Source of the DNA: a virus
Lineage: Duplodnaviria; Caudoviricetes
Direction: 5' to 3' (one strand)
Virus record (IMG/VR): IMGVR_UViG_3300001765_000047
Coordinates: 1 to 54,581 of that record
DNA: 54,581 nucleotides
The notes beneath the pieces were generated by a model. It made no database searches, was not told the DNA's origin, and was given only the letters and a program-made list of their open reading frames with translations. Below, piece after piece: positions 1 through 54,581 of the stretch; the first letter of the stretch is position 1, and each line of letters opens with the position of its first letter. The position numbers and the translations under genes were made by a program.

Positions 1-1118
1 CCGGCGAATGAACCCGTCGCTGCGCTCAAAGCACCTGAGAACGTGCCTCCAGCAGCGGATAGATTCCCGGCGAACGTGCCGGTCGCTGCGTTTAAAGACC
101 CTGCAAACACACCCGTCGCCCCAGCAGTCAGTATCAGGTCGCCATTTGGTGCTCTTATGCTTAACCCATTTGAGTTGATGTGGTTAGCCGTAATCGACCC
201 AGCAACAATCTTTGATGCATTGAGCGTGTTGTCAACGACAACATCACCGCCAAATAATGCCGTGAGCACCATCCAGGTCGCACCCGAACTTCTGATTCTT
301 GTTTGAGAGAAGGCCAACCCAGAGTTGTAAAGCGTGACCACATCGCCTGTGATCGGAGTGCCACCGCCTACATCAGCAATTGCAAGAACGGCCTGAGAAT
401 CGTCCCAACTTGCGCTCGCTACCGGTTTGGCTGCCGTGATCGTTCCACGAACGCCAGGAGAGCCAGCAGCACCATTTGTCCCATTGGTTCCATCAGTACC
501 TCGAACACCATCTTGGCCATTCAGGCCATTTGCACCATTGCTCCCAGGCAATCCGGCCTCGCCCTTGATCTTGACAACACCAGTAACCGAACCCCAAGTC
601 GCGCCGTTGTCAGTGCTGGTCTGAGTCGCCATATAAGCATCGGCTACTGCGGGCGTTGCATGCCAGCTTGTTGCGCCATCGATACTGAAAACGACCCGCA
701 CAGACGATGATGGCGTGCCAATCCTCGACGGCACTGTCCAACCAGTATCACCACCACCGTCAGTAAAAACATTACTCGTCATCCAAAGCGGCTGATTGTT
801 GTCTGCCGGAATGCCATCGCTCCAGCTTGTTGCCGTTGGCGAGGCAAAGCTGCCACCTGAAGGGGTTGCTGGTTGAATAATCGCCCGCAGGAATGAAAAC
901 CCCTTAACCTTTGAGACTCCGGGAGCACCAATGAATCCAGGTTCACCTCTTGCACCTGGAGAGCCTGGAGCACCGGGTACTCCTGATGTTGCATCGACGG
1001 CAGCAATCGCCGCATCAATTTTGCCAAGTGCATCCCTAATCCGGCCAACATCCACATTCAGTGGATTGTTGATGTGTGGCAAAGGTATATCGAAATTGAT
1101 TGTTCTGTTATCTATCAT
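1..1118 (-). CDS. Tail fibre protein with collagen-like repeats (3' end runs off the left edge)
   Basis: Not in the ORF track; translated by hand from ATG 1118 with SD GAGGA: MIDNRTINFDIPLPHINNPLNVDVGRIRDALGKIDAAIAAVDATSGVPGAPGSPGARGEPGFIGAPG... Has G-X-Y repeats and directly follows the DUF4815-like gene. Confidence 0.75.
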   Translation of the reverse strand, partial: MIDNRTINFDIPLPHINNPLNVDVGRIRDALGKIDAAIAAVDATSGVPGAPGSPGARGEPGFIGAPGVSKVKGFSFLRAIIQPATPSGGSFASPTATSWSDGIPADNNQPLWMTSNVFTDGGGDTGWTVPSRIGTPSSSVRVVFSIDGATSWHATPAVADAYMATQTSTDNGATWGSVTGVVKIKGEAGLPGSNGANGLNGQDGVRGTDGTNGTNGAAGSPGVRGTITAAKPVASASWDDSQAVLAIADVGGGTPITGDVVTLYNSGLAFSQTRIRSSGATWMVLTALFGGDVVVDNTLNASKIVAGSITANHINSNGLSIRAPNGDLILTAGATGVFAGSLNAATGTFAGNLSAAGGTFSGALSAATGSFA

Positions 1119-1127
1119 TTCTTATCC

Positions 1128-4100
1128 TCACAAAACGATAACTCGTAAGTCACGGACTCGCGGCCTTGATGCAGCCGAACCCGTCAACAATAGTTTTATA
1201 CGAACCAGGGAGCAATTTACTCCTGTGACGGTATGCGTATATTCAGTGAAGCCGTTGCCCATCGATAAACTCGAAGGATTGATAATGTTTACCCATGTAG
1301 ATAAATCACTGTCTTTTGCGTATCCGACAGAGACAGTTGCACCATTTGACAGTGCCGCCTCATAAACAACTTTCACTGTGACGTTTGTCCCGCCATCTAT
1401 TGCCAAAGATACATAACTTCCACTGGTGCCAATAGCACCTGACACTAACTGCGTGCCTGGAAACAGCAGCGGTGAAGATGCCGAAGTCCCGTGGAGTTTT
1501 GCCGAGATAGCGATATTCCCCGTGATGCTGCTGGTTAAGGATATTGGCTGGCCCGCATCGACAGTCAGCACGGTCGCGTCTGGCAGCGTGAGCTGGTATT
1601 CGGTAAAAGTGGCACTCGTCGGATTGTTTGAGTTCGCCAGCAATAGCAGATCAGTCGCCCCAGAGACAGGAACATTGCCCAACTGGACTGTCCTGACGGA
1701 TTCAGTGAAGGATGCAGCAAACAGCCTGAACGTCATGTCGCGGTCTTGATGCACTGTCCAACTGCTGGCGTTTGACGATGACAGCAAGGTGCCGACGGTA
1801 TATGGCTGGCTCGTAGCCCAGCGTTGCAATGACTCGTCAAACTCGCCGAGTGCCGCGACCGAGATCGCGCCAATGGCATCGTTGCACAGCACCACAATCG
1901 CATACTCCACCCCGGATTGAAGGAACACAGGAAAGGGGAATTGAAAGCGCGTGTGCGATCCACCAAGCATGATTGCATCAGGCGAAGCCATGACTTGCAT
2001 GACGACATCCTGGTTCGGCATCCCGGCGGTTGTTTCTCTGATTTGAACCAGCACGTTCGAGGTCGGCCTGGCGGTGAACCACACGTCAACTGCACCAGCC
2101 TGGACGCTGGAATCTAGGGTGAATGTTTGCGCGAGTGGATCAAGATTAATCCAATTCCCAACCCACGATGATGTTGTGGTGAAGGTCGTCTGGTTTGTCC
2201 ACGTCTGACGATCAAGCGACCCAAGACCTGAGAAAACGGCAGAGCCTACAGTTCCACTCTGCCCAGAAAATGAAACCAGCTTTTCACCAGCAGGGATGTT
2301 TGCAGGTATGGTGAATGATCCGGTAAGTACGCCAGATGAATTTGCCGCCCCAGAGACAGCAAGTGCAACACCATCAAAAGTCAACGAGGAAAGGTTCTCT
2401 CCACTGCCAAACCCCTCAACCCTGTAAGACACAGTAATCGGACGAAGAAAGGATAGACTGGTCTCTGTCCGGCTGACTAGAACATCCTCGACAGTCACAT
2501 CCAATCTGGATGCGTTTCCACTTCCAACACTGACATTTCTGGTGGTCGGACTGGCCCAGGTCTGGTCAACAATCGTCCATCGATCAACCGCAGGATCAAG
2601 CGTGACCACGGCAGGGGGAACGGTAAACGCCATGTAGGGGTTGATCGACATTGACGATGTGCGCATCAACTGCTCAAGGCAGGCGACCGGGTTGTAATTC
2701 AGCGATGTCGGCTGACTAATGTCGGCCCCCATCCGATAGACTGTCGCAGAAATAGGAAGCACAAGATGACCGCCGACAATTGCAGCAGTCTGCGCTACCC
2801 CTGCATCGCGGTGGCTGTCATCGATGAACGGGTCAACAAAGATTCCTTTTTTTGTGCCGCCTTCACGGATGTGGATATTGTTCTCAAGGCGCTGCTGGGC
2901 CAGCAGGCCGATGACAAAATCAAAGCGAGCATCAATGCTGGCAAGCGCCGTCATTGACACCATACGCACACCGTCGCTGGCGACAACTCTCCCAGATGCC
3001 CACCAGGTTTGATGTATACGGGCAAGCGACAGCAAATCACCCGGAACAACCGGCGACTGTGGGTTGGTGGCCGATGCCACGCCCTTGACCCAAACGACAT
3101 GGCCATCCAAATCAAGGCACAAGCGGTCAATTCGAGGAAGCATCTGGCTGTAGCTGATGAGTATTGACGTACCAGCAACGGCACCAGTCACAGTCAAACC
3201 AGTTGGGGTGACCCCTGTGGGGGTGATCGACTTTGTGTAGCGGTAGGTCGCCGAGTAGCTGCTGCCTGATGCTGGCTCACTGCCCCCCAGCGACCAGTCA
3301 ATGTCGCCATTATTGAGGTAGTAGTCAACACTGTTCTGATACGTTGTGCCGCCTTGGGTGATACTGACAAGAGAAACTACCCCAGTCTCTTGCGGGTAAT
3401 CCTTGGCACCTACACCACGGGTCATGGTTTCAGTTTTCTCGGAAACAATGATGACGCTGGTGACATTAACGCCAGGCCCATTGCTGAAACCAACCACCTG
3501 ACTGCCGCTTGTATAAGAGTCGTGCGGCTCGGCGACGATTGGCCGCAGGTCTGGTACTGCCGTGTACGCCGTGCGCCGAGAGGTCTTAAATTCGACACCA
3601 AAGCCAAACACCCGCGCCCGGCCATCGGCAATGCTGTAAACCTGATTGCCGTTTAGGTCATCGAGCTTTGAGACTTTCATGCCGGTCACGATGTAGCTGC
3701 CGCCGGAGTTATCCCGGTCGTACAGGGCCACCGACTGCGCAACCGCATCAATGTTGGGAGGCGGCTCCTTGCTGCTCACTACACCATCGACCACCTCATA
3801 GACCGGGTAAAACTGGCCGCCAGCGCCATCGTTTCCACCGACCCCGACCCACCCCCACTGACAGTGCAGCTTTAGCCTGTCGGCACCGGCCTGGTCGTAA
3901 TTTGCAAAGCTTGAAACAGGATCGCGCAGACCAATATCTTCAGCACTGGTGATGATCGACTCGATCATTCGCACGCCGACGGTAACTGATCCGGTTGTCG
4001 CTATGGTGAAGTTTTCAGGAGCCAGACCACGCACAGCACCCGCGATGTAAACAGCCCCTTGGCGGCACTGCAAAGCACCAGTTGATGGATTGACACTGAT

Positions 4101-4289
4101 GCTGGCATCCCGGATGACTGCGCCGTTCTTGAAAAGCACATCTGCGACACCACGCAACCGCCAGGATGCATTCTGCTGAATTTCATTGAGTTCAGCAGAT
4201 TGCAGCCCGCGCCCAGCGATAAAAAGGTGCTCCTCATATTCCTTTGAAGGATCGAATCTGTTGTGGTAATTTGGTGAAATCGTTGCCAT
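1128..4289 (-). CDS. Large baseplate/fibre-anchoring virion protein (DUF4815-like), 1053 aa
   Basis: N-terminus YHNRFDPSKEYEEHLFIAGRGLQSAELNEIQ, plus GIFVDPFIDD and DPLAQTF motifs typical of this myophage family; beta-rich; distal baseplate position. Confidence 0.8.
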   Translation of the reverse strand: MATISPNYHNRFDPSKEYEEHLFIAGRGLQSAELNEIQQNASWRLRGVADVLFKNGAVIRDASISVNPSTGALQCRQGAVYIAGAVRGLAPENFTIATTGSVTVGVRMIESIITSAEDIGLRDPVSSFANYDQAGADRLKLHCQWGWVGVGGNDGAGGQFYPVYEVVDGVVSSKEPPPNIDAVAQSVALYDRDNSGGSYIVTGMKVSKLDDLNGNQVYSIADGRARVFGFGVEFKTSRRTAYTAVPDLRPIVAEPHDSYTSGSQVVGFSNGPGVNVTSVIIVSEKTETMTRGVGAKDYPQETGVVSLVSITQGGTTYQNSVDYYLNNGDIDWSLGGSEPASGSSYSATYRYTKSITPTGVTPTGLTVTGAVAGTSILISYSQMLPRIDRLCLDLDGHVVWVKGVASATNPQSPVVPGDLLSLARIHQTWWASGRVVASDGVRMVSMTALASIDARFDFVIGLLAQQRLENNIHIREGGTKKGIFVDPFIDDSHRDAGVAQTAAIVGGHLVLPISATVYRMGADISQPTSLNYNPVACLEQLMRTSSMSINPYMAFTVPPAVVTLDPAVDRWTIVDQTWASPTTRNVSVGSGNASRLDVTVEDVLVSRTETSLSFLRPITVSYRVEGFGSGENLSSLTFDGVALAVSGAANSSGVLTGSFTIPANIPAGEKLVSFSGQSGTVGSAVFSGLGSLDRQTWTNQTTFTTTSSWVGNWINLDPLAQTFTLDSSVQAGAVDVWFTARPTSNVLVQIRETTAGMPNQDVVMQVMASPDAIMLGGSHTRFQFPFPVFLQSGVEYAIVVLCNDAIGAISVAALGEFDESLQRWATSQPYTVGTLLSSSNASSWTVHQDRDMTFRLFAASFTESVRTVQLGNVPVSGATDLLLLANSNNPTSATFTEYQLTLPDATVLTVDAGQPISLTSSITGNIAISAKLHGTSASSPLLFPGTQLVSGAIGTSGSYVSLAIDGGTNVTVKVVYEAALSNGATVSVGYAKDSDLSTWVNIINPSSLSMGNGFTEYTHTVTGVNCSLVRIKLLLTGSAASRPRVRDLRVIVL

Positions 4290-4297
4290 TGAAGTCC

Positions 4298-4768
4298 CTA
4301 AAAAGCGATTGCAAACTCGAAGTGCTCGCGCTTTGATATGTCGCGGAAAAGTGCCGTGATGTTTTGCACCATCAGCAACCGGCCTGGGTTGGCTATTTGG
4401 CTTGGGGTAAGGTATCCGGTGCCATTAGGGATATTTATTTGAGTGCCAACAAAAATGCCAATCTCACGAATGATGGATGACGGCGAGTCGGAAAAATCAA
4501 AATCAGCCGTGAGATAGACCACCCCACTCGGAACGTCGGTTGGAGAAAAACTCCCAGGGTCAAAGTAGAGTGATCCTGCTGTGTCGGCAAAGTGAATGTC
4601 GGTAATCAGCCGCCTGCCGATTTCGTTTGTCAGGCCAACAGCAGCGGGATCGATTTCTGGCGTTGTCAACAACGGCCAGCCATTGCCGGTGCCCCACGCG
4701 ACGTGGAGCGTGCTTGCCATGACCAACTCCGCGAGTGCGATTCGGCCTGAATTTGTGATGGTGGACAT
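4298..4768 (-). CDS. Baseplate protein, 156 aa
   Basis: TNSGRIALAE..HVAWGTG..EIGRR..IIREIGIF pattern of baseplate/fibre-attachment proteins; position before the DUF4815-like gene. Confidence 0.65.
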   Translation of the reverse strand: MSTITNSGRIALAELVMASTLHVAWGTGNGWPLLTTPEIDPAAVGLTNEIGRRLITDIHFADTAGSLYFDPGSFSPTDVPSGVVYLTADFDFSDSPSSIIREIGIFVGTQINIPNGTGYLTPSQIANPGRLLMVQNITALFRDISKREHFEFAIAF

Positions 4769-4804
4769 GAATTGATTGGTCGGTGCTACAAGGTCAAAAG
4801 TAGC

Positions 4805-4812
4805 GTCACGAC
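4805..4812 (-). promoter_or_regulatory. Putative late promoter element GTCGTGAC-GC-TACTTT
   Basis: Intergenic copy of the recurrent motif, followed by a -10-like hexamer. Confidence 0.7.
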
Positions 4813-4816
4813 CAAA

Positions 4817-5728
4817 TCAACCCAGGCTCGAATGCGAGATTCCAGCGCCGCTGCCCGAGCCACTCCAGTCGCTGGTCGTATTCCAGCCGAATGACCACCA
4901 GCTTGCAGACATGAATGTGGCCTCAAAATAGGCGTTTGCCCTGACCCTCGGCTCCAGCACGGAAACCCCAGCCGGTCGGTTGGTGTTGATCATGGGGGTA
5001 ATCGGTGCCCACCTGATCGGCCTGGCCGACGTGGGCTGAATCAGGTTGCGACCAATCGTCACCCCGTCCTTGATTTTGTGGTGCCCGGACAGCTTGGAGC
5101 CACTCAGCGAGAAAATCAGCCTCCACGGCTCTTCGATGAACACATGGACGGGCAGCGCATCATGGATCGCTCGCTCAATAGCAAAAGCGTTTGACCTTGG
5201 CCGGATGGTTTCAGTGATGATCAGATCGAGGTAGTCGGCATCCTGCATCCCGTCCATCCGATAGATGCCGAAAAACATACCCCAATAGTCCAGCCAGTCG
5301 GCCTCTGCCTTGTGCAAGTACACCTGGTCAATGGCAGCCGGTATTGCATCCGCCGCATCCTGCACGCTTGCCGCATAGGCGCTCACCATTGCCAACAGAA
5401 CAGACCGGTGCGCCATCACGGTGTTGGTTTGGCCGTTGCTTTTGGCTTCGCTGCCATCGACCAGCACACAGGCGTGCAGCGAGAGCACATCCGGGTTTAT
5501 GCTCTCGACCGTCACGCCAGCCAGACTCAGTGCAGCGGCAACACTCCCAACCGTCCCGGATGCCAGCGAAACATCAGCAAGCGCAGCGCCAGACAACGCC
5601 TTGACAGTGAGGCGACTAGATGAAATTGACCACGTTATGCCACCGGCATGGGCCAGGGTGAATGCAGCGACAGCGTCCGGGTCACGGTTAAATGCGCCGT
5701 AAAGATGATTCAGTAACTTGTAGCGCAT
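4817..5728 (-). CDS. Baseplate wedge protein (P2 gpI/DUF2313-like)
   Basis: WLDYWGMFFGIYR..DADYLDLI..RPAGV motifs. Start moved to ATG 5728 (MRYKLL), directly after the J-like gene stop. Confidence 0.65.
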   Translation of the reverse strand: MRYKLLNHLYGAFNRDPDAVAAFTLAHAGGITWSISSSRLTVKALSGAALADVSLASGTVGSVAAALSLAGVTVESINPDVLSLHACVLVDGSEAKSNGQTNTVMAHRSVLLAMVSAYAASVQDAADAIPAAIDQVYLHKAEADWLDYWGMFFGIYRMDGMQDADYLDLIITETIRPRSNAFAIERAIHDALPVHVFIEEPWRLIFSLSGSKLSGHHKIKDGVTIGRNLIQPTSARPIRWAPITPMINTNRPAGVSVLEPRVRANAYFEATFMSASWWSFGWNTTSDWSGSGSGAGISHSSLG

Positions 5729-5730
5729 TC

Positions 5731-6507
5731 TCAAAACCCACTTAGGGTGATCGTCCCAGGAATCAGGTACTCGGACTGTCCGCACACGATATTTGAGTCA
5801 ATCGTCAGAGATGCAGCAAGCACGCCAGCCACGCTGATAATCCCGGTCACCAGCGCATCCGCTGTCAACGTCCCCCCCGGACTGACCAGGGAAATGGAAT
5901 AGGCAATCGCCGCATGGATTTTTGTGGCATGGGACGGCTCTGGCACCACGCCAGCATCAAACAGCAAAGACACGCCGAACGAGACAGCCCGCGAGGTGGT
6001 CGCCACGACGCGCACCTCGACCCCGGCAGGGCGATAGTTCTCAACGCGGCTCTGTGCAGCAGCCACCAGCGCAGCAGAGGCATTGCCAGCCGACCCACGC
6101 AGGTACAGGTTGACCATTCCGACAAATTCCACAGCGCCAACACCGGTGACATACTCCTGCACCACGCCGCCCGCATCCTTGACTGTAGCCAGCGCCGCCG
6201 CATATTTGATGGACTGCACCGTGCCCCTTGCCAGCGACTGCACGAACTGGATAAATCGGGTTTTTCTTTCAAGCTCCGACTCGTCGCTGTTGACGGGGAA
6301 GTCAAAGGCTTGATAGATGGAAACCGGGATCGCATCTTGCAGTCCCAACAGCATCTGCAAGTAAAGCTCTTCAATCTCGATGGCCGGAGACTCCATCAGC
6401 GTCCGGGCGACCGAGCCAACAGAAAAATCCGTGATCTGGCTCTGTGATGCCCGAGCCAGATTGATCATGGAACCGACAATACTGCGATGGTCTTTGATCT
6501 GGAACAT
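5731..6507 (-). CDS. Baseplate J-like wedge protein (short, 258 aa)
   Basis: ITDFSVGSVARTLME, DESELE.K.RF..FVQSLARGT and ENYRPAGV motifs. Confidence 0.8.
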   Translation of the reverse strand: MFQIKDHRSIVGSMINLARASQSQITDFSVGSVARTLMESPAIEIEELYLQMLLGLQDAIPVSIYQAFDFPVNSDESELERKTRFIQFVQSLARGTVQSIKYAAALATVKDAGGVVQEYVTGVGAVEFVGMVNLYLRGSAGNASAALVAAAQSRVENYRPAGVEVRVVATTSRAVSFGVSLLFDAGVVPEPSHATKIHAAIAYSISLVSPGGTLTADALVTGIISVAGVLAASLTIDSNIVCGQSEYLIPGTITLSGF

Positions 6508-6509
6508 TT

Positions 6510-7133
6510 TTATCCTTGAATTTCTACCTGGAGAGGGAGTGCCGAACCGTCGGATACGACAGCCGTCAAGGCAACAACAATGGCATCCCCCTTCATGCTG
6601 GCCTTCCCGTCTTCTACTGACTTGACGCGGGGGTCACGAAGAACCGTCTCTTCGCAGAAACGAAGGGCCAGCAGCGCAATGTTAAAGTCGGTCTTGCGCC
6701 CTTTGAGGCGGTGCGCCATATTGCCGTACCGTGGGTGAAACCACAGGCTACCGAGTTCGTTGGTCAGCCGATGGTTGAGCGACTGGACGAGATTCGGAAT
6801 CCCTGATGCCAGCGACAAGCCACCCGACTCGTCCGCCACCATTCGCCCGTTGGTCAGCAAAACATCGATGCCGAATGCCTTTTCAGGGGAAACACCGGAC
6901 TGACTGGATACCGCGCTGGACGGGACTTTGATCGGCGAACCGTACAGGAGTACTCGACCTGTAGTCAGGCCGATGTGGTTGGTGTCGCCCGTCAGGTATG
7001 GTGGATGAAGGTCGTTCAACCAGACGATTTCAGGCCAGCGCGAGGCATCCTGGAGCACGCGAAACGCCAACCGCTGCAAAGTGTCGCCATACTCAACCCG
7101 GACAACACGCCATTGTGTTTTTGAGTCAAGCAT
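6510..7133 (-). CDS. LysM plus gp25/GPW-like sheath-initiator baseplate protein
   Basis: N-terminal VEYGDTLQRLA..W.EI..LN (LysM-like); C-terminal GIPNLVQSL..RL..G.L.FHP.YG..DPRV (gp25-like). Confidence 0.8.
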   Translation of the reverse strand: MLDSKTQWRVVRVEYGDTLQRLAFRVLQDASRWPEIVWLNDLHPPYLTGDTNHIGLTTGRVLLYGSPIKVPSSAVSSQSGVSPEKAFGIDVLLTNGRMVADESGGLSLASGIPNLVQSLNHRLTNELGSLWFHPRYGNMAHRLKGRKTDFNIALLALRFCEETVLRDPRVKSVEDGKASMKGDAIVVALTAVVSDGSALPLQVEIQG

Positions 7134-8331
7134 GGATGGTTACCCCTGATTGAAGCCGATATGCATAGCCACTCAGAGCGACAGGGTCGATGTCCGCTGT
7201 AATGTCGAGCCTTTTCACGTCCAGAATGGCGACAGCAGCATCCTGGCTTTTTGTGATGGCCGGTGCCGCGTCAACCAGCCCGGCAAACGGATTAGTTCCT
7301 GCCACCGTCGTCACGGACGCTGGACTGCCGCCCGCCGTGCTGGAGCAGTTGGATGCGCCATACAGGTCACCACCCCCAGGGGAGGCGGCCAGCATGGCAT
7401 CGGCAAACCCGTTACTAAGAACGCAACTCAGGTTTGAGAATGCACCTTTGATCTGCATTAACTCAGACTTGGCATAGGCCGGGATAGTGGCTACAGCAGC
7501 GGCAGCCGTCCACATGGTGGTCGCCGTGGCACTGAGTTCTTTGGCGACATTCACGACCGCATACTGCGCTGCGGTGATTGTTGCTTTGGCCGCGTTGGCC
7601 GTTTTGATGATGTCCTGCGCCATGGTGATTGCAGGCAAAAACGTCTCCTTGGTCAATTTCAGTAAGTCGTTGCCGAATCCACTGATAGTTTGCGTCAAGC
7701 TCCCAAGCTTGCCCTGAATCCCCTGTAGGAATCCAACGGACACATCCATCGAGGCAATCGATGTAGTGGTCAGTTTTGCAAGCCTCTTTGCTTCCAGCCG
7801 GTCAAATGATCCGTCGTCTGCGATGTCGGAATCAAAGAATATGGGCTTGGTGGCCTTGTCGTTGGTGACCGTCATGGAGAGGTTGTAGAGCAGCAAAAGG
7901 GGATTCGACTTGCTGCGCTTGAGGACAAACTGCATCGGAACAACGTCGGCCACATAGTCGCCGTTCAGCGGGTCAATGACCACCAGCCGGACAAGTCCAG
8001 GGTCTGTCGAGTTTGCGATAGCCTCGCTGCGCAGTTGGTGCCACTTGTGGACAAAGCTGTCGCGCAGGGTTGTGAACCTCTCGATGCCGTCAGGGCGACC
8101 GCCAGACCCCCAGCCGGTGTTGCCGGAGATAACGAGCGATGTAAGGCCGCGACCGAATGAATCAACCCAGGCACCATCCAGCGTGTTGACCGCAGATATT
8201 CTGGACGGTTCAGTCCGCGTCAATTCCTCCGGCTTGATTGGCAAAACCATGTAGCCAATCAAGTCGGTGCCATTCATCAAGGCAAGCGATATTTGCAGGT
8301 ATCGCTGGCTGGTTGGTTGGGTTGTAGCCAT
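7126..8331 (-). CDS. Baseplate/tube-initiator-like virion protein, 401 aa
   Basis: LPIKPEEL..RISAVNTLDGAWVDSFGRG..ISGNTG tube-fold-like N-terminus; helical C-terminus; overlaps the next baseplate gene. Confidence 0.55.
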   Translation of the reverse strand: MATTQPTSQRYLQISLALMNGTDLIGYMVLPIKPEELTRTEPSRISAVNTLDGAWVDSFGRGLTSLVISGNTGWGSGGRPDGIERFTTLRDSFVHKWHQLRSEAIANSTDPGLVRLVVIDPLNGDYVADVVPMQFVLKRSKSNPLLLLYNLSMTVTNDKATKPIFFDSDIADDGSFDRLEAKRLAKLTTTSIASMDVSVGFLQGIQGKLGSLTQTISGFGNDLLKLTKETFLPAITMAQDIIKTANAAKATITAAQYAVVNVAKELSATATTMWTAAAAVATIPAYAKSELMQIKGAFSNLSCVLSNGFADAMLAASPGGGDLYGASNCSSTAGGSPASVTTVAGTNPFAGLVDAAPAITKSQDAAVAILDVKRLDITADIDPVALSGYAYRLQSGVTIHA

Positions 8332-8345
8332 TCCCGCATGGTCGT

Positions 8346-8353
8346 GTCACGAC
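8346..8353 (-). promoter_or_regulatory. Putative late promoter GTCGTGAC-AC-GACCAT-GCGGGA-ATG (leaderless)
   Basis: Motif ends 14 nt before ATG 8331 and contains the TGA stop of the upstream gene. Confidence 0.7.
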
Positions 8354-9477
8354 TTGGCAGCAGCCCGGCTGGCCGCCATGCTGGCCTTGGCGATAGCCAT
8401 AAACGCGTCGTACTTGGCCGGGTCAATGCCGGTGAAGGGAAGCCAGCGTCCGCGACAATGGGGGTGTTGGGCACCCGCCGCAATCCACCACATTTCGTCT
8501 GGATCGCGGTCGTAGAGCTTGCCGTCAATGCGTTTTTTTGGCGCGCTTGACCGCCCGATGTTGGTCTTGCCTGGCCATATCTCGGTTTCCCCGTCCTTCT
8601 TTGGTTTGGCCGGGTCAACCACGGTCATGATGCGCCCGTTGATTTTGTGGCACCAGTCGCAGACACCTTTGTACTGCTCAAGCCGCTTCATCTTTTCTCC
8701 CGGCTTGCTGGCCGCCACAACACCCTGCGCCGCGTTCTCGGACACCTCCGTGATAGCGATTCGCCGCCAGTCGCGGTTAGCCGTGGCGTATTTGTCGAAC
8801 AGCTTAGTCTGAATGTTCTCGATCTTTCCCCCCAGCATGACCGCCTGCTGGTGCTCCAGCACAATGTCCCGGATGCCGGATTTCATTTTGTCGCCCATAT
8901 CGACAATCGCCTCGGCGCAGCGCACGCGAGCGAAGCCGATCATGACCTCAGTGAGCTTGGTAACCGGCAGGCCCATTTCAATCGCCGCCGGTACGCTGGC
9001 GGGGAGTAGGGCGGCAATGCCAGCCGCGACTGCCGCGATGGGCGGGTTGGCAGCAAGGCCAGCCTCGATCTGGCCCAACAACGTGGACTTGACCGATACC
9101 CAATCGGCCATGCTGGCGGCCCACTTGGGTGACCAGTATTCCTGTAGCAGCCACTCGACCATCATTGACCAGTCCTCGGGCAGCCACAGCGCGCGCGGCT
9201 TGGCGAGCAGGTAGGCTTTCCAGGCATCAATCTCGACCTGCGTCCAATGCACCGGAGCCTCGGGCATCAGTGGGAGTTGCTGGGTTTTGATGTGGGGCGC
9301 ACCATGATCGGCCAGCCACCAGGCCAATGCGTCCTTGAGTGACTGGATGTGCGCCTGGCCGACGTGGGTGAACGCCTCGACCAGATCGGCCAGGTAGGGC
9401 GAATCAAAAGGGAGCCAAATATCGTGTTCGTGGCTGGGCTTGATGGCCTTGCCGAGGTAGGTTCCGTGATCAATCAT
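8347..9477 (-). CDS. MuF/SPP1 gp7-like head morphogenesis protein, 376 aa
   Basis: RDWRRIAITE, CDWC..INGRI and HPHCRGRW motifs. Confidence 0.7.
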   Translation of the reverse strand: MIDHGTYLGKAIKPSHEHDIWLPFDSPYLADLVEAFTHVGQAHIQSLKDALAWWLADHGAPHIKTQQLPLMPEAPVHWTQVEIDAWKAYLLAKPRALWLPEDWSMMVEWLLQEYWSPKWAASMADWVSVKSTLLGQIEAGLAANPPIAAVAAGIAALLPASVPAAIEMGLPVTKLTEVMIGFARVRCAEAIVDMGDKMKSGIRDIVLEHQQAVMLGGKIENIQTKLFDKYATANRDWRRIAITEVSENAAQGVVAASKPGEKMKRLEQYKGVCDWCHKINGRIMTVVDPAKPKKDGETEIWPGKTNIGRSSAPKKRIDGKLYDRDPDEMWWIAAGAQHPHCRGRWLPFTGIDPAKYDAFMAIAKASMAASRAAAKS

Positions 9478-9491
9478 CCGGCCATGATGTG

Positions 9492-9499
9492 GTCACGAC
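9492..9499 (-). promoter_or_regulatory. Putative late promoter GTCGTGAC-CA-CATCAT-GGCCGG-ATG (leaderless)
   Basis: Motif ends 14 nt before ATG 9477; no SD. Confidence 0.75.
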
Positions 9500-9531
9500 A
9501 CGCTGGCAATGGCCGCCGTGACTTTAATCTG

Positions 9532-9539
9532 GTCGTTAC
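9532..9539 (+). promoter_or_regulatory. Variant late promoter GTCGTTAC-AG-CACTGT-GGCGGC-ATG
   Basis: One mismatch to the motif, with the same 14-nt spacing to ATG 9554 of the GIY-YIG gene. Confidence 0.6.
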
Positions 9540-9553
9540 AGCACTGTGGCGGC

Positions 9554-10339
9554 ATGAACAAAACATGCTGAATTTACCTGATCACTTGCACAAAGCCCAA
9601 TGGGGATAAGGTGTTTTATGCGGGCCAATCGTGCGATTGCACACGCAGGCGGCAGGAGCACTTCGGGGCACTCAGAAGAGGTGATCACTACAACCAGAAA
9701 ATGCAGCGTGCATATACCAAATATGGCAAAGAATGCTTTACGTTTGAAGTTGTGGAACGCTGTGAAACTTGGGAGCTTGGTGATAGAGAGCGGCCATGGC
9801 TTGATAGATTTGCAGGAAAAGAAAATAGCTTCAATATTGCAAAAGACCCAGAAAAGACAGCACTCGGGCTGAAGCACAGTGATGAGACAAAAAAACTGAT
9901 GTCAATCTCAAAGACAGGCAAGAGGCATACAGACAAAACGAGACTCCTTATCGCCGAACTTCAGCGAGGGAAGAAGCGTGGCCCGTGTTCTGACGAGAGG
10001 AAAAGGAAAATTGGCGAGGCCCAAGTAGGCGAGAAGAATCATTCATTTGGCAAGACTGGGTTTTCGCACCATAGAAGCAAGCCAGTTATTGCGACAAAAA
10101 TTGACGACGGCTCGATCCGTGTTTTTGGCTCTTCATTTGACGCAGAGCGATCCGGATTCTCACAACCAAGCATATCCGGAGTCTGCAACGGCAAGTGGAA
10201 AACCCATCGTGGCCACTATTGGAGGTTTGCAACTGCCCAAGAGATTGCAGATCACAATCCGGAGACGCTTGCGATTGCGGCAGAAACCTCGTCCTTAAGC
10301 AAGGCTTGCGCTTTTTCAGATACCATCTTGACAATGTAG
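9554..10339 (+). pseudogene. GIY-YIG homing endonuclease with NUMOD3/NUMOD1-like DNA-binding repeats, interrupted by TGA at codon 6
   Basis: From ATG 9554: MNKTC*IYLITCTKPNGDKVFYAGQS..R..EH..L..G.HYN..MQRAYTKYG..F.FEVVE. TGA 9569-9571 replaces the G of GIY and is in frame with track ORF 9611..10339. KHSDETKKLMS and RHTDKTR repeats follow. Confidence 0.8.
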
Positions 10340-11073
10340 CGACCGGGCTGCGCTGGTGCAATCCAACCAGAAGAACCCTCCATCATTACCCTGAAGGTCA
10401 TGTATTTTGAAGATTGCGTGGCCCCGGGCAGGTTTGTCCTGAACGCCACCATTCCGTTTAACCTGCGCTTTTGTTGATCGGACAAGCCATTCATCCCAGA
10501 AGTGTCCAGACGCGAACCCCAGTTGTAATTTCTTGCCGCAACGCGGTTTAGCTGTTGAGTTTTTGGGTTGTAAGCCCCAACCTGATTGTTTCGGAACGAA
10601 ATCGATTTGACGCTGCTGGCCTGAAAGTTATCCCGATTTACCACCTGCTTGTAAACCGACATCGGCATATCGCTTCCGAGTGCGATTGCGCCAGGAGTCT
10701 GAACCCTGAATGGAATAATCATGTAACGCTTGCCAGCGTTCTTGCCATTCTTGACAACCCGCGTCTTCAGCGAGGTGTCGAGCATCCTTTTCATGTCGCG
10801 CGACGGGATGCCAGTCTCAATCGGCGTAGCCATCGGGTCATCAGAGTAGATGCGCGCCCCCATGCCGTCCGGGTCAAACTTGATATTGATGCTGGCCGCG
10901 TACCGGTCTTTTATCGGTGTCCATAGGCCGGGGGTCTGGTTGATGACTTCCTTCCAGGCCGTATAGGCGGTCATGGCCGTGGTCTGAACCGCCTGCTTGA
11001 TGGCCGTCTCAAGCTGGAGGTTCAGCCCCTTGATCAGGGACGCGGCATCGAAGGAAACGTTGTAGCTTGCCAT
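10252..11073 (-). CDS. Neck/head-completion protein, 273 aa
   Basis: DMK..L..RYMIIPFR..YMTFRVM..SGWI.P motifs; coupled to the upstream neck genes; 3' end overlaps the GIY-YIG gene by 88 nt. Confidence 0.6.
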   Translation of the reverse strand: MASYNVSFDAASLIKGLNLQLETAIKQAVQTTAMTAYTAWKEVINQTPGLWTPIKDRYAASINIKFDPDGMGARIYSDDPMATPIETGIPSRDMKRMLDTSLKTRVVKNGKNAGKRYMIIPFRVQTPGAIALGSDMPMSVYKQVVNRDNFQASSVKSISFRNNQVGAYNPKTQQLNRVAARNYNWGSRLDTSGMNGLSDQQKRRLNGMVAFRTNLPGATQSSKYMTFRVMMEGSSGWIAPAQPGRYIVKMVSEKAQALLKDEVSAAIASVSGL

Positions 11074-11699
11074 TACCTGCCAAACAAATCAAATCGTCTC
11101 AACTGCACCCGCAGCGGCAGCTTGGCACCGAAGTGGTGACCCCGGTCAGCCGGGAAATCCTGAAAGACGAAAAACTCGCTGTACTTTTTGCCGGTCACCG
11201 AGTAGGCCGCACCGGACGGTGGCGCACCCGTGGTGAACAGCAGTCTGCCGTCTGGCTGCTGCGCCGGGATGCCGCCCTCAACCAGGGCAGCACCAGCAAT
11301 CCAGAATACCCGGTCAATCTTCTTGGCCGTCCAGGGCAGTCGGTCGTTGAAGCCATGACGCAGGTTGATCGAAAACGGATCGTCGCCGTTCAACTGCATC
11401 ACCCGGTCGCGCTCGCCCATAGCGTAGAGGGGAGAGTCGCTACCAACAGTCAGCATCATGTCGCCACTTTCCCACTGGCCGAACTTGGCGAACTCGCGCT
11501 GCACTTTTTGGCTCGGGACTCCAGCAATTCCGGTCACCGCCGTTGTCCATAGAAAACCCTTGCCGTGGCAATGCGGGCAGTCTGGCTTGGGGGAGTTGGT
11601 GGCCGGGTTGACACAGGGGCAGACATACGATTTTCGCCATGCGAAATTCTGGCCTACAAAATTTAAGAGGCCATTGAAGGCGTTAGGATCGAGTTGCAT
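11073..11699 (-). CDS. Neck/head-closure protein with Cys motif, 208 aa
   Basis: W.KSYVCPC..DCPHCHGKGF..G..DR pattern seen in SPO1/Twort-type neck proteins. Confidence 0.65.
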   Translation of the reverse strand: MQLDPNAFNGLLNFVGQNFAWRKSYVCPCVNPATNSPKPDCPHCHGKGFLWTTAVTGIAGVPSQKVQREFAKFGQWESGDMMLTVGSDSPLYAMGERDRVMQLNGDDPFSINLRHGFNDRLPWTAKKIDRVFWIAGAALVEGGIPAQQPDGRLLFTTGAPPSGAAYSVTGKKYSEFFVFQDFPADRGHHFGAKLPLRVQLRRFDLFGR

Positions 11700-12772
11700 C
11701 AGAGCACCATCAGAGGAACGCCGTGGATGCGCTGGCGCAGCGTATCGAGCAGCTTGTCCACCCCGGCCTGAAGCTTGTCGAGGTCTGGGGCACTTTTGCT
11801 TTGACTCAGACCATCGGCACTGATCGAGGTGGATGCCGACAGCATGGCATCGTTCATCATGCGCAGGGCAGCAATGCGCTGCACAACATCAAGCAGGTCT
11901 GGGTAGTCCGCTGCGGCATTTTTAAGCCCCGCCGTGTAGCGCACCTCGATGAACTGCGGCACGCCCTGCATCCCCATGGCCCCAATCATCACCCCGCCAA
12001 CCGGCGTATTGAATCCATTGCCAGCCGGGAAAAAACGGATATGACCATACTTCTTGTCGATCTTGATCCACTTTTCAGGAACTGAGAAGATGGCCCCGAC
12101 CGACGGGTAAGCATATTTGATCGACTCCAGGGTGATGACCGGCCTCTGGCGCAGCTTCAGGAACGTCCAGCCGCCAGGCTGAATCATGTCCTGCTCGTAG
12201 TCGTACCCAGGATCAACCGCCCAGGGCGCGCCAGCAAGCGCATCAATCTCGGCCTGCGTCGGGTCATTCGGGAACAGCACCGTCGGTCGCAGGAAAACGT
12301 GCAGTTCGCGCTGCGCATCGGACTCTGCCGCAAGCAACTTTGCCCAGATATAGTCGTCCGAGACACTGCCGCCCAAGTAGGGCTGGACGTTGCGCAGTCG
12401 CTCGGCCCGGAACCGGCTGACCGATACCGCGCGCTGGAACAAAGCACTCTCGTCGGTTGAGGATGCATCGACCTCGACGTAAGTGATCCAGTTGCGCGAT
12501 GCCCCGCCAATAGTGACAACCACGACGATGGCGCATTGAGGCGCTGTCACCAGGGTTGTCTCAAGCGCCGGAATGTCTGCCACCACCACACCAAGGCTCC
12601 AGTTCGCGCCAATCGCCGTCGAGAGCATCGGGATGACACTGGACAAAGGGGTTACCCCGTCCGCCGAATACAGACGCGCTGTGACTGTGGCGTTGTCCGG
12701 GACAGTGATGATTTCTTGGCCTGACTTTAGCGCCAGGGTGAATGTGAGTTGCCTACCGGCTTTGATTGCCAT
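11699..12772 (-). CDS. Head-tail adaptor/neck protein, 357 aa
   Basis: SDDYIW..L.AAE..L, LRQRPV, PQFIEVRYTAG and SISADGLSQS motifs of adaptor proteins. Confidence 0.7.
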   Translation of the reverse strand: MAIKAGRQLTFTLALKSGQEIITVPDNATVTARLYSADGVTPLSSVIPMLSTAIGANWSLGVVVADIPALETTLVTAPQCAIVVVVTIGGASRNWITYVEVDASSTDESALFQRAVSVSRFRAERLRNVQPYLGGSVSDDYIWAKLLAAESDAQRELHVFLRPTVLFPNDPTQAEIDALAGAPWAVDPGYDYEQDMIQPGGWTFLKLRQRPVITLESIKYAYPSVGAIFSVPEKWIKIDKKYGHIRFFPAGNGFNTPVGGVMIGAMGMQGVPQFIEVRYTAGLKNAAADYPDLLDVVQRIAALRMMNDAMLSASTSISADGLSQSKSAPDLDKLQAGVDKLLDTLRQRIHGVPLMVL

Positions 12773-12845
12773 GCCAAAATCCTTTTTAATTACATTTCAA
12801 GCGGTTGATGCCGCGTCTCACTCAAGTATTGCTTGACGCATGGGG

Positions 12846-13070
12846 TTATGCCAGGGTTAGTGTGTTTGAACGAATCACGCCATCACTGCCCATGACCTTG
12901 ATCACCAGGGAGGAGTTGGATGTGAGCTGAAAAACCATGTTTCCGGGTTGTGTCGGTGTGGCGCTGGCGGTGGGTTCGATGACAAGCGCACTCGGGTCTT
13001 GAAAGGCCATGCGACCCAATAAACCGTTAACAGGCACTTGGTTAGGTGATTTTCCGATGAGATTTGACAT
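12846..13070 (-). CDS. Small fibre-associated protein, 74 aa
   Basis: LIGKSPNQVPVNGLLGRMAFQD, a motif recurrent in phage fibre proteins; last gene of the fibre cluster. Confidence 0.55.
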   Translation of the reverse strand: MSNLIGKSPNQVPVNGLLGRMAFQDPSALVIEPTASATPTQPGNMVFQLTSNSSLVIKVMGSDGVIRSNTLTLA

Positions 13071-13076
13071 GATGTT

Positions 13077-14270
13077 TTACGTTGTGGTGAGAGCTTGCAG
13101 GTTGGCCGCAGACAGGGCTTTAGGGTAGTAGGCTATGCGCATATACGCTCCCGCCCCAAGAGTCAGTGCAGTGGCTGCATTGGTACTGCTGTAGGTCACT
13201 GTGTAGCCGGTAGTTGTGCTGGCAGTAGAAGTGATGATTGCGGTGTTCGCTGTGAGCACGTTAGCCCCGGAGGTCACATTTGCCAACGCATAGAAGGTGC
13301 CACCTGATGTGTTGAACCAGTCGCTGAAATTGGTGCCCGTGATGCTGACAGCATCAGCGTTGCGGGTTACTTGGGCTGTGGTTGTTGGGATGTACGAGCT
13401 TGGAGTAGTAACGCCAGCTTCAAGCATTCCACCCCACACATAGCCATATTCCGACCCGATAGATGCAGGGGTTCCCCAATAGGCAGGAACGATGCGAGCG
13501 CCTGTCGTGTCGCTGCCAGTAAGCATGTTTGAGGCTGCCCACACACGAAACCAACCGTTGCCAACAGATACCATTCCAGCGGTAGTCCCGGCAACACTAC
13601 CATTATTTGTGATGCCTATAATTAGTCTGGTATCATAGTCAAATGACACAGAGGCATACGAGCTAACACCAAGCCGGGAGTACAGCAGTAGTCTGCCTGT
13701 TGACTGTGTTCCTCTTTTTACAAACCACGAAGCGCAGTACACGGTATTATCTGCTCCGAACGAACCCACTCGGCCAATGTATGTGGCGTTTGTTGCTGTA
13801 TCTGTACTTACGTGTTTGTCAGCCGTTAACGTACCATCAGGGGCCGTTATTGCGTTTGGGGTTATTGTTGAAGCAGACCTTTTTGTCCAGTATGAATTAT
13901 CAAATTGTTCTGAGTATGAAAACAAGTTCGTACTTGCTGATTCAATTAAAAGTCCGTTGCATTCAAGTGTTACCGGATCAAAATCAATGCGCGCAACACC
14001 CGAGGGCACTGTCTCAATAAATCCTTTTTTATTACATCTAGTAGCGATGCTGGCACGAGTGAATGTGATGCGCGGGTCAATTGATTGCGAATTAGCAAAG
14101 TCTAAATTTAATATATGGCTAATAGATGGAAGATTATTGGTTGTAATAGCAATAGCTTCATTGCTAAATGAAGGATTAGTATTAAGAACAACACTACCTG
14201 TCCCTGTTGAGCTAAATGCTCCTGACAGATTGCCTATACTAGACACATTGGGTGAGGTATTTAATCCCAT
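13077..14270 (-). CDS. Head-spike/fibre domain protein, 397 aa
   Basis: LNLDF..ITFTRAS..RIDFDPVT..GLLIE..TNL..YSEQF..W; GNGWFR; SSYIPTT..VTR.AD. Confidence 0.7.
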   Translation of the reverse strand: MGLNTSPNVSSIGNLSGAFSSTGTGSVVLNTNPSFSNEAIAITTNNLPSISHILNLDFANSQSIDPRITFTRASIATRCNKKGFIETVPSGVARIDFDPVTLECNGLLIESASTNLFSYSEQFDNSYWTKRSASTITPNAITAPDGTLTADKHVSTDTATNATYIGRVGSFGADNTVYCASWFVKRGTQSTGRLLLYSRLGVSSYASVSFDYDTRLIIGITNNGSVAGTTAGMVSVGNGWFRVWAASNMLTGSDTTGARIVPAYWGTPASIGSEYGYVWGGMLEAGVTTPSSYIPTTTAQVTRNADAVSITGTNFSDWFNTSGGTFYALANVTSGANVLTANTAIITSTASTTTGYTVTYSSTNAATALTLGAGAYMRIAYYPKALSAANLQALTTT

Positions 14271-14278
14271 ATTGATTC

Positions 14279-15283
14279 CTATTTATACTGTGTATCAAAC
14301 CAGCAGTCAGCTGCACCTAGGGTCTTAGTAGGGCCAGTTGATGAATTTGCTATTACGATACCCGCTGCAAAATATCTACCATACTCGCCTAAGTCTAAGG
14401 AGAAATTACTAAGAGCAGCGACATAGAATGTTATCTTCGGGGCTGCAGCATCGGCTGGTACTGTGGCTGAATCATGAATTTGGATAAATTGGCTAGTAGC
14501 TTTTGAATTAAACCCATTTACCATATACAGCACACCGGCAGAAGCTTTAATAATCAAACTAGAAGCATACGCAGTAGTTGTTGCGTTTGTTAGCGCATTA
14601 GCTACTGCACCATTTGGCACCTCAGTAGTTAGCCAAGGTGTAGTATTTACAGTGTTTCCAGGCTGTACCGTCCATGTACCAGACTGCGTAGATGCAAATG
14701 TGGTATTGGTGATAGAGCCAATTGCATTAGCGCCAGCCGGTAATGCAGTATCAATTGTGGCTGATGCCCACAATCTACCAATAGAGTTAACTCGGAACCT
14801 TGTGTAATCGCCATCAGCAGGGGTTAACGTAGTTAGCGCGTCATCTCTAATTGCAAGGATAGCTACACCGGTATCCGTCCCACCTGCTGCGGAATCAGTT
14901 TGTTTACCTAAATTAGTGGCTCCAATCCCAGGGACAACTGACAGCACATCGACATCACCGATGTTATTACTACCAGCCGGTAATGCAGGCAATGTAGTAA
15001 TTGACCCGATATTCCAAGTGCCGGACTGAGCAGCTTGAACAGCAAACGTGCCAGCATTGGATACTGGCTGTGTTGCCTGCCAGAATGTACCGGTTACGCC
15101 ATGTGTCGGTACTGAAGCTATAGATACCGGCTGTGTGGCTTGATAAAATGCGCCACTAACAGGCTGCGTAGCCTGCCAGAATGTACCACTTACAGGGATA
15201 CTAGATTGATTAGAAGCAATAGCTACTGGCGAAGAATTCGCCATAGTATTCTGACCGTTTGGATTTGAGGGTGTATAAGCCAT
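14279..15283 (-). CDS. Virion fibre/structural protein with G(T/A)F(W/Y)QATQPVS repeats, 334 aa
   Basis: Three QATQPVS repeats and two QSGTW repeats; Ser/Thr/Ala-rich; coupled within the fibre cluster. Confidence 0.6.
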   Translation of the reverse strand: MAYTPSNPNGQNTMANSSPVAIASNQSSIPVSGTFWQATQPVSGAFYQATQPVSIASVPTHGVTGTFWQATQPVSNAGTFAVQAAQSGTWNIGSITTLPALPAGSNNIGDVDVLSVVPGIGATNLGKQTDSAAGGTDTGVAILAIRDDALTTLTPADGDYTRFRVNSIGRLWASATIDTALPAGANAIGSITNTTFASTQSGTWTVQPGNTVNTTPWLTTEVPNGAVANALTNATTTAYASSLIIKASAGVLYMVNGFNSKATSQFIQIHDSATVPADAAAPKITFYVAALSNFSLDLGEYGRYFAAGIVIANSSTGPTKTLGAADCWFDTQYK

Positions 15284-16485
15284 TAAATAATATTCCAGTT
15301 AGCGTTATCGGAAACTAAACTGATGGCTTCATACTGTCTAACAATCGCTATTGTTGTACTTCCATCTATAGTCTGTGCTGATGTTGTATTTATATTCAGA
15401 GTATTACTTGCAGCAGTCTTCTTTATCTTATATATCGCAGTATTTCCTACAGCAGTAGGCAATGTAACAGTTATAGTATTGCTAGTGGTATTGGCTAAAA
15501 TAATAGTCATACCCTTAGTTGCAACACCCGTATAAGCAGCTGCTGATTGATTGATTACTACAGGCGCTAGCATAAATCCAGTAGAATCTATACCGTCTAA
15601 TAGACCAGCATTGAGGTTAGTTACTAAGGTAGTTGATGCAACTGCTAATGGTGCTGTACCTGTAGATACTGTAGAAGCAAATGTATTGCCTGTAATATTC
15701 TTTGCAATGAAATTCTCATATCCAGTGCCAGGATTATTATATATTGCAATTCTTCCACTAACTTCCATTGCAATACTAGAAGCGACCTTACCACTCCAGT
15801 GAAAAGCTAATCTTGGAGCATAAGCAATAGCACCTCCAGCGGCACCTGCCAGTGTAGCTTCACGAATTTGAATAGCCTTATCATAACCTGTACCGGATAC
15901 GCTAGACGCAATATAAGAGCCACTTCCGCCGTAGTGATTAGTGGCTGTGGTTGCAGTAGCTGCAGCACCTGCGCTATTAGCGTATCTAGACCAGTCTACC
16001 TTAACGCCGTAGGTGTTAGAACCGCTCCAACCCATCAAAACAATAGCTTGCCCCCAACTATTTGCAACAGTGTCATACTGAACTGGAAAGTTTGGAGTAA
16101 ACCTATCTACAGTAGTTCCGGTTGGAGAAGTCCCAGCAGAGGCATCAAACAGCGTGTGGCTATTTCCATAGTTTTTCCACATTAACTGCCCTGCAACTAC
16201 TCCATCTGTTACACCTTTGTAATTAGCTCTGGTTGTTGAAAGGACAGTAGCGGTGCCAGCATTGCCAGTAATAGTAGTTTGATCGCCAGTGTTGGTGCCA
16301 CTACAAGTACCAGAACCAGATGGTACAGCATCTTTGCGGGCGAACTCAACAACCACGCCCGCTGCTGTTTTGGTAAACAGTCTGCCGTCTGTGCTGTTGA
16401 TCGCCAGCTCCCTGGGCGAGATGGCCGCAGCGGCTGGCACCACCCCCGTGGTGGCAGAATGCTTATGCAGCAATAGATTTGCCAT
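15283..16485 (-). CDS. Fibre protein with Mtd/hyaluronidase-type N-terminal domain, 400 aa
   Basis: N-terminus KHSATTGVVP..RELAINSTDGRLF; SGTNTGDQ and NLNAGLLDG shaft motifs; C-terminal TVTLPTA..TIDG..W domain. Confidence 0.65.
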   Translation of the reverse strand: MANLLLHKHSATTGVVPAAAAISPRELAINSTDGRLFTKTAAGVVVEFARKDAVPSGSGTCSGTNTGDQTTITGNAGTATVLSTTRANYKGVTDGVVAGQLMWKNYGNSHTLFDASAGTSPTGTTVDRFTPNFPVQYDTVANSWGQAIVLMGWSGSNTYGVKVDWSRYANSAGAAATATTATNHYGGSGSYIASSVSGTGYDKAIQIREATLAGAAGGAIAYAPRLAFHWSGKVASSIAMEVSGRIAIYNNPGTGYENFIAKNITGNTFASTVSTGTAPLAVASTTLVTNLNAGLLDGIDSTGFMLAPVVINQSAAAYTGVATKGMTIILANTTSNTITVTLPTAVGNTAIYKIKKTAASNTLNINTTSAQTIDGSTTIAIVRQYEAISLVSDNANWNII

Positions 16486-16487
16486 GT

Positions 16488-18818
16488 TTAGAATGTCCCG
16501 CCGTCAAGGGTGCTGGCGTTGTTCAAAAAGTCCGTGCCAGCAGTAGCTGCAACATAAGAGGTGCCTGATTTTTTCAGGATACTGCCATCCAAATAACCGC
16601 TGGTGGATACGCCCAGGCCACCGCACGCGATAGAGGCGATGCCTGTGATGTTTGACGCAGTACCTGTGCTGTTTTGATTGAGCGTGGGGAATGCGCAGTT
16701 TGCCAGATTGCCTGATGCGGGTGTCCCCAAAGCTGGCGCTACCAGTGTTTTGTTGCTAAGTGTCTGCGTTGCCGTATCAATGACCACGGTGCCCGATGTG
16801 ACTGCGGGCAAGGTGTGTTGTTGCGAAGTGCTTGGCCCCACGGTTGTAGCCACCACAATGGCACAGTACAGCGATGCCCAGCGTTTTGCCACTTCACCAA
16901 GCGCCATGTAATTGTCAACAGTGGGCGTTAGCTTGTTGCCGTGCAGCGCCATTCTTGTGACTGTATTGATCGACGTGCTTGCACTTTCGCCATTTCCTCG
17001 CACCCGAAACTCCATCCGTGTGCCTGCGGTAGCGTCCGTCAGGGCTTCGTTGCTGAGGCACGAGATACTTGCCACGACCCTGTAAGCCAACGAACTCGAA
17101 TAGCCCTGAAACGACATTGTTCCTGAACAACTATCTACAGACAAAGCCGTCGGCGCTACGGAGGTGCCCTCGGCTTTTCTGAATGCCAAATTAGCTGTTT
17201 CTGCGGCTGTGGAGTAACAATCGAAGACAATCCGATTTGAATTGCTGTCCATGCCGCAAATATGCAGAGCAGCAGCAGAATCATTGAGCGTTGTTACAGC
17301 ACCACTTTTGTTGATGGTCACAAGCCCCGTAAACGTGGGCGCTGCGGTGTTGGCCTTGGCCGACCATGTGGACTTTTCGGCATCCGTCACAAAGCGATTG
17401 CTGGCATCTTGCGTGATGATAGCCGGAGGATGATTGGCAGGGTGTGTGTAGTTGGTAGCTGATGTTGCTATGCCGTCGAGCTTGGTTTTATCTGCTGCGG
17501 TCATCACACCAGCAAGGCCGGTGGTCGCTGCACTTAATGTAGCGCCTGTGCCGGTGCTCGATGTAATGGGCACGGTCGTGGTGGTCTTTGTGCCCTCTGC
17601 CAGATTAACCGCATTGGCGGATAACACGCCTGCGGCAATGGACAGGTTTGTGCCGACCATCACGCCCCCGAGTACGCCTGCCGTGGCCGTACCCAAGCTC
17701 AAGGTGTTGCCGTTTTTGGCAAGCCCGGTGCCTGCCGATATTTGTCCTGCTCCGCTGAATTGCTGGAACGTAATGCCTGTAGTGCCCAGTGTGCCAGATG
17801 CGCTGACGGTGCAGACAAAGCCCATATCGTTGTTGACGGTGCCCTCTTCAGCAAACACATAAGCTGCTGGAAACTTCGCCCAGGTATTAGCATCTAGCGC
17901 ACGGGTGGGCACACCTGTTGCGTTGACTGTGTAGATGCCGTTTTCTGCTGGGGCGGCCTGGTTTTTGATCAGGATGCGGTTCCCGGTAGCCAGCGTCACG
18001 CCGTCGATGACCTGTCCATTGGCAAAGCTGGTAGCCAGCGTGCCTGCTGCGGTGGTGACAACACGCACCGAGCCTTTAGGGTCTAGCCCCTGGGCGATGG
18101 TGTCCACATAGCCCATTGTTGCCGCATCAGTAGATGCAATAGGTGTAGCCAGCCCCGTGATGCGCTGGTTATTCATCGCCACAGCACCAACTGGCAGGTT
18201 GAGCGCATTAAGCGTGGGCATGGCGTGAACGTGATCCCCCCTGGAGGCCACAGTGGCCACACCTACAGCCGATACGCCCAGCGCGGTGGTCGCTGCGCTG
18301 GTTAATGCAGCAGCACCAGAGGACACGCCCAACAGCGTCAAGGCTTGCGCGACGGTCAGGTCTTCAGGCGCGCCCGTTCCAGCAGAGGTGCGAGCCTTAA
18401 ATGTCTGTGTGGCCACGGTGACTAAATGGGCATTGCTGACAACGCCGGTAGCAATCGCGGTCGCGCCGTCGCCGGTGCTTGTAACGTGGCCGCTGTGGTT
18501 GGGGTGCGTGTAGGCGTTGGCCCCTGTGGCGATGCCGTTGAGCTTGGTTTTATCTGTGCCAGACATAAAGCCGGATGCTCCGGCGGCAATAACATCGGCG
18601 TGTTGTGTGCCACCTGACCCTACGTGCGCTACCGGTGTAAACGCACCTTCTCCGGCAATTGCCAGCGCGTTTGTGCCTGTGCCAAATTCATCCCCGCCTA
18701 AACCGTAATAGAGAATTTTTGACTGCTCGTTAAATGCCAACTCGGCATTTGCCATAGATGCCGGTGCGCCTGCGCCACCTCCTGTGAGCCTGCGTTTGAT
18801 GCGGATTTTGTTTGCCAT
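16488..18818 (-). CDS. Long fibre protein, 776 aa
   Basis: N-terminus IRIKRR..AP..AELAFNE..LYYG; two DKTKL.GIA..YTHP repeats; IDGVTL..RILIKNQ..ENGIY domain; C-terminal LDGGTF. Confidence 0.7.
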   Translation of the reverse strand: MANKIRIKRRLTGGGAGAPASMANAELAFNEQSKILYYGLGGDEFGTGTNALAIAGEGAFTPVAHVGSGGTQHADVIAAGASGFMSGTDKTKLNGIATGANAYTHPNHSGHVTSTGDGATAIATGVVSNAHLVTVATQTFKARTSAGTGAPEDLTVAQALTLLGVSSGAAALTSAATTALGVSAVGVATVASRGDHVHAMPTLNALNLPVGAVAMNNQRITGLATPIASTDAATMGYVDTIAQGLDPKGSVRVVTTAAGTLATSFANGQVIDGVTLATGNRILIKNQAAPAENGIYTVNATGVPTRALDANTWAKFPAAYVFAEEGTVNNDMGFVCTVSASGTLGTTGITFQQFSGAGQISAGTGLAKNGNTLSLGTATAGVLGGVMVGTNLSIAAGVLSANAVNLAEGTKTTTTVPITSSTGTGATLSAATTGLAGVMTAADKTKLDGIATSATNYTHPANHPPAIITQDASNRFVTDAEKSTWSAKANTAAPTFTGLVTINKSGAVTTLNDSAAALHICGMDSNSNRIVFDCYSTAAETANLAFRKAEGTSVAPTALSVDSCSGTMSFQGYSSSLAYRVVASISCLSNEALTDATAGTRMEFRVRGNGESASTSINTVTRMALHGNKLTPTVDNYMALGEVAKRWASLYCAIVVATTVGPSTSQQHTLPAVTSGTVVIDTATQTLSNKTLVAPALGTPASGNLANCAFPTLNQNSTGTASNITGIASIACGGLGVSTSGYLDGSILKKSGTSYVAATAGTDFLNNASTLDGGTF

Positions 18819-18848
18819 AATGATTCCAAAAGTTAAAGGGTTAAAGGG

Positions 18849-20093
18849 TTAAAAATTGCCGCCATCCAATGGGATGGCTAATAAGTCAGCATCAGAAGCA
18901 AACGCGCTGGCGTGCTGGCCGTCAAGCAGGTCTGCATTGAGGTTCGCAACCACTGTCGTTGAGGCTACTGTGAGAGGGGCTGCGCCGGTGGCGACGGTGG
19001 AGATAAGCTGCGTGGCCTGCACAGTGCTGGCTGCTGTTATTTTCCCGGTGTGTGTAGTGTCGGACGCTACGACCTCAAATATGCCGTGGTTGGCTACGTC
19101 AAGGAGAATTCGGTCTTTGTACGCTGCATCTGATACCGGGCTACCCAGTGCAAAGTATGAATGCTCGCCCCCAGACACCATAGAGGTCATTACGGCATCG
19201 CCGGAACGGGTTGCGTGGTATTGGGCATACAGGGTGAGCCTTGCGCCATCATCAATGTCAACATTGCGCCCGCCGTTGATTTGCAAGTAGGTGTTGCCTT
19301 CGCCCGACAGGACATTGTTGCCTTTGACGTAAATATCACCCTCTAAAACGAGGTTTCCGCCTGATGTCAGGCTGATGCGCGGGCTTCCATTTTTGTCATA
19401 AGTGACGAGTTGCCCGTTGCTGTCTAGTTTGATTCGGACGTTGCCCGCCGTGTCTTTGATATCAAGTCCACGGGTATTGATTTTTGCTGCGGTGATTGAG
19501 TTGGTAACGATCAGGTTGCCGTCAATGACCGTTCCGGGGGCCGTCCATGCGCCTGATGCCCAGGTTTTTGTCAGCACGAAGGTGCTGCCGTCCGAGGCGG
19601 TTACTGTGTCGCCTTCAACGGGGATGCCGTCTGGCACAGATGCGCTGGCGGCGGCATCGCTCCAGGTCTGGATGATGACCTGAAATGGCCCTGGAAATTG
19701 AACGACCGGCGTTGACGGGATGTAACGGGTAACAGAGCCGCGTATGCCGGTTTTGGCTTTACTGATAACAAACCGAGATGTCAGGCTGCTGGCCCCCGGT
19801 TTTGATGCCGTCAGATCGACATAACCAGTGTCTTGCGATAAAGCTGTGACTGTGTATGTATTGCCAGAAAGCGAACCAGTAATCCCGCCAGAGGTTGCTG
19901 TTGCCACTGTCCAAAGTGCAGATACGTCGCTGTCGCCAAGATAGACGCTCAGTGTTGTGTCGCACCCCGTGAAGTTACCATTCGCGCCACTGGCATCGGT
20001 GGGCACAACGTGGGATTGATTTGACAGCCTGACGTGCAGGCCGTCATTGGCATCAATGATGGTGACTTGACCAGTGGCGACAAGGCTATGCAT
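18849..20093 (-). CDS. Fibre protein, 414 aa
   Basis: N-terminus ATGQVTIIDANDG..LSNQSHVVPTDASG; IDGNLIVTNSITAAKI; NLNADLLDGQH; C-terminal LDGGNF. Confidence 0.65.
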   Translation of the reverse strand: MHSLVATGQVTIIDANDGLHVRLSNQSHVVPTDASGANGNFTGCDTTLSVYLGDSDVSALWTVATATSGGITGSLSGNTYTVTALSQDTGYVDLTASKPGASSLTSRFVISKAKTGIRGSVTRYIPSTPVVQFPGPFQVIIQTWSDAAASASVPDGIPVEGDTVTASDGSTFVLTKTWASGAWTAPGTVIDGNLIVTNSITAAKINTRGLDIKDTAGNVRIKLDSNGQLVTYDKNGSPRISLTSGGNLVLEGDIYVKGNNVLSGEGNTYLQINGGRNVDIDDGARLTLYAQYHATRSGDAVMTSMVSGGEHSYFALGSPVSDAAYKDRILLDVANHGIFEVVASDTTHTGKITAASTVQATQLISTVATGAAPLTVASTTVVANLNADLLDGQHASAFASDADLLAIPLDGGNF

Positions 20094-20101
20094 TTTTGGT
20101 A

Positions 20102-21574
20102 TTACGGACGATTAGCTTCCACCACGATGTTGCCTTTGACATCAATCTCGTCGCCGGTCACAGTGATAACCCAAGGGGTTACCGCTACAGTGCGAATGCC
20201 TTGCGCAGTGCAGCCGTAGAGCTTGCCACCCACAAAGTCCGTTCCGGCAGACGGAGCCGGGTAGTTGGTAAAAGTCAGCCAGACGTTTGTGCTGGGCGCG
20301 CGAATCGTTACCACGTTGGTAGTGCTTGATGCCACCTCGTAATAGAACGCATCGCCGTTGGCTTTTACGACCTTGACAATATCGCCCGCTGCAAAAGCGT
20401 AGGAGGTGCCCGTGTAATTGATGGTGGCACTGGCCCCGGTGGTATTTGCCGTGACCGGTGCGCCGCCTGCTGTGGCTATTTTGGCGGTGTCAACAAACGC
20501 CGCGCGCTTGCCGTCTTTGTCGTAAAAATAGTAGGTGAAGCTCCAGCCGGTCAGGTTCGTTACCTTGGCTGCTCCGTAGTAAACGGAGGGTGTCAGGGTT
20601 GTGTTCCCTATCCCATTTTGCAGTTTATCGCCAGAACTTGAGGTCATTTTAATGTCGTATTTGTCCGACACGTCATAGATTGTGAAGTATTGGGAGTAGG
20701 TTTTTGCATCCGCTGAATCGGTGATGTCTACCCGGAATACTTCCATACCCACCACTGCGGTCTCGCTGATAACGAGCGTGTTGTGGGCATTGCCCGCACC
20801 AGATGTCGGGATATTGACCCCAAGCTCTCCGACATCCGATGGTGGTACACCAGATGCCACCGTCTTGAGTCCAAACTTTGTGGCGTATCCGGAGTAAGAG
20901 GTGCTGACCTGGGCAGAACCATCGTCGGTGTACCACTTGTAGGACAGATTGGTGGCGTCAACGCCGCTGGAGCGAATGAGGTCGGCTGATATGGCTGTTA
21001 CTGATTTGATGGTTCCGGTTGCCTGTTCAATCGTTTCATTCCCGCGTGTGAGGATGTAAACCGCATTGGTTCCAGTTTTTAGTGTGTTGAGCGTTATTTG
21101 TGCAATGACGTGCGACACCAGCCCGGTCGCCGGATCGGTGTAATCGCCTTCAAAATAGACAACGAAAACAGCGACGGATTCCAGCAAGTTACCATGGATT
21201 TTCATGACAGAGCCTGATCCGTCATGGGTGATGCTGAATGGTGTTGACTGAACCACGCCTGAGTCGTTGACAAACGATGTGTAGGTGCTCGCCGAGGTGA
21301 GCGCGGCACCGCCCAGGGTCAGAGCAAATTTACGGTTGCTCAAGATCGGGGTGATGTCGGTTGAACCGCCCACTGTGCCAACGTGAGACTTTGCTGTCAG
21401 CCAGACCCCGGTGTTGGCGTTTGCGGTGAACCATGACGGGGTGAAGGTGATGGTGTCGTTGTCTTTGCTGTAAATCTGCTGGGTGCCAAGATTAGAGGTC
21501 AAGGACGAGGTGATTGGACGCGCATCATTGGTATCGACAATGGTGATTTGTCCGGTTGAGACAAGAGTAGGCAT
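20102..21574 (-). CDS. Ig-like repeat virion protein, 490 aa
   Basis: N-terminus STGQITIVDTND; repeated Y.W/Y..D..L.(I/V) beta-sandwich patterns. Confidence 0.6.
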   Translation of the reverse strand: MPTLVSTGQITIVDTNDARPITSSLTSNLGTQQIYSKDNDTITFTPSWFTANANTGVWLTAKSHVGTVGGSTDITPILSNRKFALTLGGAALTSASTYTSFVNDSGVVQSTPFSITHDGSGSVMKIHGNLLESVAVFVVYFEGDYTDPATGLVSHVIAQITLNTLKTGTNAVYILTRGNETIEQATGTIKSVTAISADLIRSSGVDATNLSYKWYTDDGSAQVSTSYSGYATKFGLKTVASGVPPSDVGELGVNIPTSGAGNAHNTLVISETAVVGMEVFRVDITDSADAKTYSQYFTIYDVSDKYDIKMTSSSGDKLQNGIGNTTLTPSVYYGAAKVTNLTGWSFTYYFYDKDGKRAAFVDTAKIATAGGAPVTANTTGASATINYTGTSYAFAAGDIVKVVKANGDAFYYEVASSTTNVVTIRAPSTNVWLTFTNYPAPSAGTDFVGGKLYGCTAQGIRTVAVTPWVITVTGDEIDVKGNIVVEANRP

Positions 21575-21586
21575 GATGAACTTTCT

Positions 21587-22372
21587 TTAATTACTGATGA
21601 TGTCGCAGAAAAATGTTGCTTTAGATTCAATATCGTCCACGCTGACAGATATTCGCTTGTACCCTGCGCAATACAAACTATTCCATGATTGATCGTCATA
21701 AGGAGGTTCCCTTTGCGCACTTGAAATCCTGCGCCACCTGAACCACCCTTCCGGTGTTGCGTCAGTAACATCCTCCCCATTGAGAAAAACGCGAGCAATT
21801 AACTGCGTAAAGCGCTGCTCCCCAACACGAAAAGCTGTTCCGTTCGTAGATTCAATAGATGTGATGTACGCGCTACCGGCTGGCCCAGCAACACCCGTCG
21901 GCCCGACTTCACCCGTTAAACCAATAGGGCCAGTCGCCCCTGCTGCCCCTCTCGGCCCGGTGGGGCCAGTAGCGCCAACAAGTCCATTCGGGCCTCTTTG
22001 TCCAGGTGGCCCAATCGGCCCTGGCTGGCCGTTAGCCCCTGCCTCGCCACTAGCACCAGGGGAACCAGGCGGCCCAACCGAGCCAGTCGGCCCCTGTGGC
22101 CCCACCACGCCAGTAACCTCGGCAGTAACCGCCAGGGAATCAACCGAATCATCGGCATAAGCGATTGCGAATGATGATGGGCCACCAACGTCCAGCGTGA
22201 CCAGTGTGGCGCTCAGTGCATCTTCAGAGTTAGCCAGATAGGAGGTTGAGGATTCGCTGCTTAGGGACGCAATGGACGAACCCGCCAGATCACCCATTTC
22301 GACAGCAACAAGAACACTTTCAAAGGTGTTCTCGAATTGCGTAGATGCCGATATTGATTGCTGCGTTGCCAT
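21587..22372 (-). CDS. Collagen-repeat fibre protein with C-terminal Ig-like domain
   Basis: About 26 G-X-Y triplets; C-terminal NGTAFR..L.ARVF.NGEDVTD..FRWRR. Start placed at second Met (22372), matching the promoter spacing. Confidence 0.75.
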   Translation of the reverse strand: MATQQSISASTQFENTFESVLVAVEMGDLAGSSIASLSSESSTSYLANSEDALSATLVTLDVGGPSSFAIAYADDSVDSLAVTAEVTGVVGPQGPTGSVGPPGSPGASGEAGANGQPGPIGPPGQRGPNGLVGATGPTGPRGAAGATGPIGLTGEVGPTGVAGPAGSAYITSIESTNGTAFRVGEQRFTQLIARVFLNGEDVTDATPEGWFRWRRISSAQREPPYDDQSWNSLYCAGYKRISVSVDDIESKATFFCDIISN

Positions 22373-22386
22373 TCCCATATTTGGCA

Positions 22387-22394
22387 GTCACGAC
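22387..22394 (-). promoter_or_regulatory. Putative late promoter GTCGTGAC-TG-CCAAAT-ATGGGA-ATG
   Basis: Intergenic; motif ends 14 nt before in-frame ATG 22372; heads the fibre cluster. Confidence 0.7.
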
Positions 22395-22401
22395 CGGCGA
22401 T

Positions 22402-23130
22402 TTAACTTGGAGAGGATGTCCTTGAATCGCCAACATTCACGCCGCCGTGGGTGTGGGTTGACCCCACATTGACACCGTTGTGGGTCAGACCGCCGCCGTT
22501 GACCGTTAACCCGCCATTGATGGTGGTGGGCGCATTGATGGTCAAGGATGCTGCCGTCACGGTCGCGGTGCCCGTGGTGCTGAGGGTAAAGTCGCCAGCA
22601 GGTGAAATTTGCAATGTGGCCTTGACGCTTCCCGCATTGGCGACCGTGACCGATACCCAAACGGCTTTTGTGGTGTTGCGCGTGATCGCCCACAGCTTGT
22701 CAAAGTCCTGCTCGGACAGGTTTTCATGCGCCGGGCTGGTGGCAATCCGAATGCAGGTACCCGACGGATGTGCCACCTCGATATTGCCGTTGTCATCGAT
22801 GGTCGAGTACACGTCGGATGCGTGCCTGGACACCTTGAAGTTTTTCCGGTCAAAGGCCATCTGGTTGACCTGTGGAGCCATGAAGCCCAGCGCGATGTAG
22901 CCATTGCTGGTGCGCGCCACGATGACGTAAACGTCGCGTGTCGGGCTGCCCGCTTTGTCCCAATCGTTGTCCTCTGGGTGATGCATGTCCACATTGCCAG
23001 ACGAGGTGGTCATGGTGGGGGCCAGCAGCGGCACACCGGTAAGCTGGGAGCCATCGTAGGTCAACTGGATGTCGAGAGAATGGTCGTGCTGGTGGACTTT
23101 GACCACCCGGCCCATGTAGAGATCGCTCAT
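22402..23130 (-). CDS. Baseplate central spike (gpV/gp5-like)
   Basis: N-terminal OB-fold GRVVKV; beta-helix repeats; C-terminal HTHGGV metal-binding apex motif. Confidence 0.85.
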   Translation of the reverse strand: MSDLYMGRVVKVHQHDHSLDIQLTYDGSQLTGVPLLAPTMTTSSGNVDMHHPEDNDWDKAGSPTRDVYVIVARTSNGYIALGFMAPQVNQMAFDRKNFKVSRHASDVYSTIDDNGNIEVAHPSGTCIRIATSPAHENLSEQDFDKLWAITRNTTKAVWVSVTVANAGSVKATLQISPAGDFTLSTTGTATVTAASLTINAPTTINGGLTVNGGGLTHNGVNVGSTHTHGGVNVGDSRTSSPS

Positions 23131-24569
23131 CAGTAAACGCCTTTGCCGTAAAAGTAGCCCGATTGGGCGAGCGTGAAGTTCACAAATCCGGTGCCTCGGA
23201 TAAATTGCAGCGTGCAGGTGTAGCCCCGGAATGGGACAAAGTTATGCACAACGCTGGTGACGTAGCAGGATGATTTGTTGCCATTGCCAAAATCAATCTC
23301 GCAGTACCGGCCAGGCTTGTACTCCGGGCTGCCCTTGCAGTTGATGGAGCCTGACTCAAAGACCACGTTATCGACATTGCAGTCTTGTAGATATTTGATT
23401 TGTTTCAGGATGTACTCAGTGTGGTCAGTACTGCCCTTTTCAAACTCTGCCTTTTTTTGGCCGGGGATGGACTGCGTCAGCAGGCTGCCGTGCTCGGTGG
23501 TCACGTCCATCATCCGAAAGCCGTACAGACTCTCAAGGCTGTTTTGGTAGTCGGTGGTTTTCATCTGCGAGCTATGCTCCGTGAGCATATTTCGAGTGGT
23601 GTCAATGGCTGACAGGTACTCACCCGGCCCAGAGTGAACCATGTAGAAGTTCGCCACGTCGTGCTCAGACCGGCTGCGCTGGATTGCGGTGATTTCCTGC
23701 GGGCTGACCCGGAACGATTCGACAATGCCAGTCGCGTCAGAAATCAGTTCCCCGGCCAGGTTTTTATAGGGCGGCTTGCGGTAGCGCAGCGTTGGCGCGA
23801 TTTTGTCCTCGTCGTCATCGATCAGCAACTCGTAGAACGGCCCCAGGTTGCCGTGCTTTTGCAAGTGGCTCCACATGGTGCCGTCCGGGTTGGCCTGGAT
23901 GCCTTGCGGGAAAACATAGTCGTCGGGGTCGGCACCTTCCAAATTGACCAAGAAGGATGGGAGTGCTGGGTTATCGATTTTCCCGATAAAGTCGTTGATC
24001 GCCCGTGTGGTCAGCGCCGCCACAAAGGTGCCCGCTGGCAGGGTCAGGAAAGGGATGCCGAACATCGTTTCCATATACGTTTTAGCGATTCCGGCCAGCA
24101 GCCCCGCCGTTCCCGTCCCGTGCAGGAAGTTGATGCGGAACATGCGCAGGAAGCAGCCGTAGTCGCCGCCGGTGATGGTGACAATCCGGGACGGCTTACC
24201 GCCTTCACCAATCGATTCGGACTGGCTGGTGTCAGTAACAACGCCGCGAATGACGAGCTGCGGCTCATGGGTTTTTTTGACCGGATCGTATTTGCCGGTC
24301 ATGCGAATCAGGATGACATCCATCGGCTCGACTGCGGTATAGATGGACGTGCCGTAATTCCTGATCAACTGGTCGCCCAACCGGATGGTGAATCCGTTGT
24401 TGGGGCTATTGACCGATTTGTGCGCCGTGACAGAGCTGCCCTCGTTGAGGTAAGGGGTCAGGTCGATGATCGCGTTTTTGGCGTTGACACCAGAAGAATT
24501 CGGGACGTTGATCAGGTTAACCGTCTTGATAAGGATGACGCTGATCTTGGGGGAGTGGACGGGGATCAT
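23130..24569 (-). CDS. Baseplate hub protein (gp27/gpD-like), 479 aa
   Basis: Lies between tape measure and spike; IDLTPYL..F.I.L, ITGGDYG and KPGRY..YVTSV.H.F..TLQFIRG motifs. Confidence 0.7.
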   Translation of the reverse strand: MIPVHSPKISVILIKTVNLINVPNSSGVNAKNAIIDLTPYLNEGSSVTAHKSVNSPNNGFTIRLGDQLIRNYGTSIYTAVEPMDVILIRMTGKYDPVKKTHEPQLVIRGVVTDTSQSESIGEGGKPSRIVTITGGDYGCFLRMFRINFLHGTGTAGLLAGIAKTYMETMFGIPFLTLPAGTFVAALTTRAINDFIGKIDNPALPSFLVNLEGADPDDYVFPQGIQANPDGTMWSHLQKHGNLGPFYELLIDDDEDKIAPTLRYRKPPYKNLAGELISDATGIVESFRVSPQEITAIQRSRSEHDVANFYMVHSGPGEYLSAIDTTRNMLTEHSSQMKTTDYQNSLESLYGFRMMDVTTEHGSLLTQSIPGQKKAEFEKGSTDHTEYILKQIKYLQDCNVDNVVFESGSINCKGSPEYKPGRYCEIDFGNGNKSSCYVTSVVHNFVPFRGYTCTLQFIRGTGFVNFTLAQSGYFYGKGVY

Positions 24570-27500
24570 GCGGCTATCGTCCCAGTGGCCCGCGCGAGGG
24601 CGACACTTCGGTGGTTGACCTGGGAGAACTCCAGGCCGCTGCCCTCGCCGCCGCGCGCGAAGAATTCGCCCGATATTTGCAGCGGTGCGATGGATACGTT
24701 GATCTGCTGCTGTGATTTGGCTTGCTGGTAGTGGCTTTCAGGGAGATTAAGCATTGGGGCGCGCATTGATTCCAAATGATTTTGGGTGCGTTCCTTGATT
24801 GGTGTCGGCACTGGCGCACGGTCTTGGGCACTTAGAAAAGAAGTCGGAATTTTGGTGACAGGCTCAGGCTTTTGAACGGGCACTGGTGCTGGTGCTGGTG
24901 CTGGCACTGGTGCTGGTGCTGGTGCTGGTGCTGGCACTGGCACTGGTGCTGGTGCTGGCACTGGCACTGGTGCTGGTGCTGGTGCTGGTGCTGGCACTGG
25001 TGCTGGTGCTGGTGCTGGTGCTGGAATGGACGCAGCAGCTATCTCTTGTCTGGCGGCTTCGATTTTTGGTCTGTATTCCCTTGTTTCTTGCATTTTGGGC
25101 CATTTTGATGGCGTCCAACCACCATTGAATGCGTCCAATGCTCGATCACCCGTGCCAAATTGTTTAATGTTCTGGAGTAGCACCATTCGCTGCATCGTAA
25201 GGCTATCCATTGGATTTCTGGCATCAAACTTACGCGATGCATCTTTTTCCAGATTTGCCTGGGTACTCGGCAGGATTTGAGCTAGTCCGACTGCCCCTTT
25301 TGGACTAATAGCATTTGGGTTATTCTTACTCTCTACTTCAATCTGTGCTTGCGCTGTACCGTCTTTCCATGTTGGATCAATCTCTTTCATCTGCCTATCA
25401 GTTTCAGAAAGATATTCCAGTATTTCAGGCGTTAGCTCTATGGCACCACCACCCTGCGCAGTCCTGAAAGCCAGCCTCGGGTCACCACCAGCGGTCGTGC
25501 CACGGCCCCCTTGCGTTGTGGACTCAAACGGGACTGAGGTCATTTCGGCTGCCGTTTTGCGCCTGATGCCTGATGTGACCATCGCGGCAGGAGTATCCCC
25601 AGGCTTGGCTGGCCTTGGCTTTTTCTCCACGGGCGGCTCGGCATCTACACTTTTGCGCATCGCATCCAAAGCGCCCGGTAAAAACGAATCTTCCATGCCT
25701 TTCGGCATTGATGCTTTTTTCCCAAGCGCCCGGTACTGATCGGTAGCAATTGCCAGCCTCTCAGGAGAATTTGCATTTGTGTTGCGCATTCGCGCCACAA
25801 AGTCTGCGTTTACATCGCGTCTATCCTCGGCATTCGAGTCGCCATACAGAACCCGATCCATTTTGTCGTTGCGCAACGTTTTGATTTTCTCAAGCTCTAT
25901 CGAGTCAAGCCGCGCCTTTTCAGCCTTGGCAGCCGTTGAATCTGGGGCTATTTTTGTCACCAGTGCAGCCAGAAACGAGTTGGCAAGAATAGATGCTTTC
26001 AATAAATCAACCGTGCCGGTTGCAATACGATCCGTGGCGTTTGCAATGTCAGATGTATTTTTCTCAATCTTCATCCCTGACGTTTGTTCCCGATCCAGGC
26101 CAGCCGCGAACTTGACCAGAGCATCCTGCAAGTCGCTTGCCTTGTTCTTGCCGGTGATTGCGTCCATCGCCTTCAACTGCGCACTTTGATCAGCACTCAA
26201 GTCGCTGCGATTGCCGTACTGGTCGCGCAACATCCGCAACTTGCTGAAGTCGCCTTTGGCAGCGGCAATGTCGGACATGCCGCGATAACCGGTGCCTGAC
26301 AGCTTTTCAGGCTCCAACCCTTGATACTGATCCATCAGGCCGGTTGTTTCCCGGAGCTTGCCCTCGCCCTTCAGGTTGAATAAGGTGGCCCCAGCATTGG
26401 GATTGAGTCCGTATGCCCGATTGAATGCCTGAATCTGAGCGTGTTTTGATGCGCCGCTCTTTTCATAGAACTCGATCATCTTTTCAAGATTTGTCGTCTC
26501 ATCCTGAAAACTGGACAAATCCTTGCCATTGCCGTCTTTGCCGCGCAGGAACCGGTTCAGTTCAAGATCGCGATTACCGAGTGATTTCTTTTCATTCGAG
26601 AAGATGCCGCCAGCCTCCAGCGCCTGCACGCCCAGCAGACCGACCCGATTGCCACCCAGCGCCAGGAATTGCGCGTTGGCACTGGCCTGCCCGGCATGCC
26701 CACCGCCCTGGAATGCGGCATCCATGCGCTTGAGCACGTCGGCCATGTTGGCAACAGTCTGCCCCGGCCCGCCACGGCCAACCATTGCAGACAGCATCCC
26801 GGCAAAGCCCTCGGCATTGGGCGCGGTCATGCTGCGGTTGGCCGTGGACTCGCTAAAACCTTGCACAGCGTGCATCAGGTCGCTGGCGTTGAGCGTTGAA
26901 CCGGTGCGCTTGAGTGCCTCGGCAAACTGGATGGCGAAAACCCTGGCCTCTTTTTTGGTATCGCCAATCGATTTGTCTTTTCGCAAGTTTGCCATGAAGC
27001 CAGAACCCTGCGCCTCATTGACACCAAACGCTTGCGCCAGGCCCACGCCCTCGGATGCCTGGTCAACAGCGTTGACGTTTGTCTTGGCAATTTGGGCAAA
27101 CTCGGTCGTGAGCTTGCGCGACTCGGCATAGGTCAAGTGAAACGCATCGCCAATCTCGCGGCTCTGATCGCGCAACTTGTCAAAGCTGACAGAGGTGCCA
27201 TCCAGCGCCCGCCGGAACTTGTCGATGTCGGTCGCCTCGACCTTGGTGCGGTCAACACCGTCGTTTAGACCGCTTGCAGCTTTGAACAAGCCATAGCCCA
27301 GCAACGCCGCCGCGCCGCCCGCTACCAGGCCACCCATGCCTGCCCCGGCAATCGCGCCGCCAATGCCCCGTCCGGCCAGCCCCTCGGCACCCATGGCACC
27401 AGCCTGGCCCAGCGCAGCACCAGCGCCGCCGCCCAGAGGGGCAAGCTGGCGCGCGCCAAAGCCCAGGACTTTTAGCGCCCTGGAGCCTGGGGAGTCTGGC

Positions 27501-28156
27501 TCTTTTGGATTCCGTGGCTCTCTTGGCTTCCTTGGTGGAGGCGGCTGACCGGAACCGCCACCGCCGCCGCCATGATCCTGTCGGCCCATTAGCTCCGATT
27601 CGGTCAGGCCAATGTTGAATGGAATTTTCCCTGCTGCGCCGTGGTGATTCAACAGGCGCAGCAGGAAACGCTCCATCGCCTGCTGCTGGCCCGTTTGTGT
27701 GGCCGATATACCCGCCAGATTGACCCGCGATGGCGTGCTCGGCTTTGGCCCGCCGCGATGCGCATTGTTGACCTCGTCGCGCATCCGGGACGGCATCTTG
27801 AGCAGTTCCTGCCACAGTTGCAGCATTTCCTGCAACGCAGCCTTGTCGGCTGTCGGGTCAAGCAGGCGCGGAGTCTTTCCAGCCGCTTGCCCCCGGCTTT
27901 TCAAAAAGTCGTTGAGCGATTTGGCAAGGTCTTCAATGTCCTCTGTGGCATCTGCCGCCGTTTTGCCAAGCTCATCAATCGCCTTGTCGGCATCGACCGC
28001 CGCATCAACGACTGCATCAAGACCTTTGCCCAAGTCTTCGGCAGCATCAACGACTGCATCAAGACCTTTGCCCAAGTCTTCGGCAGCATCCGTCGCCCCG
28101 TCCATCGCCGACTGCGCGGCCTTGGCATCGACCTTGATATTCAGTGATTCAGCCAT
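24566..28156 (-). CDS. Tape measure protein with lytic transglycosylase (SLT) domain, 1196 aa
   Basis: Follows the chaperones; Ala/Gly-rich helical body with a hydrophobic glycine-rich segment; SLT motifs [27 protein letters not shown] and ALDAFNGG. Confidence 0.85.
24875..25024 (-). repeat. 6-bp tandem repeat encoding 25 Pro-Ala/Pro-Val dipeptides
   Basis: (CCAGCA/CCAGTG)n, 150 nt, in frame after the SLT domain. Confidence 0.95.
28002..28090. repeat. Perfect 42-bp tandem duplication in the tape measure 5' end
   Basis: gcatcaacgactgcatcaagacctttgcccaagtcttcggca at 28002 and 28044; encodes [14 protein letters not shown] twice. Confidence 0.95.
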
Positions 28157-28436
28157 GGCTTATGTCCTCAAAATCATCTTCCGGCGGTATGCCCATTTCC
28201 GCATCCATGGCGGCCTGCTCTTGCTCAAAGTCATCGGTATCGCATTCCCATTCATGCTTTGGCGTTTCGTAGTAATAGTGCGTCCAATACTCGGTGAGCA
28301 TCGCCATCTCGGTCATGTCGAGATAGCGATCATCATTCGGGGTCAGGTTGTACTTTTTGCGAAACCAAAAGCGAACCGTGCCCACCGCATCGCGGGCAGC
28401 TTGCTTGGCATCAGTCTCAAGGTTTTGATCGAAAAT
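28149..28436 (-). CDS. Tail assembly chaperone, second (T-like) frame, probably reached by frameshift
   Basis: FWFRKKYNLTPNDDRYLDMT motif; no convincing start of its own; overlaps the first chaperone in the +1 frame. Confidence 0.6.
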   Translation of the reverse strand: MFDQNLETDAKQAARDAVGTVRFWFRKKYNLTPNDDRYLDMTEMAMLTEYWTHYYYETPKHEWECDTDDFEQEQAAMDAEMGIPPEDDFEDISHG

Positions 28437-28737
28437 CAGCCTCCTGCACGCGCAGAGCGTCAAAGACGTTTCTCATTTGCGTGTAGGAAGCATCCTCGTT
28501 GGGGTCGAGTTTCTCAATGTCCCAGCCCGCCGGAGCAGACACCAGGAGCGTTTTGATCGTGGCGTAAAAACGGCCATACCAGTGCAGGAAGTCGGTCGGG
28601 GTCTGAACCCCCTCGGTCAGACGCGAGTATTCAGCCGCCACGGCAAACTCGTCGCGCATGGTGCGCCGCCCGAAGGTGAAGACCCCCAAGCCTTCCACGG
28701 TTACCTGGAAGTCTCCAGGTGCAGCAGTGCGAGCCAT
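28417..28737 (-). CDS. Tail assembly chaperone (G-like), 106 aa
   Basis: Small gene between tube and tape measure; G.FTF.R.T..D, APAGW, and ends ..DFRSKP. Confidence 0.75.
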   Translation of the reverse strand: MARTAAPGDFQVTVEGLGVFTFGRRTMRDEFAVAAEYSRLTEGVQTPTDFLHWYGRFYATIKTLLVSAPAGWDIEKLDPNEDASYTQMRNVFDALRVQEADFRSKP

Positions 28738-29159
28738 TACGCGGCCTTACCAATAACGTCCAGTGCCTTGAACTGGCAGCTTGCACTGATGATCTTGTGG
28801 GCGCTGATTTCGAGGTCGCCGGAGTCGTAGCTGCACCCGCTGTACTTACGCAGAATCTCACCGCTCTTGTCCATGGTGACGATATCGAAGATCGTCCCTT
28901 TGAGTGCATCGTCGCCGTTTTCGAGGGAAATTCCGAGCTGACGCAATGATCCGGTGTAGAGAACGAGTTGCTGCACAGAGATGGTGTGCTGCGCCGTGGT
29001 GGGCACATATTCCTGGACATGAATGTCGCCCAACCCTGATGCAGCCTCAAGCTGGTACGAATCTGAACTACGAACCGACTGGACAAGACCGACTTGCTTG
29101 CCGTCAAACATGACGACCGTGCGGTTGCCTGACCGGACTTTGATGTTGGTAGAAGCCAT
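28737..29159 (-). CDS. Tail tube protein, 140 aa
   Basis: MASTNIKVRSGNR..DGKQVG.VQS..G.GDI..QEYV resembles SPO1/Twort-type tube proteins; follows the sheath; start moved to ATG 29159. Confidence 0.85.
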   Translation of the reverse strand: MASTNIKVRSGNRTVVMFDGKQVGLVQSVRSSDSYQLEAASGLGDIHVQEYVPTTAQHTISVQQLVLYTGSLRQLGISLENGDDALKGTIFDIVTMDKSGEILRKYSGCSYDSGDLEISAHKIISASCQFKALDVIGKAA

Positions 29160-29198
29160 TTTTTTCTCATAAGAGTTGCAATGACTTCCAATACTTAT

Positions 29199-29206
29199 GT
29201 CACGAC
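29199..29206 (-). promoter_or_regulatory. Putative late promoter GTCGTGAC-AT-AAGTAT
   Basis: Intergenic, immediately downstream of the sheath terminator and upstream of the tube gene. Confidence 0.75.
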
Positions 29207-29222
29207 CGGGAAGACACAAAAC

Positions 29223-29251
29223 AAAAGCGCCCGGAGAACCGGGCGCTTTTT
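29223..29251 (-). terminator. Rho-independent terminator after the sheath gene
   Basis: AAAAGCGCCCGG-(4-nt loop)-CCGGGCGCTTTT perfect stem with T-tracts on both strands. Confidence 0.85.
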
Positions 29252-29274
29252 AATCTGAGAAGACTTGGAAAGGT

Positions 29275-31068
29275 TTAGCCAATCAGGGCGTTTGATCCGC
29301 CTGAGTACGGTTTTGCATACACCGTTACAGGGATGTAATTGACGGGGATCACCGGGCTGCACTGGAACTCGATGCGCAAAATGTCGCCCTCCTGAATAGC
29401 CTGTAGGCCAGCATAAGGCGGGTTGTCTGCGTCTCCTGCCAGTACACCAGGGCCAGTAGGTTCAGGTTTTGACAGTTCGCGCAGTACAGTATCCACGCGA
29501 GACATAGCCATGCCCAGCGTCAACGGGTCATTTTTCCTGCCTTTGATGTCTTCAAGCACATTGCGAACATTGCGCACGACGAAGTCCATCGCCAAACCGA
29601 CCGATACCTCGATGCGGTTGTAGTTTTCGTTGAGCAACCATGTGCTGACCGATTGGACAACCTTGTAACCGATTGGCGTGTCTGCGATGCAAAGCACACC
29701 ACCAGAGATGAGAGCATCGGTGTCTGCCGGGTTGCGCAACTTGCGCTCTACTCCGCTGATCTTCAGGGATTTGTTGGTCATTGGCGTGCCAGGATTTAAA
29801 CCGGCAAAAGCCGATGTAATCATGACTGCGGCAAAATACGGCTCAAACAACACCAAAGCCCCGACATCGTTGTAGTTATAAACCCCGAGATGCGTGAGAG
29901 ATACCCGGTCGCTGTTGATGTCCTTTGCATATTCAAGCGCAAGTTCGTCGCTTGTACCAGAAGTAGTTCCGCAAATCGCCCGGCGTTCCTGACGGCTGAC
30001 GTCCGACATATACGACACATGAGCACTTGCCATGGCATGAATTTCAGGGGCACCAGACAACGGCACAATCCACTGCACATCAGACGTTTCGAGTGTTTCA
30101 AAAGCATAGCTCCAGTCATCCATTGTGGCTGTGCCGTCTGCACCGCCAGTCATGGCTAGAGTGGTGTGTTTCACCGGAAGTAGCGTTGCATTTGGCAACC
30201 GTTCTGCGACGACAAGGCTCTCGGTGCTCCCATTGAACCAGTCAACAAGCTGCTGGAGCGTTCTGGTTACCATGAACTTGCCAGTTTTGATGTCTTGGCT
30301 GGTGACACCATCAAGGCCATTAAGTGCCTCCTTGGTATCAACAGAACCAACACCCGCGACAACAATACCTGTTATTGTGGTAAGTCTGTCTTTCAACAAC
30401 TTAACTGTCTTGTATATATTCAGGTCAAGCTCTGTAACTACCGAATTCAGCGTAAGAATAACACTTTGGTTATTTATTGTAATCAAACCATCGCCGGTGC
30501 CGCTATATTGAATAGTGAATACTTTTCCAGCCGATTGTGTGATTCTTGCGCCATATGTTGTTAGTACACCTTTTGAATTCGGCAATCGCAGAGAAGTAGC
30601 GACAGTATATGATTTCAAATCATATACAACGCCGCCAATAGTTTCCGTATAATTCACTGGTGTGAATCCAACGGTAATTTTATTCTGGCTTGCTCCGTAA
30701 TTCATGGATGTCAATAAGATCGTATCGACACCCTCCGAGTCAACGAAAATCCTGGTTGATTTTGACGGGGGTGATGCCGTCTTCTTGCTACCCACACGAA
30801 CCGCGTAAACTTTGGCTGGCCCAGGGCTTTGCTGTGATGCATTGAAAGCAAGCTCAACACCACGCAACAGATCACCGTTGAGCAATTTATTTTTTGCATC
30901 CACGGCAGACCCAAATACCATGACCTCGTCTGGATCGCCGCCTTCTGCTGCGCCAATCAGTGCGATATTGTTGCCAACCGACAGGCCACGGTTGTACATT
31001 TTCGAGTCATCAACGACCGACATAACAGCCGGAGTGACGTACGAGCGACCATTAAAAAATACTGGCAT
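29275..31068 (-). CDS. Contractile tail sheath protein, 597 aa
   Basis: IALIG.AEGG.P..GDLL..VELAF, MTGGADG..DW..AF, TNK.L and EVSVG..DF motifs. Confidence 0.92.
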   Translation of the reverse strand: MPVFFNGRSYVTPAVMSVVDDSKMYNRGLSVGNNIALIGAAEGGDPDEVMVFGSAVDAKNKLLNGDLLRGVELAFNASQQSPGPAKVYAVRVGSKKTASPPSKSTRIFVDSEGVDTILLTSMNYGASQNKITVGFTPVNYTETIGGVVYDLKSYTVATSLRLPNSKGVLTTYGARITQSAGKVFTIQYSGTGDGLITINNQSVILTLNSVVTELDLNIYKTVKLLKDRLTTITGIVVAGVGSVDTKEALNGLDGVTSQDIKTGKFMVTRTLQQLVDWFNGSTESLVVAERLPNATLLPVKHTTLAMTGGADGTATMDDWSYAFETLETSDVQWIVPLSGAPEIHAMASAHVSYMSDVSRQERRAICGTTSGTSDELALEYAKDINSDRVSLTHLGVYNYNDVGALVLFEPYFAAVMITSAFAGLNPGTPMTNKSLKISGVERKLRNPADTDALISGGVLCIADTPIGYKVVQSVSTWLLNENYNRIEVSVGLAMDFVVRNVRNVLEDIKGRKNDPLTLGMAMSRVDTVLRELSKPEPTGPGVLAGDADNPPYAGLQAIQEGDILRIEFQCSPVIPVNYIPVTVYAKPYSGGSNALIG

Positions 31069-31080
31069 GAGATTCTCCTA

Positions 31081-31338
31081 TTAAACGGGTTTGCTGGAAA
31101 AGGCAATGAATGCCGAGTTAAATTCAGTTTCAGTTGCCTTGTTTTTGCCAGCCTTTGTCTGCGAATAATGAAATCCACCAAGCATTGCCGTGTTGATTTT
31201 TTTGTTGGCAAGCAAATAACAAAATTCATCGAGCGTCATTGACGATGCTTCCAAAGGTGCCGAGGTCGTCAACGCATTTACAGTTGTGACCGTTGGCCCT
31301 GATACTGACGTGTCGTCAGTGCTGTCATAAATTGCCAT
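31081..31338 (-). CDS. Small hypothetical protein upstream of the sheath, 85 aa
   Basis: Fills the gap in the operon; SD GGAG; MTLDEFC..GF..EF..F..KPV. Confidence 0.6.
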   Translation of the reverse strand: MAIYDSTDDTSVSGPTVTTVNALTTSAPLEASSMTLDEFCYLLANKKINTAMLGGFHYSQTKAGKNKATETEFNSAFIAFSSKPV

Positions 31339-32169
31339 TTAATAATCTCCTAAAGTAGATAACACATCAGTAAAAAATCCATACCCCTGGGTCACCGCGA
31401 CCGCCTGCTGGAAGCCAAGGCGCATCACGGTCTGGTAAATCGGCGCGCTCATGGACTGCATGTCCTCCGAGTCCTGCACCGACTGCACCTCGACCATGTT
31501 TAGCCCCTGTTCTTCCAAAATGCCCAGATTTGCCGCAATCACCGCCTTAAGCGCCCGCCGCAAGGTGTTGCGCTCTTCGGCATTGAGTGACCAGACCGAA
31601 ACCTCCAGAGAGGTGCTCTCAAGCCACCCTTGTGATTCGACCCACTGGTCTCCATCAAATGCGTCCTGCGCCACTTGGTCGCCAAGGCCATGCGCTACCG
31701 CCTGGCTATTGCCAAATAAGACTGTCACGACCGGGAAAGAACCGCCCTGTGTGTAAAAAGGAATGGACATGACCGGGACGGTCTGGCTGCTGAGTGTGAT
31801 CAGCCCGCGCTGGATCATGGCGTGCAGCGTGACATCGATGCGCTCGCGCACAAGCTCCTGGGCATCGACACCAAGGTCGGCAAAGGTTGATGCTGGCGTG
31901 ACCGCAGCAACAGTACCAGGCCGCCAGACACCCGCAGATGCCTCGTCAAATATGGCGTAGTGGTAAGGCGTTCCGTTGACGAGCAGCCGCGCATCAGTCA
32001 GGAACCGCTCGCTGCCGTCATGCACCAGGTAGGCCGCCGGGTCAAAGGCACCGCTGATGTCGTTGGTTTCCTTGCGCAGGATGCGCCAGCGCGTCTCGCC
32101 CGCCGCTGGCTGCACGATGAGCCTTACAGCGTTGCCGCACCCGATGGGCTGTAGTTGATTGAATCGCAT
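31339..32169 (-). CDS. Tail completion/terminator-like protein, 276 aa
   Basis: Between capsid and sheath; FPVVTV and EVSVWSLNAEERN.L motifs; FN3-like N-terminus. Confidence 0.6.
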   Translation of the reverse strand: MRFNQLQPIGCGNAVRLIVQPAAGETRWRILRKETNDISGAFDPAAYLVHDGSERFLTDARLLVNGTPYHYAIFDEASAGVWRPGTVAAVTPASTFADLGVDAQELVRERIDVTLHAMIQRGLITLSSQTVPVMSIPFYTQGGSFPVVTVLFGNSQAVAHGLGDQVAQDAFDGDQWVESQGWLESTSLEVSVWSLNAEERNTLRRALKAVIAANLGILEEQGLNMVEVQSVQDSEDMQSMSAPIYQTVMRLGFQQAVAVTQGYGFFTDVLSTLGDY

Positions 32170-32183
32170 GATGCCATCGTGCC

Positions 32184-32191
32184 GTCACGAC
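32184..32191 (-). promoter_or_regulatory. Putative late promoter GTCGTGAC-GG-CACGAT-GGCATC-ATG (leaderless)
   Basis: Motif ends 14 nt before ATG 32169; directly after a terminator. Confidence 0.78.
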
Positions 32192-32193
32192 AC

Positions 32194-32221
32194 AAAAAAA
32201 CCCGCACAGTGGCGGGTTTTT
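32194..32221 (-). terminator. Rho-independent terminator closing the capsid operon
   Basis: AAAAACCCGC-(8 nt)-GCGGGTTTTTTT on the minus strand. Confidence 0.85.
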
Positions 32222-32244
32222 CAAGGACACAATTTAGAGAGAAG

Positions 32245-32454
32245 TTAAACGACGGGTTCGGGCTTTGCTTTGCCTTTTTGAACGGTTTCCTTGGGAGCCT
32301 CGTCTTCTACTTTGTAGCCTTCAAAATCAACGAAGGCAGCAGCGGCTTCAGGGCTTATGCCCGTGGCCACCACGCTGCCGTCTTCCTGGCGCTGGAAATC
32401 AATGCCGTTGATGCACTCGCTGGCGTTGGGCCTGGTGCAGGTTACTTTTGCCAT
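32245..32454 (-). CDS. Small protein downstream of the capsid gene, 69 aa
   Basis: Start moved to ATG 32454 (MAKVTCTRPNASECINGIDF); upstream AAGGA. Confidence 0.6.
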   Translation of the reverse strand: MAKVTCTRPNASECINGIDFQRQEDGSVVATGISPEAAAAFVDFEGYKVEDEAPKETVQKGKAKPEPVV

Positions 32455-32476
32455 TTTTTCATTTCCTTGATCCTTT

Positions 32477-32505
32477 GAAAGAAACAGGGAGGCACTGCCC
32501 CCCTG
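32477..32505 (-). terminator. Possible partial terminator right after the capsid gene
   Basis: Minus strand CAGGGGGGC-AGT-GCCTCCCTG (one G-U pair) followed by TTTCTTTC. Confidence 0.55.
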
Positions 32506-32521
32506 ATGATTCACCGCCGGG

Positions 32522-34030
32522 TTACACCGTGGTGTGTGGCCGCCATACAGCTTTTGCTGGGAGCACGTTCTTGATGTACCCGTGGTGCTTCGGTTTTGTG
32601 ACCCGGAGGTAGCCAAACAGGAACTGGAACCAAGAATTCACCGGAACCCCACCGATACCAAACGGCAGGGGAATCTTGGTCATCGGCTGGAATTGCCGCC
32701 AGCCAATCGCATCACTCGAAGCTGCCATATTCAGACACGGCACTGTCACAGTACCGGGAATATCGCGATTCAGGTCGGTGTAGGTGGTCGTGGCCCCACC
32801 CTTGGGGATGATCTTCACCAGCCGGAAGTCAGCCGTGTCGTTTGTACCGTCCTGGCGTGAACGGAAGATCGCATAGCCAGTCTCGGTCGCAGAAGCAGAC
32901 GCAGTGATCGTCAGGGTTACCTTTTTGCCGGATGCCACAGCGGTCTGGGTTGACTTGGTGATGGCGGTCAAGCCTTCGCCATTTCCGCCCACACCGGCGA
33001 CTGCGTAGTAGTAATTGCCAGCGCGCGCTGCGGTGAACTGGCTGGCCGCATCTGACGTTGCCGCATCAGCAGTGATCGACACCGGCTTGAATGCAGCATT
33101 GGCTGTGGCAGTAGCAGGCCACGTGACCTCAATCGGTTTAGCCATCGGGAACTCGCCATGGTGCAGGAAGGTGTCGATGTTGGTCTTGAGAACGCCTTCA
33201 GTCAGACGGATGCCCTCAACGTGCGCGCCCAGGGTGGACACGGCATTAGGCTGGGCATTCCAGCGGAAAGCCGGGTCAAGGCCCATGTTCAAGTCGGTCT
33301 GCACGGCTGTGGGCAGGAACGTCTCTGTGATGCGGCCCCAATTTCCGTAATCTTGAATCGCAGACTGAAGGCGGGTAAACGGCTCAATGGTGTCGAGCTT
33401 GGTGCCTTGCAGGTCGATGACGTGGTCAGAACCGCATTTACCGGCAGCAATGGCCGCATCGATCTGGGTGAAGATGCCGTCGAACTGGCTGGGGGATGCA
33501 GCAGCATTGCCGTTGAACAGCAGGTACTCAGCATCAGTCAGCAGTTGCAGGGCACCATTGCGCTCTTCAACCGCCATGGGTTCAACCATGTTTTTGCCGA
33601 TATTCAGGACGTAACCGACTTGACGCAGGGTCATCAGGAACTTGACCATGCCGACTTCACGGCTGTAGTCGCCCTGGGCAGCCTTGACCACACCCATCTG
33701 GGTGTTGGTGGAGCCACCGAGCACGCCACCGATGCTGTTTTGACGGGTGTACTCGTCAACGATATTGGTTGCGTTGGTGGATTGCAGCTTTTTGAACAGC
33801 ACAAAATGCTGCTCTTCCTGCACCACGGTCTTCATGGCCGTATCGAGCGACTGGATGCCCATGGCACCACCACCGGTAAGGGTGGACACGTCGGTCTGGT
33901 AGTTGCTGGCTGTCAAAGCCTTTTGCAGTTCTTGAGCATCGCCCAGCGCGCCGCCGGTCGAGCCACCGAGCACGGGGGCACCACCGGGTTGCATACCGGC
34001 AAATTGGGCCATAAGTTCTTGAGGGTTCAT
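32522..34030 (-). CDS. Major capsid protein (SPO1/Twort-like), 502 aa
   Basis: LQKAL...GGA..QSLD..K, EYLLF.G.A..QFDG...ID..HVIDL.G; follows the protease and scaffold-like genes. Confidence 0.88.
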   Translation of the reverse strand: MNPQELMAQFAGMQPGGAPVLGGSTGGALGDAQELQKALTASNYQTDVSTLTGGGAMGIQSLDTAMKTVVQEEQHFVLFKKLQSTNATNIVDEYTRQNSIGGVLGGSTNTQMGVVKAAQGDYSREVGMVKFLMTLRQVGYVLNIGKNMVEPMAVEERNGALQLLTDAEYLLFNGNAAASPSQFDGIFTQIDAAIAAGKCGSDHVIDLQGTKLDTIEPFTRLQSAIQDYGNWGRITETFLPTAVQTDLNMGLDPAFRWNAQPNAVSTLGAHVEGIRLTEGVLKTNIDTFLHHGEFPMAKPIEVTWPATATANAAFKPVSITADAATSDAASQFTAARAGNYYYAVAGVGGNGEGLTAITKSTQTAVASGKKVTLTITASASATETGYAIFRSRQDGTNDTADFRLVKIIPKGGATTTYTDLNRDIPGTVTVPCLNMAASSDAIGWRQFQPMTKIPLPFGIGGVPVNSWFQFLFGYLRVTKPKHHGYIKNVLPAKAVWRPHTTV

Positions 34031-34073
34031 TGGATTTTCCTAAAGTTTAAATTTGTGAAAGACCTGAAATGGT

Positions 34074-34712
34074 TCAGGACTCAAAGATTCGATTCAACAG
34101 GCCCGCATCAATGGCCTCGCCGTGGCGCAGGGATACATCGCACACAGTCAGGTCTTTGCCGGAGATACGGCCAGAGTTGAATGCCGCGTTCGCCTTCATC
34201 ATGAAGGTTTCGGTGTTCATGGCTGGGGCAGACTTGACCATCGAGGCTTCTGGCTTTTCGTTCACCGTGAGCATGGCCCGGCGACCAGCGCCCTGCTTAC
34301 TCAAGTTGACAATGGTTTTTTTCAGGGATTCGATCTGATCGTCTTGCGACTTGAACATATCCACCATCGCATTCAGCGACTTGGACAGGTTCGCGTTGTC
34401 AGCCTGTAGCGTTGACTCAACGCCCGCGATGCGCTCGTACATCGACTTGATCAGTTCTGTCGCGTCATAGGCTTTTACCGTCTGGCCAGCCGCATCCGTT
34501 GCGCTGTAGGACTTGCCCAGGACTTCATCGCCCTCGTCTTCCAGATCGTCAAGGGGTTCCTCGTCGTCTTCATCCTCGGGCTTTTCGCCGACCTGGTCGG
34601 TATCGACCCCGGCCTCTTTGGCAGCAGCAAGAACTTTGTCTTCTTGCGTGGCGGGTTGTGCTTTCGCCAGCAATTCAAGCTCGGCGGCCAGTTTCTCGAA
34701 CTCAGAACTCAT
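34074..34712 (-). CDS. Scaffold-like head protein, 212 aa
   Basis: Acidic tract, coiled coil and many LxK(S/A) sites; between protease and capsid. Confidence 0.6.
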   Translation of the reverse strand: MSSEFEKLAAELELLAKAQPATQEDKVLAAAKEAGVDTDQVGEKPEDEDDEEPLDDLEDEGDEVLGKSYSATDAAGQTVKAYDATELIKSMYERIAGVESTLQADNANLSKSLNAMVDMFKSQDDQIESLKKTIVNLSKQGAGRRAMLTVNEKPEASMVKSAPAMNTETFMMKANAAFNSGRISGKDLTVCDVSLRHGEAIDAGLLNRIFES

Positions 34713-35587
34713 GGAGTTTTCCTTTTCAAATCTGCTAAAAATCTCGCTGCCATCGCCAGGGCATTTGCCGGGGTGATCCCCATTGATGCGGAGGTGAAAT
34801 CTGCGAGCGACTTCAAAATCTTGATGTCTGCAAAATTACTGTCACGACCGGCCAGCGCCTGCTTGTTTTTTGTGCGCCGCAGGTTGCGCGAGAGGTGCTC
34901 TGTGACCTCTTCCTGCGTATAAGGCTCGTCGTCAAGCGACTGTCGGCGCATGGCACCACCGCCCGTGAGTGAGGCTGAGTCGGTGCTGTAACTGGCCTCC
35001 AGCGCCTTGCCAAGGACAAAGCAGCCCATGGATTTGCAAAAGGTTCCCACCGGTGCCGTGCTGACGGTGCCGATGTGCTGATTGATCTGGGCAGAAGCCA
35101 GCGCGACGTTTGTCCAGCGCACCTTCTGAATGACGGTCACGGCCCGGTTGGTCGCCGGATCAACTTCCTGCGACTTCGCCAGGGTAGAACCGCCGATTGA
35201 CGGATACCAGCGTTTCGGGGGGGAGAGTTCGGTCAGGGACGACCAGACCATGTTGGCATTGCGTGCCAGGTCACCGGTGCCGCTGAAAAGCTGCGCCTTG
35301 ACGAACGACCGGGCATCGCCGATGTCCACCGCGACAGGGAAACCAATCTCAGCCTCCACGCCTTCCTTGGTGCCGCGCCGCAGCAGGCTCAAGTGGTCAA
35401 TGTCAACATTGCCATTCTGGAGATAGAGCGAGGCCGACTCGGCCAGGGCTTTTGCCAGGACACGCTCGCCTTGGCGGTCGATGCCCTCGTTGGATGCTTC
35501 AAAATAAATGAAGCGGTCAGCACCATCCGCGACGGGGGTCGCCTTGAACAAATCGGCATCTAGGGTGATGAAGCTGGGGTCTTGCAT
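34709..35587 (-). CDS. Prohead protease, 292 aa
   Basis: ASNEGIDRQGE, GNVDIDH, EIGFP, FVKAQL, SIGG and TNVAL motifs of HK97/herpes-fold phage proteases. Confidence 0.8.
   Translation of the reverse strand: MQDPSFITLDADLFKATPVADGADRFIYFEASNEGIDRQGERVLAKALAESASLYLQNGNVDIDHLSLLRRGTKEGVEAEIGFPVAVDIGDARSFVKAQLFSGTGDLARNANMVWSSLTELSPPKRWYPSIGGSTLAKSQEVDPATNRAVTVIQKVRWTNVALASAQINQHIGTVSTAPVGTFCKSMGCFVLGKALEASYSTDSASLTGGGAMRRQSLDDEPYTQEEVTEHLSRNLRRTKNKQALAGRDSNFADIKILKSLADFTSASMGITPANALAMAARFLADLKRKTP
34841..34848 (-). promoter_or_regulatory. Putative internal late promoter GTCGTGAC-AG-TAATTT for scaffold/capsid genes
   Basis: Within the protease 3' end, about 130 nt before the scaffold start, with a good -10-like hexamer. 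Confidence 0.55.
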
Positions 35588-35601
35588 GACGCAAGAATGC
35601 T

Positions 35602-35609
35602 GTCACGAC
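35602..35609 (-). promoter_or_regulatory. Putative late promoter GTCGTGAC-AG-CATTCT-TGCGTC-ATG (leaderless)
   Basis: Motif ends 14 nt before ATG 35587. Confidence 0.78.
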
Positions 35610-35658
35610 CTCCAGAAACGACAAAGCAGCGCGGATAGATCGCCAAGGAGGTGCTTCA

Positions 35659-36072
35659 TCAATGCTTTTGTGACAGGAATGCGTTAATCCGCTGCGATTG
35701 TGTCTGCGTGACCCCGAGTCCATTCGCCTTAAACTCGTCAAGCTGCATCTTGCGAAGTCGTTGCGCCATGCCAATAGAAACCCCCGTGGCATTCGACACC
35801 TTAATGGGATCAACGGACGATTTGCCATGCAGATACCTCGCGCATGCATCGAGCTTCTGCTCGGATAGCGGGTTGTCAACCGCGCCACGATTTGTCAAGC
35901 CAGCAATAAGCACCTGCTTGGTCTTTTCAATATCCTCCTCACTGGCCGGTGGTGCTGGCTCTTTTTTCGCTTTTTTCACAACCTTGTTGTCATGCGCCGC
36001 GACGACAGCGCCATCCTTGCGAGTGAACGCGTCAATGTGAGACTTCAGCAGGTCGAACTTGTCTTGATCCAT
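35659..36072 (-). CDS. Putative head-cargo protein with KSH leader, 137 aa
   Basis: N-terminus LLKSHIDAFTRKDGAVVAAHDNK; SD GGAG; possible C-terminal HTH (PIKVSNATGVSIGMAQRL). Confidence 0.7.
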   Translation of the reverse strand: MDQDKFDLLKSHIDAFTRKDGAVVAAHDNKVVKKAKKEPAPPASEEDIEKTKQVLIAGLTNRGAVDNPLSEQKLDACARYLHGKSSVDPIKVSNATGVSIGMAQRLRKMQLDEFKANGLGVTQTQSQRINAFLSQKH

Positions 36073-36117
36073 CAGGAACTCCGGTAAATTTTGAGATTAA
36101 ACTGATGTGACCATAAG

Positions 36118-36125
36118 GTCACGAC
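36118..36125 (-). promoter_or_regulatory. Putative late promoter GTCGTGAC-CT-TATGGT-CACATCA
   Basis: Intergenic; near-identical to the copy at 43197. Confidence 0.78.
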
Positions 36126-36134
36126 CGTGGCAAG

Positions 36135-39100
36135 TTAAAACATCGAACCCTGCTGCTTATCCAGCATCCGCTTGCTGATTGCGCCAGCGATGCCTGTGTC
36201 ATCAAGCCCCCCCATCGGGTCAAGCATCATCTCGCGCAGGGCGTATTTCTTTTGAAGCCTGCGCAGCGCCGTGCGCTCGGATTTGTGATCGGATGCCAGG
36301 GTGTACACCGACACGTCGTTTTTTTGCCCGAGGCGGTGGATTCGCGCACTGCGTTGGCCGTGGGCCATGGCAGTATCCGGAACGTCATGCTGGCAGAGCC
36401 AAGTTCCGCGCTGCAAATTTTGGCCGACAGCCCCCGCGTCCGAGCACACCATGATGTCCGCCTTGGCATCGCCCGCCTCGGGCTGGAACAGCGCCCGCTT
36501 TTTCGCCTTGTCCTTTGCTGAGTCGCCTCCCGTGATGCTGGTCACCTTGTGGCCTTTGGCCTCCAGCGCCTTGATGATCTGCGCCACAGCCGCCCGGTTG
36601 TGCGCAAACACCACGCCGGGCTGGCCCTTGTGCTTGTCGGCCAGTTCCAGCATCTTGTCGATCTTGGAGTTGCCTTTCTCGGATGAATTGATCACCCGCT
36701 TGACAGCCGACTCCTTCATGATGCCAGCCGACTCGGCGATGCCCTTGGCAATAGCCTCATGCTGGTCGTCTGGCACGCCTTCAAACGATGACGGGCTGAG
36801 AGCTTTGGCTGATTCCACATCCACCTTGCCCGATGCCTTTGCCGCAGCCAGGCGCGCCATGGTCTTGTCGATGCCGCCTATCGCCTCTTTTTGGTGGTCA
36901 GACAGCGGCACGGTGATATTCTGATAGTCAGCCTTCACGTCCGGAGTGATGGTGTTGCTGATGCCGTAGCGCGCCATTTCGCGCTTGAGTCCGGCCTTTG
37001 CCGCCAGGGTGTCGCCGCCATAGGAACGCATGAACGCCGCCCGGTCGGGGTAGCGCGACCTGTCCATTTTCTCCAAGACAGAATGAATTTCACTGTTGTG
37101 ATGCCAAATCCCATGCGCCAAATAGTTATGGAAAATAGGCACCGTCAGGTCGTAAATATCTGCTGCGTCTTGCTTTATGATTGCGGTTATCTTGTTATAA
37201 AGGACGTTCCATGAGAGATGGCATGACAAAGAAGATGCGGGCGATTCGAGAGCTTCTTGATTCGCATCGTTCTGACATTGAAGTATGGGTTCAGCAGGGC
37301 AGAACCCTTGAACAGATGGGAGATGATCTCGGCGTGAGTTACGGAACAGTGCGCAATTACTGCATTCGTAACTCGATCCCGTACAACACGAAGCGCGGCT
37401 GGCGTTTTGGGTCAAACATGGGTGAAGAACATCACAGTTGGAAAGGTGGCCGTCATGTTGCTCCTGATGGTTACGTCTATGTATTGGCAAAGAACCACCC
37501 GAATGCAAACCGTCAAGGGAAAATCCGCGAACACAGGCTTGTGATGTCGAATATTCTTGGCCGCCCACTAGACCCAAAAGAGGTTGTTCATCACATTGAT
37601 GGTGACAAGTCGAACAATCACCCTGATAACCTTGAATTGCTTTCAAGCAATGGCGATCACATTCACCATCATCACACCGGATGGAAGTGGTCTGAGGAAT
37701 CTCGCAAGAGGCTATCTGAGGCAACAAAAGGGAAGGTGAATAAACCGCATTCTCCTGAGCATAGGGAAAAGATGCGGGTTCTGATGACCGGGCGTGTGTT
37801 TTCTCCAGAAACGATTCAAAAGATGAAAGATGCCGCGAAGAATCGGAAGCCAAGAACCCAAGAGCAGAACATGGCATCGGCAGAGGCAATGCGGAAAGCT
37901 CACGCATTGAATCCTGATTGGGGAAAGAAGGCTGGCGAGGCAATGTCAAGGGCAATGAAGGCGAAACGGCAATCTCAGAGCCAACAGAAAGATCAGACAA
38001 GTGCATCCAGCCATCAGGAGTTAGAAATCTGTGATCAGCAGCAACCGTGATTATGAGATTTCCGACTGCCACCTCAAACATTGGCCTATTTTCTGACTTG
38101 ATAAACGGTATGGATGCCTCGACCACATGCACATTGCTGGTATCAACATCAAGCGCATAGACGAATGGCCCAATCCCAGAACATGCCCAATCCTGCACCG
38201 TTGCAGACACGCTCCGAACTGGATCGAATATCACCGAGTTAGGATGCAAACATGAATCATTTTTCACCGTGTCCCCGCTCATATTCGCCAGGTACGGGGT
38301 GTTTTCCGTCACGGCATCAATCACGTTGGCACGGGCAGAATTCTCCTTCCCGGCCCGGTTGAGCATCTGGTGCGCCTCGTCCACAAACGTGGCTCCGAAG
38401 TCCATGCCCTCCTTTTCCATGACAGACTTAGCCCATGCCTTGCGGTCATCTTGGCTCATGGCCGCGACCTGCTCATTCATCGCATCCTCGCTTATCCCAG
38501 CGTGCTGGGCACCCATGTGCAGCATATCTGCCCGGAATGATTCGTGCGTAACCACATTGAAGTGGTTGCTGGCATCCTTGTAACCCGCGATGCGCTCGGC
38601 CTGCGAAGCCCCCGGCTGGCAATGCCACTTGAACTGGCCCGCCTCCAGGGAACGCGAGGCCTCGGCACCATACTGGTCTTGCACAATGCTGGGCACCAGA
38701 TGCAGCGCCCGCTTGATTTTCCCGGTCTTGATCAGGTGCGCCGTCGCCCCCAAAGCAACGTTCGTCTTGCCTGAACCCGCGCCTAGACCGAGTACCACCC
38801 GTTTGTTGGCCTCCATCAACTTGATGGCGCGCTGCTGTGGCGAGAACTTTTCCCCGGACATCGACACGTTCCACAACTTTGTCGGCTTGCCCGGCTTGAA
38901 GTTCTGCCCCACCACCGACATCATCCCGGCGATTTTCTGCTCTGCCGCATGGCCCAGCGAGAAACGCTCGTCGGCCCCGAGTTTTGGCGTTTCGTGCTTT
39001 TCCGGCTCGTCGCTTGGGCCAAACATATCGCCGCCGTCATCCGTCGAGAAGAACCCCATCTGCGCCTGCTCGAACGCCGCCTGGGCCTCCTTTTGCGCCT

Positions 39101-42100
39101 CGATCTTGTCCGACACCGACCCGCTGGCGTACTTGCCATTGATGCGCTCGCGTAGGGAGTCGATCAATTCCTTTTCCTTGGCCTGGCGCGCCGCCCGCGC
39201 CTCGGGGTCAACAGCATCAAGATGGTTCAGCCCGCCCTGGATCGTGGTCTTGCCAACCTTGAGTGGCGACTTCGGATTGAGTTTGTTGTGGGCATCCGCA
39301 AAGCCAGACACGACCTGCGAGCGAACCAAGTCCTGAGTGGACGATATGGCCTTGGCTGGACTACCCATGATGCCGACGTACTTGTTCCAGTCCAGACCCG
39401 CCGCGTTGACCTGTTGCGCCAAATCATCGCGCTTGGCCTTCCACGAGTGCCAGTCCGGGTTGATCGATTCCTCGCCGAACATATCGATAGAGGATTTCTC
39501 TGGCTCGTTTTTCTCAGTATCGGCCAGGTCGGCCTTTAGTCCGTCAGCGCCCGCGTCCTTCTTGCCGACATTGGATTCCCACCACTTGCGCAGGCCGGTA
39601 CGTTCCTGCGGGGTCAGGTCGCCGATTGGCTTAAACGCCGCCACACCCTCGGGCGTTGCAGACAGCGACCGGTGCAGCGCATCAACCGACTTTTTATCGA
39701 CCTCGAAGTTTTGCCGGTGCAGCGCGCTGGTGCCCGGCCCGTAGTTGGATGACACGAAGTCGTCGGCCATTTTCTCGAATGATTCCTTGAGCGAGTCGAT
39801 AGGCTTCATCTTGCCGCCCGCACCCTTGAGTGGAGCCACCTCGTCCAGCGCCGCCCGGTAAGCCGCAGGATCGCCAGCCTTGGCAAAGAAGTCGCTGGAT
39901 TGAATGTCGGCCAGAATGTCCTGTAGCGCGCCGCCGTCAGCGACCCGGCCACCGACGTAATCACGCAGCGAAGCAGCCAGATCAGACCCAGGTTGAAACG
40001 GTTTTGCCAGCTTGACCGCCACACCCGGCTCGACGTGCATCGCCAGGTCAGGCCGATTGGCGAAGCCCTGCGGCAGCCAGCCGTCCTCGTCCATGTCGCC
40101 CCGGATGATCGCCAGATTGCGCTTGATCTGTTTCAGTCCTTCCACATCGACCGGTTTTGCAAGACGGTCAAGCCCCTCTCCGGTGACCGTGGCTACCAAG
40201 TTGCCGCCCACGTCATCGAGTTTGTAGTCGCCCGACTTCAGGCCCAGGGCGTGCAGTTGAGTGATCGCCGCCTTGGCCTCGGTTTTCCCAAGCGACACCT
40301 CGACTTTGTCCTTGGCGCCCTGGCGCATCGCCATGACCAGCGCCGCATTGGCCTGAAGTTCGCCCGTGGCCTGCCCGAGGATGCGCTTCGCATCCTTGAC
40401 CGCCTCTCGCCGCCGGTGATTCAGTTCCTGGGCGTGCGCCAGGTCAAAGCCGTCCTTGCCGTCCGGCAGTTCGATATCGCTGGCCGCTTTTGCCAGCGCC
40501 TGCGCCTGGCTGACCGCAGCATCCTGCTTATCAGCCTGCGAGCCAGTGTGGTAATCCTCGACCCCCTGCTTGATGGCTTCGTAGTCGTCGGCCTGGTAAT
40601 CTCTGGCGATGCGCCGCGCCAGTATCTGCGCCGCCGCATTGATCCCGAGCACGTCCACCACCGACCTGTCGATCAGCGGCTCGCCGCCAACCGCCGTGCT
40701 GAAGGCGTTCAGGGAATTGAAAGCCCCGGCCCCGACGTGGCCTCCCAGCGATTCCTCCCCGCCCATCTTGTCGATTTCGGACAGCAGGCCAACAGCACCG
40801 ATGGTCTTAATGTCCTGCTCCATCTGTTTTTTAGCGCCAGCCTCCACCTCGGCATCCGACACCTCCAGCACATACGCCTTGGATTCGACAATTTTGGCGC
40901 TGGCCAATTCCATGCTCGCATGGCGCGCAAGTTGTTCCGCCATCTTGAGTTTTTTGCTGGCCAATACCAGCGCCGCCGCCTTGGTCGCATCCTCAAGCAC
41001 CCGCACCGATGGCTTGTGGGTTTCCGGGTTCGACAATTTGAAAGCATCAAGCTCTTTGCCGATATTCTCGGCCTCAACCTTCTGAGCAGCCGTTTTTTCT
41101 GCTTTTGCCGGGTCTTTTTGGGCACCGTGGACGGCTGTAAGCTCTTTTTCAACCACATCAGGGGTCAACCCCTGCTTTGCCGCCCGGTCGCCGTAGTCGG
41201 CTGAAAATCCCAACCCCGACGGTTTGTCGCTCACCGGGTCAAGGTCGGCGACCGAGATCACGTCGTCAGCCTTGGCTTGCAGCGGCATGTCACCCAGGCC
41301 CGAAGCCGCCAGGGCATCATGGTCGTTGAGTAGCATCTTGCGGTTGACGTTCACGGCATCCTTGGCGCGCTTGAACAGGTCAGCCGCGTGTTCGCGTTTG
41401 GCTTTCAGGATAGCCTCGTCGGACAGGCCCGCGCCCTCCATCTTGGACTCGTCGAACTCGGTGTCAGTCCAGCCCATAGCCTCAGACACGGTTTTGACGA
41501 ATTCCTCGCGCTGCTTTTTCATTTCCAGCTTGAGCTTGCCTTTTTCCTCTTGCTTTGCCCCGTGTATGCCGGATGCCTTGTCGGCCTCGGTCTGCGCCTT
41601 TTGCTTTTCCTGCCGCTCCTTTTGTTTGGCCGCAATGGACTCCTTGTAACCCTCGCCAGTCTTGACCGACCGCAACTTCAGGTGGTTCAGCGCGCCACCA
41701 GCGCCGCCGATCACGCGCATGGAACCGTCCGAGTGGGGCATGACCAGGATGGGTTGACCTTTTCCGCCTCCGCTATTTACGGTAATCCAATGGGCACCTT
41801 CAGGGATTGGCCCGTGCTCGGACTTGGCAAGCATTTCCTGGCCGAAGTCAAAACCCCCGGATTCGAGGGATTTGATCATGGCCGGTTTGTCGAACGTCGC
41901 CCGCGCCTTGGCGACGAACTCAGCGACCGGCATGGCCGTCACCGGCCCCAGGAACCGCAAGTCGTTATAGTGCCGCAGGAAAGCATCCACCGCATCGGCC
42001 TCGCTGCTGAAATTTACTAAAACCTTGTCCTCGTCGTAGCGGCCCCAATCGCCAGCCTTGCGCTGGTGAACCACATAGACCATGGGCGCATCCTCGACCG

Positions 42101-42446
42101 GCCCCAGGTACACATCGACGCTGTCCCCGTCAACACCCATGGTCATGCGCAAATAGCCGTAGGCGAACAGCATCTTGGTTTCCCAAGCCTTGCCATTGGG
42201 GTCAACGCCACGCCGTACCGACCCGGCCTCGTTCTCGATGCTGATGGTCATCCCGTTCCATGGCACTTTGCGCTTGGGGTAGTTGCCAGCCTTGAGTTGC
42301 GCCTCGGTGGGCGCGCTTGCCTTGACGAAGGAATCTGGCGGCTCACCGTTGAGCTGCGAGATTGGCCCGGCCTTGCAAAAGGAGTCGTAGTCAGGCTGGG
42401 CGTATTCCGGCACTTGGCCGATGGAGTCAAAGTCGAGTGAGGTCAT
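36135..42446 (-). CDS. Polyvalent protein: inorganic pyrophosphatase-like domain plus SNF2-family helicase (DarB-like architecture) containing an intein, 2103 aa
   Basis: N-terminal GNY.K..ISIEN..GS.R.G..YGY..G.DGD.VDVYLG..DEDKV; helicase motifs GAGSGKT, DEAH, SGDTVKN, VVFAH, SDAGAVGQNLQ and QRSARIHRLGQ. Confidence 0.85.
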   Translation of the reverse strand: MTSLDFDSIGQVPEYAQPDYDSFCKAGPISQLNGEPPDSFVKASAPTEAQLKAGNYPKRKVPWNGMTISIENEAGSVRRGVDPNGKAWETKMLFAYGYLRMTMGVDGDSVDVYLGPVEDAPMVYVVHQRKAGDWGRYDEDKVLVNFSSEADAVDAFLRHYNDLRFLGPVTAMPVAEFVAKARATFDKPAMIKSLESGGFDFGQEMLAKSEHGPIPEGAHWITVNSGGGKGQPILVMPHSDGSMRVIGGAGGALNHLKLRSVKTGEGYKESIAAKQKERQEKQKAQTEADKASGIHGAKQEEKGKLKLEMKKQREEFVKTVSEAMGWTDTEFDESKMEGAGLSDEAILKAKREHAADLFKRAKDAVNVNRKMLLNDHDALAASGLGDMPLQAKADDVISVADLDPVSDKPSGLGFSADYGDRAAKQGLTPDVVEKELTAVHGAQKDPAKAEKTAAQKVEAENIGKELDAFKLSNPETHKPSVRVLEDATKAAALVLASKKLKMAEQLARHASMELASAKIVESKAYVLEVSDAEVEAGAKKQMEQDIKTIGAVGLLSEIDKMGGEESLGGHVGAGAFNSLNAFSTAVGGEPLIDRSVVDVLGINAAAQILARRIARDYQADDYEAIKQGVEDYHTGSQADKQDAAVSQAQALAKAASDIELPDGKDGFDLAHAQELNHRRREAVKDAKRILGQATGELQANAALVMAMRQGAKDKVEVSLGKTEAKAAITQLHALGLKSGDYKLDDVGGNLVATVTGEGLDRLAKPVDVEGLKQIKRNLAIIRGDMDEDGWLPQGFANRPDLAMHVEPGVAVKLAKPFQPGSDLAASLRDYVGGRVADGGALQDILADIQSSDFFAKAGDPAAYRAALDEVAPLKGAGGKMKPIDSLKESFEKMADDFVSSNYGPGTSALHRQNFEVDKKSVDALHRSLSATPEGVAAFKPIGDLTPQERTGLRKWWESNVGKKDAGADGLKADLADTEKNEPEKSSIDMFGEESINPDWHSWKAKRDDLAQQVNAAGLDWNKYVGIMGSPAKAISSTQDLVRSQVVSGFADAHNKLNPKSPLKVGKTTIQGGLNHLDAVDPEARAARQAKEKELIDSLRERINGKYASGSVSDKIEAQKEAQAAFEQAQMGFFSTDDGGDMFGPSDEPEKHETPKLGADERFSLGHAAEQKIAGMMSVVGQNFKPGKPTKLWNVSMSGEKFSPQQRAIKLMEANKRVVLGLGAGSGKTNVALGATAHLIKTGKIKRALHLVPSIVQDQYGAEASRSLEAGQFKWHCQPGASQAERIAGYKDASNHFNVVTHESFRADMLHMGAQHAGISEDAMNEQVAAMSQDDRKAWAKSVMEKEGMDFGATFVDEAHQMLNRAGKENSARANVIDAVTENTPYLANMSGDTVKNDSCLHPNSVIFDPVRSVSATVQDWACSGIGPFVYALDVDTSNVHVVEASIPFIKSENRPMFEVAVGNLIITVAADHRFLTPDGWMHLSDLSVGSEIAVSPSLPLTLPRQPSFPNQDSMRELSALPLPMPCSALGFLASDSSRHLSSFESFLEKTHARSSEPASFPYAQENAVYSPSLLLPQIASCEIPQTTSIRCDDGECDRHCLKAIQGYQGDCSTCHHQCDEQPLLGLVGGQEYSTSQACVRGFSLDGLHSGGSLPIHRRNHQEQHDGHLSNCDVLHPCLTQNASRASCCTGSSYECSNCALFRNSRRDHLPSVQGFCPAEPILQCQNDANQEALESPASSLSCHLSWNVLYNKITAIIKQDAADIYDLTVPIFHNYLAHGIWHHNSEIHSVLEKMDRSRYPDRAAFMRSYGGDTLAAKAGLKREMARYGISNTITPDVKADYQNITVPLSDHQKEAIGGIDKTMARLAAAKASGKVDVESAKALSPSSFEGVPDDQHEAIAKGIAESAGIMKESAVKRVINSSEKGNSKIDKMLELADKHKGQPGVVFAHNRAAVAQIIKALEAKGHKVTSITGGDSAKDKAKKRALFQPEAGDAKADIMVCSDAGAVGQNLQRGTWLCQHDVPDTAMAHGQRSARIHRLGQKNDVSVYTLASDHKSERTALRRLQKKYALREMMLDPMGGLDDTGIAGAISKRMLDKQQGSMF
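37095..38252 (-). mobile_element. Intein (386 aa) inserted just after helicase motif III
   Basis: Starts CLHPNSVI; block B ITVAADHRFLT..GW..L..G; blocks F/G DIYDLTVPIFHNYLAHGIWHHN followed by Ser. Removal restores SGDTVKNDS-SEIHSVL. Confidence 0.92.
37211..38050 (+). CDS. HNH homing endonuclease with N-terminal HTH and NUMOD3-like repeats, antisense inside the intein
   Basis: WKGG..DGYVYV..HP..EHRLVM..LGRPL..EVVHHIDGDKSNNHPDNLEL; WSEESRKRLS, HSPEHREKM and FSPETIQKM repeats; SD AAGGA before ATG 37211 (track start 37181). Confidence 0.9.
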   Translation: MRDGMTKKMRAIRELLDSHRSDIEVWVQQGRTLEQMGDDLGVSYGTVRNYCIRNSIPYNTKRGWRFGSNMGEEHHSWKGGRHVAPDGYVYVLAKNHPNANRQGKIREHRLVMSNILGRPLDPKEVVHHIDGDKSNNHPDNLELLSSNGDHIHHHHTGWKWSEESRKRLSEATKGKVNKPHSPEHREKMRVLMTGRVFSPETIQKMKDAAKNRKPRTQEQNMASAEAMRKAHALNPDWGKKAGEAMSRAMKAKRQSQSQQKDQTSASSHQELEICDQQQP

Positions 42447-42460
42447 CCGTAAAGGATGCA

Positions 42461-42468
42461 GTCACGAC
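42461..42468 (-). promoter_or_regulatory. Putative late promoter GTCGTGAC-TG-CATCCT-TTACGG-ATG (leaderless)
   Basis: Motif ends 14 nt before ATG 42446. Confidence 0.78.
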
Positions 42469-42476
42469 AGGGATTG

Positions 42477-42605
42477 TGACCGCTTACGCCGGTCAGTCGT
42501 GCCCGTGGAACCATCCACTCACAGCCTGGTGATGCAGACTGATGTCAGGAGTCGAACCTGCTTTTCCTTACCCAACCTCGGCAAGCGAGGCGAACTCGAA
42601 TCGCC
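42477..42605 (-). ncRNA. Possible structured RNA with two T-loop-like hairpins
   Basis: Five short hairpins, including CAGG-TTCGACT-CCTG and GGCGA-TTCGAGT-TCGCC; no full cloverleaf. Confidence 0.35.
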
Positions 42606-42619
42606 ATTCAAGCGGGATG

Positions 42620-42853
42620 TTACTCCGTAATGCGCTGCTTCGCCAGCCCAATAACCTGCGCCAGTTTGGCCCGCTCCATAACGAGCGTCTGGTACTCCTT
42701 CGCCACGGCATCATCGAACATGGCCGTCGGGCGCAACTGGTCGAGCCTGGCCGACACTTCGCCGTCACGCTCCACCGCCCGGTCGTGGATGCGCTGCTCT
42801 GCCGCGTTGGTGCGCGAGGTCAGCGCGGATAGATCGCCAAGGAGTTGCTTCAC
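42620..42853 (-). CDS. Hypothetical coiled-coil protein, 77 aa
   Basis: GTGA overlap with the upstream gene; helical composition. Confidence 0.6.
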   Translation of the reverse strand: MKQLLGDLSALTSRTNAAEQRIHDRAVERDGEVSARLDQLRPTAMFDDAVAKEYQTLVMERAKLAQVIGLAKQRITE

Positions 42854-43152
42854 GACGGCTTTTTATTGGACAGCCCGGCCAAAAAGCCTTTGTGTGTGGA
42901 GTGCGAATAACCAGCCCTGGCGTGAACAACTGGACTATTCACTCCACGCGAGAACCCCTCGACCTCATCAACATCTTGCCCATCCTTGTCATAAAGGGTA
43001 TCCCCTTGCTTAAGTTCAGAGTGATGCACGCCAAATTCAGCAGCGGGTCGCTTTTTCGATGCCACCCGTTTGTCGTCATGCGCCTGCACGACGCTGCCGT
43101 TCTTGCGAGTGAACGCATCAATGTGAGATTTGAGAAGGGTAAATTTGTCCAT
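42850..43152 (-). CDS. Putative head-cargo protein with KSH leader, 100 aa
   Basis: N-terminus LLKSHIDAFTRKNGSVVQAHDDKR; SD GGAG. Confidence 0.7.
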   Translation of the reverse strand: MDKFTLLKSHIDAFTRKNGSVVQAHDDKRVASKKRPAAEFGVHHSELKQGDTLYDKDGQDVDEVEGFSRGVNSPVVHARAGYSHSTHKGFLAGLSNKKPS

Positions 43153-43196
43153 GAATGGCTCCAGCAGGGATTGGTTTTAAGTGATGTGACCATAGA

Positions 43197-43204
43197 GTCA
43201 CGAC
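43197..43204 (-). promoter_or_regulatory. Putative late promoter GTCGTGAC-TC-TATGGT-CACATCA
   Basis: Intergenic; near-identical to the copy at 36118. Confidence 0.78.
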
Positions 43205-43213
43205 CGGAGCAAA

Positions 43214-43483
43214 TCATTTCTCGACCACCTCGCCACGGCTCTTAAACCCCGCCCCCCGCTCGCGCTTGCGCGTCAACCCGATCCGGCCAATAGCTGCCTT
43301 GAAGTCCAGCCTGGCCTCGGCCATTTCCCCCATCAGCACCACGATCACCGCCAGGCTGTCAGGCACCACACCAGCAGCGCCGTAGTTGGTCAACGACCGC
43401 TTGTTCATGTTCAACAGGTCGGCCAGTTCCGTGAGGGTCAGTCCGGCCTTGCCGACCTGGCGCTTGAATTCGTCGTAAGTCAT
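43214..43483 (-). CDS. XRE-family HTH transcriptional regulator, 89 aa
   Basis: FKRQVGKAGLTLTELADLLNMNKRSLTNY..VP HTH; divergent from the plus-strand operon. Confidence 0.8.
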   Translation of the reverse strand: MTYDEFKRQVGKAGLTLTELADLLNMNKRSLTNYGAAGVVPDSLAVIVVLMGEMAEARLDFKAAIGRIGLTRKRERGAGFKSRGEVVEK

Positions 43484-43489
43484 GGGCGA

Positions 43490-43518
43490 ACGCTAACACA
43501 CCGCCGCCACAAAGGCAA
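43490..43518 (-). promoter_or_regulatory. Sigma70-type promoter for a leaderless XRE transcript
   Basis: TTGCCT-N17-TAGCGT (preceded by TG-n), then 6 nt to ATG 43483. Confidence 0.55.
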
Positions 43519-43580
43519 ACTTGAACCAAACATAAAACTTCACATTTCAAAGTTTTTTATTTTAATTTCACACTAATTGC

Positions 43581-43609
43581 TTGCATTCACACTAAATCAT
43601 GTTTATGAT
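43581..43609 (+). promoter_or_regulatory. Sigma70-type promoter of the accessory operon
   Basis: TTGCAT-N17-TATGAT with AT-rich upstream tract; TTCACACTAA direct repeats at 43567 and 43586. Confidence 0.7.
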
Positions 43610-43641
43610 TCAGGCACACACCAACCAACCAAGGACACACC

Positions 43642-43944
43642 ATGAAAACGATGATGAAAAACATGAAGGCCATCACGGCCAACCTAAGAGAAAAGATGAT
43701 GAAAGACCTCGGTGCCACCAACGGCAAGCCGGTCAGCGAACGCACCCTGCAATTCGACTGCAAGCCCAAAGCCGACGGCACCAACCGGATCAAGGTCACG
43801 ATGACCGAGAACGGCAAGCTGATGGTTCGTGGCTACAAGATCGAGGAAACCGACATGATGTTCGACATCGACCCGGCCAGCCTCGAAACCGCCCTCCAGA
43901 ACATCGGGAACATCACGCTCCCGGCGACCCCCACCATTTACTAA
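43642..43944 (+). CDS. Hypothetical protein, 100 aa
   Basis: SD AAGGA; first gene after the promoter; C-rich third codon positions. Confidence 0.7.
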   Translation: MKTMMKNMKAITANLREKMMKDLGATNGKPVSERTLQFDCKPKADGTNRIKVTMTENGKLMVRGYKIEETDMMFDIDPASLETALQNIGNITLPATPTIY

Positions 43945-43994
43945 ACCAAGCCAGGGGCATCCCGCCCCTGACAAACCACTGAAAGAGAAACACC

Positions 43995-44972
43995 ATGGCA
44001 CACGAACTCGATACAACAACAGGCAAGGTCGGCATGGCCTACGCCGCAGGATCGGCAACACCCTGGCACGGCATGGGGCAGACAGTCAACCCAGGCGCGT
44101 CCATCGAAGAATGGAGCAAAGCAGGCGGCCTCGACTGGAGTGCAGTCCGCACCGAGGTGATCTTCAACGACAAGAACGATGAATACGCATTCTGGCCCGA
44201 CAAACACGTCCTCTACCGCAGCGACACGGGCAGGCCACTGTCGGTGGTCAGCAAGGATTACCGCACCGTCCAGCCAGCCCACATCCTCGGTTTTTTTAGG
44301 GAACTGGCCGAAAAGGGCGACTTTCAGATCGAAACGGTCGGCAGCCTGAAAGAAGGCAAGCGCATCTGGGCACTGGCCCGGGTTGGAGAAAACGCGCCGA
44401 TTCAGGACGACTTGGTGGCCCCCTACCTGATGCTGGCGACCAGCTACGACGGCAGCATGGCGACCATCGCCGCGCTGACCGCCACGCGTGTGGTTTGCAA
44501 CAACACCCTCCAGCGAGTGCTGAGAAATGAAGACGGTCGCCACCAGGTCACCATCTCCCACAGCGCGATGTTCAAAGCCGACAGCGTGCGCCGGGAACTC
44601 GGCATCGCCCTGACATCCTGGGATGAATTCCTGACCAACGCCAACAAGCTGGCCGACCGCAAGGTCAGCGACACCGAGATGGATGCCTTATTGCAAGAGT
44701 TGATCGAGCCACCCTACGGCAAGCTCTACACCCCGGAACAGATCACCAACAGCAAGGGTTATCAGCGCATCCTCGGGCTTTTCAAAGGCGGCCAGCTTGG
44801 AGCAGGGCAGGATGCCATCGACGGCACCGCCTGGGGTCTGGTGCAAGCCATCGGCCAATACACCGACCATGAGCAAGGTCGCCTGCCAGACAACCGGCTG
44901 GATAAAGCCTGGTTTGGGCCTGGCGCGAAGTTCAAAGAAAAAGCCTTCAACATGGCGCTGGAGATGGTATGA
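43995..44972 (+). CDS. DUF932 family phage/plasmid protein, 325 aa
   Basis: MAHE..PWHG.G..LDW, YRSDT..L.VVS..Y..VQ, ET.GSL..G.RIW.LA, TSYDGS and RVVCNNTL. Confidence 0.88.
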   Translation: MAHELDTTTGKVGMAYAAGSATPWHGMGQTVNPGASIEEWSKAGGLDWSAVRTEVIFNDKNDEYAFWPDKHVLYRSDTGRPLSVVSKDYRTVQPAHILGFFRELAEKGDFQIETVGSLKEGKRIWALARVGENAPIQDDLVAPYLMLATSYDGSMATIAALTATRVVCNNTLQRVLRNEDGRHQVTISHSAMFKADSVRRELGIALTSWDEFLTNANKLADRKVSDTEMDALLQELIEPPYGKLYTPEQITNSKGYQRILGLFKGGQLGAGQDAIDGTAWGLVQAIGQYTDHEQGRLPDNRLDKAWFGPGAKFKEKAFNMALEMV

Positions 44973-45736
44973 AGAAATCACACACCCCAGGCCCATGGAA
45001 AGCCTACACACCAACAGAGCAAGATGGTATTCGTAAAAACGCATCATCCTATGCGCCTGAAGGCGACATTTTCAGGATAGGTGGAAACCTTCAAAAAGGT
45101 GGCCGGTACGTTGGCTTGCTTTTTAAGTCACACCCGAATGAGCCAGACCCGACAGAGGCTGATGCCCGCTTGATCTCCGCCGCCCCAACCAGCAAGGCTT
45201 GCACCAAGTGCGGGGTGGTTAAGCCGCTGGGGGAGTTCCACAAGAGCAACAGATCAAAAGATGGTCTGGCCTACTACTGCAAGCAATGCAATAAAGCCAA
45301 ATATCTTAAGTGGGCCGAAGCAAACCATGAAAAAATTAAAGCATACGGTGCCAAAAACTATAAAGAAAACCCTGAAAAGATAAAGGCACGACTTGCTAAG
45401 TGGAAAGAAGAAAACCCTGAAAAGTTAAAGGCCGCAAAAGCTAGGCAGTATGCCGCATGGCGAGCAAGGAATCCCATAATTCCGAATGAAGCATTTAAAT
45501 ATCAAAATGATAAGTACGAAGAACAACGCAAAAAAGAATGGGGACTTGCTAACATAGATCACATAAAGACCAAATCATCAGAAGCAATAAATATGCTGAA
45601 AGACCACTACATTGCTAGGCTAATTGGAATCTCCGTCTCCCAAGCCACCCCAGAACTACTCGAACTCAAGCGCGAACAGCTCACATTATTAAGAGCAACC
45701 AATCAACTCAAAAAGGAAATGAAAAATGTCGAATGA
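44969..45736 (+). CDS. Chimeric hypothetical protein: HTPGPW/ARLISAAP domain, Zn ribbon and basic helix, 255 aa
   Basis: HTPGPW..ADARLISAAP joined directly to CTKC..K...EF..DGL..YCKQC; ATGA overlap with the upstream gene. Confidence 0.65.
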   Translation: MKKSHTPGPWKAYTPTEQDGIRKNASSYAPEGDIFRIGGNLQKGGRYVGLLFKSHPNEPDPTEADARLISAAPTSKACTKCGVVKPLGEFHKSNRSKDGLAYYCKQCNKAKYLKWAEANHEKIKAYGAKNYKENPEKIKARLAKWKEENPEKLKAAKARQYAAWRARNPIIPNEAFKYQNDKYEEQRKKEWGLANIDHIKTKSSEAINMLKDHYIARLIGISVSQATPELLELKREQLTLLRATNQLKKEMKNVE

Positions 45737-46040
45737 ACTTGTCACCGCGAACGATCTCTCCCAAGCCCTTAGCCGCTCACTGCTTGATGTGGCGATGGGC
45801 CGAGAAACAAATAGGTCAAAACTGCAAAAGCAGATTGATATATCTGACGCACTTAATCGGCGTATGCAAACCCAGATCAACACCATGAAGGTAATGATCG
45901 AAGCGAAGAAAAGCGGGATTGACTTTGCATTAGCCATGCGCGACATCAGAGCCATGATGAAAGAGTCTGGTGAGGATATTGAAGCGGTCACAACCACTTT
46001 TGACGATGACAAAACGAAGTGCATTGATTCAAATTCATAG
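45726..46040 (+). CDS. Hypothetical protein, 104 aa
   Basis: Overlaps the upstream stop; SD AAGGA; helical. Confidence 0.6.
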   Translation: MSNELVTANDLSQALSRSLLDVAMGRETNRSKLQKQIDISDALNRRMQTQINTMKVMIEAKKSGIDFALAMRDIRAMMKESGEDIEAVTTTFDDDKTKCIDSNS

Positions 46041-46082
46041 CACAAAACGCAGCACCCACAAGCACTAGAACCATATAACACC

Positions 46083-46355
46083 ATGAAACACCACCCAACA
46101 GGCGCATTCACAGACCTGCCCGTCATCATCGACGGCCCAGGCCAGTACCGCACGCGAGGCGGCAACGTCGCCCACGTTGACCGCATCAGGACAACCAACA
46201 GCGCACCCAACATGCCACCGGCCACGTTCGCCGCCACCGGCCACATCGAGCACCGCACCACGCGCGCCTGCCGCTCGGAGTTCACGACCTGGCACGTCAG
46301 TGGGCGCAACCGGGCGCTCGGGCTGCACTCCGGCGACATTGTGGGGAGGGATTGA
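46083..46355 (+). CDS. Hypothetical protein, 90 aa
   Basis: IIDGPGQYRTRGGNVAHV motif; codon usage like its neighbours. Confidence 0.6.
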   Translation: MKHHPTGAFTDLPVIIDGPGQYRTRGGNVAHVDRIRTTNSAPNMPPATFAATGHIEHRTTRACRSEFTTWHVSGRNRALGLHSGDIVGRD

Positions 46356-46357
46356 GC

Positions 46358-46528
46358 ATGAGAGTAATGGGCATCATCAACGGCTGGGTTGAAGCACCAC
46401 ACTGCTGGAAGCAGCATATAAAACGCGGGGTCGAAGTAACTAGAGAAAAACGAGAGCCACACTCGAACGACATTGTGATGATCCTCTTTTTTGGCATTGT
46501 GACGTTTATTGATCTGAATCGGAAATAA
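46358..46528 (+). CDS. Possible small protein, 56 aa
   Basis: ATG 2 nt after the previous stop, with SD GGAGG; below the ORF-track cutoff. Confidence 0.3.
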   Translation: MRVMGIINGWVEAPHCWKQHIKRGVEVTREKREPHSNDIVMILFFGIVTFIDLNRK

Positions 46529-46589
46529 CGCTTTACTTCACCACAACAGCACACTAAAATCTGTACATCACAAACAAACCAAGTGCCAA

Positions 46590-47228
46590 ATGAAACTGAC
46601 CCACATTTGCAGCAAGTGCAAGATCGAGAAACCTAGCACAGACTTCTATACAGACAACTCGTCTCTTGGTCACGCTTGCTGGTGCAAAGAATGCGCAAAA
46701 GCACACGTCAGAAGCAAGACATTGCCTATCCCATGCCCACACTGCGGGACGCTGTTCAAGCGTCACACATCGCAAAGCTATTGCTCGATTGAATGCGCGT
46801 TGTGGGATCGGGTTGCAAAAGGTTTACCTGATGATTGCTGGGAATGGACAGGATCAAAGCAAGCGTATGGATACGGGGTATTTACCTACGACAACAAAAA
46901 ATACGCATCACACAGAGTCGCGCTCACCTTTTCAGTTGGAGCATCTGAATTACAAGCGCTTCACTCGTGCGACAACCCGGCGTGCTGTAACCCAGATCAC
47001 CTCAGATGGGGAACCCAACAAGACAACATGGACGACTTGTGGTCGAGGGGAAGAAAGGTTTCACCAAACAGAACAGGGCACTGGAAAGCCCAATTTACAG
47101 AACAGCAAGTAGCTGAAATAAAGGAGAAGCTCGGTAAGAAACGACAAATAGATATAGCAAATGAATATGGTGTAAAAAGATCAACGATTGCCGACATTTC
47201 AGCCGGTAGATCATGGAGAAATAAATAA
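46590..47228 (+). CDS. Free-standing HNH endonuclease with Zn ribbons and C-terminal HTH, 212 aa
   Basis: DDCWEWTG..GYG..HRVA..LHSCDNPACCNPDHL..GTQQDNMDD; C-terminal IANEYGV..STI..I..G.SW. Confidence 0.88.
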   Translation: MKLTHICSKCKIEKPSTDFYTDNSSLGHACWCKECAKAHVRSKTLPIPCPHCGTLFKRHTSQSYCSIECALWDRVAKGLPDDCWEWTGSKQAYGYGVFTYDNKKYASHRVALTFSVGASELQALHSCDNPACCNPDHLRWGTQQDNMDDLWSRGRKVSPNRTGHWKAQFTEQQVAEIKEKLGKKRQIDIANEYGVKRSTIADISAGRSWRNK

Positions 47229-47584
47229 TGTGGCTCTTCCTTCAAAATAGTTTTATCAGCATCGTCCAGAAACCTGACGACAAGGACACCCTGACCGTCC
47301 GCGCCCGCGTCAAGGGCGACATCGCCCGCGCCTTCCCCGGCACCAAGGAAAAGCTCGGTGGCGGCACCGACTACGCCTACCGCGCCAAGGTGCCCCGCGA
47401 AGTCGTGGCCAAGACCATCAGCGACCAGATCATGGCATTGGATTATTCCAATTTCAAGGACTCCATCGCAGACAACGAGCACCACACATTCTGCGCAAAG
47501 GTCTGGGGTGTGGCCTACAGCCACCAGAACCGCATGGGGCAGGTCAGCGCTGCAAAGGGCAAGCAGAAAAGCTTGATCGGATGA
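47228..47584 (+). CDS. Hypothetical phage protein, 118 aa
   Basis: MWLF..FISIV..VRAR..TDY.YRA..LDYSNFK; TAATG coupling. Confidence 0.7.
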   Translation: MWLFLQNSFISIVQKPDDKDTLTVRARVKGDIARAFPGTKEKLGGGTDYAYRAKVPREVVAKTISDQIMALDYSNFKDSIADNEHHTFCAKVWGVAYSHQNRMGQVSAAKGKQKSLIG

Positions 47585-47859
47585 CCGCCATGAAAGAGCC
47601 AATCAAACAGGGCGACAAGGCCCATATCATCAAGGGAGTGCTTGGCACCACTGGCCCCAACGTCGGCAAGGCGGTCACCGTCGGCCAGTGCCAGGGAGAG
47701 CACAGCGAGCATGGCCGAATCTGGCGCGTCCATGGCGAAGGGCTGATCACCGAGTATGGCGCGACCGGCACCGAGCTGGACTGCGCGGCATCATGGCTGC
47801 GCAAGATTGAACCGCCGCCGCTGAAGGCAACACCACGAAGCAAAGAGGTGACGGCATGA
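47581..47859 (+). CDS. Hypothetical protein (small SH3/KOW-like), 92 aa
   Basis: IKQGDKAHII..NVGKAVTV..WLRKI; ATGA overlaps at both ends. Confidence 0.65.
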   Translation: MTAMKEPIKQGDKAHIIKGVLGTTGPNVGKAVTVGQCQGEHSEHGRIWRVHGEGLITEYGATGTELDCAASWLRKIEPPPLKATPRSKEVTA

Positions 47860-48485
47860 ACGGCGAACAGTGCGATGGGTGCCGTTTCTGGTATAAAAAA
47901 ATCGCGTCCGAATGCAGCGAAGGCAATGGCACCGAATCAGTTTGCAGACGCTACCCACCATCAATAAAGTTAAGGGAAGCAGAAGAAGCAAATTCATACG
48001 CAAGTCCTTGGACTTTGGGTAACGACTGGTGCGGAGAATTCCAGCCAGCCAAAGTTGGCCAGCCAGACAAAGTTGAAGGACATAAGACCTTAATAAGGAA
48101 CTCAAGTCTTTTAGTCAGAACCATAAATTGCCTTGCTGCTGAAGGATTCATTTACATCGAAGATGCATTATCAGAACCAGATGACAAACTGATAAAAATC
48201 CCGAACTTTTGCAGGAAAAACCTGATCGATCTCAGGCAATGGGCAGTCGTAAATCAGCCAGCCAAGACCGACCAGAACACTGCAACAAGAACACTAATCG
48301 TTAAATCTGGCCTTTCACTACGAACACAGAAAGTCCTCCTCGCAGAAGAGTTATCAACCGTAGAAGAAGTAGTCGCAAGAAAAGATGTTGATCTGTCGAA
48401 GATTCCAAATCTCGGCAGAGTAAGTTTGCTGGAACTTAGGGATTGGGAACGTCGCAATCAGCCAGCCAGCAAGTCCACGACCTGA
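47856..48485 (+). CDS. Cys-rich domain plus two RNA polymerase alpha-CTD-like domains, 209 aa
   Basis: LLVRTINCLAAEGFIYIEDAL..LIKIPNFCRKNLIDL and LSLRTQKVL.AE..TV..V..DLSKIPNLGRVSLLEL, compared with RpoA LTVRSANCLKAE.IHYIGDL..LLKTPNLGKKSLTEI; N-terminal CDGC..C..CRRYPP..WCGEF. Confidence 0.85.
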   Translation: MNGEQCDGCRFWYKKIASECSEGNGTESVCRRYPPSIKLREAEEANSYASPWTLGNDWCGEFQPAKVGQPDKVEGHKTLIRNSSLLVRTINCLAAEGFIYIEDALSEPDDKLIKIPNFCRKNLIDLRQWAVVNQPAKTDQNTATRTLIVKSGLSLRTQKVLLAEELSTVEEVVARKDVDLSKIPNLGRVSLLELRDWERRNQPASKSTT

Positions 48486-49363
48486 TGGTCAACCTTGGCA
48501 TCCAAAAAGCCCTTGAGCTTTGAAATAGGAACCAGGCTTACTGCCTGGCTTTCCCAAGTCATGGCCTGCGCAGGGTTCCCCGCCACTCTCCGCGCCAGAT
48601 AGTAGCGAGTCACCGAAGTGGTGCGCTCCACATCCCCCAGATAATTCACGACGTTGGCCTTGATGCCAGCTTCCTCCCAGGCTTCCTTTATCGCGTTGGC
48701 CTGAAAAGTCATTTCATCTTCGACTTTGCCCTTGGGGAACGTGTTTTTGTATCCCCCAAACTTGTTCGTGGGCGACACCACCCAGACCCGGCCATCAGTC
48801 TCCACAATGATCAGCCCTGACGCGGGCAGCTTGCCGATGGGGCAGTGCAGGGCAGGCTCGACCAGGTCATCCATCACACCGTCAACGTAGTCCCACTGGT
48901 CGTCCGACTCGGGCGGTGTCCAGTCAGAGAACGGGATGCCGTTCAGCGACTCGGGCATGGCGCACCCAGGCGTGATCGTGGCAATAGCGCCAGGGTCACC
49001 CAGCGCCTCGACGTTCGCTACGCTCGGGCTGTAGATCGGAACCTGTTGGCCTTTGTCGCCAGGCTTGGGGTGATAAGCCTTCGGTTGCGGCTTGGGCGCG
49101 CTACTGAACAGCGACCCAGACGAACCCCCATGACCGACCCACAACGACGACTGTGGCGCTTTTGTTGGCACGGATGCCGGAGTTTTTGGAAAGCCGTACT
49201 GTGGAGCCTTCACGCTGGGCGCAATGCCAGATGACCACTTGGCCGGTGGCTTGACCGCTTTCACCCGTTTGTCCTCATTGGGCTTGACCACCGTGCCGTC
49301 GGCCTTTGTGTAGCCAGGGATGTGGGACTTGGCGATGGATTCGGATACCAGCAGGACGGTCAT
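48458..49363 (-). CDS. Nudix hydrolase with KSH leader, 301 aa
   Basis: ASGLII..DGRVW..FPKGKVE..ANAIKEAWEEAGI Nudix box; N-terminus IAKSHIPGYTKADGTVVKPNEDKR. Confidence 0.85.
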   Translation of the reverse strand: MTVLLVSESIAKSHIPGYTKADGTVVKPNEDKRVKAVKPPAKWSSGIAPSVKAPQYGFPKTPASVPTKAPQSSLWVGHGGSSGSLFSSAPKPQPKAYHPKPGDKGQQVPIYSPSVANVEALGDPGAIATITPGCAMPESLNGIPFSDWTPPESDDQWDYVDGVMDDLVEPALHCPIGKLPASGLIIVETDGRVWVVSPTNKFGGYKNTFPKGKVEDEMTFQANAIKEAWEEAGIKANVVNYLGDVERTTSVTRYYLARRVAGNPAQAMTWESQAVSLVPISKLKGFLDAKVDHQVVDLLAG

Positions 49364-49365
49364 AG

Positions 49366-49851
49366 CTAACTTTTCCTGTCCGTGTCGGTCAGTATTTGCG
49401 TGACGTTTTTGATGTTCCAGCCCATCTTCATCGGCATGATGATGTCGTCATCGTGCTTCATGGCCTCGAACGTTGACCAAAGCAGCCAGTCGAACAGCAC
49501 ACGGTACGGGTCATCTTCACGGATTACCCTCTCGGTAATCCAATAGGTGCCAAGTTCAACCATCAGCTTAGAACTCAAACCGCCGTGGCGTGTATTCCAG
49601 CCAACTATCCCAACATAATCCTTGTTGTCGCCAGAAAAGACTGCTGAGAACTCCCGGCCTCGAATGTCCACCAGCTTGATCATCTGCTCAGGGAGCAGTT
49701 CGCCGCGACTTCGCGCCATGATCCAGCCGACGATGCTCTCGATGAATTCTCCCAGAATACGCTCTACAACCGTGGGGCTGCCCAGATAGTTGATGTTCAG
49801 AATTTTGGAGAATGATGCCGGAGCATCGACGTTCTTTTTTAGTTTAGCCAT
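49366..49851 (-). CDS. Hypothetical protein, 161 aa
   Basis: Start moved to ATG 49851 (MAKLKK) with SD AAGGGG; sits between the polyvalent and Nudix genes. Confidence 0.65.
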   Translation of the reverse strand: MAKLKKNVDAPASFSKILNINYLGSPTVVERILGEFIESIVGWIMARSRGELLPEQMIKLVDIRGREFSAVFSGDNKDYVGIVGWNTRHGGLSSKLMVELGTYWITERVIREDDPYRVLFDWLLWSTFEAMKHDDDIIMPMKMGWNIKNVTQILTDTDRKS

Positions 49852-52800
49852 GACAGCCCCTTTAACAAATCGCAACGAACAAAGGCAAGGGATTTGCCCA
49901 GCGCCGCCAGCGCATCCACCTCGGCCAGAAAGCCCGCGTGAGGGGGAAGCATCAGTAAATCAAGTGTAAGCCCGTTCGGGTCTGCTGAGTTTCCTTTTTT
50001 CACACCCAGCACCACAAAGCGCGCTCCCATCAATGTGGTTACCTCCATTTCCTGATTTTTATTCGGCTCCCATATATGGTGACCATCAGCATCAACCTTC
50101 TTGCCGTTGTATTTTCCAGTTCCATACGAGTCAAGCGCCTTGGCACCTTCGGCATAACGGATGTTGAGAAACGCCTTACTCGCAAAATGGCCCTGATCCC
50201 CCCAATTCTTGAAAATTGAGCAGCACATCCCATCTGTGTTCTGGAACACCAGGCCCGGCCCCTCTTTTTCAACTTGGCTTTGCATCGCTGAATCCATGCT
50301 CATCCAGCGGCTAATGACCGTTCCCTCTTCATGCTCAACCGCCTCGGAATACGCCGCATTTGTCAACTTGTTCAACGGGACACCTTTGGCGCTTTGTGTT
50401 AACCCTGCTGACCAGTAGTGGTTGTGTACGTCTCCGTTACCAAGGACAGAACCAATCCACCCTTTCAAATTGGCAGAGGCAGCATTGAACCAAGAAATCG
50501 CTTTGTTTTCTGTTTTTTGCTTGAAGTACAGCGTTTTTGCTGGGATGAGGCTGGCAATTGCATTGGCCCCAACATGGCCTAGTTTGAGCCAGTAGCCGAC
50601 AAGCTTATCGGGAGACACGGTTTTAATTGTCTCGCCAGGGCTGAAATAACCGGCATTAATGGATACCTCTGAAGCCGTCCCGCCACCAAAAAACGGCAAG
50701 TTCAACATCTGAAGGGCTGGAGCCTTTGCAGAACTAGCCAGGAGGTCACACAACGCGACCCACTGATTTTTTACCGTTTTTGACAAATTGTCTGTAATTG
50801 GCAATTTCCCAAGCGATGCGCCGGTGACCTTATCAACCGAATTAAATTGGTACTTCTTTAGTGCAGTCAGGTTTCCAGCCGCAGCCAAGGCATTCATTTC
50901 CTTGAGAGCTTCCGTGTTTGCCGCATTGAAATGAGGACTACTCGATAACCCTTTTCCAGGCCCGTAATAATTCGCGTAGTCAACCAGAGGCGGCAGGCTC
51001 GACACATCAACCGGCAAATTGGACTCATCGACCGTTTGCTTCGCACCGCTCCACTGATCAACGATGCCGAACTTCGCCAGGATAAAGGCACGCCGCGCGA
51101 TCAGCGTCTTGGCAAGCGCGGCCTTGTCGGCATCCGACCCAGGCCCACTAATCTTGCACATTTCCTCAATCTGGGACGGCATCATTTTGTTGAGCTGCAC
51201 CAGCCCCCAGGACATCTTGTCCTTCGTCATGCCAGCGAACACCGCCGCCGAAGTCGGGTTCTTTTTGGCATCGAGTAGCGTTTCAAGCTCGGGCACCGTG
51301 TCCCCAAAGTCAGCGCCTTTTTTGCCGCCCTGCGCCCGGTACACCAGAGCACCACCAACATCAACGTGGACAGCCGCGCCAGACTTGTCGAGCATCAGGT
51401 TGTCGTTGGACATGCCGACCACGTCCCAATTTCCAAGCCATGCATCCAGCGCGAACGCATGATGCGCGCCCAGCGCCTGCGCCAGTTGCGATGCCGTGCC
51501 CTTGCTGATGCCATCGACCCACTTTGACGCAATGCCGACCTTGCCGCCCTGTTCCACCAGCTTGATGCTCGGCACCGACACCCCGAGCATTTCGTAGAAC
51601 TTGGCCGCCAGCAGTTCATTCATTGCCACGTCGGTGTCAGTCGGGAATTTGCAGTACCACTCCTGGCCGCTGCTGTCCTTGAACTTGCCGCCGGGGTTGG
51701 AGCCTTTCTGCGGCCCGGTATGCTGCCAGCCGTCGATCACCGTGATGGGCGGCTTACCCGCCACCGATTTGACCTGTGATGGTTTGATGGTGGTGCTTGC
51801 CGGGCTGGCCGGTGCCGCTGTGGTGAACACGACCTTCTTAGCCTTGGGTAACTGCTTGGCCGCAGCGGTCAAGTCCATCACAAACTTGTGCATGGCCGCG
51901 TGCCTTGCCTTCTGCAAAGGAGTACCAGAAAGCGGAACAGCAGCAATATTGCTCAACTTGACGTTGAGCTTAGTTACCGCAATCGAGATGCGCCCCGATT
52001 TGTGATAAGTGATGTGTTTTTTAAGCCCGGCAAGCCCACCAGTGACAACTGCAGCCTGTAGTTCTTTGGCGACGTTGGCGTAAAGCGGCCCAAACTTGTC
52101 CGGTGAAATTGCCTCGAAGTCGGGCACGACCACGGACTCGAACGGCCCTGGCTGCATGTGCCAGTGCCCATTTTTGAACACCAGGGTATCGCCGTTCACG
52201 CCTTGCTTGGTGTCGCCGTCCTGTGGGCCAGGTGCAGCAGCAACAGGAGAGCTTAGTTTTGCGATCTCTTTATCCGTTGGGGATGCCACAAGTGCAGAAT
52301 GATCGACACAAAGAATCGCCAACTGTGCTGCCGCATCTTCGGGATGCTTGAAGTAGTCGTAAACGCCAGGGTTTCCATTTGGGGTTGTTGATCCAACTTT
52401 ATAGTTACCGGCTGAATAGGTCACGAACAATTCGTGACCATCCGGTGCAGTGAGCGTTATAGATGGCGAGCCACCATGAACAATATCGCACTGCTCATGC
52501 ACCCAGCTTGAGGCAGGCGCGGCAGCAGGCGCGGCAGCAGGCGCGGGCTGGGCCACTGGCGCAACAGCGACCGGAGCAGGCGCGCCACCCTGGTACTCAT
52601 GATCAATGCCGCCGGTGACAAACGAGTATCCGGCTTTTTTCTTTTTGGAAACAAGGTCAGCCATGGCTTTTGATGCCTCGACGTTTGATCCAAAAGTTTT
52701 AATCGTCGCGGAGCCTTTCGTACCAATCGACCCGTACTTGGTCTGCATCTGGTTGCCACTAATCGAGACAGACCAAAACTTGTTGTGACCAGGCTCAGTG

Positions 52801-54581
52801 TTGTGGTACAGGTGCGCAGAGGCGACCACCACAGCAGGCGCGGCAGCCTTGGCATTCTGCGCGCCAAGCCAGTCCTGGAACAGTTTCAGTTTGTGCGGCC
52901 CGTAGAAGGAGATGGCCGACGCAACCTCCATTTTCTCGTCCGGGGGCAGCGCATTGAATGCTGCGATTGTGGAAGGCTCAAGCCACTCATCAATGGATTT
53001 ACCTTGGGCAACTGGTTTTCCGTGAGACACGAAAGAGTGAATGAAGAACGCAACATCATCATTCGTTTTCATGAACTTCTGGTAAGGCGTGTTTTCAGCA
53101 GGCGCAGCAGCCACCGGGTACGCCTTCAGCTTCGCATCAACAAACTTATTCGATAGCGGTAAGAATCCAGCCATATCCAAGGCATGAATAACCTCGTCAT
53201 AAGCCTCCTTGCTGAGTCCAGCGTCAATCAAGTAGGCGCTGGCGATGTCATCAGCCGCATTGTCGTCGTCCGTCCCCATGAGCACCGACTCAAGGCTCTG
53301 GTTCACAGGGGCAGCCGCCGCCAGGCTTGGCGATGCTGGAGCCTGTGGAACAGAGGCAGCGACGGGCGGGGTAATCACAGGCGGGGTAGTCACGAACACC
53401 TTGGCTGGCTGCGCAACCGGCGCATTGGCCGCTTTGGCGTGCGCCTGCGTGACCAGCACGGCCAGCTTGTCGCCGCCGATCTTGTTCTGCACCTCGGCCA
53501 TGATGGCCCCGGCCTTGGCTGGATCGCTGGCCGCCATCGCCCCGAATGCCTTGACCTCGCTTGGAGTCGGAACCTGACCGGCCAGCATGTGCTTTTTCCA
53601 GCCGGATACAGCCGCCGCCTGCGAAGCCGCGCCTTGCAGCGTCTGGTACTTGGCCTGCGCCAGATCAAGCTGCTGAGTCGGGTGCATGGCATCCCAGCCA
53701 GCGCCGTGCTCGGCCTTGAGTTTTTTCAGGGCTTCCTTCTGGTAGAACGACCCACCAGCGAATGCAGCGACAGCGGCCTTGTGGCCTGCGGAGTCGTCCT
53801 GGGCGGCAGCAGGCTGACCCGCCAGCAAGCTGTTGATGTAGTCCTTGACCGACTGCTTGAGTCCAGTAGATGGAAGCAGCAAATCTTGCAGCGTTGACCA
53901 TTGGCCGTCTGCCGCCAGTTTGTCGTAATAATCCTTCAAAGCAGGCACGTCAGGGACAGGCACCAAGATGGGCGGCACTTCGCCATGTTCATCGGCATCA
54001 ACATACTTGTGCCACCGGCCATTCTTGAATACGAGGTTTGACCCATCCGCCCCAGGCTTGGTGTCGCCATCTTTGGGGCCAGCGGCTGCCTTCTTTTCCA
54101 GATACTGAACCCCGGCCTCGGCATAGGCCAGCGCAGCCTTGGCGCTTGCACTGACCGCCCCGGTCAGGTTCTTAACCGCGCTCTTCAGGTCTTGGAGATG
54201 CTCATCAGCGATATAACTCTCAATTTCGAGTATTGCATCCTTGAAAGATGGAGTGTCTGGTTTGAGAGGAACGCCGCTGCTGGTGTATTGGATTTCAATA
54301 GCATCCTTGATGCCAGCCGCCGCCTTGGCTGACTTGATGGCCGCGTCCTCGGTCGGGTAAAACGTCACTGTTGGAACAAACTGACCAGCATCCGTGTCCT
54401 TGAGCGACACGCTGAACTTGCCCGCCATCTTGCCGGTTCCGACGCTTACATACGACTCCAGTCCGTCGCCGGTGAATGTGTGCAGCGGCTTTGCCGTTTT
54501 TGGCGCAGGTGGTGGGGCAGGGATGGGCGCAGCGGCCTCTGGTTGAACGACCGGCTCAGGAACAGCCTGCGCAGGCGCAAC
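49839..54581 (-). CDS. Large polyvalent protein (5' end beyond the window): WGR domain, HipA/PI-kinase-like domain and C-terminal ADP-ribosyltransferase-like domain
   Basis: Frame is open to the right edge (51 codons before track start 54428). WGR: HNKFWSV..YGSIGTKG..KKKKAGY. Kinase-like: GSNPGG..YCKF..NE.LA..DAWLGNWD..DN..VDVGG. ART-like: VISRW..MCCS..LNI..G.KA..QEMEV..G.RF.V. Confidence 0.8.
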   Translation of the reverse strand, partial: VAPAQAVPEPVVQPEAAAPIPAPPPAPKTAKPLHTFTGDGLESYVSVGTGKMAGKFSVSLKDTDAGQFVPTVTFYPTEDAAIKSAKAAAGIKDAIEIQYTSSGVPLKPDTPSFKDAILEIESYIADEHLQDLKSAVKNLTGAVSASAKAALAYAEAGVQYLEKKAAAGPKDGDTKPGADGSNLVFKNGRWHKYVDADEHGEVPPILVPVPDVPALKDYYDKLAADGQWSTLQDLLLPSTGLKQSVKDYINSLLAGQPAAAQDDSAGHKAAVAAFAGGSFYQKEALKKLKAEHGAGWDAMHPTQQLDLAQAKYQTLQGAASQAAAVSGWKKHMLAGQVPTPSEVKAFGAMAASDPAKAGAIMAEVQNKIGGDKLAVLVTQAHAKAANAPVAQPAKVFVTTPPVITPPVAASVPQAPASPSLAAAAPVNQSLESVLMGTDDDNAADDIASAYLIDAGLSKEAYDEVIHALDMAGFLPLSNKFVDAKLKAYPVAAAPAENTPYQKFMKTNDDVAFFIHSFVSHGKPVAQGKSIDEWLEPSTIAAFNALPPDEKMEVASAISFYGPHKLKLFQDWLGAQNAKAAAPAVVVASAHLYHNTEPGHNKFWSVSISGNQMQTKYGSIGTKGSATIKTFGSNVEASKAMADLVSKKKKAGYSFVTGGIDHEYQGGAPAPVAVAPVAQPAPAAAPAAAPASSWVHEQCDIVHGGSPSITLTAPDGHELFVTYSAGNYKVGSTTPNGNPGVYDYFKHPEDAAAQLAILCVDHSALVASPTDKEIAKLSSPVAAAPGPQDGDTKQGVNGDTLVFKNGHWHMQPGPFESVVVPDFEAISPDKFGPLYANVAKELQAAVVTGGLAGLKKHITYHKSGRISIAVTKLNVKLSNIAAVPLSGTPLQKARHAAMHKFVMDLTAAAKQLPKAKKVVFTTAAPASPASTTIKPSQVKSVAGKPPITVIDGWQHTGPQKGSNPGGKFKDSSGQEWYCKFPTDTDVAMNELLAAKFYEMLGVSVPSIKLVEQGGKVGIASKWVDGISKGTASQLAQALGAHHAFALDAWLGNWDVVGMSNDNLMLDKSGAAVHVDVGGALVYRAQGGKKGADFGDTVPELETLLDAKKNPTSAAVFAGMTKDKMSWGLVQLNKMMPSQIEEMCKISGPGSDADKAALAKTLIARRAFILAKFGIVDQWSGAKQTVDESNLPVDVSSLPPLVDYANYYGPGKGLSSSPHFNAANTEALKEMNALAAAGNLTALKKYQFNSVDKVTGASLGKLPITDNLSKTVKNQWVALCDLLASSAKAPALQMLNLPFFGGGTASEVSINAGYFSPGETIKTVSPDKLVGYWLKLGHVGANAIASLIPAKTLYFKQKTENKAISWFNAASANLKGWIGSVLGNGDVHNHYWSAGLTQSAKGVPLNKLTNAAYSEAVEHEEGTVISRWMSMDSAMQSQVEKEGPGLVFQNTDGMCCSIFKNWGDQGHFASKAFLNIRYAEGAKALDSYGTGKYNGKKVDADGHHIWEPNKNQEMEVTTLMGARFVVLGVKKGNSADPNGLTLDLLMLPPHAGFLAEVDALAALGKSLAFVRCDLLKGLSWLN

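Follow-up and report, generated by a model that had tools for sequence, protein, structure and literature searches.

An octamer-hexamer motif is the probable activator-dependent, often leaderless late promoter of a clade of temperate Proteobacteria myoviruses

Why does the octamer GTCGTGAC recur, always in the same orientation, along a stretch of viral DNA? The question arises from the window, the whole stretch of DNA that was analysed (54,581 nucleotides), which covers about 60% of a phage genome. The first-pass annotation had read the octamer as belonging to a late promoter that is specific to the phage, carries a -10 hexamer and often yields transcripts without a leader. Every comparative test that we ran agrees with this reading, namely the strand bias, the fixed A-N3-T spacing, the lack of a -35, the clustering of ATGs at +14/+15 and the conservation of the motif at orthologous genes. 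We conclude that GTCGTGAC-NN-nAnnaT is probably the activator-dependent, often leaderless late promoter of a clade of temperate, ~85-98-kb myoviruses of Proteobacteria, with the gp72/gp71 proteins as its most likely reader.

Within the window, the octamer has 12 exact matches. Each is a minus-strand copy that lies exactly where it had first been placed (Table 1), and the plus strand has no match. Among 100 dinucleotide-preserving shuffles it was found 1.5 times on average and 6 times at most, so that none of the 100 got to 12. The hexamer that begins 2 nt 3' of the octamer, earlier described as mostly nAnnnT, ends in T in all 12 copies and has A at position 2 in 10; CCAAAT (22387) and TCTTAT (31724) lack this A. 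Ten copies stand between ORFs, in agreement with the gene-boundary positions claimed for them, and the copies at 31724 and 34841 are intragenic (ORFs 31339-32169 and 34709-35587, respectively). As a promoter, the copy at 31724 is doubtful or weak. The TGA of the octamer at 8346 is the stop codon of the preceding 376-aa gene. Terminator-like hairpins adjoin the 5' side of two copies (29199 and 32184); the one next to 32184 (-14.9 kcal/mol, z -4.08) was found by reading the sequence and is absent from the consensus scan. Scanning positions 28000-44000 for the sigma-70 consensus returned a single minus-strand match, below the shuffle counts. Megablast of 20 kb of the window against GenBank phages revealed no DNA-level relative. 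The sequencing runs listed for the window's DNA were DNA runs of a single study, with no RNA run among them.

Table 1. Putative promoter copies and terminator-like hairpins in the window (leaderless starts and +1 positions are predictions).
Feature	Position	Strand	Octamer	Hexamer	Predicted +1	Downstream gene and remarks
Late promoter	43189..43204	-	43197-43204	TATGGT	43182	Leadered; likely start ATG 43152, 100-aa ORF, GGAG ahead
Late promoter	42453..42468	-	42461	CATCCT	A of ATG 42446	Predicted leaderless start of 2103-aa polyvalent helicase protein
Late promoter	36110..36125	-	36118	TATGGT	36103	31-nt leader with GGAG, then ATG 36072 (137 aa)
Late promoter	35594..35609	-	35602	CATTCT	A of ATG 35587	Predicted leaderless start of head maturation protease
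Promoter copy in protease gene	34833..34848	-	34841	TAATTT		ATG 34712 (212-aa protein, then major head protein) 114 nt downstream; GGAG ahead
Terminator-like hairpin and U-run	32195..32222	-				Adjoins 32184 promoter on its upstream side
Late promoter	32176..32191	-	32184	CACGAT	A of ATG 32169	Predicted leaderless start of 276-aa protein, homologue of PHB04 gp14
Octamer copy in ORF 31339-32169	31716..31731	-	31724	TCTTAT		Hexamer without A
Intrinsic-terminator-like hairpin, strong, 12 pairs	29223..29250	-				After sheath gene; adjoins 29199 promoter upstream
Late promoter	29191..29206	-	29199	AAGTAT		Leadered; 5' of tail tube gene (start near 29159)
Late promoter	22379..22394	-	22387	CCAAAT	A of ATG 22372	Collagen-like tail fibre protein; additional in-frame ATG at 22378, 6 nt upstream of 22372
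Late promoter	9484..9499	-	9492	CATCAT	A of ATG 9477	Predicted leaderless start of 376-aa Mu-F-like head protein
Late promoter	8338..8353	-	8346	GACCAT	A of ATG 8331	Predicted leaderless start of 401-aa baseplate/virion protein; PHB04 gp5 arranged alike
Late promoter	4797..4812	-	4805	TACTTT		22-nt leader, no clear SD; ATG 4768, 156-aa virion protein

Six of the 12 copies are followed, exactly 14 nt downstream of the octamer, by an ATG that coincides with the predicted +1, and each of the six ATGs was found at the position first given for it. These ATGs open ORFs of 263-2103 aa and are the first start of the longest ORF in five cases, the exception being the copy at 22387. The accompanying claim that copies with a longer leader mostly have an SD holds loosely: the starts at 36072, 43152 and 34712 follow an SD-like GGAG, but 4768 lacks one, and the SD of the tube gene, which starts near 29159, is weak. 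Across the clade, 173 unique sites gave an ATG at +14 in 76 cases and at +15 in 31 (107 in total), against a random-position background of 2.2% and 2.3%. All 107 of these starts are ATG and never GTG or TTG; 10 of the 63 later starts are non-ATG. Leaderless mRNAs are common in Thermus and, to our knowledge, rare in Proteobacteria. The best reading of the sequences is that many mRNAs from the motif are leaderless, and we infer both the start site and leaderless translation from this pattern. The earlier suggestion that low-copy virion proteins are made from leaderless mRNA fits the gene list.

We observed the same arrangement in relatives, where genome-wide counts by strand and by distance to the start codon gave a strong one-strand bias and placed the peak of ATG starts at +14/+15. 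The virion-gene strand of 24 related viral records holds 215 matches to GTCGTGAC-N3-A-N3-T and the opposite strand 5, with no match to the reversed control. The octamer alone, counted over the whole records, was split 246 versus 24 by strand (reversed control: 42 and 41); neither this nor the 215 versus 5 of the full pattern approaches the equal frequency that had been named as speaking against the promoter. Loci around major-head-protein homologues (n=75) held 220 sense and 9 antisense octamers. In PHB04, all 11 copies are on the virion strand, and the annotated ATGs of gp5, protease and portal stand at the same offset from the motif as in the window. Other GenBank relatives gave strand counts of 13:0 (Touem01), 11:0 (Jeremy), 0:9 (ECML-606-1) and 0:9 (phiT5282EW). 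Orthologous genes keep the motif over about 35 relatives; the protease gene arrangement of 35602, for example, recurs in PHB04, Dolphis, ST4 and two of the related records (G018 and G019). Holin/lysis genes carry the motif in PHB04, ST4 and, as degenerate copies, Mecenats66. Hosts of motif-bearing phages belong to the Alpha-, Beta- and Gammaproteobacteria, including Pseudomonas, Bordetella, Aeromonas, Yersinia, Escherichia, Cupriavidus and Methylobacterium, and the motif is identical across the three classes.

Only two of the 24 records, G022 and G024, hold no copy of the pattern. The orthologous late genes of G022 have SD-led starts and no motif. Mecenats66 has no exact pattern copy, and its counts with one mismatch equal the control; what is left are degenerate copies 5' of the protease, gp14-like and holin genes. 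Searching G022 and Mecenats66 for an alternative motif by k-mers returned coding-bias words only. Among the matches listed for the octamer sequence and for the relatives' phage names, no paper describes the motif, and the octamer matches were primer uses or unrelated work; the words 'promoter' and 'motif' are absent from the Mecenats66 paper.

The anatomy of the sites is uniform. Of 190 unique sites, 181 have A at +11 and 175 have T at +15, which correspond to A(-11) and T(-7) of a sigma-70-type -10 element relative to the predicted start. Upstream, the aligned sites carry practically no information at any position between -45 and -1, counted from the octamer, leaving no -35 element, and the consensus scan misses these sites, so that they are not canonical sigma-70 promoters. 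Neither are they of the extended -10 type, given that -15 is the octamer's C (or T) and -14/-13 are variable where TGn would be expected (-15 to -13). The octamer had also been called a quasi-palindrome, an idea that finds no support because G1 and C8, at its two ends, tolerate the most variation and its use is strictly one-stranded. The sigma-70 region 2 domain (PF04542) was found in none of the 24 related records, with the control detected in 10 of 14 known genomes. Thus, of the two kinds of factor first considered, a recognisable sigma factor is the less likely and an activator the more likely.

We propose that the hexamer acts as a weak sigma-70-type -10 element that retains only A(-11) and T(-7), in a promoter without -35 and without TGn extension that would be used by the host RNA polymerase. 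The octamer, at about -22 to -15, would supply the missing affinity through a phage-encoded factor. Transcription would begin 7 nt after the T of the hexamer; at six of the 12 window copies and about 60% of the clade sites this predicted +1 is the A of the ATG, and the mRNA would therefore have no leader. The genes served would be those for virion, packaging, cargo and lysis functions, and we infer that they are expressed late. Terminators and many promoters would divide the late region into short units. The reader itself may be made from ordinary sigma-70-like promoters 5' of the late block, beyond the incomplete window.

Which protein might read the octamer? We compared the annotated CDS of PHB04 (124 proteins) with eight other complete motif-bearing genomes. 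The only non-virion proteins present in all eight were gp71, gp72 and SSB. The adjacent gp72 and gp71 belong to two families of small zinc-type proteins: members of the gp72 family have about 170 aa and eight invariant Cys, those of the gp71 family about 95-130 aa. Profiles of both match 21 of the 24 records; they miss G001, a 75% fragment, as well as G022 and G024, the sole records with zero pattern copies. We thus observe co-occurrence of proteins and motif, but within essentially one clade, so that shared ancestry could produce the link. G022 is more diverged in other proteins too, with seven virion proteins undetected, and Mecenats66 encodes a gp72 homologue despite its lack of exact copies. 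Neither family gives a match within the ~60%-complete window, which is in line with the earlier proposal of a factor encoded outside it. In nine genomes, a distance of 17-35 kb separates gp72 from the closest same-strand site on its 5' side, and the gene is preceded by sigma-70-like -10 boxes. Around gp72 loci in bacterial genomes (n=27), the pattern was found 23+8 times versus one control match. The integrase-primase island L139 encodes a full-length gp72 homologue (hhalign 99.8%) whose ATG lies 14 nt after an octamer and which adjoins a divergent second copy.

No Pfam or PHROGs match was obtained for gp72, and its profile had no match among PDB sequences, where gp71 gave generic zinc-finger noise only. 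The structure model of gp72 (pLDDT 85.5) gave no clear match to a known DNA-binding or sigma fold: the whole-model Foldseek comparison with the PDB gave a best E of 2.4 and a wide VIA search a best Z of 3.0. Judged by co-occurrence with the motif, gp72 together with gp71 is the best candidate and most likely the reader of the octamer; this candidate is what is new here. Other proteins were considered and rejected. The alpha-CTD-like protein of the window (47856-48485) is absent from all 11 relatives compared and has just one other homologue in the protein collection. PHB04 gp48 (AraC-type), gp109 (HTH_17), gp114 (DksA/TraR-like) and gp104 are missing from several motif-bearing genomes, which argues against them as universal readers.

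A minimal -10 without -35 would also suit a highly diverged phage sigma factor, gp72 or another phage protein, that reads octamer and A-N3-T in the manner of T4 gp55. The octamer directly adjoins the -10, where sigma region 3 normally sits, and an identical motif over hosts of three classes fits a phage-borne specificity subunit. We nevertheless regard such a factor as unlikely, since the search for Sigma70_r2 was negative throughout the 24 records, the gp72 model, compared as a whole, shows no clear sigma-like fold, and a -10 that keeps precisely A(-11) and T(-7) is the hallmark of a housekeeping-type region 2. Lysogen silencing is another function to weigh. The stoperators of mycobacteriophage L5 are orientation-specific operators scattered in the transcribed region, and the octamer might likewise be an asymmetric repressor site that silences lytic genes in lysogens: its many copies are strictly transcription-oriented and lie in short intergenic gaps, and the phages are temperate, with integrases annotated in PHB04, Dolphis and ST4. 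However, neither the fixed 3-nt distance to A-N3-T (with A in 181 and T in 175 of 190 sites) nor the clustering of ATGs at +14/+15 (107 of 173) is required of a pure roadblock, and no other promoter is visible for these genes, which makes a stoperator-like role very unlikely.

Could the host RNA polymerase alone read the 16-mer, as a constitutive promoter whose upstream element is unusual and which needs no phage factor? The -10-type A/T signature and the conserved sigma-70 shared by hosts of three classes would allow it, but constitutive use at the holin/lysis genes of PHB04, ST4 and Mecenats66 would be lethal for a lysogen, and the related record G022 has no sites ahead of the same genes; we therefore judge it highly improbable. 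Extremely improbable is a role outside initiation, either in RNA (processing, translation enhancer) or in DNA transactions (methylation, packaging, recombination), even though readthrough from units further upstream transcribes the octamer and DNA methyltransferases are numerous in the clade. At 14 nt from the ATG, the end of the octamer is too distant for SD-type pairing, and the octamer resembles the 16S 3' region rather than complementing it, which counts against action in RNA. Its strand specificity, the coupled -10-like hexamer and the post-terminator position are unexpected for methylation or packaging sites.

If the preferred reading, an activator-dependent late promoter, is true, the late transcription switch would be defined for a large and ecologically widespread group of temperate phages. 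It would comprise a compact, portable 16-bp promoter and a candidate two-protein activator without known fold. Each genome would also offer a natural set of dozens of leaderless genes in Proteobacteria, making questions of leaderless initiation directly testable. The motif permits annotation of late operons and true start codons in the clade.

Known phage systems share parts of this arrangement. The T4 late promoter is a -10-region element (TATAAATA) without -35 that is used by a modified host polymerase and needs a phage sigma (gp55) together with the sliding clamp; unlike T4, the clade has no sigma domain found in the 24 records. P1, whose promoter features were taken from the annotation of its GenBank record, resembles the clade in that its late promoters are numerous and dispersed, in place of a single antiterminated operon, and in that each has a -10 hexamer and a short conserved spacer box (the '-22 region' of the P1 record) but no -35. 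In P1, lpa is directly followed by LPpac downstream, and in G019 a site lies 112 nt after gp72-gp71. The boxes differ: that of P1 is a 9-bp inverted repeat (LPhot AAGTTACTT, LPpac ATGTGACTT), whereas that of the clade is the asymmetric GTCGTGAC and so not of the P1 type, and the gap between box and -10 is 4 or 9 nt in the P1 annotation compared to 2 nt in the clade. P1 promoters of the Lpa type require host SspA, and we know of no P1 late mRNAs that are leaderless. Lpa is a phage-encoded activator that binds RNA polymerase, as passages of two papers describe (PMC10695390, PMC8198154). The gp72 and gp71 profiles are not detectably homologous to Lpa (hhalign probability 0.13% and 0.02%, respectively).

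By its major head protein (31% identity), the Thermus phage Lalka27a is a distant relative. Its description (bioRxiv 10.64898/2026.04.20.719267) presents a temperate phage that encodes no RNA polymerase or sigma factor; its many mapped late promoters share a distinctive -10 and a single conserved position further upstream but have no -35, the starts map 6 nt past the -10, the transcripts are mostly leaderless, and a phage factor is proposed by the authors. The Lalka27a motif given there, TAGGGT with C at -25, has no octamer, in contrast to that of the clade. No gp72 or gp71 homologue was detectable in Lalka27a.

P2 Ogr and P4 Delta are small zinc-binding phage proteins that activate several late promoters, and the satellite P4 carries its own activator copy and helper-type late promoters. 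In a P4-like manner, integrase-primase islands carry a gp72 homologue flanked by the clade motif. Comparison by hhalign revealed no relation of P2 Ogr to the gp72 family (0.38%) or the gp71 family (0.88%). Ogr acts at a distant upstream dyad near -55, whereas the clade promoter has nothing conserved upstream of -22. It is conceivable, and we suggest it tentatively, that the gp72 family (with gp71) constitutes a new class of zinc-binding transcription factors that retarget the proteobacterial RNA polymerase to an 8-bp spacer element (-22 to -15), stand in for the -35 contact and fix the start precisely at the AUG. In that case the clade's entire late programme might depend on leaderless mRNAs, and the integrase-primase islands, with their own gp72 copy and promoters, might be satellites, as P4 is with P2.

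When we scanned the window for GTCGTGAC, we recovered every one of the 12 copies listed by the first-pass annotation, all on the minus strand (4805, 8346, 9492, 22387, 29199, 31724, 32184, 34841, 35602, 36118, 42461 and 43197). The expected number is 1.5, and none of 100 shuffles reached 12. The -10-like hexamer claimed to lie 2 nt past the octamer was likewise found: T occupies position 6 in all 12 copies, and A occupies position 2 in ten. Ten of the 12 copies are intergenic, in keeping with the gene-boundary placement proposed for ten; those at 31724 and 34841 lie inside ORFs. At six copies an ATG stands exactly 14 nt past the octamer, as described, and opens an ORF of 263-2103 codons. This ATG is 6 nt past the hexamer, the +1 position expected of a sigma-70-type promoter. 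Strong terminator-like hairpins directly precede the copies at 29199 and 32184, and in the copy at 8346 the octamer's TGA also terminates the upstream gene. On the opposite strand, a one-mismatch octamer (GTCGTTAC, hexamer CACTGT; 9532-9553, plus) faces the 9492 promoter. The ATG 14 nt past it opens just a 5-codon ORF, and this copy is probably a chance occurrence or a decayed divergent promoter.

The window is a single contig of 54,581 bp with a CheckV completeness estimate of 60%, and its ORFs extend past both contig ends. Its minus strand carries a myovirus virion module. A 20 kb megablast search against GenBank phages revealed no nucleotide-level relative. At the protein level, the major head protein shares 70% identity with its counterpart in Bordetella phage vB_BbrM_PHB04 (PHB04) and 57-68% with the homologues in Pseudomonas phages Dolphis and Jeremy, Aeromonas ST4, Yersinia fHe-Yen8-01, Escherichia ECML-606-1 and Enterobacter phiT5282EW; these seven genomes each measure 90-96 kb. 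The window has no counterparts of these relatives' genes for portal, terminase, replication and lysogeny, so that about 40% of the genome must lie outside it.

Features of the window and of two bacterial islands carrying a gp72 homologue
Feature	Location	Coordinates	Strand	Basis
Baseplate genes	window	4817-8331	minus	PHROGs/Pfam
Tube	window	about 28737-29159	minus	PHROGs/Pfam
Sheath	window	29275-31068	minus	PHROGs/Pfam
Major head protein	window	32522-34030	minus	PHROGs/Pfam
Protease	window	34709-35587	minus	PHROGs/Pfam
Polyvalent helicase protein, 2103 aa	window	36135-42446	minus	PHROGs/Pfam
WGR-domain protein, 1529 aa	window	49839-54428	minus	PHROGs/Pfam
Small opposite-strand block	window	43599-48485	plus	
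Island L139	Cupriavidus ulmosensis contig	about 5800-19300		
Island L137	Vreelandella massiliensis	about 4900-11000		

Several regions of the window stand out in their own right. The 2103-aa polyvalent virion protein, whose promoter is predicted to be leaderless, combines an InPase-type domain (residues 48-179) with an SF2 helicase into which an intein splicing domain (PF14890, residues 1431-1784) is inserted. GC content falls to 0.427 at 14001-16000, versus about 0.55 elsewhere, across tail-fibre-like genes (14279-16485); the genes at 12846-22378 are almost without homologues in relatives, and this region, including the low-GC stretch, is probably an exchanged host-range cassette. Compared with the related record G001, the head protein shows 87% identity and most other shared proteins only 27-58%, which indicates strong mosaicism or an unusual constraint on the head protein, as judged from these identities. 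AT skew is very strong (0.28-0.29) in the plus-strand block, which lacks octamer copies. Its products are a DUF932 protein, two nucleases of HNH/EndoVII type and several orphan proteins, and the block is probably early or accessory. At 47856-48485 (plus) lies a 209-aa protein with two RNA polymerase alpha C-terminal-domain repeats (PF03118, E 9.6e-17). None of the 11 relatives compared has it, and a collection of 5.8 billion proteins contains only one other homologue (143 aa, 49% identity). This phage-encoded mimic of the alpha-CTD could disturb transcription in the host.

The strand preference proposed for the motif extends to the relatives. Across 24 whole related viral records, we counted 246 versus 24 octamers by strand, and 42 and 41 for the reversed octamer used as control. 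The full pattern, GTCGTGAC-N3-A-N3-T, gave 215 versus 5 in the same records (control: 0). All 11 octamers of PHB04 lie on the virion-gene strand, and the annotated ATGs of gp5, protease and portal have the same offset to the octamer as in the window. Dolphis has 10 sense and 1 antisense octamers, all copies are sense in ST4 (3) and fHe-Yen8-01 (4), and four further GenBank relatives gave 13:0, 11:0, 0:9 and 0:9 by strand. Around 75 homologues of the major head protein (viral contigs, 1.22 Mb, oriented by the head-protein gene) there were 220 sense versus 9 antisense octamers. The octamer was kept down to 43% head-protein identity and was absent at two loci of 26-27%.

Of 190 unique sites, 181 have A at +11 and 175 have T at +15. 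No base is conserved from -45 to -1 relative to the octamer, hence there is no -35 element; variation in the two bases ahead of the hexamer likewise excludes a TGn extension. The variant GTCGTGAT is tolerated (19 sense versus 1 antisense), followed in tolerance by changes at the first G of the octamer. This tolerance and the strictly one-stranded use speak against the suggestion that the octamer is recognized as a quasi-palindrome.

Start codons cluster at a fixed distance, as expected if the sites give leaderless transcripts. ATGs opening ORFs of at least 50 codons were found at +14 in 76 and at +15 in 31 of the 173 unique full-pattern sites, versus 2.2% and 2.3% at 15,000 random positions. 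All 107 starts at +14/+15 are ATG, and later starts are GTG or TTG in 10 of 63 cases. In the L139 island, the N-terminus of the gp72 family (discussed below) aligns with the ATG 14 nt past an octamer, which supports the +14 ATGs as true starts. We infer that transcription begins at the +14/+15 position.

In the mechanism we propose, host RNA polymerase with a sigma-70-type factor would melt the weak -10 element, and a phage factor on the octamer, at about -22 to -15, would replace contacts otherwise provided by a -35 element. Transcription would begin 7 nt past T(-7); at sites where this base is the A of an AUG, the mRNA would be translated without a leader. The reader could instead be a phage sigma factor, but a recognisable one is unlikely because the sigma domain PF04542 was found in none of the 24 related records. 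Alternatively, the octamer might be a repressor site (stoperator), host RNA polymerase might read the sites alone, or the element might work at the RNA level. Each of these readings would have to account for the fixed coupling to the -10 hexamer and for the ATG peak, and fits them poorly.

As the window is incomplete, we searched the relatives for non-virion proteins that accompany the motif. Only three of the 124 PHB04 proteins, gp72 (173 aa), gp71 (95 aa) and SSB, were such proteins present in all eight other complete motif-bearing genomes (G002, G003, G005, Dolphis, ST4, fHe-Yen8-01, G018 and G019). Replication modules and AraC-, HTH- and DksA-like proteins are not universal among motif-bearing genomes, and the latter three were rejected as universal readers. 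Profiles of the gp72 (A1, 51 sequences) and gp71 (A2, 14 sequences) families each matched 21 of the 24 records and missed the same three. One of these, G001, is a 75% fragment that carries the motif despite the miss; the other two, G022 and G024, are the only records that have no copy of the pattern. G022 has the virion module and SSB in common with the others, and its orthologous late genes are SD-led and without the motif. Neither family has a match in the window, consistent with the proposal that the reader is encoded outside it.

Among 50,697 GenBank phage records, gp72 homologues occur in only nine phages (10 records), all of this head-protein clade. In each of nine genomes, 17-35 kb separate gp72 from the closest upstream site on its strand, and sigma-70-like -10 boxes precede the gene. 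Downstream of gp71, sites resume after 0.1-24 kb in 8/9 genomes; in G005 none follows up to the end of the record. This arrangement fits a factor that would be made ahead of the late genes. Moreover, 27 gp72 loci in alpha-, beta- and gammaproteobacterial genomes contain the pattern 31 times versus 1 for the control. Eight cysteines are invariant in the gp72 family, which also has a CVSCYNRERE...GRNAKG block; in the gp71 family, invariant H/C positions form a pattern typical for a zinc ribbon. Comparison of the gp72 family with Pfam, PHROG and PDB sequences gave no match, and fold searches with its confident model (pLDDT 85.5) gave no clear structural relative. Based on co-occurrence within one clade, we give the gp72/gp71 pair slightly less than an even chance of being the reader.

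The Morganella phage Mecenats66 (L150-L154) has gp72 and gp71 homologues, yet no exact pattern copy, and is thus a partial exception to this co-occurrence. Degenerate motifs, ATCGTGAT-GATAAT, GTCGTGAT-TTTAAT and GTAGTGAT-TAAAAT, precede its gp14-like, protease and holin genes. This phage is a natural variant suited to testing co-evolution of site and factor.

In L139 and L137, the gp72 homologue resides on a small island with an integrase and/or P4-type primase and Rha/Ant-like regulators. Beside it are divergent GTCGTGAC promoters in L139 and a single divergent copy in L137. L139 also has a homologue of a tail protein of the clade (phrog_1015) and lacks gp71. The satellite P4 carries the activator Delta, and these islands bear a gp72 homologue in a similar manner; they are possibly satellites of this phage clade.

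We found no published description of the motif among the phage and promoter literature inspected. By profile comparison, gp72 and gp71 are unrelated to P1 Lpa and P2 Ogr. According to the P1 GenBank annotation, PMC10695390 and PMC8198154, the closest architecture is that of the P1 late promoters, with a '-22 region', a -10 element and the activator Lpa; in that annotation, lpa lies directly upstream of LPpac. Also close are the late promoters of Thermus phage Lalka27a, which a preprint (bioRxiv 10.64898/2026.04.20.719267) describes as experimentally mapped, without a -35 element and with mostly leaderless transcripts. The promoters of this clade match neither system in box sequence, spacing or candidate protein, and we therefore place them in neither the P1 nor the Lalka27a family.

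What the first reader, a model, noticed from the sequence alone, without database searches (positions are those of the whole stretch)
37095..38252. Contiguous intein whose homing endonuclease is encoded on the opposite strand
Seen: a 386-aa intein with intact splicing motifs (Cys1, block B His, terminal HN followed by Ser) interrupts the helicase. Its central region of about 250 residues has no LAGLIDADG or HNH motif and reads as Ser/Cys/Leu/Pro-rich noise. The reverse strand of the same DNA (37211..38050) encodes a complete HTH-HNH-NUMOD3 endonuclease with its own SD, and its stop lies within intein block B. Both frames are open across 840 nt; 250 stop-free codons by chance is roughly (61/64)^250, about 1e-5, ignoring composition bias. 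Known: canonical inteins carry the nuclease in frame; split inteins flanking free-standing nuclease genes exist; and I recall reports of phage inteins with alternate-frame nucleases, so novelty needs checking. Inference: a free-standing HNH gene invaded a mini-intein backwards and the sense frame was purged of stops. The result is a dual-coding mobile element whose nuclease is expressed independently of the late host gene.
Basis: partly seen in the sequence, partly recalled or inferred. Interest (0 to 1): 0.88.

Follow-up and report, generated by a model that had tools for sequence, protein, structure and literature searches.

The report
Intein carrying an antisense HNH nuclease
A self-splicing protein insert (intein) in a phage helicase gene carries its homing nuclease gene backwards on the opposite DNA strand; the layout is known for other nuclease types, but this HNH version appears unreported and turns out to be common in environmental phages.

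Summary
Window 37095..38252 (-) is a 386-aa class-1 intein in helicase motif III of a 2103-aa phage protein. Window 37211..38050 (+) is a 279-aa HNH_3/NUMOD3 nuclease ORF with a Shine-Dalgarno site, lying wholly inside the intein.

- **Open frame:** the host frame is stop-free across the nuclease gene in 1 of 100,000 synonymous permutations.
- **Fold:** AlphaFold gives a complete HINT fold from residues 1-100 plus 350-386. The 245 residues between are unstructured.
- **Recurrence:** 24 of 44 IMG/VR relatives of the nuclease and 5 of 7 metagenome loci show the same nesting, mostly in terminase Walker A. All 30 cases share one overlap phase.
- **Selection in relatives:** the HNH frame is under purifying selection (dN/dS 0.09-0.41). 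The intein frame over the same bases is only kept open.
- **Prevalence:** a profile of the host-frame "shadow" of the HNH core finds 531 protein clusters.
- **Empty site:** an intein-less allele exists in Bordetella phage PHB04.

Antisense nucleases in contiguous inteins are already published for LAGLIDADG (1998) and VSR-like (2025) types. I found no report of an antisense HNH type. Expression, splicing and cleavage are untested, and no + strand promoter was found. Verdict: a real feature and a new variant of a known kind.

The parts
36135..42446 (-). Host gene: 2103-aa precursor with an N-terminal InPase domain and an SF2/SNF2-like helicase (phrog_62). The intein interrupts it.
   Evidence: ORF. 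Pfam InPase 2.5e-41, DEAD, ResIII and Helicase_C. phrog_62 at 6.4e-123.
38253..42446 (-). N-extein, ending ...GDTVKNDS (helicase motif III region).
   Evidence: Translation. Window residues 214-1413 align with residues 12-1209 of the intein-less helicase of Bordetella phage PHB04.
37095..38252 (-). Intein, 386 aa, class-1 features: Cys1, block B His74, His385-Asn386, followed by Ser.
   Evidence: Intein_splicing 2e-10. C1, H74 and N386 are invariant in 20 aligned inteins. NpuDnaB intein Z 21.3, rmsd 1.7 A over 138 residues.
37953..38252 (-). N-terminal splicing half (intein residues 1-100), including blocks A and B.
   Evidence: AlphaFold pLDDT 86-97 and beta strands. Conserved with the P0004 intein.
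37206..37952 (-). Unstructured linker (intein residues 101-349). It is the host-frame read-through ('shadow') of the HNH gene.
   Evidence: pLDDT 33-48 and no secondary structure. No family hit. In relatives this frame has dN/dS of about 1 or more.
37095..37205 (-). C-terminal splicing half (intein residues 350-386, blocks F and G, ...NYLAHGIWHHN).
   Evidence: pLDDT 92-97. Conserved in P0004, L046, L047, L048 and L050.
36135..37094 (-). C-extein, starting SEIHSVLEKM...; carries Helicase_C.
   Evidence: Window residues 1785-2093 align with PHB04 residues 1200-1507.
37211..38050 (+). Antisense gene for a 279-aa HNH homing-type endonuclease: helical N-terminal domain, HNH_3 core, NUMOD3 repeats. 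It lies wholly inside the intein.
   Evidence: AlphaFold mean pLDDT 81.9. Best Foldseek match is I-HmuI 1u3e at E 0.027, which is weak. Catalytic columns H128, N140 and H150 are invariant in 19 relatives.
37200..37204 (+). Shine-Dalgarno-like AAGGA, 6 nt upstream of the HNH ATG.
   Evidence: Sequence. AAAGGA and the ATG are conserved on the reverse strand of L046. An SD-like motif is present in 15 of 19 nested relatives, against 996 of 6950 background ATGs.
37953..38050 (.). Stretch where the HNH C-terminal tail overlaps the structured N-terminal splicing domain (intein residues 68-100, block B). This is the only part where both frames encode something likely to matter.
   Evidence: Coordinates. 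The last 20 residues of the HNH model have pLDDT 51-61. The intein residues here have pLDDT 86-96.

Best explanation
This is a mobile intein whose homing nuclease is a separate gene on the antisense strand.

**How it most likely works**
1. The helicase gene is translated straight through the insert.
2. Intein residues 1-100 and 350-386 fold into a complete HINT splicing domain.
3. The 245 residues between them are a disordered tether with no function of their own. They exist only because the opposite strand encodes the nuclease.
4. Class-1 protein splicing (Cys1, block B His74, His385-Asn386, +1 Ser) removes the insert and rejoins ...VKNDS to SEIHS..., restoring helicase motif III.
5. The + strand ORF, with its own Shine-Dalgarno site, makes an I-HmuI-like HNH enzyme with a helical DNA-binding head and NUMOD3 repeats.
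6. That enzyme nicks or cuts the intein-less allele of related phages during co-infection. Repair then copies the whole intein, which contains the entire nuclease gene and its ribosome-binding site.

**Shown**
- Both ORFs, the domain signatures and the folds.
- Selection against stops in the host frame.
- An empty-site allele in a related phage.
- In relatives: purifying selection on the nuclease frame, one shared overlap phase, and co-divergence of nuclease and splicing domain.

**Inferred**
- Transcription of the + strand.
- Splicing.
- The cleavage target, and ongoing homing.
For: **Anatomy and domains**
- ORFs, Pfam and PHROG hits as set out in the observation check.
- The intein model matches mini-intein structures: 4o1r at Z 21.3, rmsd 1.7 A over 138 residues. 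Residues 101-345 have pLDDT below 50.
- The HNH model has mean pLDDT 81.9.

**Stop avoidance**
- In the window, 1 of 100,000 permutations leaves the host frame open.
- In nested relatives, P is at most 0.002 in 15 of 15, with 0 of 20,000 in 11 of them.
- All 20 of 20 free-standing relatives carry 2-32 stops in that same antisense frame.

**Recurrence**
- 24 of 44 IMG/VR loci holding a relative of the nuclease have it nested antisense in an intein-bearing ORF.
- 5 of 7 metagenome loci found with the intein alignment do too.
- All 30 of 30 cases share one phase.
- The nuclease ORF lies wholly inside the intein in 19 of 19 cases with mapped boundaries.

**Selection in 12 related pairs**
- Substitutions are most numerous at HNH codon position 3 in 11 of 12 pairs.
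- HNH dN/dS is 0.09-0.41 in the 9 pairs that could be estimated.
- Host-frame dN/dS exceeds 1 in 10 of 12 pairs.

**The window's own lineage**
- P0004, the only other protein with this intein at this site, has a centre compatible with an antisense relative of the nuclease in the same phase. The score is z 14.9 against 100 shuffles.
- The shadow profile hits P0004 at E 3.4e-9.
- L046 conserves the SD and the ATG.

**Empty site**
- PHB04 helicase reads 'DPVKNDA|SEVYD', at 49-52% identity on both sides.
- L049 reads 'SPVKNDSSEIYDW'.

**Foreign composition**
- The intein is 48% GC and the exteins are 60% GC.

**Co-divergence**
- Mantel r is 0.83, with 0 of 5000 permutations as high.
- The window's nuclease sits in a clade of 17 nested and 1 free row, with SH-aLRT 99.
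Against: - There is no expression evidence. The sequencing-run tool could not be reached in five tries.
- The promoter scan found no sigma-70-like site on the + strand in 36700..38500.
- Nearly all neighbouring genes are on the - strand, so the nuclease would be transcribed head-on against them.
- No DNA relative close enough for per-frame dN/dS exists for this particular intein. The selection evidence comes from terminase inteins that are 17-26% identical in the intein frame.
- With GC-rich host codon usage the open frame is less improbable, at 53 of 20,000.
- The structural match of the nuclease to I-HmuI is weak, at E 0.027, and nothing reached E 0.001.
- The HTH Pfam hits are below their cut-offs.
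- The Mantel and label-shuffle statistics are inflated by near-copies among the loci.
- Splicing and cleavage were not, and cannot be, tested here.
Confidence: 0.75

Rival explanations
1. The intein splices, but in this copy the antisense HNH gene is a silent or decaying passenger. The element is then effectively a mini-intein with a long tether, inherited vertically.
For: No + strand promoter was found. There is no expression data (tool unreachable). Only two proteins with this intein at this site exist among 5.8 billion clusters, so recent homing cannot be shown. The published model for antisense nucleases expects rapid decay once homing stops (bioRxiv 10.1101/2025.01.02.630785, section 15).
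Against: The ORF is intact over 279 codons and keeps all 16 columns that are invariant in 19 relatives. The SD and start codon are conserved in L046. P0004, which is 32-38% identical in the intein, still carries a recognisable shadow of the nuclease. Relatives show purifying selection on the HNH frame.
Confidence: 0.15
2. The nuclease is active but does not mobilise this intein. It targets another site (trans-homing, or exclusion of competing phages) and merely uses the intein as a safe harbour.
For: Free-standing phage HNH genes often cut sites in related genomes outside their own position (recalled general knowledge; the mobE and Aeh1 examples are cited in PMC2677866 passages). A free-standing relative, L034, sits within the nested clade.
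Against: The nuclease and the splicing domain co-diverge. The nuclease ORF with its SD lies wholly inside the intein in 19 of 19 cases. The association holds across different host genes and insertion sites. All three points fit a single mobile unit.
Confidence: 0.07
3. The insert is not removed by splicing. Either the helicase tolerates it as a loop, or the gene is dead and the open frame is a leftover.
For: Splicing is untested. A same-strand hidden HNH insertion without any splicing domain is tolerated in phage methylases (PMC11855218, abstract and passages).
Against: All class-1 splicing residues are present and a complete HINT fold is predicted. The insert sits inside helicase motif III, exactly between residues that are adjacent in PHB04. 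The 2103-codon frame is intact.
Confidence: 0.03
4. The + strand ORF is a chance open frame with no coding meaning.
For: Long antisense open frames do occur by chance in some genes.
Against: HNH_3 and NUMOD3 score above their Pfam cut-offs. PHROG reaches 3.8e-24. There are 44 relatives in IMG/VR. The AlphaFold model is confident. It is the host frame, not this one, that lacks any signal.
Confidence: 0.005

Closest known systems
Non-canonical inteins with an antisense LAGLIDADG nuclease (Synechocystis DnaX and Chloroflexus SpoVR-like inteins; actinophage minor-capsid inteins). Gorbalenya 1998 and Gogarten 2002 are known to me only as cited in bioRxiv 10.1101/2025.01.02.630785, of which I read sections 8 and 15. 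See also bioRxiv 10.64898/2026.09.14.751524, of which I read passages.
   Same: A contiguous intein whose in-frame centre has no fold. The nuclease is encoded in another frame between the splicing blocks, and the intein and nuclease are thought to move as one unit.
   Different: The nuclease family here is HNH_3 + NUMOD3, not LAGLIDADG. The hosts are phage helicase and terminase P-loop motifs.
[quoted passage not shown]
   Same: Phage inteins, many in the terminase large subunit, with the nuclease in a separate overlapping ORF. The proposed origin is invasion of an intein by a free-standing nuclease gene.
   Different: The nuclease fold differs. That survey lists HNH only as an in-frame domain.
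ShiLan-type hidden HNH insertion in mycobacteriophage DNA methylases (PMC11855218).
   Same: An HNH gene hidden in an alternate frame of an insert that is stop-free in the host frame. The ShiLan-type nucleases are detectable relatives of the window's nuclease (tblastn E 1e-9 to 2e-9).
   Different: ShiLan is on the same strand, and its insert has no splicing domain. Here the nuclease is antisense and is flanked by a complete HINT domain.
Fractured genes: split inteins flanking a free-standing nuclease gene (Dassa et al. 2009, PMC2677866, passages read).
   Same: A free-standing nuclease gene sits between the two intein halves, which are thought to be related stages of one evolutionary path.
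   Different: There the host gene is broken into two ORFs and the nuclease is on the same strand. Here the host frame is continuous: 0 of 30 nested cases has a stop.
I-HmuI, the HNH nicking homing endonuclease of a phage SPO1 group I intron (PDB 1u3e).
   Same: It is the best structural match of the nuclease model, and HNH plus DNA-binding modules is the same general build.
   Different: The match is weak (E 0.027, 95 columns). I-HmuI is intron-encoded on the sense strand.

Membership tests
Class-1 intein (HINT splicing domain) | Nucleophile (Cys/Ser) at position 1 | tested here: met
   Cys1. It is invariant in 20 aligned inteins.
Class-1 intein (HINT splicing domain) | Block B histidine (TxxH region) | tested here: met
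   T69...H74, 'TVAADH'. H74 is invariant in 20 of 20. The Thr-His spacing is longer than the textbook TxxH; that motif is recalled, not from a call.
Class-1 intein (HINT splicing domain) | C-terminal His-Asn followed by Ser/Thr/Cys | tested here: met
   H385-N386 followed by Ser.
Class-1 intein (HINT splicing domain) | HINT fold | tested here: met
   AlphaFold pLDDT above 90 for residues 1-100 and 350-386. NpuDnaB intein 4o1r gives Z 21.3, rmsd 1.7 A over 138 residues. Pfam Intein_splicing is over its cut-off.
Class-1 intein (HINT splicing domain) | Precise in-frame insertion at a conserved site, relative to an uninterrupted homologue | tested here: met
   The PHB04 helicase aligns on both sides with the 386 residues absent. 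L049 has the uninterrupted site.
Class-1 intein (HINT splicing domain) | Protein splicing activity | not testable with these tools
   This needs expression of the precursor.
HNH homing endonuclease (HNH_3 with NUMOD3 modules) | HNH catalytic motif | tested here: met
   HNH_3 at 3.3e-10, over its cut-off. H128, N140 and H150 are invariant in 19 relatives.
HNH homing endonuclease (HNH_3 with NUMOD3 modules) | Separate DNA-binding modules | tested here: met
   NUMOD3 at 2.2e-5, over its cut-off. The HTH hits are below their cut-offs, but residues 7-53 are modelled as four helices at pLDDT of about 95.
HNH homing endonuclease (HNH_3 with NUMOD3 modules) | Site-specific nicking or cleavage of the element-free allele | not testable with these tools
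   This needs a biochemical assay.
HNH homing endonuclease (HNH_3 with NUMOD3 modules) | The gene is expressed | not tested
   The look-up of sequencing runs was unreachable. An SD is present. No + strand promoter was found.
Non-canonical intein with antisense-encoded homing nuclease | The intein frame is continuous while a nuclease ORF lies on the opposite strand between the splicing blocks | tested here: met
Non-canonical intein with antisense-encoded homing nuclease | The nuclease frame, not the intein frame, is under purifying selection in the overlap | tested here: inconclusive
   This is met in 12 pairs of related terminase inteins. No DNA relative of this particular intein is available; only indirect support from P0004 exists.
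Non-canonical intein with antisense-encoded homing nuclease | The nuclease is of the published types (LAGLIDADG or VSR-like) | tested here: not met
   It is HNH_3/NUMOD3. This is the respect in which it is a new variant.
Split intein / fractured gene | The host gene is broken into two ORFs around the nuclease gene | tested here: not met
   There is a single 2103-codon ORF. None of the 29 nested relatives has a stop in the intein.
ShiLan-type hidden HNH insertion | The nuclease is on the same strand out of frame, and the insert has no splicing domain | tested here: not met
   Here the nuclease is on the opposite strand and a complete HINT domain is present.

The most novel reading that the evidence does not exclude
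The window is one member of a large clade of HNH homing nucleases, unrecognised as far as I could find. These nucleases live obligately on the antisense strand of inteins, always in one overlap phase. They have co-diversified with their splicing domains and hopped between nucleotide-binding motifs of phage terminases and helicases. At least 531 protein clusters at 50% identity carry their host-frame shadow. Gene callers annotate only the host ORF, so the nucleases are invisible in protein databases and these inteins pass for inteins with an 'unknown linker'. The antisense placement may itself be adaptive. It would uncouple nuclease dosage and timing from a highly expressed late protein. It would also put the wobble position of each frame opposite the second position of the other, leaving the tether free to drift.
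Probability: 0.45. Interest if true: 0.75.

Novelty: new variant of a known kind. Interest (0 to 1): 0.62.

Why it matters
- **A third nuclease family.** Antisense encoding of the homing nuclease in contiguous inteins has been treated as a rarity. This finding adds HNH-NUMOD3 to LAGLIDADG and VSR-like, and suggests the HNH form is common in uncultured phages: 24 of 44 relatives, and 531 shadow clusters.
- **A clean natural case of antisense dual coding.** One frame is a real enzyme. The other needs only to stay open. That is useful for calibrating methods that detect overlapping genes.
- **Support for an evolutionary model.** It fits the 'splicing domain first, nuclease invades later' view of intein evolution.
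- **A practical annotation warning.** Inteins with large unexplained centres should be scanned in six frames.
- **Possible tools.** The nucleases and the long-tether-tolerant splicing domains could be sources of new nicking enzymes and of permissive intein scaffolds.

Tried and rejected
- **Close DNA relatives in phage records.** blastn 'distant' of 36900..38450 against 50,697 phage records gave only a 91-bp extein match in 2 records of Bordetella phage PHB04.
- **The intein in phage records.** tblastn of the intein gave 1 weak hit. It lies on the sense strand in a 599-aa 'putative HNH endonuclease' of Virus Rctr197k, which is not this architecture.
- **Nucleases in phage records.** tblastn of the window's nuclease hit 170 records (40 listed), and a nested-type nuclease hit 152 records (60 listed). 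Among the listed rows none lay under a terminase or helicase annotation. The 130 and 92 unlisted rows were not seen.
- **IMG/VR scan with the intein alone.** It gave one weak, non-nested locus, L001.
- **Genome-contig scan.** It gave only an archaeal ribonucleotide-reductase intein with an in-frame LAGLIDADG-like centre, L053, which is irrelevant.
- **Protein word search on the intein region.** It returned only the window's own protein and P0004.
- **Promoter scan.** No + strand promoter was found. The two + strand terminator-like sites at 37043-37065 are no more than shuffles give.
- **Structure match of the nuclease.** Foldseek found nothing at E 0.001 or better.
- **Chance ORF, split intein, same-strand ShiLan type.** I considered each and rejected it; see the membership test.
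- **Packaging HNH of cos phages.** I considered this because many relatives sit in terminase genes. I set it aside because the window's copy is in a helicase and the protein has homing-type DNA-binding modules. This rests on recalled knowledge and was not tested.
- **Literature.** Eight full-text searches found no report of an antisense HNH nuclease in an intein. Subscription journals and supplements were not searchable, and the supplementary tables of the 2025 preprint could bear on this. Gorbalenya 1998 and Gogarten 2002 were not read.

**Rows left out**
- Of the 24 nested IMG/VR loci, boundaries and statistics were computed on 15. L005, L015 and L018 are cut by contig ends. L020, L021, L026, L027, L029 and L033 are near-copies of others.
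- L051 was left out as a copy of L050.
- L048 was left out of the nuclease alignment A2, and therefore of the anatomy count, because it is too divergent. It was kept in the intein alignment A3 and in the tree.
- The 12 pairs were chosen by me among visibly related loci.
- The 33 hits and the 7 were chosen by me from the 150 listed.
Full report
**What is there.** The window is an IMG/VR virus record, linear and about 60% complete by CheckV. Nearly all its long ORFs are on the - strand. One of them, 36135..42446 (-), encodes a 2103-aa protein with an N-terminal InPase domain and SF2 helicase domains (DEAD, ResIII, Helicase_C; phrog_62 at 6.4e-123). Residues 1399-1784 of this protein (window 37095..38252) are an intein. 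It has Cys1, a block B region T69..H74 and His385-Asn386, and is followed by Ser. Pfam Intein_splicing scores 2e-10, above its cut-off. On the + strand, 37211..38050 encodes a 279-aa protein. HNH_3 (3.3e-10) and NUMOD3 (2.2e-5) are above their cut-offs, and PHROG HNH families reach 3.8e-24. The HTH hits are below their cut-offs. AAGGA lies 6 nt before the ATG. The ORF's stop falls on intein residues 68/69, next to block B.

**Is the double open frame more than chance?** The host codon is the reverse complement of HNH codon positions 2, 3 and the next position 1. Host-frame stops therefore arise only where an HNH codon ends in TT, CT or TC and the next begins with A. I kept the HNH protein and its own codon usage and permuted synonymous codons. 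The host frame stayed open in 1 of 100,000 trials. With uniform synonymous codons it stayed open in 0 of 20,000, and with the GC-rich codon usage of the exteins in 53 of 20,000. None of the 30 at-risk dipeptides uses a stop-making codon. The other four frames of the same DNA carry 6-21 stops.

**Which frame is the real protein in the overlap?** AlphaFold used an alignment of 20 inteins. It models residues 1-100 and 350-386 at pLDDT above 90, as beta strands. Residues 101-345 come out below 50, with no secondary structure. The confident part superposes on mini-inteins: NpuDnaB 4o1r gives Z 21.3 and rmsd 1.7 A over 138 residues, and Ssp DnaB and Mtu RecA splicing domains also match. The + strand protein, modelled with 19 relatives, reaches mean pLDDT 81.9. 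Its best PDB match is the HNH homing endonuclease I-HmuI, but only at E 0.027, and nothing reached E 0.001. The intein is thus a complete HINT domain split by a disordered tether, and the tether is the read-through of a real nuclease gene.

**Relatives of this intein.**
- A word search of 5.8 billion protein clusters with the intein region found only the window's protein and P0004. P0004 is a 2031-aa helicase with a 360-aa intein at the same site (...VKNDA|C...HHN|SE).
- The splicing ends of the two inteins are conserved, while their centres barely align.
- P0004's DNA could not be fetched. I therefore enumerated, for each residue pair of its centre, the residues possible on the antisense strand in the window's phase, and aligned those sets to the window's nuclease. 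The score lies 14.9 sd above 100 shuffles; the positive control with the window's own centre gave 50 sd.
- The metagenome scan found L046, a related helicase whose contig starts inside the intein. Its reverse strand conserves AAAGGA and the ATG with similar first codons.
- The helicase of Bordetella phage PHB04 (1518 aa) is 49-52% identical on both sides and lacks the 386 residues. It reads 'DPVKNDA|SEVYD' across the site.
- L049, another related helicase, has 'SPVKNDSSEIYDW' uninterrupted and carries a similar intein in its Walker A motif instead.
- The intein is 48% GC against 60% for the exteins. The low GC spills about 30-40 nt into both flanks.

**The arrangement recurs.**
- I scanned IMG/VR with the nuclease and got 44 loci. 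In 24 of them the nuclease ORF is completely covered by a 1.0-3.5 kb open frame on the other strand.
- By my reading of the translations, all 24 are intein-bearing proteins with a ...HN|S/T or ...KN|C end. They look like terminase large subunits from their Walker A and B motifs, though no family search was run on them. The intein mostly splits Walker A (GK|T, G|SGKS). In five loci it precedes Walker B.
- The metagenome scan with the intein alignment gave 7 loci. Five of them (L047, L048, L050, L051, L052) are likewise Walker-A inteins with an antisense HNH ORF.
- All 30 cases, the window included, share one overlap phase. This phase is not forced. The codon-aligned antisense phase could be kept open by synonymous choice alone (my reasoning from the code). 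Free-standing relatives carry similar numbers of stops in both phases.
- In 19 of 19 cases with mapped boundaries the nuclease ORF lies wholly inside the intein. It starts 28-48 codons from the intein's C-end and stops 22-71 codons from its N-end.
- An SD-like motif precedes 15 of the 19 starts, against 996 of 6950 ATGs in the same loci. Many also have a TGATAnAAT-like -10 element 25-60 nt upstream (not quantified).

**Selection.**
- In 15 of 15 non-redundant nested relatives the open host frame has a permutation probability of at most 0.002, and it was 0 of 20,000 in 11 of them. All 20 of 20 free-standing relatives carry 2-32 stops in that same antisense frame.
- In 12 pairs of related nested loci, substitutions are most numerous at HNH codon position 3 in 11 pairs. 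The twelfth pair has only 5 differences.
- HNH-frame dN/dS is 0.09-0.41 in the 9 pairs where dS was not saturated.
- Host-frame dN/dS over the same nucleotides is 0.37-2.97, and above 1 in 10 of 12 pairs.
- Amino-acid identity is higher in the HNH frame in 11 pairs and equal in 1.
It is shown for relatives, not for the window's own lineage.

**History.**
- In a quick maximum-likelihood tree of 40 nucleases, the window's enzyme falls in a clade of 18 (SH-aLRT 99). Seventeen of these are nested. One, L034, is a free-standing multi-HTH HNH gene on a long branch.
- The Walker-B group (L025, L032) and L048 fall elsewhere, so starred branches force at least two gains or losses of nesting.
- The nested label needs 4 changes on the tree, against 13.7 in shuffles (0 of 500 as low).
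- Distances between splicing domains and between nuclease cores correlate: Mantel r 0.83, with 0 of 5000 permutations as high. Near-copies inflate both statistics.
- The simplest reading is that a free-standing HNH gene entered an intein backwards long ago. The composite has since moved as a unit between sites and host genes. The window's copy is a descendant, not a fresh invasion.

**Prevalence.**
- Gene callers report the host ORF, so the nucleases themselves are absent from protein libraries. I therefore built a profile of the host-frame 'shadow' of the HNH core (19 sequences, 75 positions). I searched it against 1.84 billion cluster representatives.
- It found 531 hits at E 0.001 or better and 67 at 1e-10 or better. 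P0004 is among them at 3.4e-9.
- Of 33 hits that I sampled, 28 show an intein block-G end (...NY.A.G..HN|S/T) 94-170 residues downstream, often splitting SGKT, TGKT or TG.GKGR P-loops.
- Of 7 hits scanned with Pfam, 6 match Intein_splicing at E 0.001 or better, and 2 of those are above the cut-off. The hosts include SNF2-like and RecD2-like helicases.

**What is known.**
- The 2025 preprint of Gosselin, Arsenault and Gogarten (bioRxiv 10.1101/2025.01.02.630785; abstract and sections 8 and 15 read) surveys 784 actinophage inteins. [quoted passage not shown]
- It credits Gorbalenya 1998 and Gogarten 2002 with the first antisense LAGLIDADG cases.
- A 2026 preprint treats the cyanobacterial DnaX intein's out-of-frame nuclease (10.64898/2026.09.14.751524; passages read).
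- Arsenault et al. 2025 (PMC11855218; abstract and passages read) describe a same-strand hidden HNH in phage methylases without any splicing domain. Those methylase loci appear among the tblastn hits of the window's nuclease.
- Dassa et al. 2009 (PMC2677866; passages read) describe split inteins around free-standing nucleases.
- Eight full-text searches found no antisense HNH intein. Supplements and subscription journals were not searchable.
- In 50,697 deposited phage genomes I saw no nested case among the rows listed.

**Verdict.** The feature is real. It is best explained as a splicing-competent intein mobilised by an antisense-encoded HNH nuclease (confidence 0.75). The main rival is that the nuclease in this copy is silent (0.15). 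Transcription, splicing and cleavage are inferences. No + strand promoter was detected, and the run-search tool could not be reached. The architecture as such is published. The HNH-NUMOD3 version, its single overlap phase and its apparent abundance in uncultured phages appear to be new.

Noticed in passing
window 37211..38050 and loci L002-L052: All 30 nested cases use the same antisense phase: first codon positions face each other, and each frame's wobble faces the other's second position. The codon-aligned phase would be easier to keep open. Whether this reflects common descent or an advantage of that phase is unexplained.
   Followed up: partly
L003, L005, L010, L016, L017, L025, L032 (25-60 nt upstream of the HNH ATG): TGATAnAAT / TATAAT-like -10 elements lie upstream of many nested HNH starts, inside the DNA that encodes intein blocks F and G on the other strand. 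The window has TGTTATAAA at 37193-37201, but it overlaps the SD. This was not quantified.
   Followed up: no
L029:3422-6931 (-): The terminase ORF of L029 appears to carry a second, small intein near its C-terminal part (...NH|CIPGDSFVV...GYVVSN|SIDATRY), besides the Walker-A intein with the antisense HNH.
   Followed up: no
P0022 (1245 aa): This protein has the HNH shadow at residues 204-277 and also a second intein with an in-frame LAGLIDADG_3 domain at 531-850. Two nuclease strategies sit in one host protein.
   Followed up: no
L049:176-2032 (+): A helicase related to the window's host has the window's insertion site empty. It carries a similar intein (...ANYLAHGIWHHN|SGKT) in its Walker A motif. 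The contig ends inside that intein.
   Followed up: partly
L056:3135-4934 (KX853510.1, Virus Rctr197k): A 599-aa annotated 'putative HNH endonuclease' matches the N-terminal splicing half of the window's intein on the sense strand (E 6e-4). It may be a HINT-HNH fusion or an in-frame HNH intein.
   Followed up: no
Mycobacterium phage records (ShiLan, Filuzino, Bipolar and others): The same-strand hidden HNH genes of phage DNA methylases (ShiLan type) are detectable relatives of the window's antisense nuclease (E 1e-9 to 2e-9, 2e-7 to 6e-7). This hints that one HNH lineage is prone to living inside other genes' frames.
   Followed up: no
window 37050-37094 and 38253-38290: The low GC content of the intein extends about 30-40 nt into both exteins. 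This would fit short co-conversion tracts, or codon constraints of the helicase motif.
   Followed up: no
window 36135..42446 (-): The host protein joins an InPase domain to a long helicase. Its N-terminal part matches PHROGs annotated as DarB-like antirestriction, virion structural and minor head proteins, and it sits next to head-gene-like ORFs. It may be a virion-carried protein.
   Followed up: no
L034:5284-6342 (+): A free-standing HNH gene with about five tandem HTH modules groups, on a long branch, inside the otherwise nested clade. It may be an escape from an intein, or a model of the free-living ancestor.
   Followed up: partly
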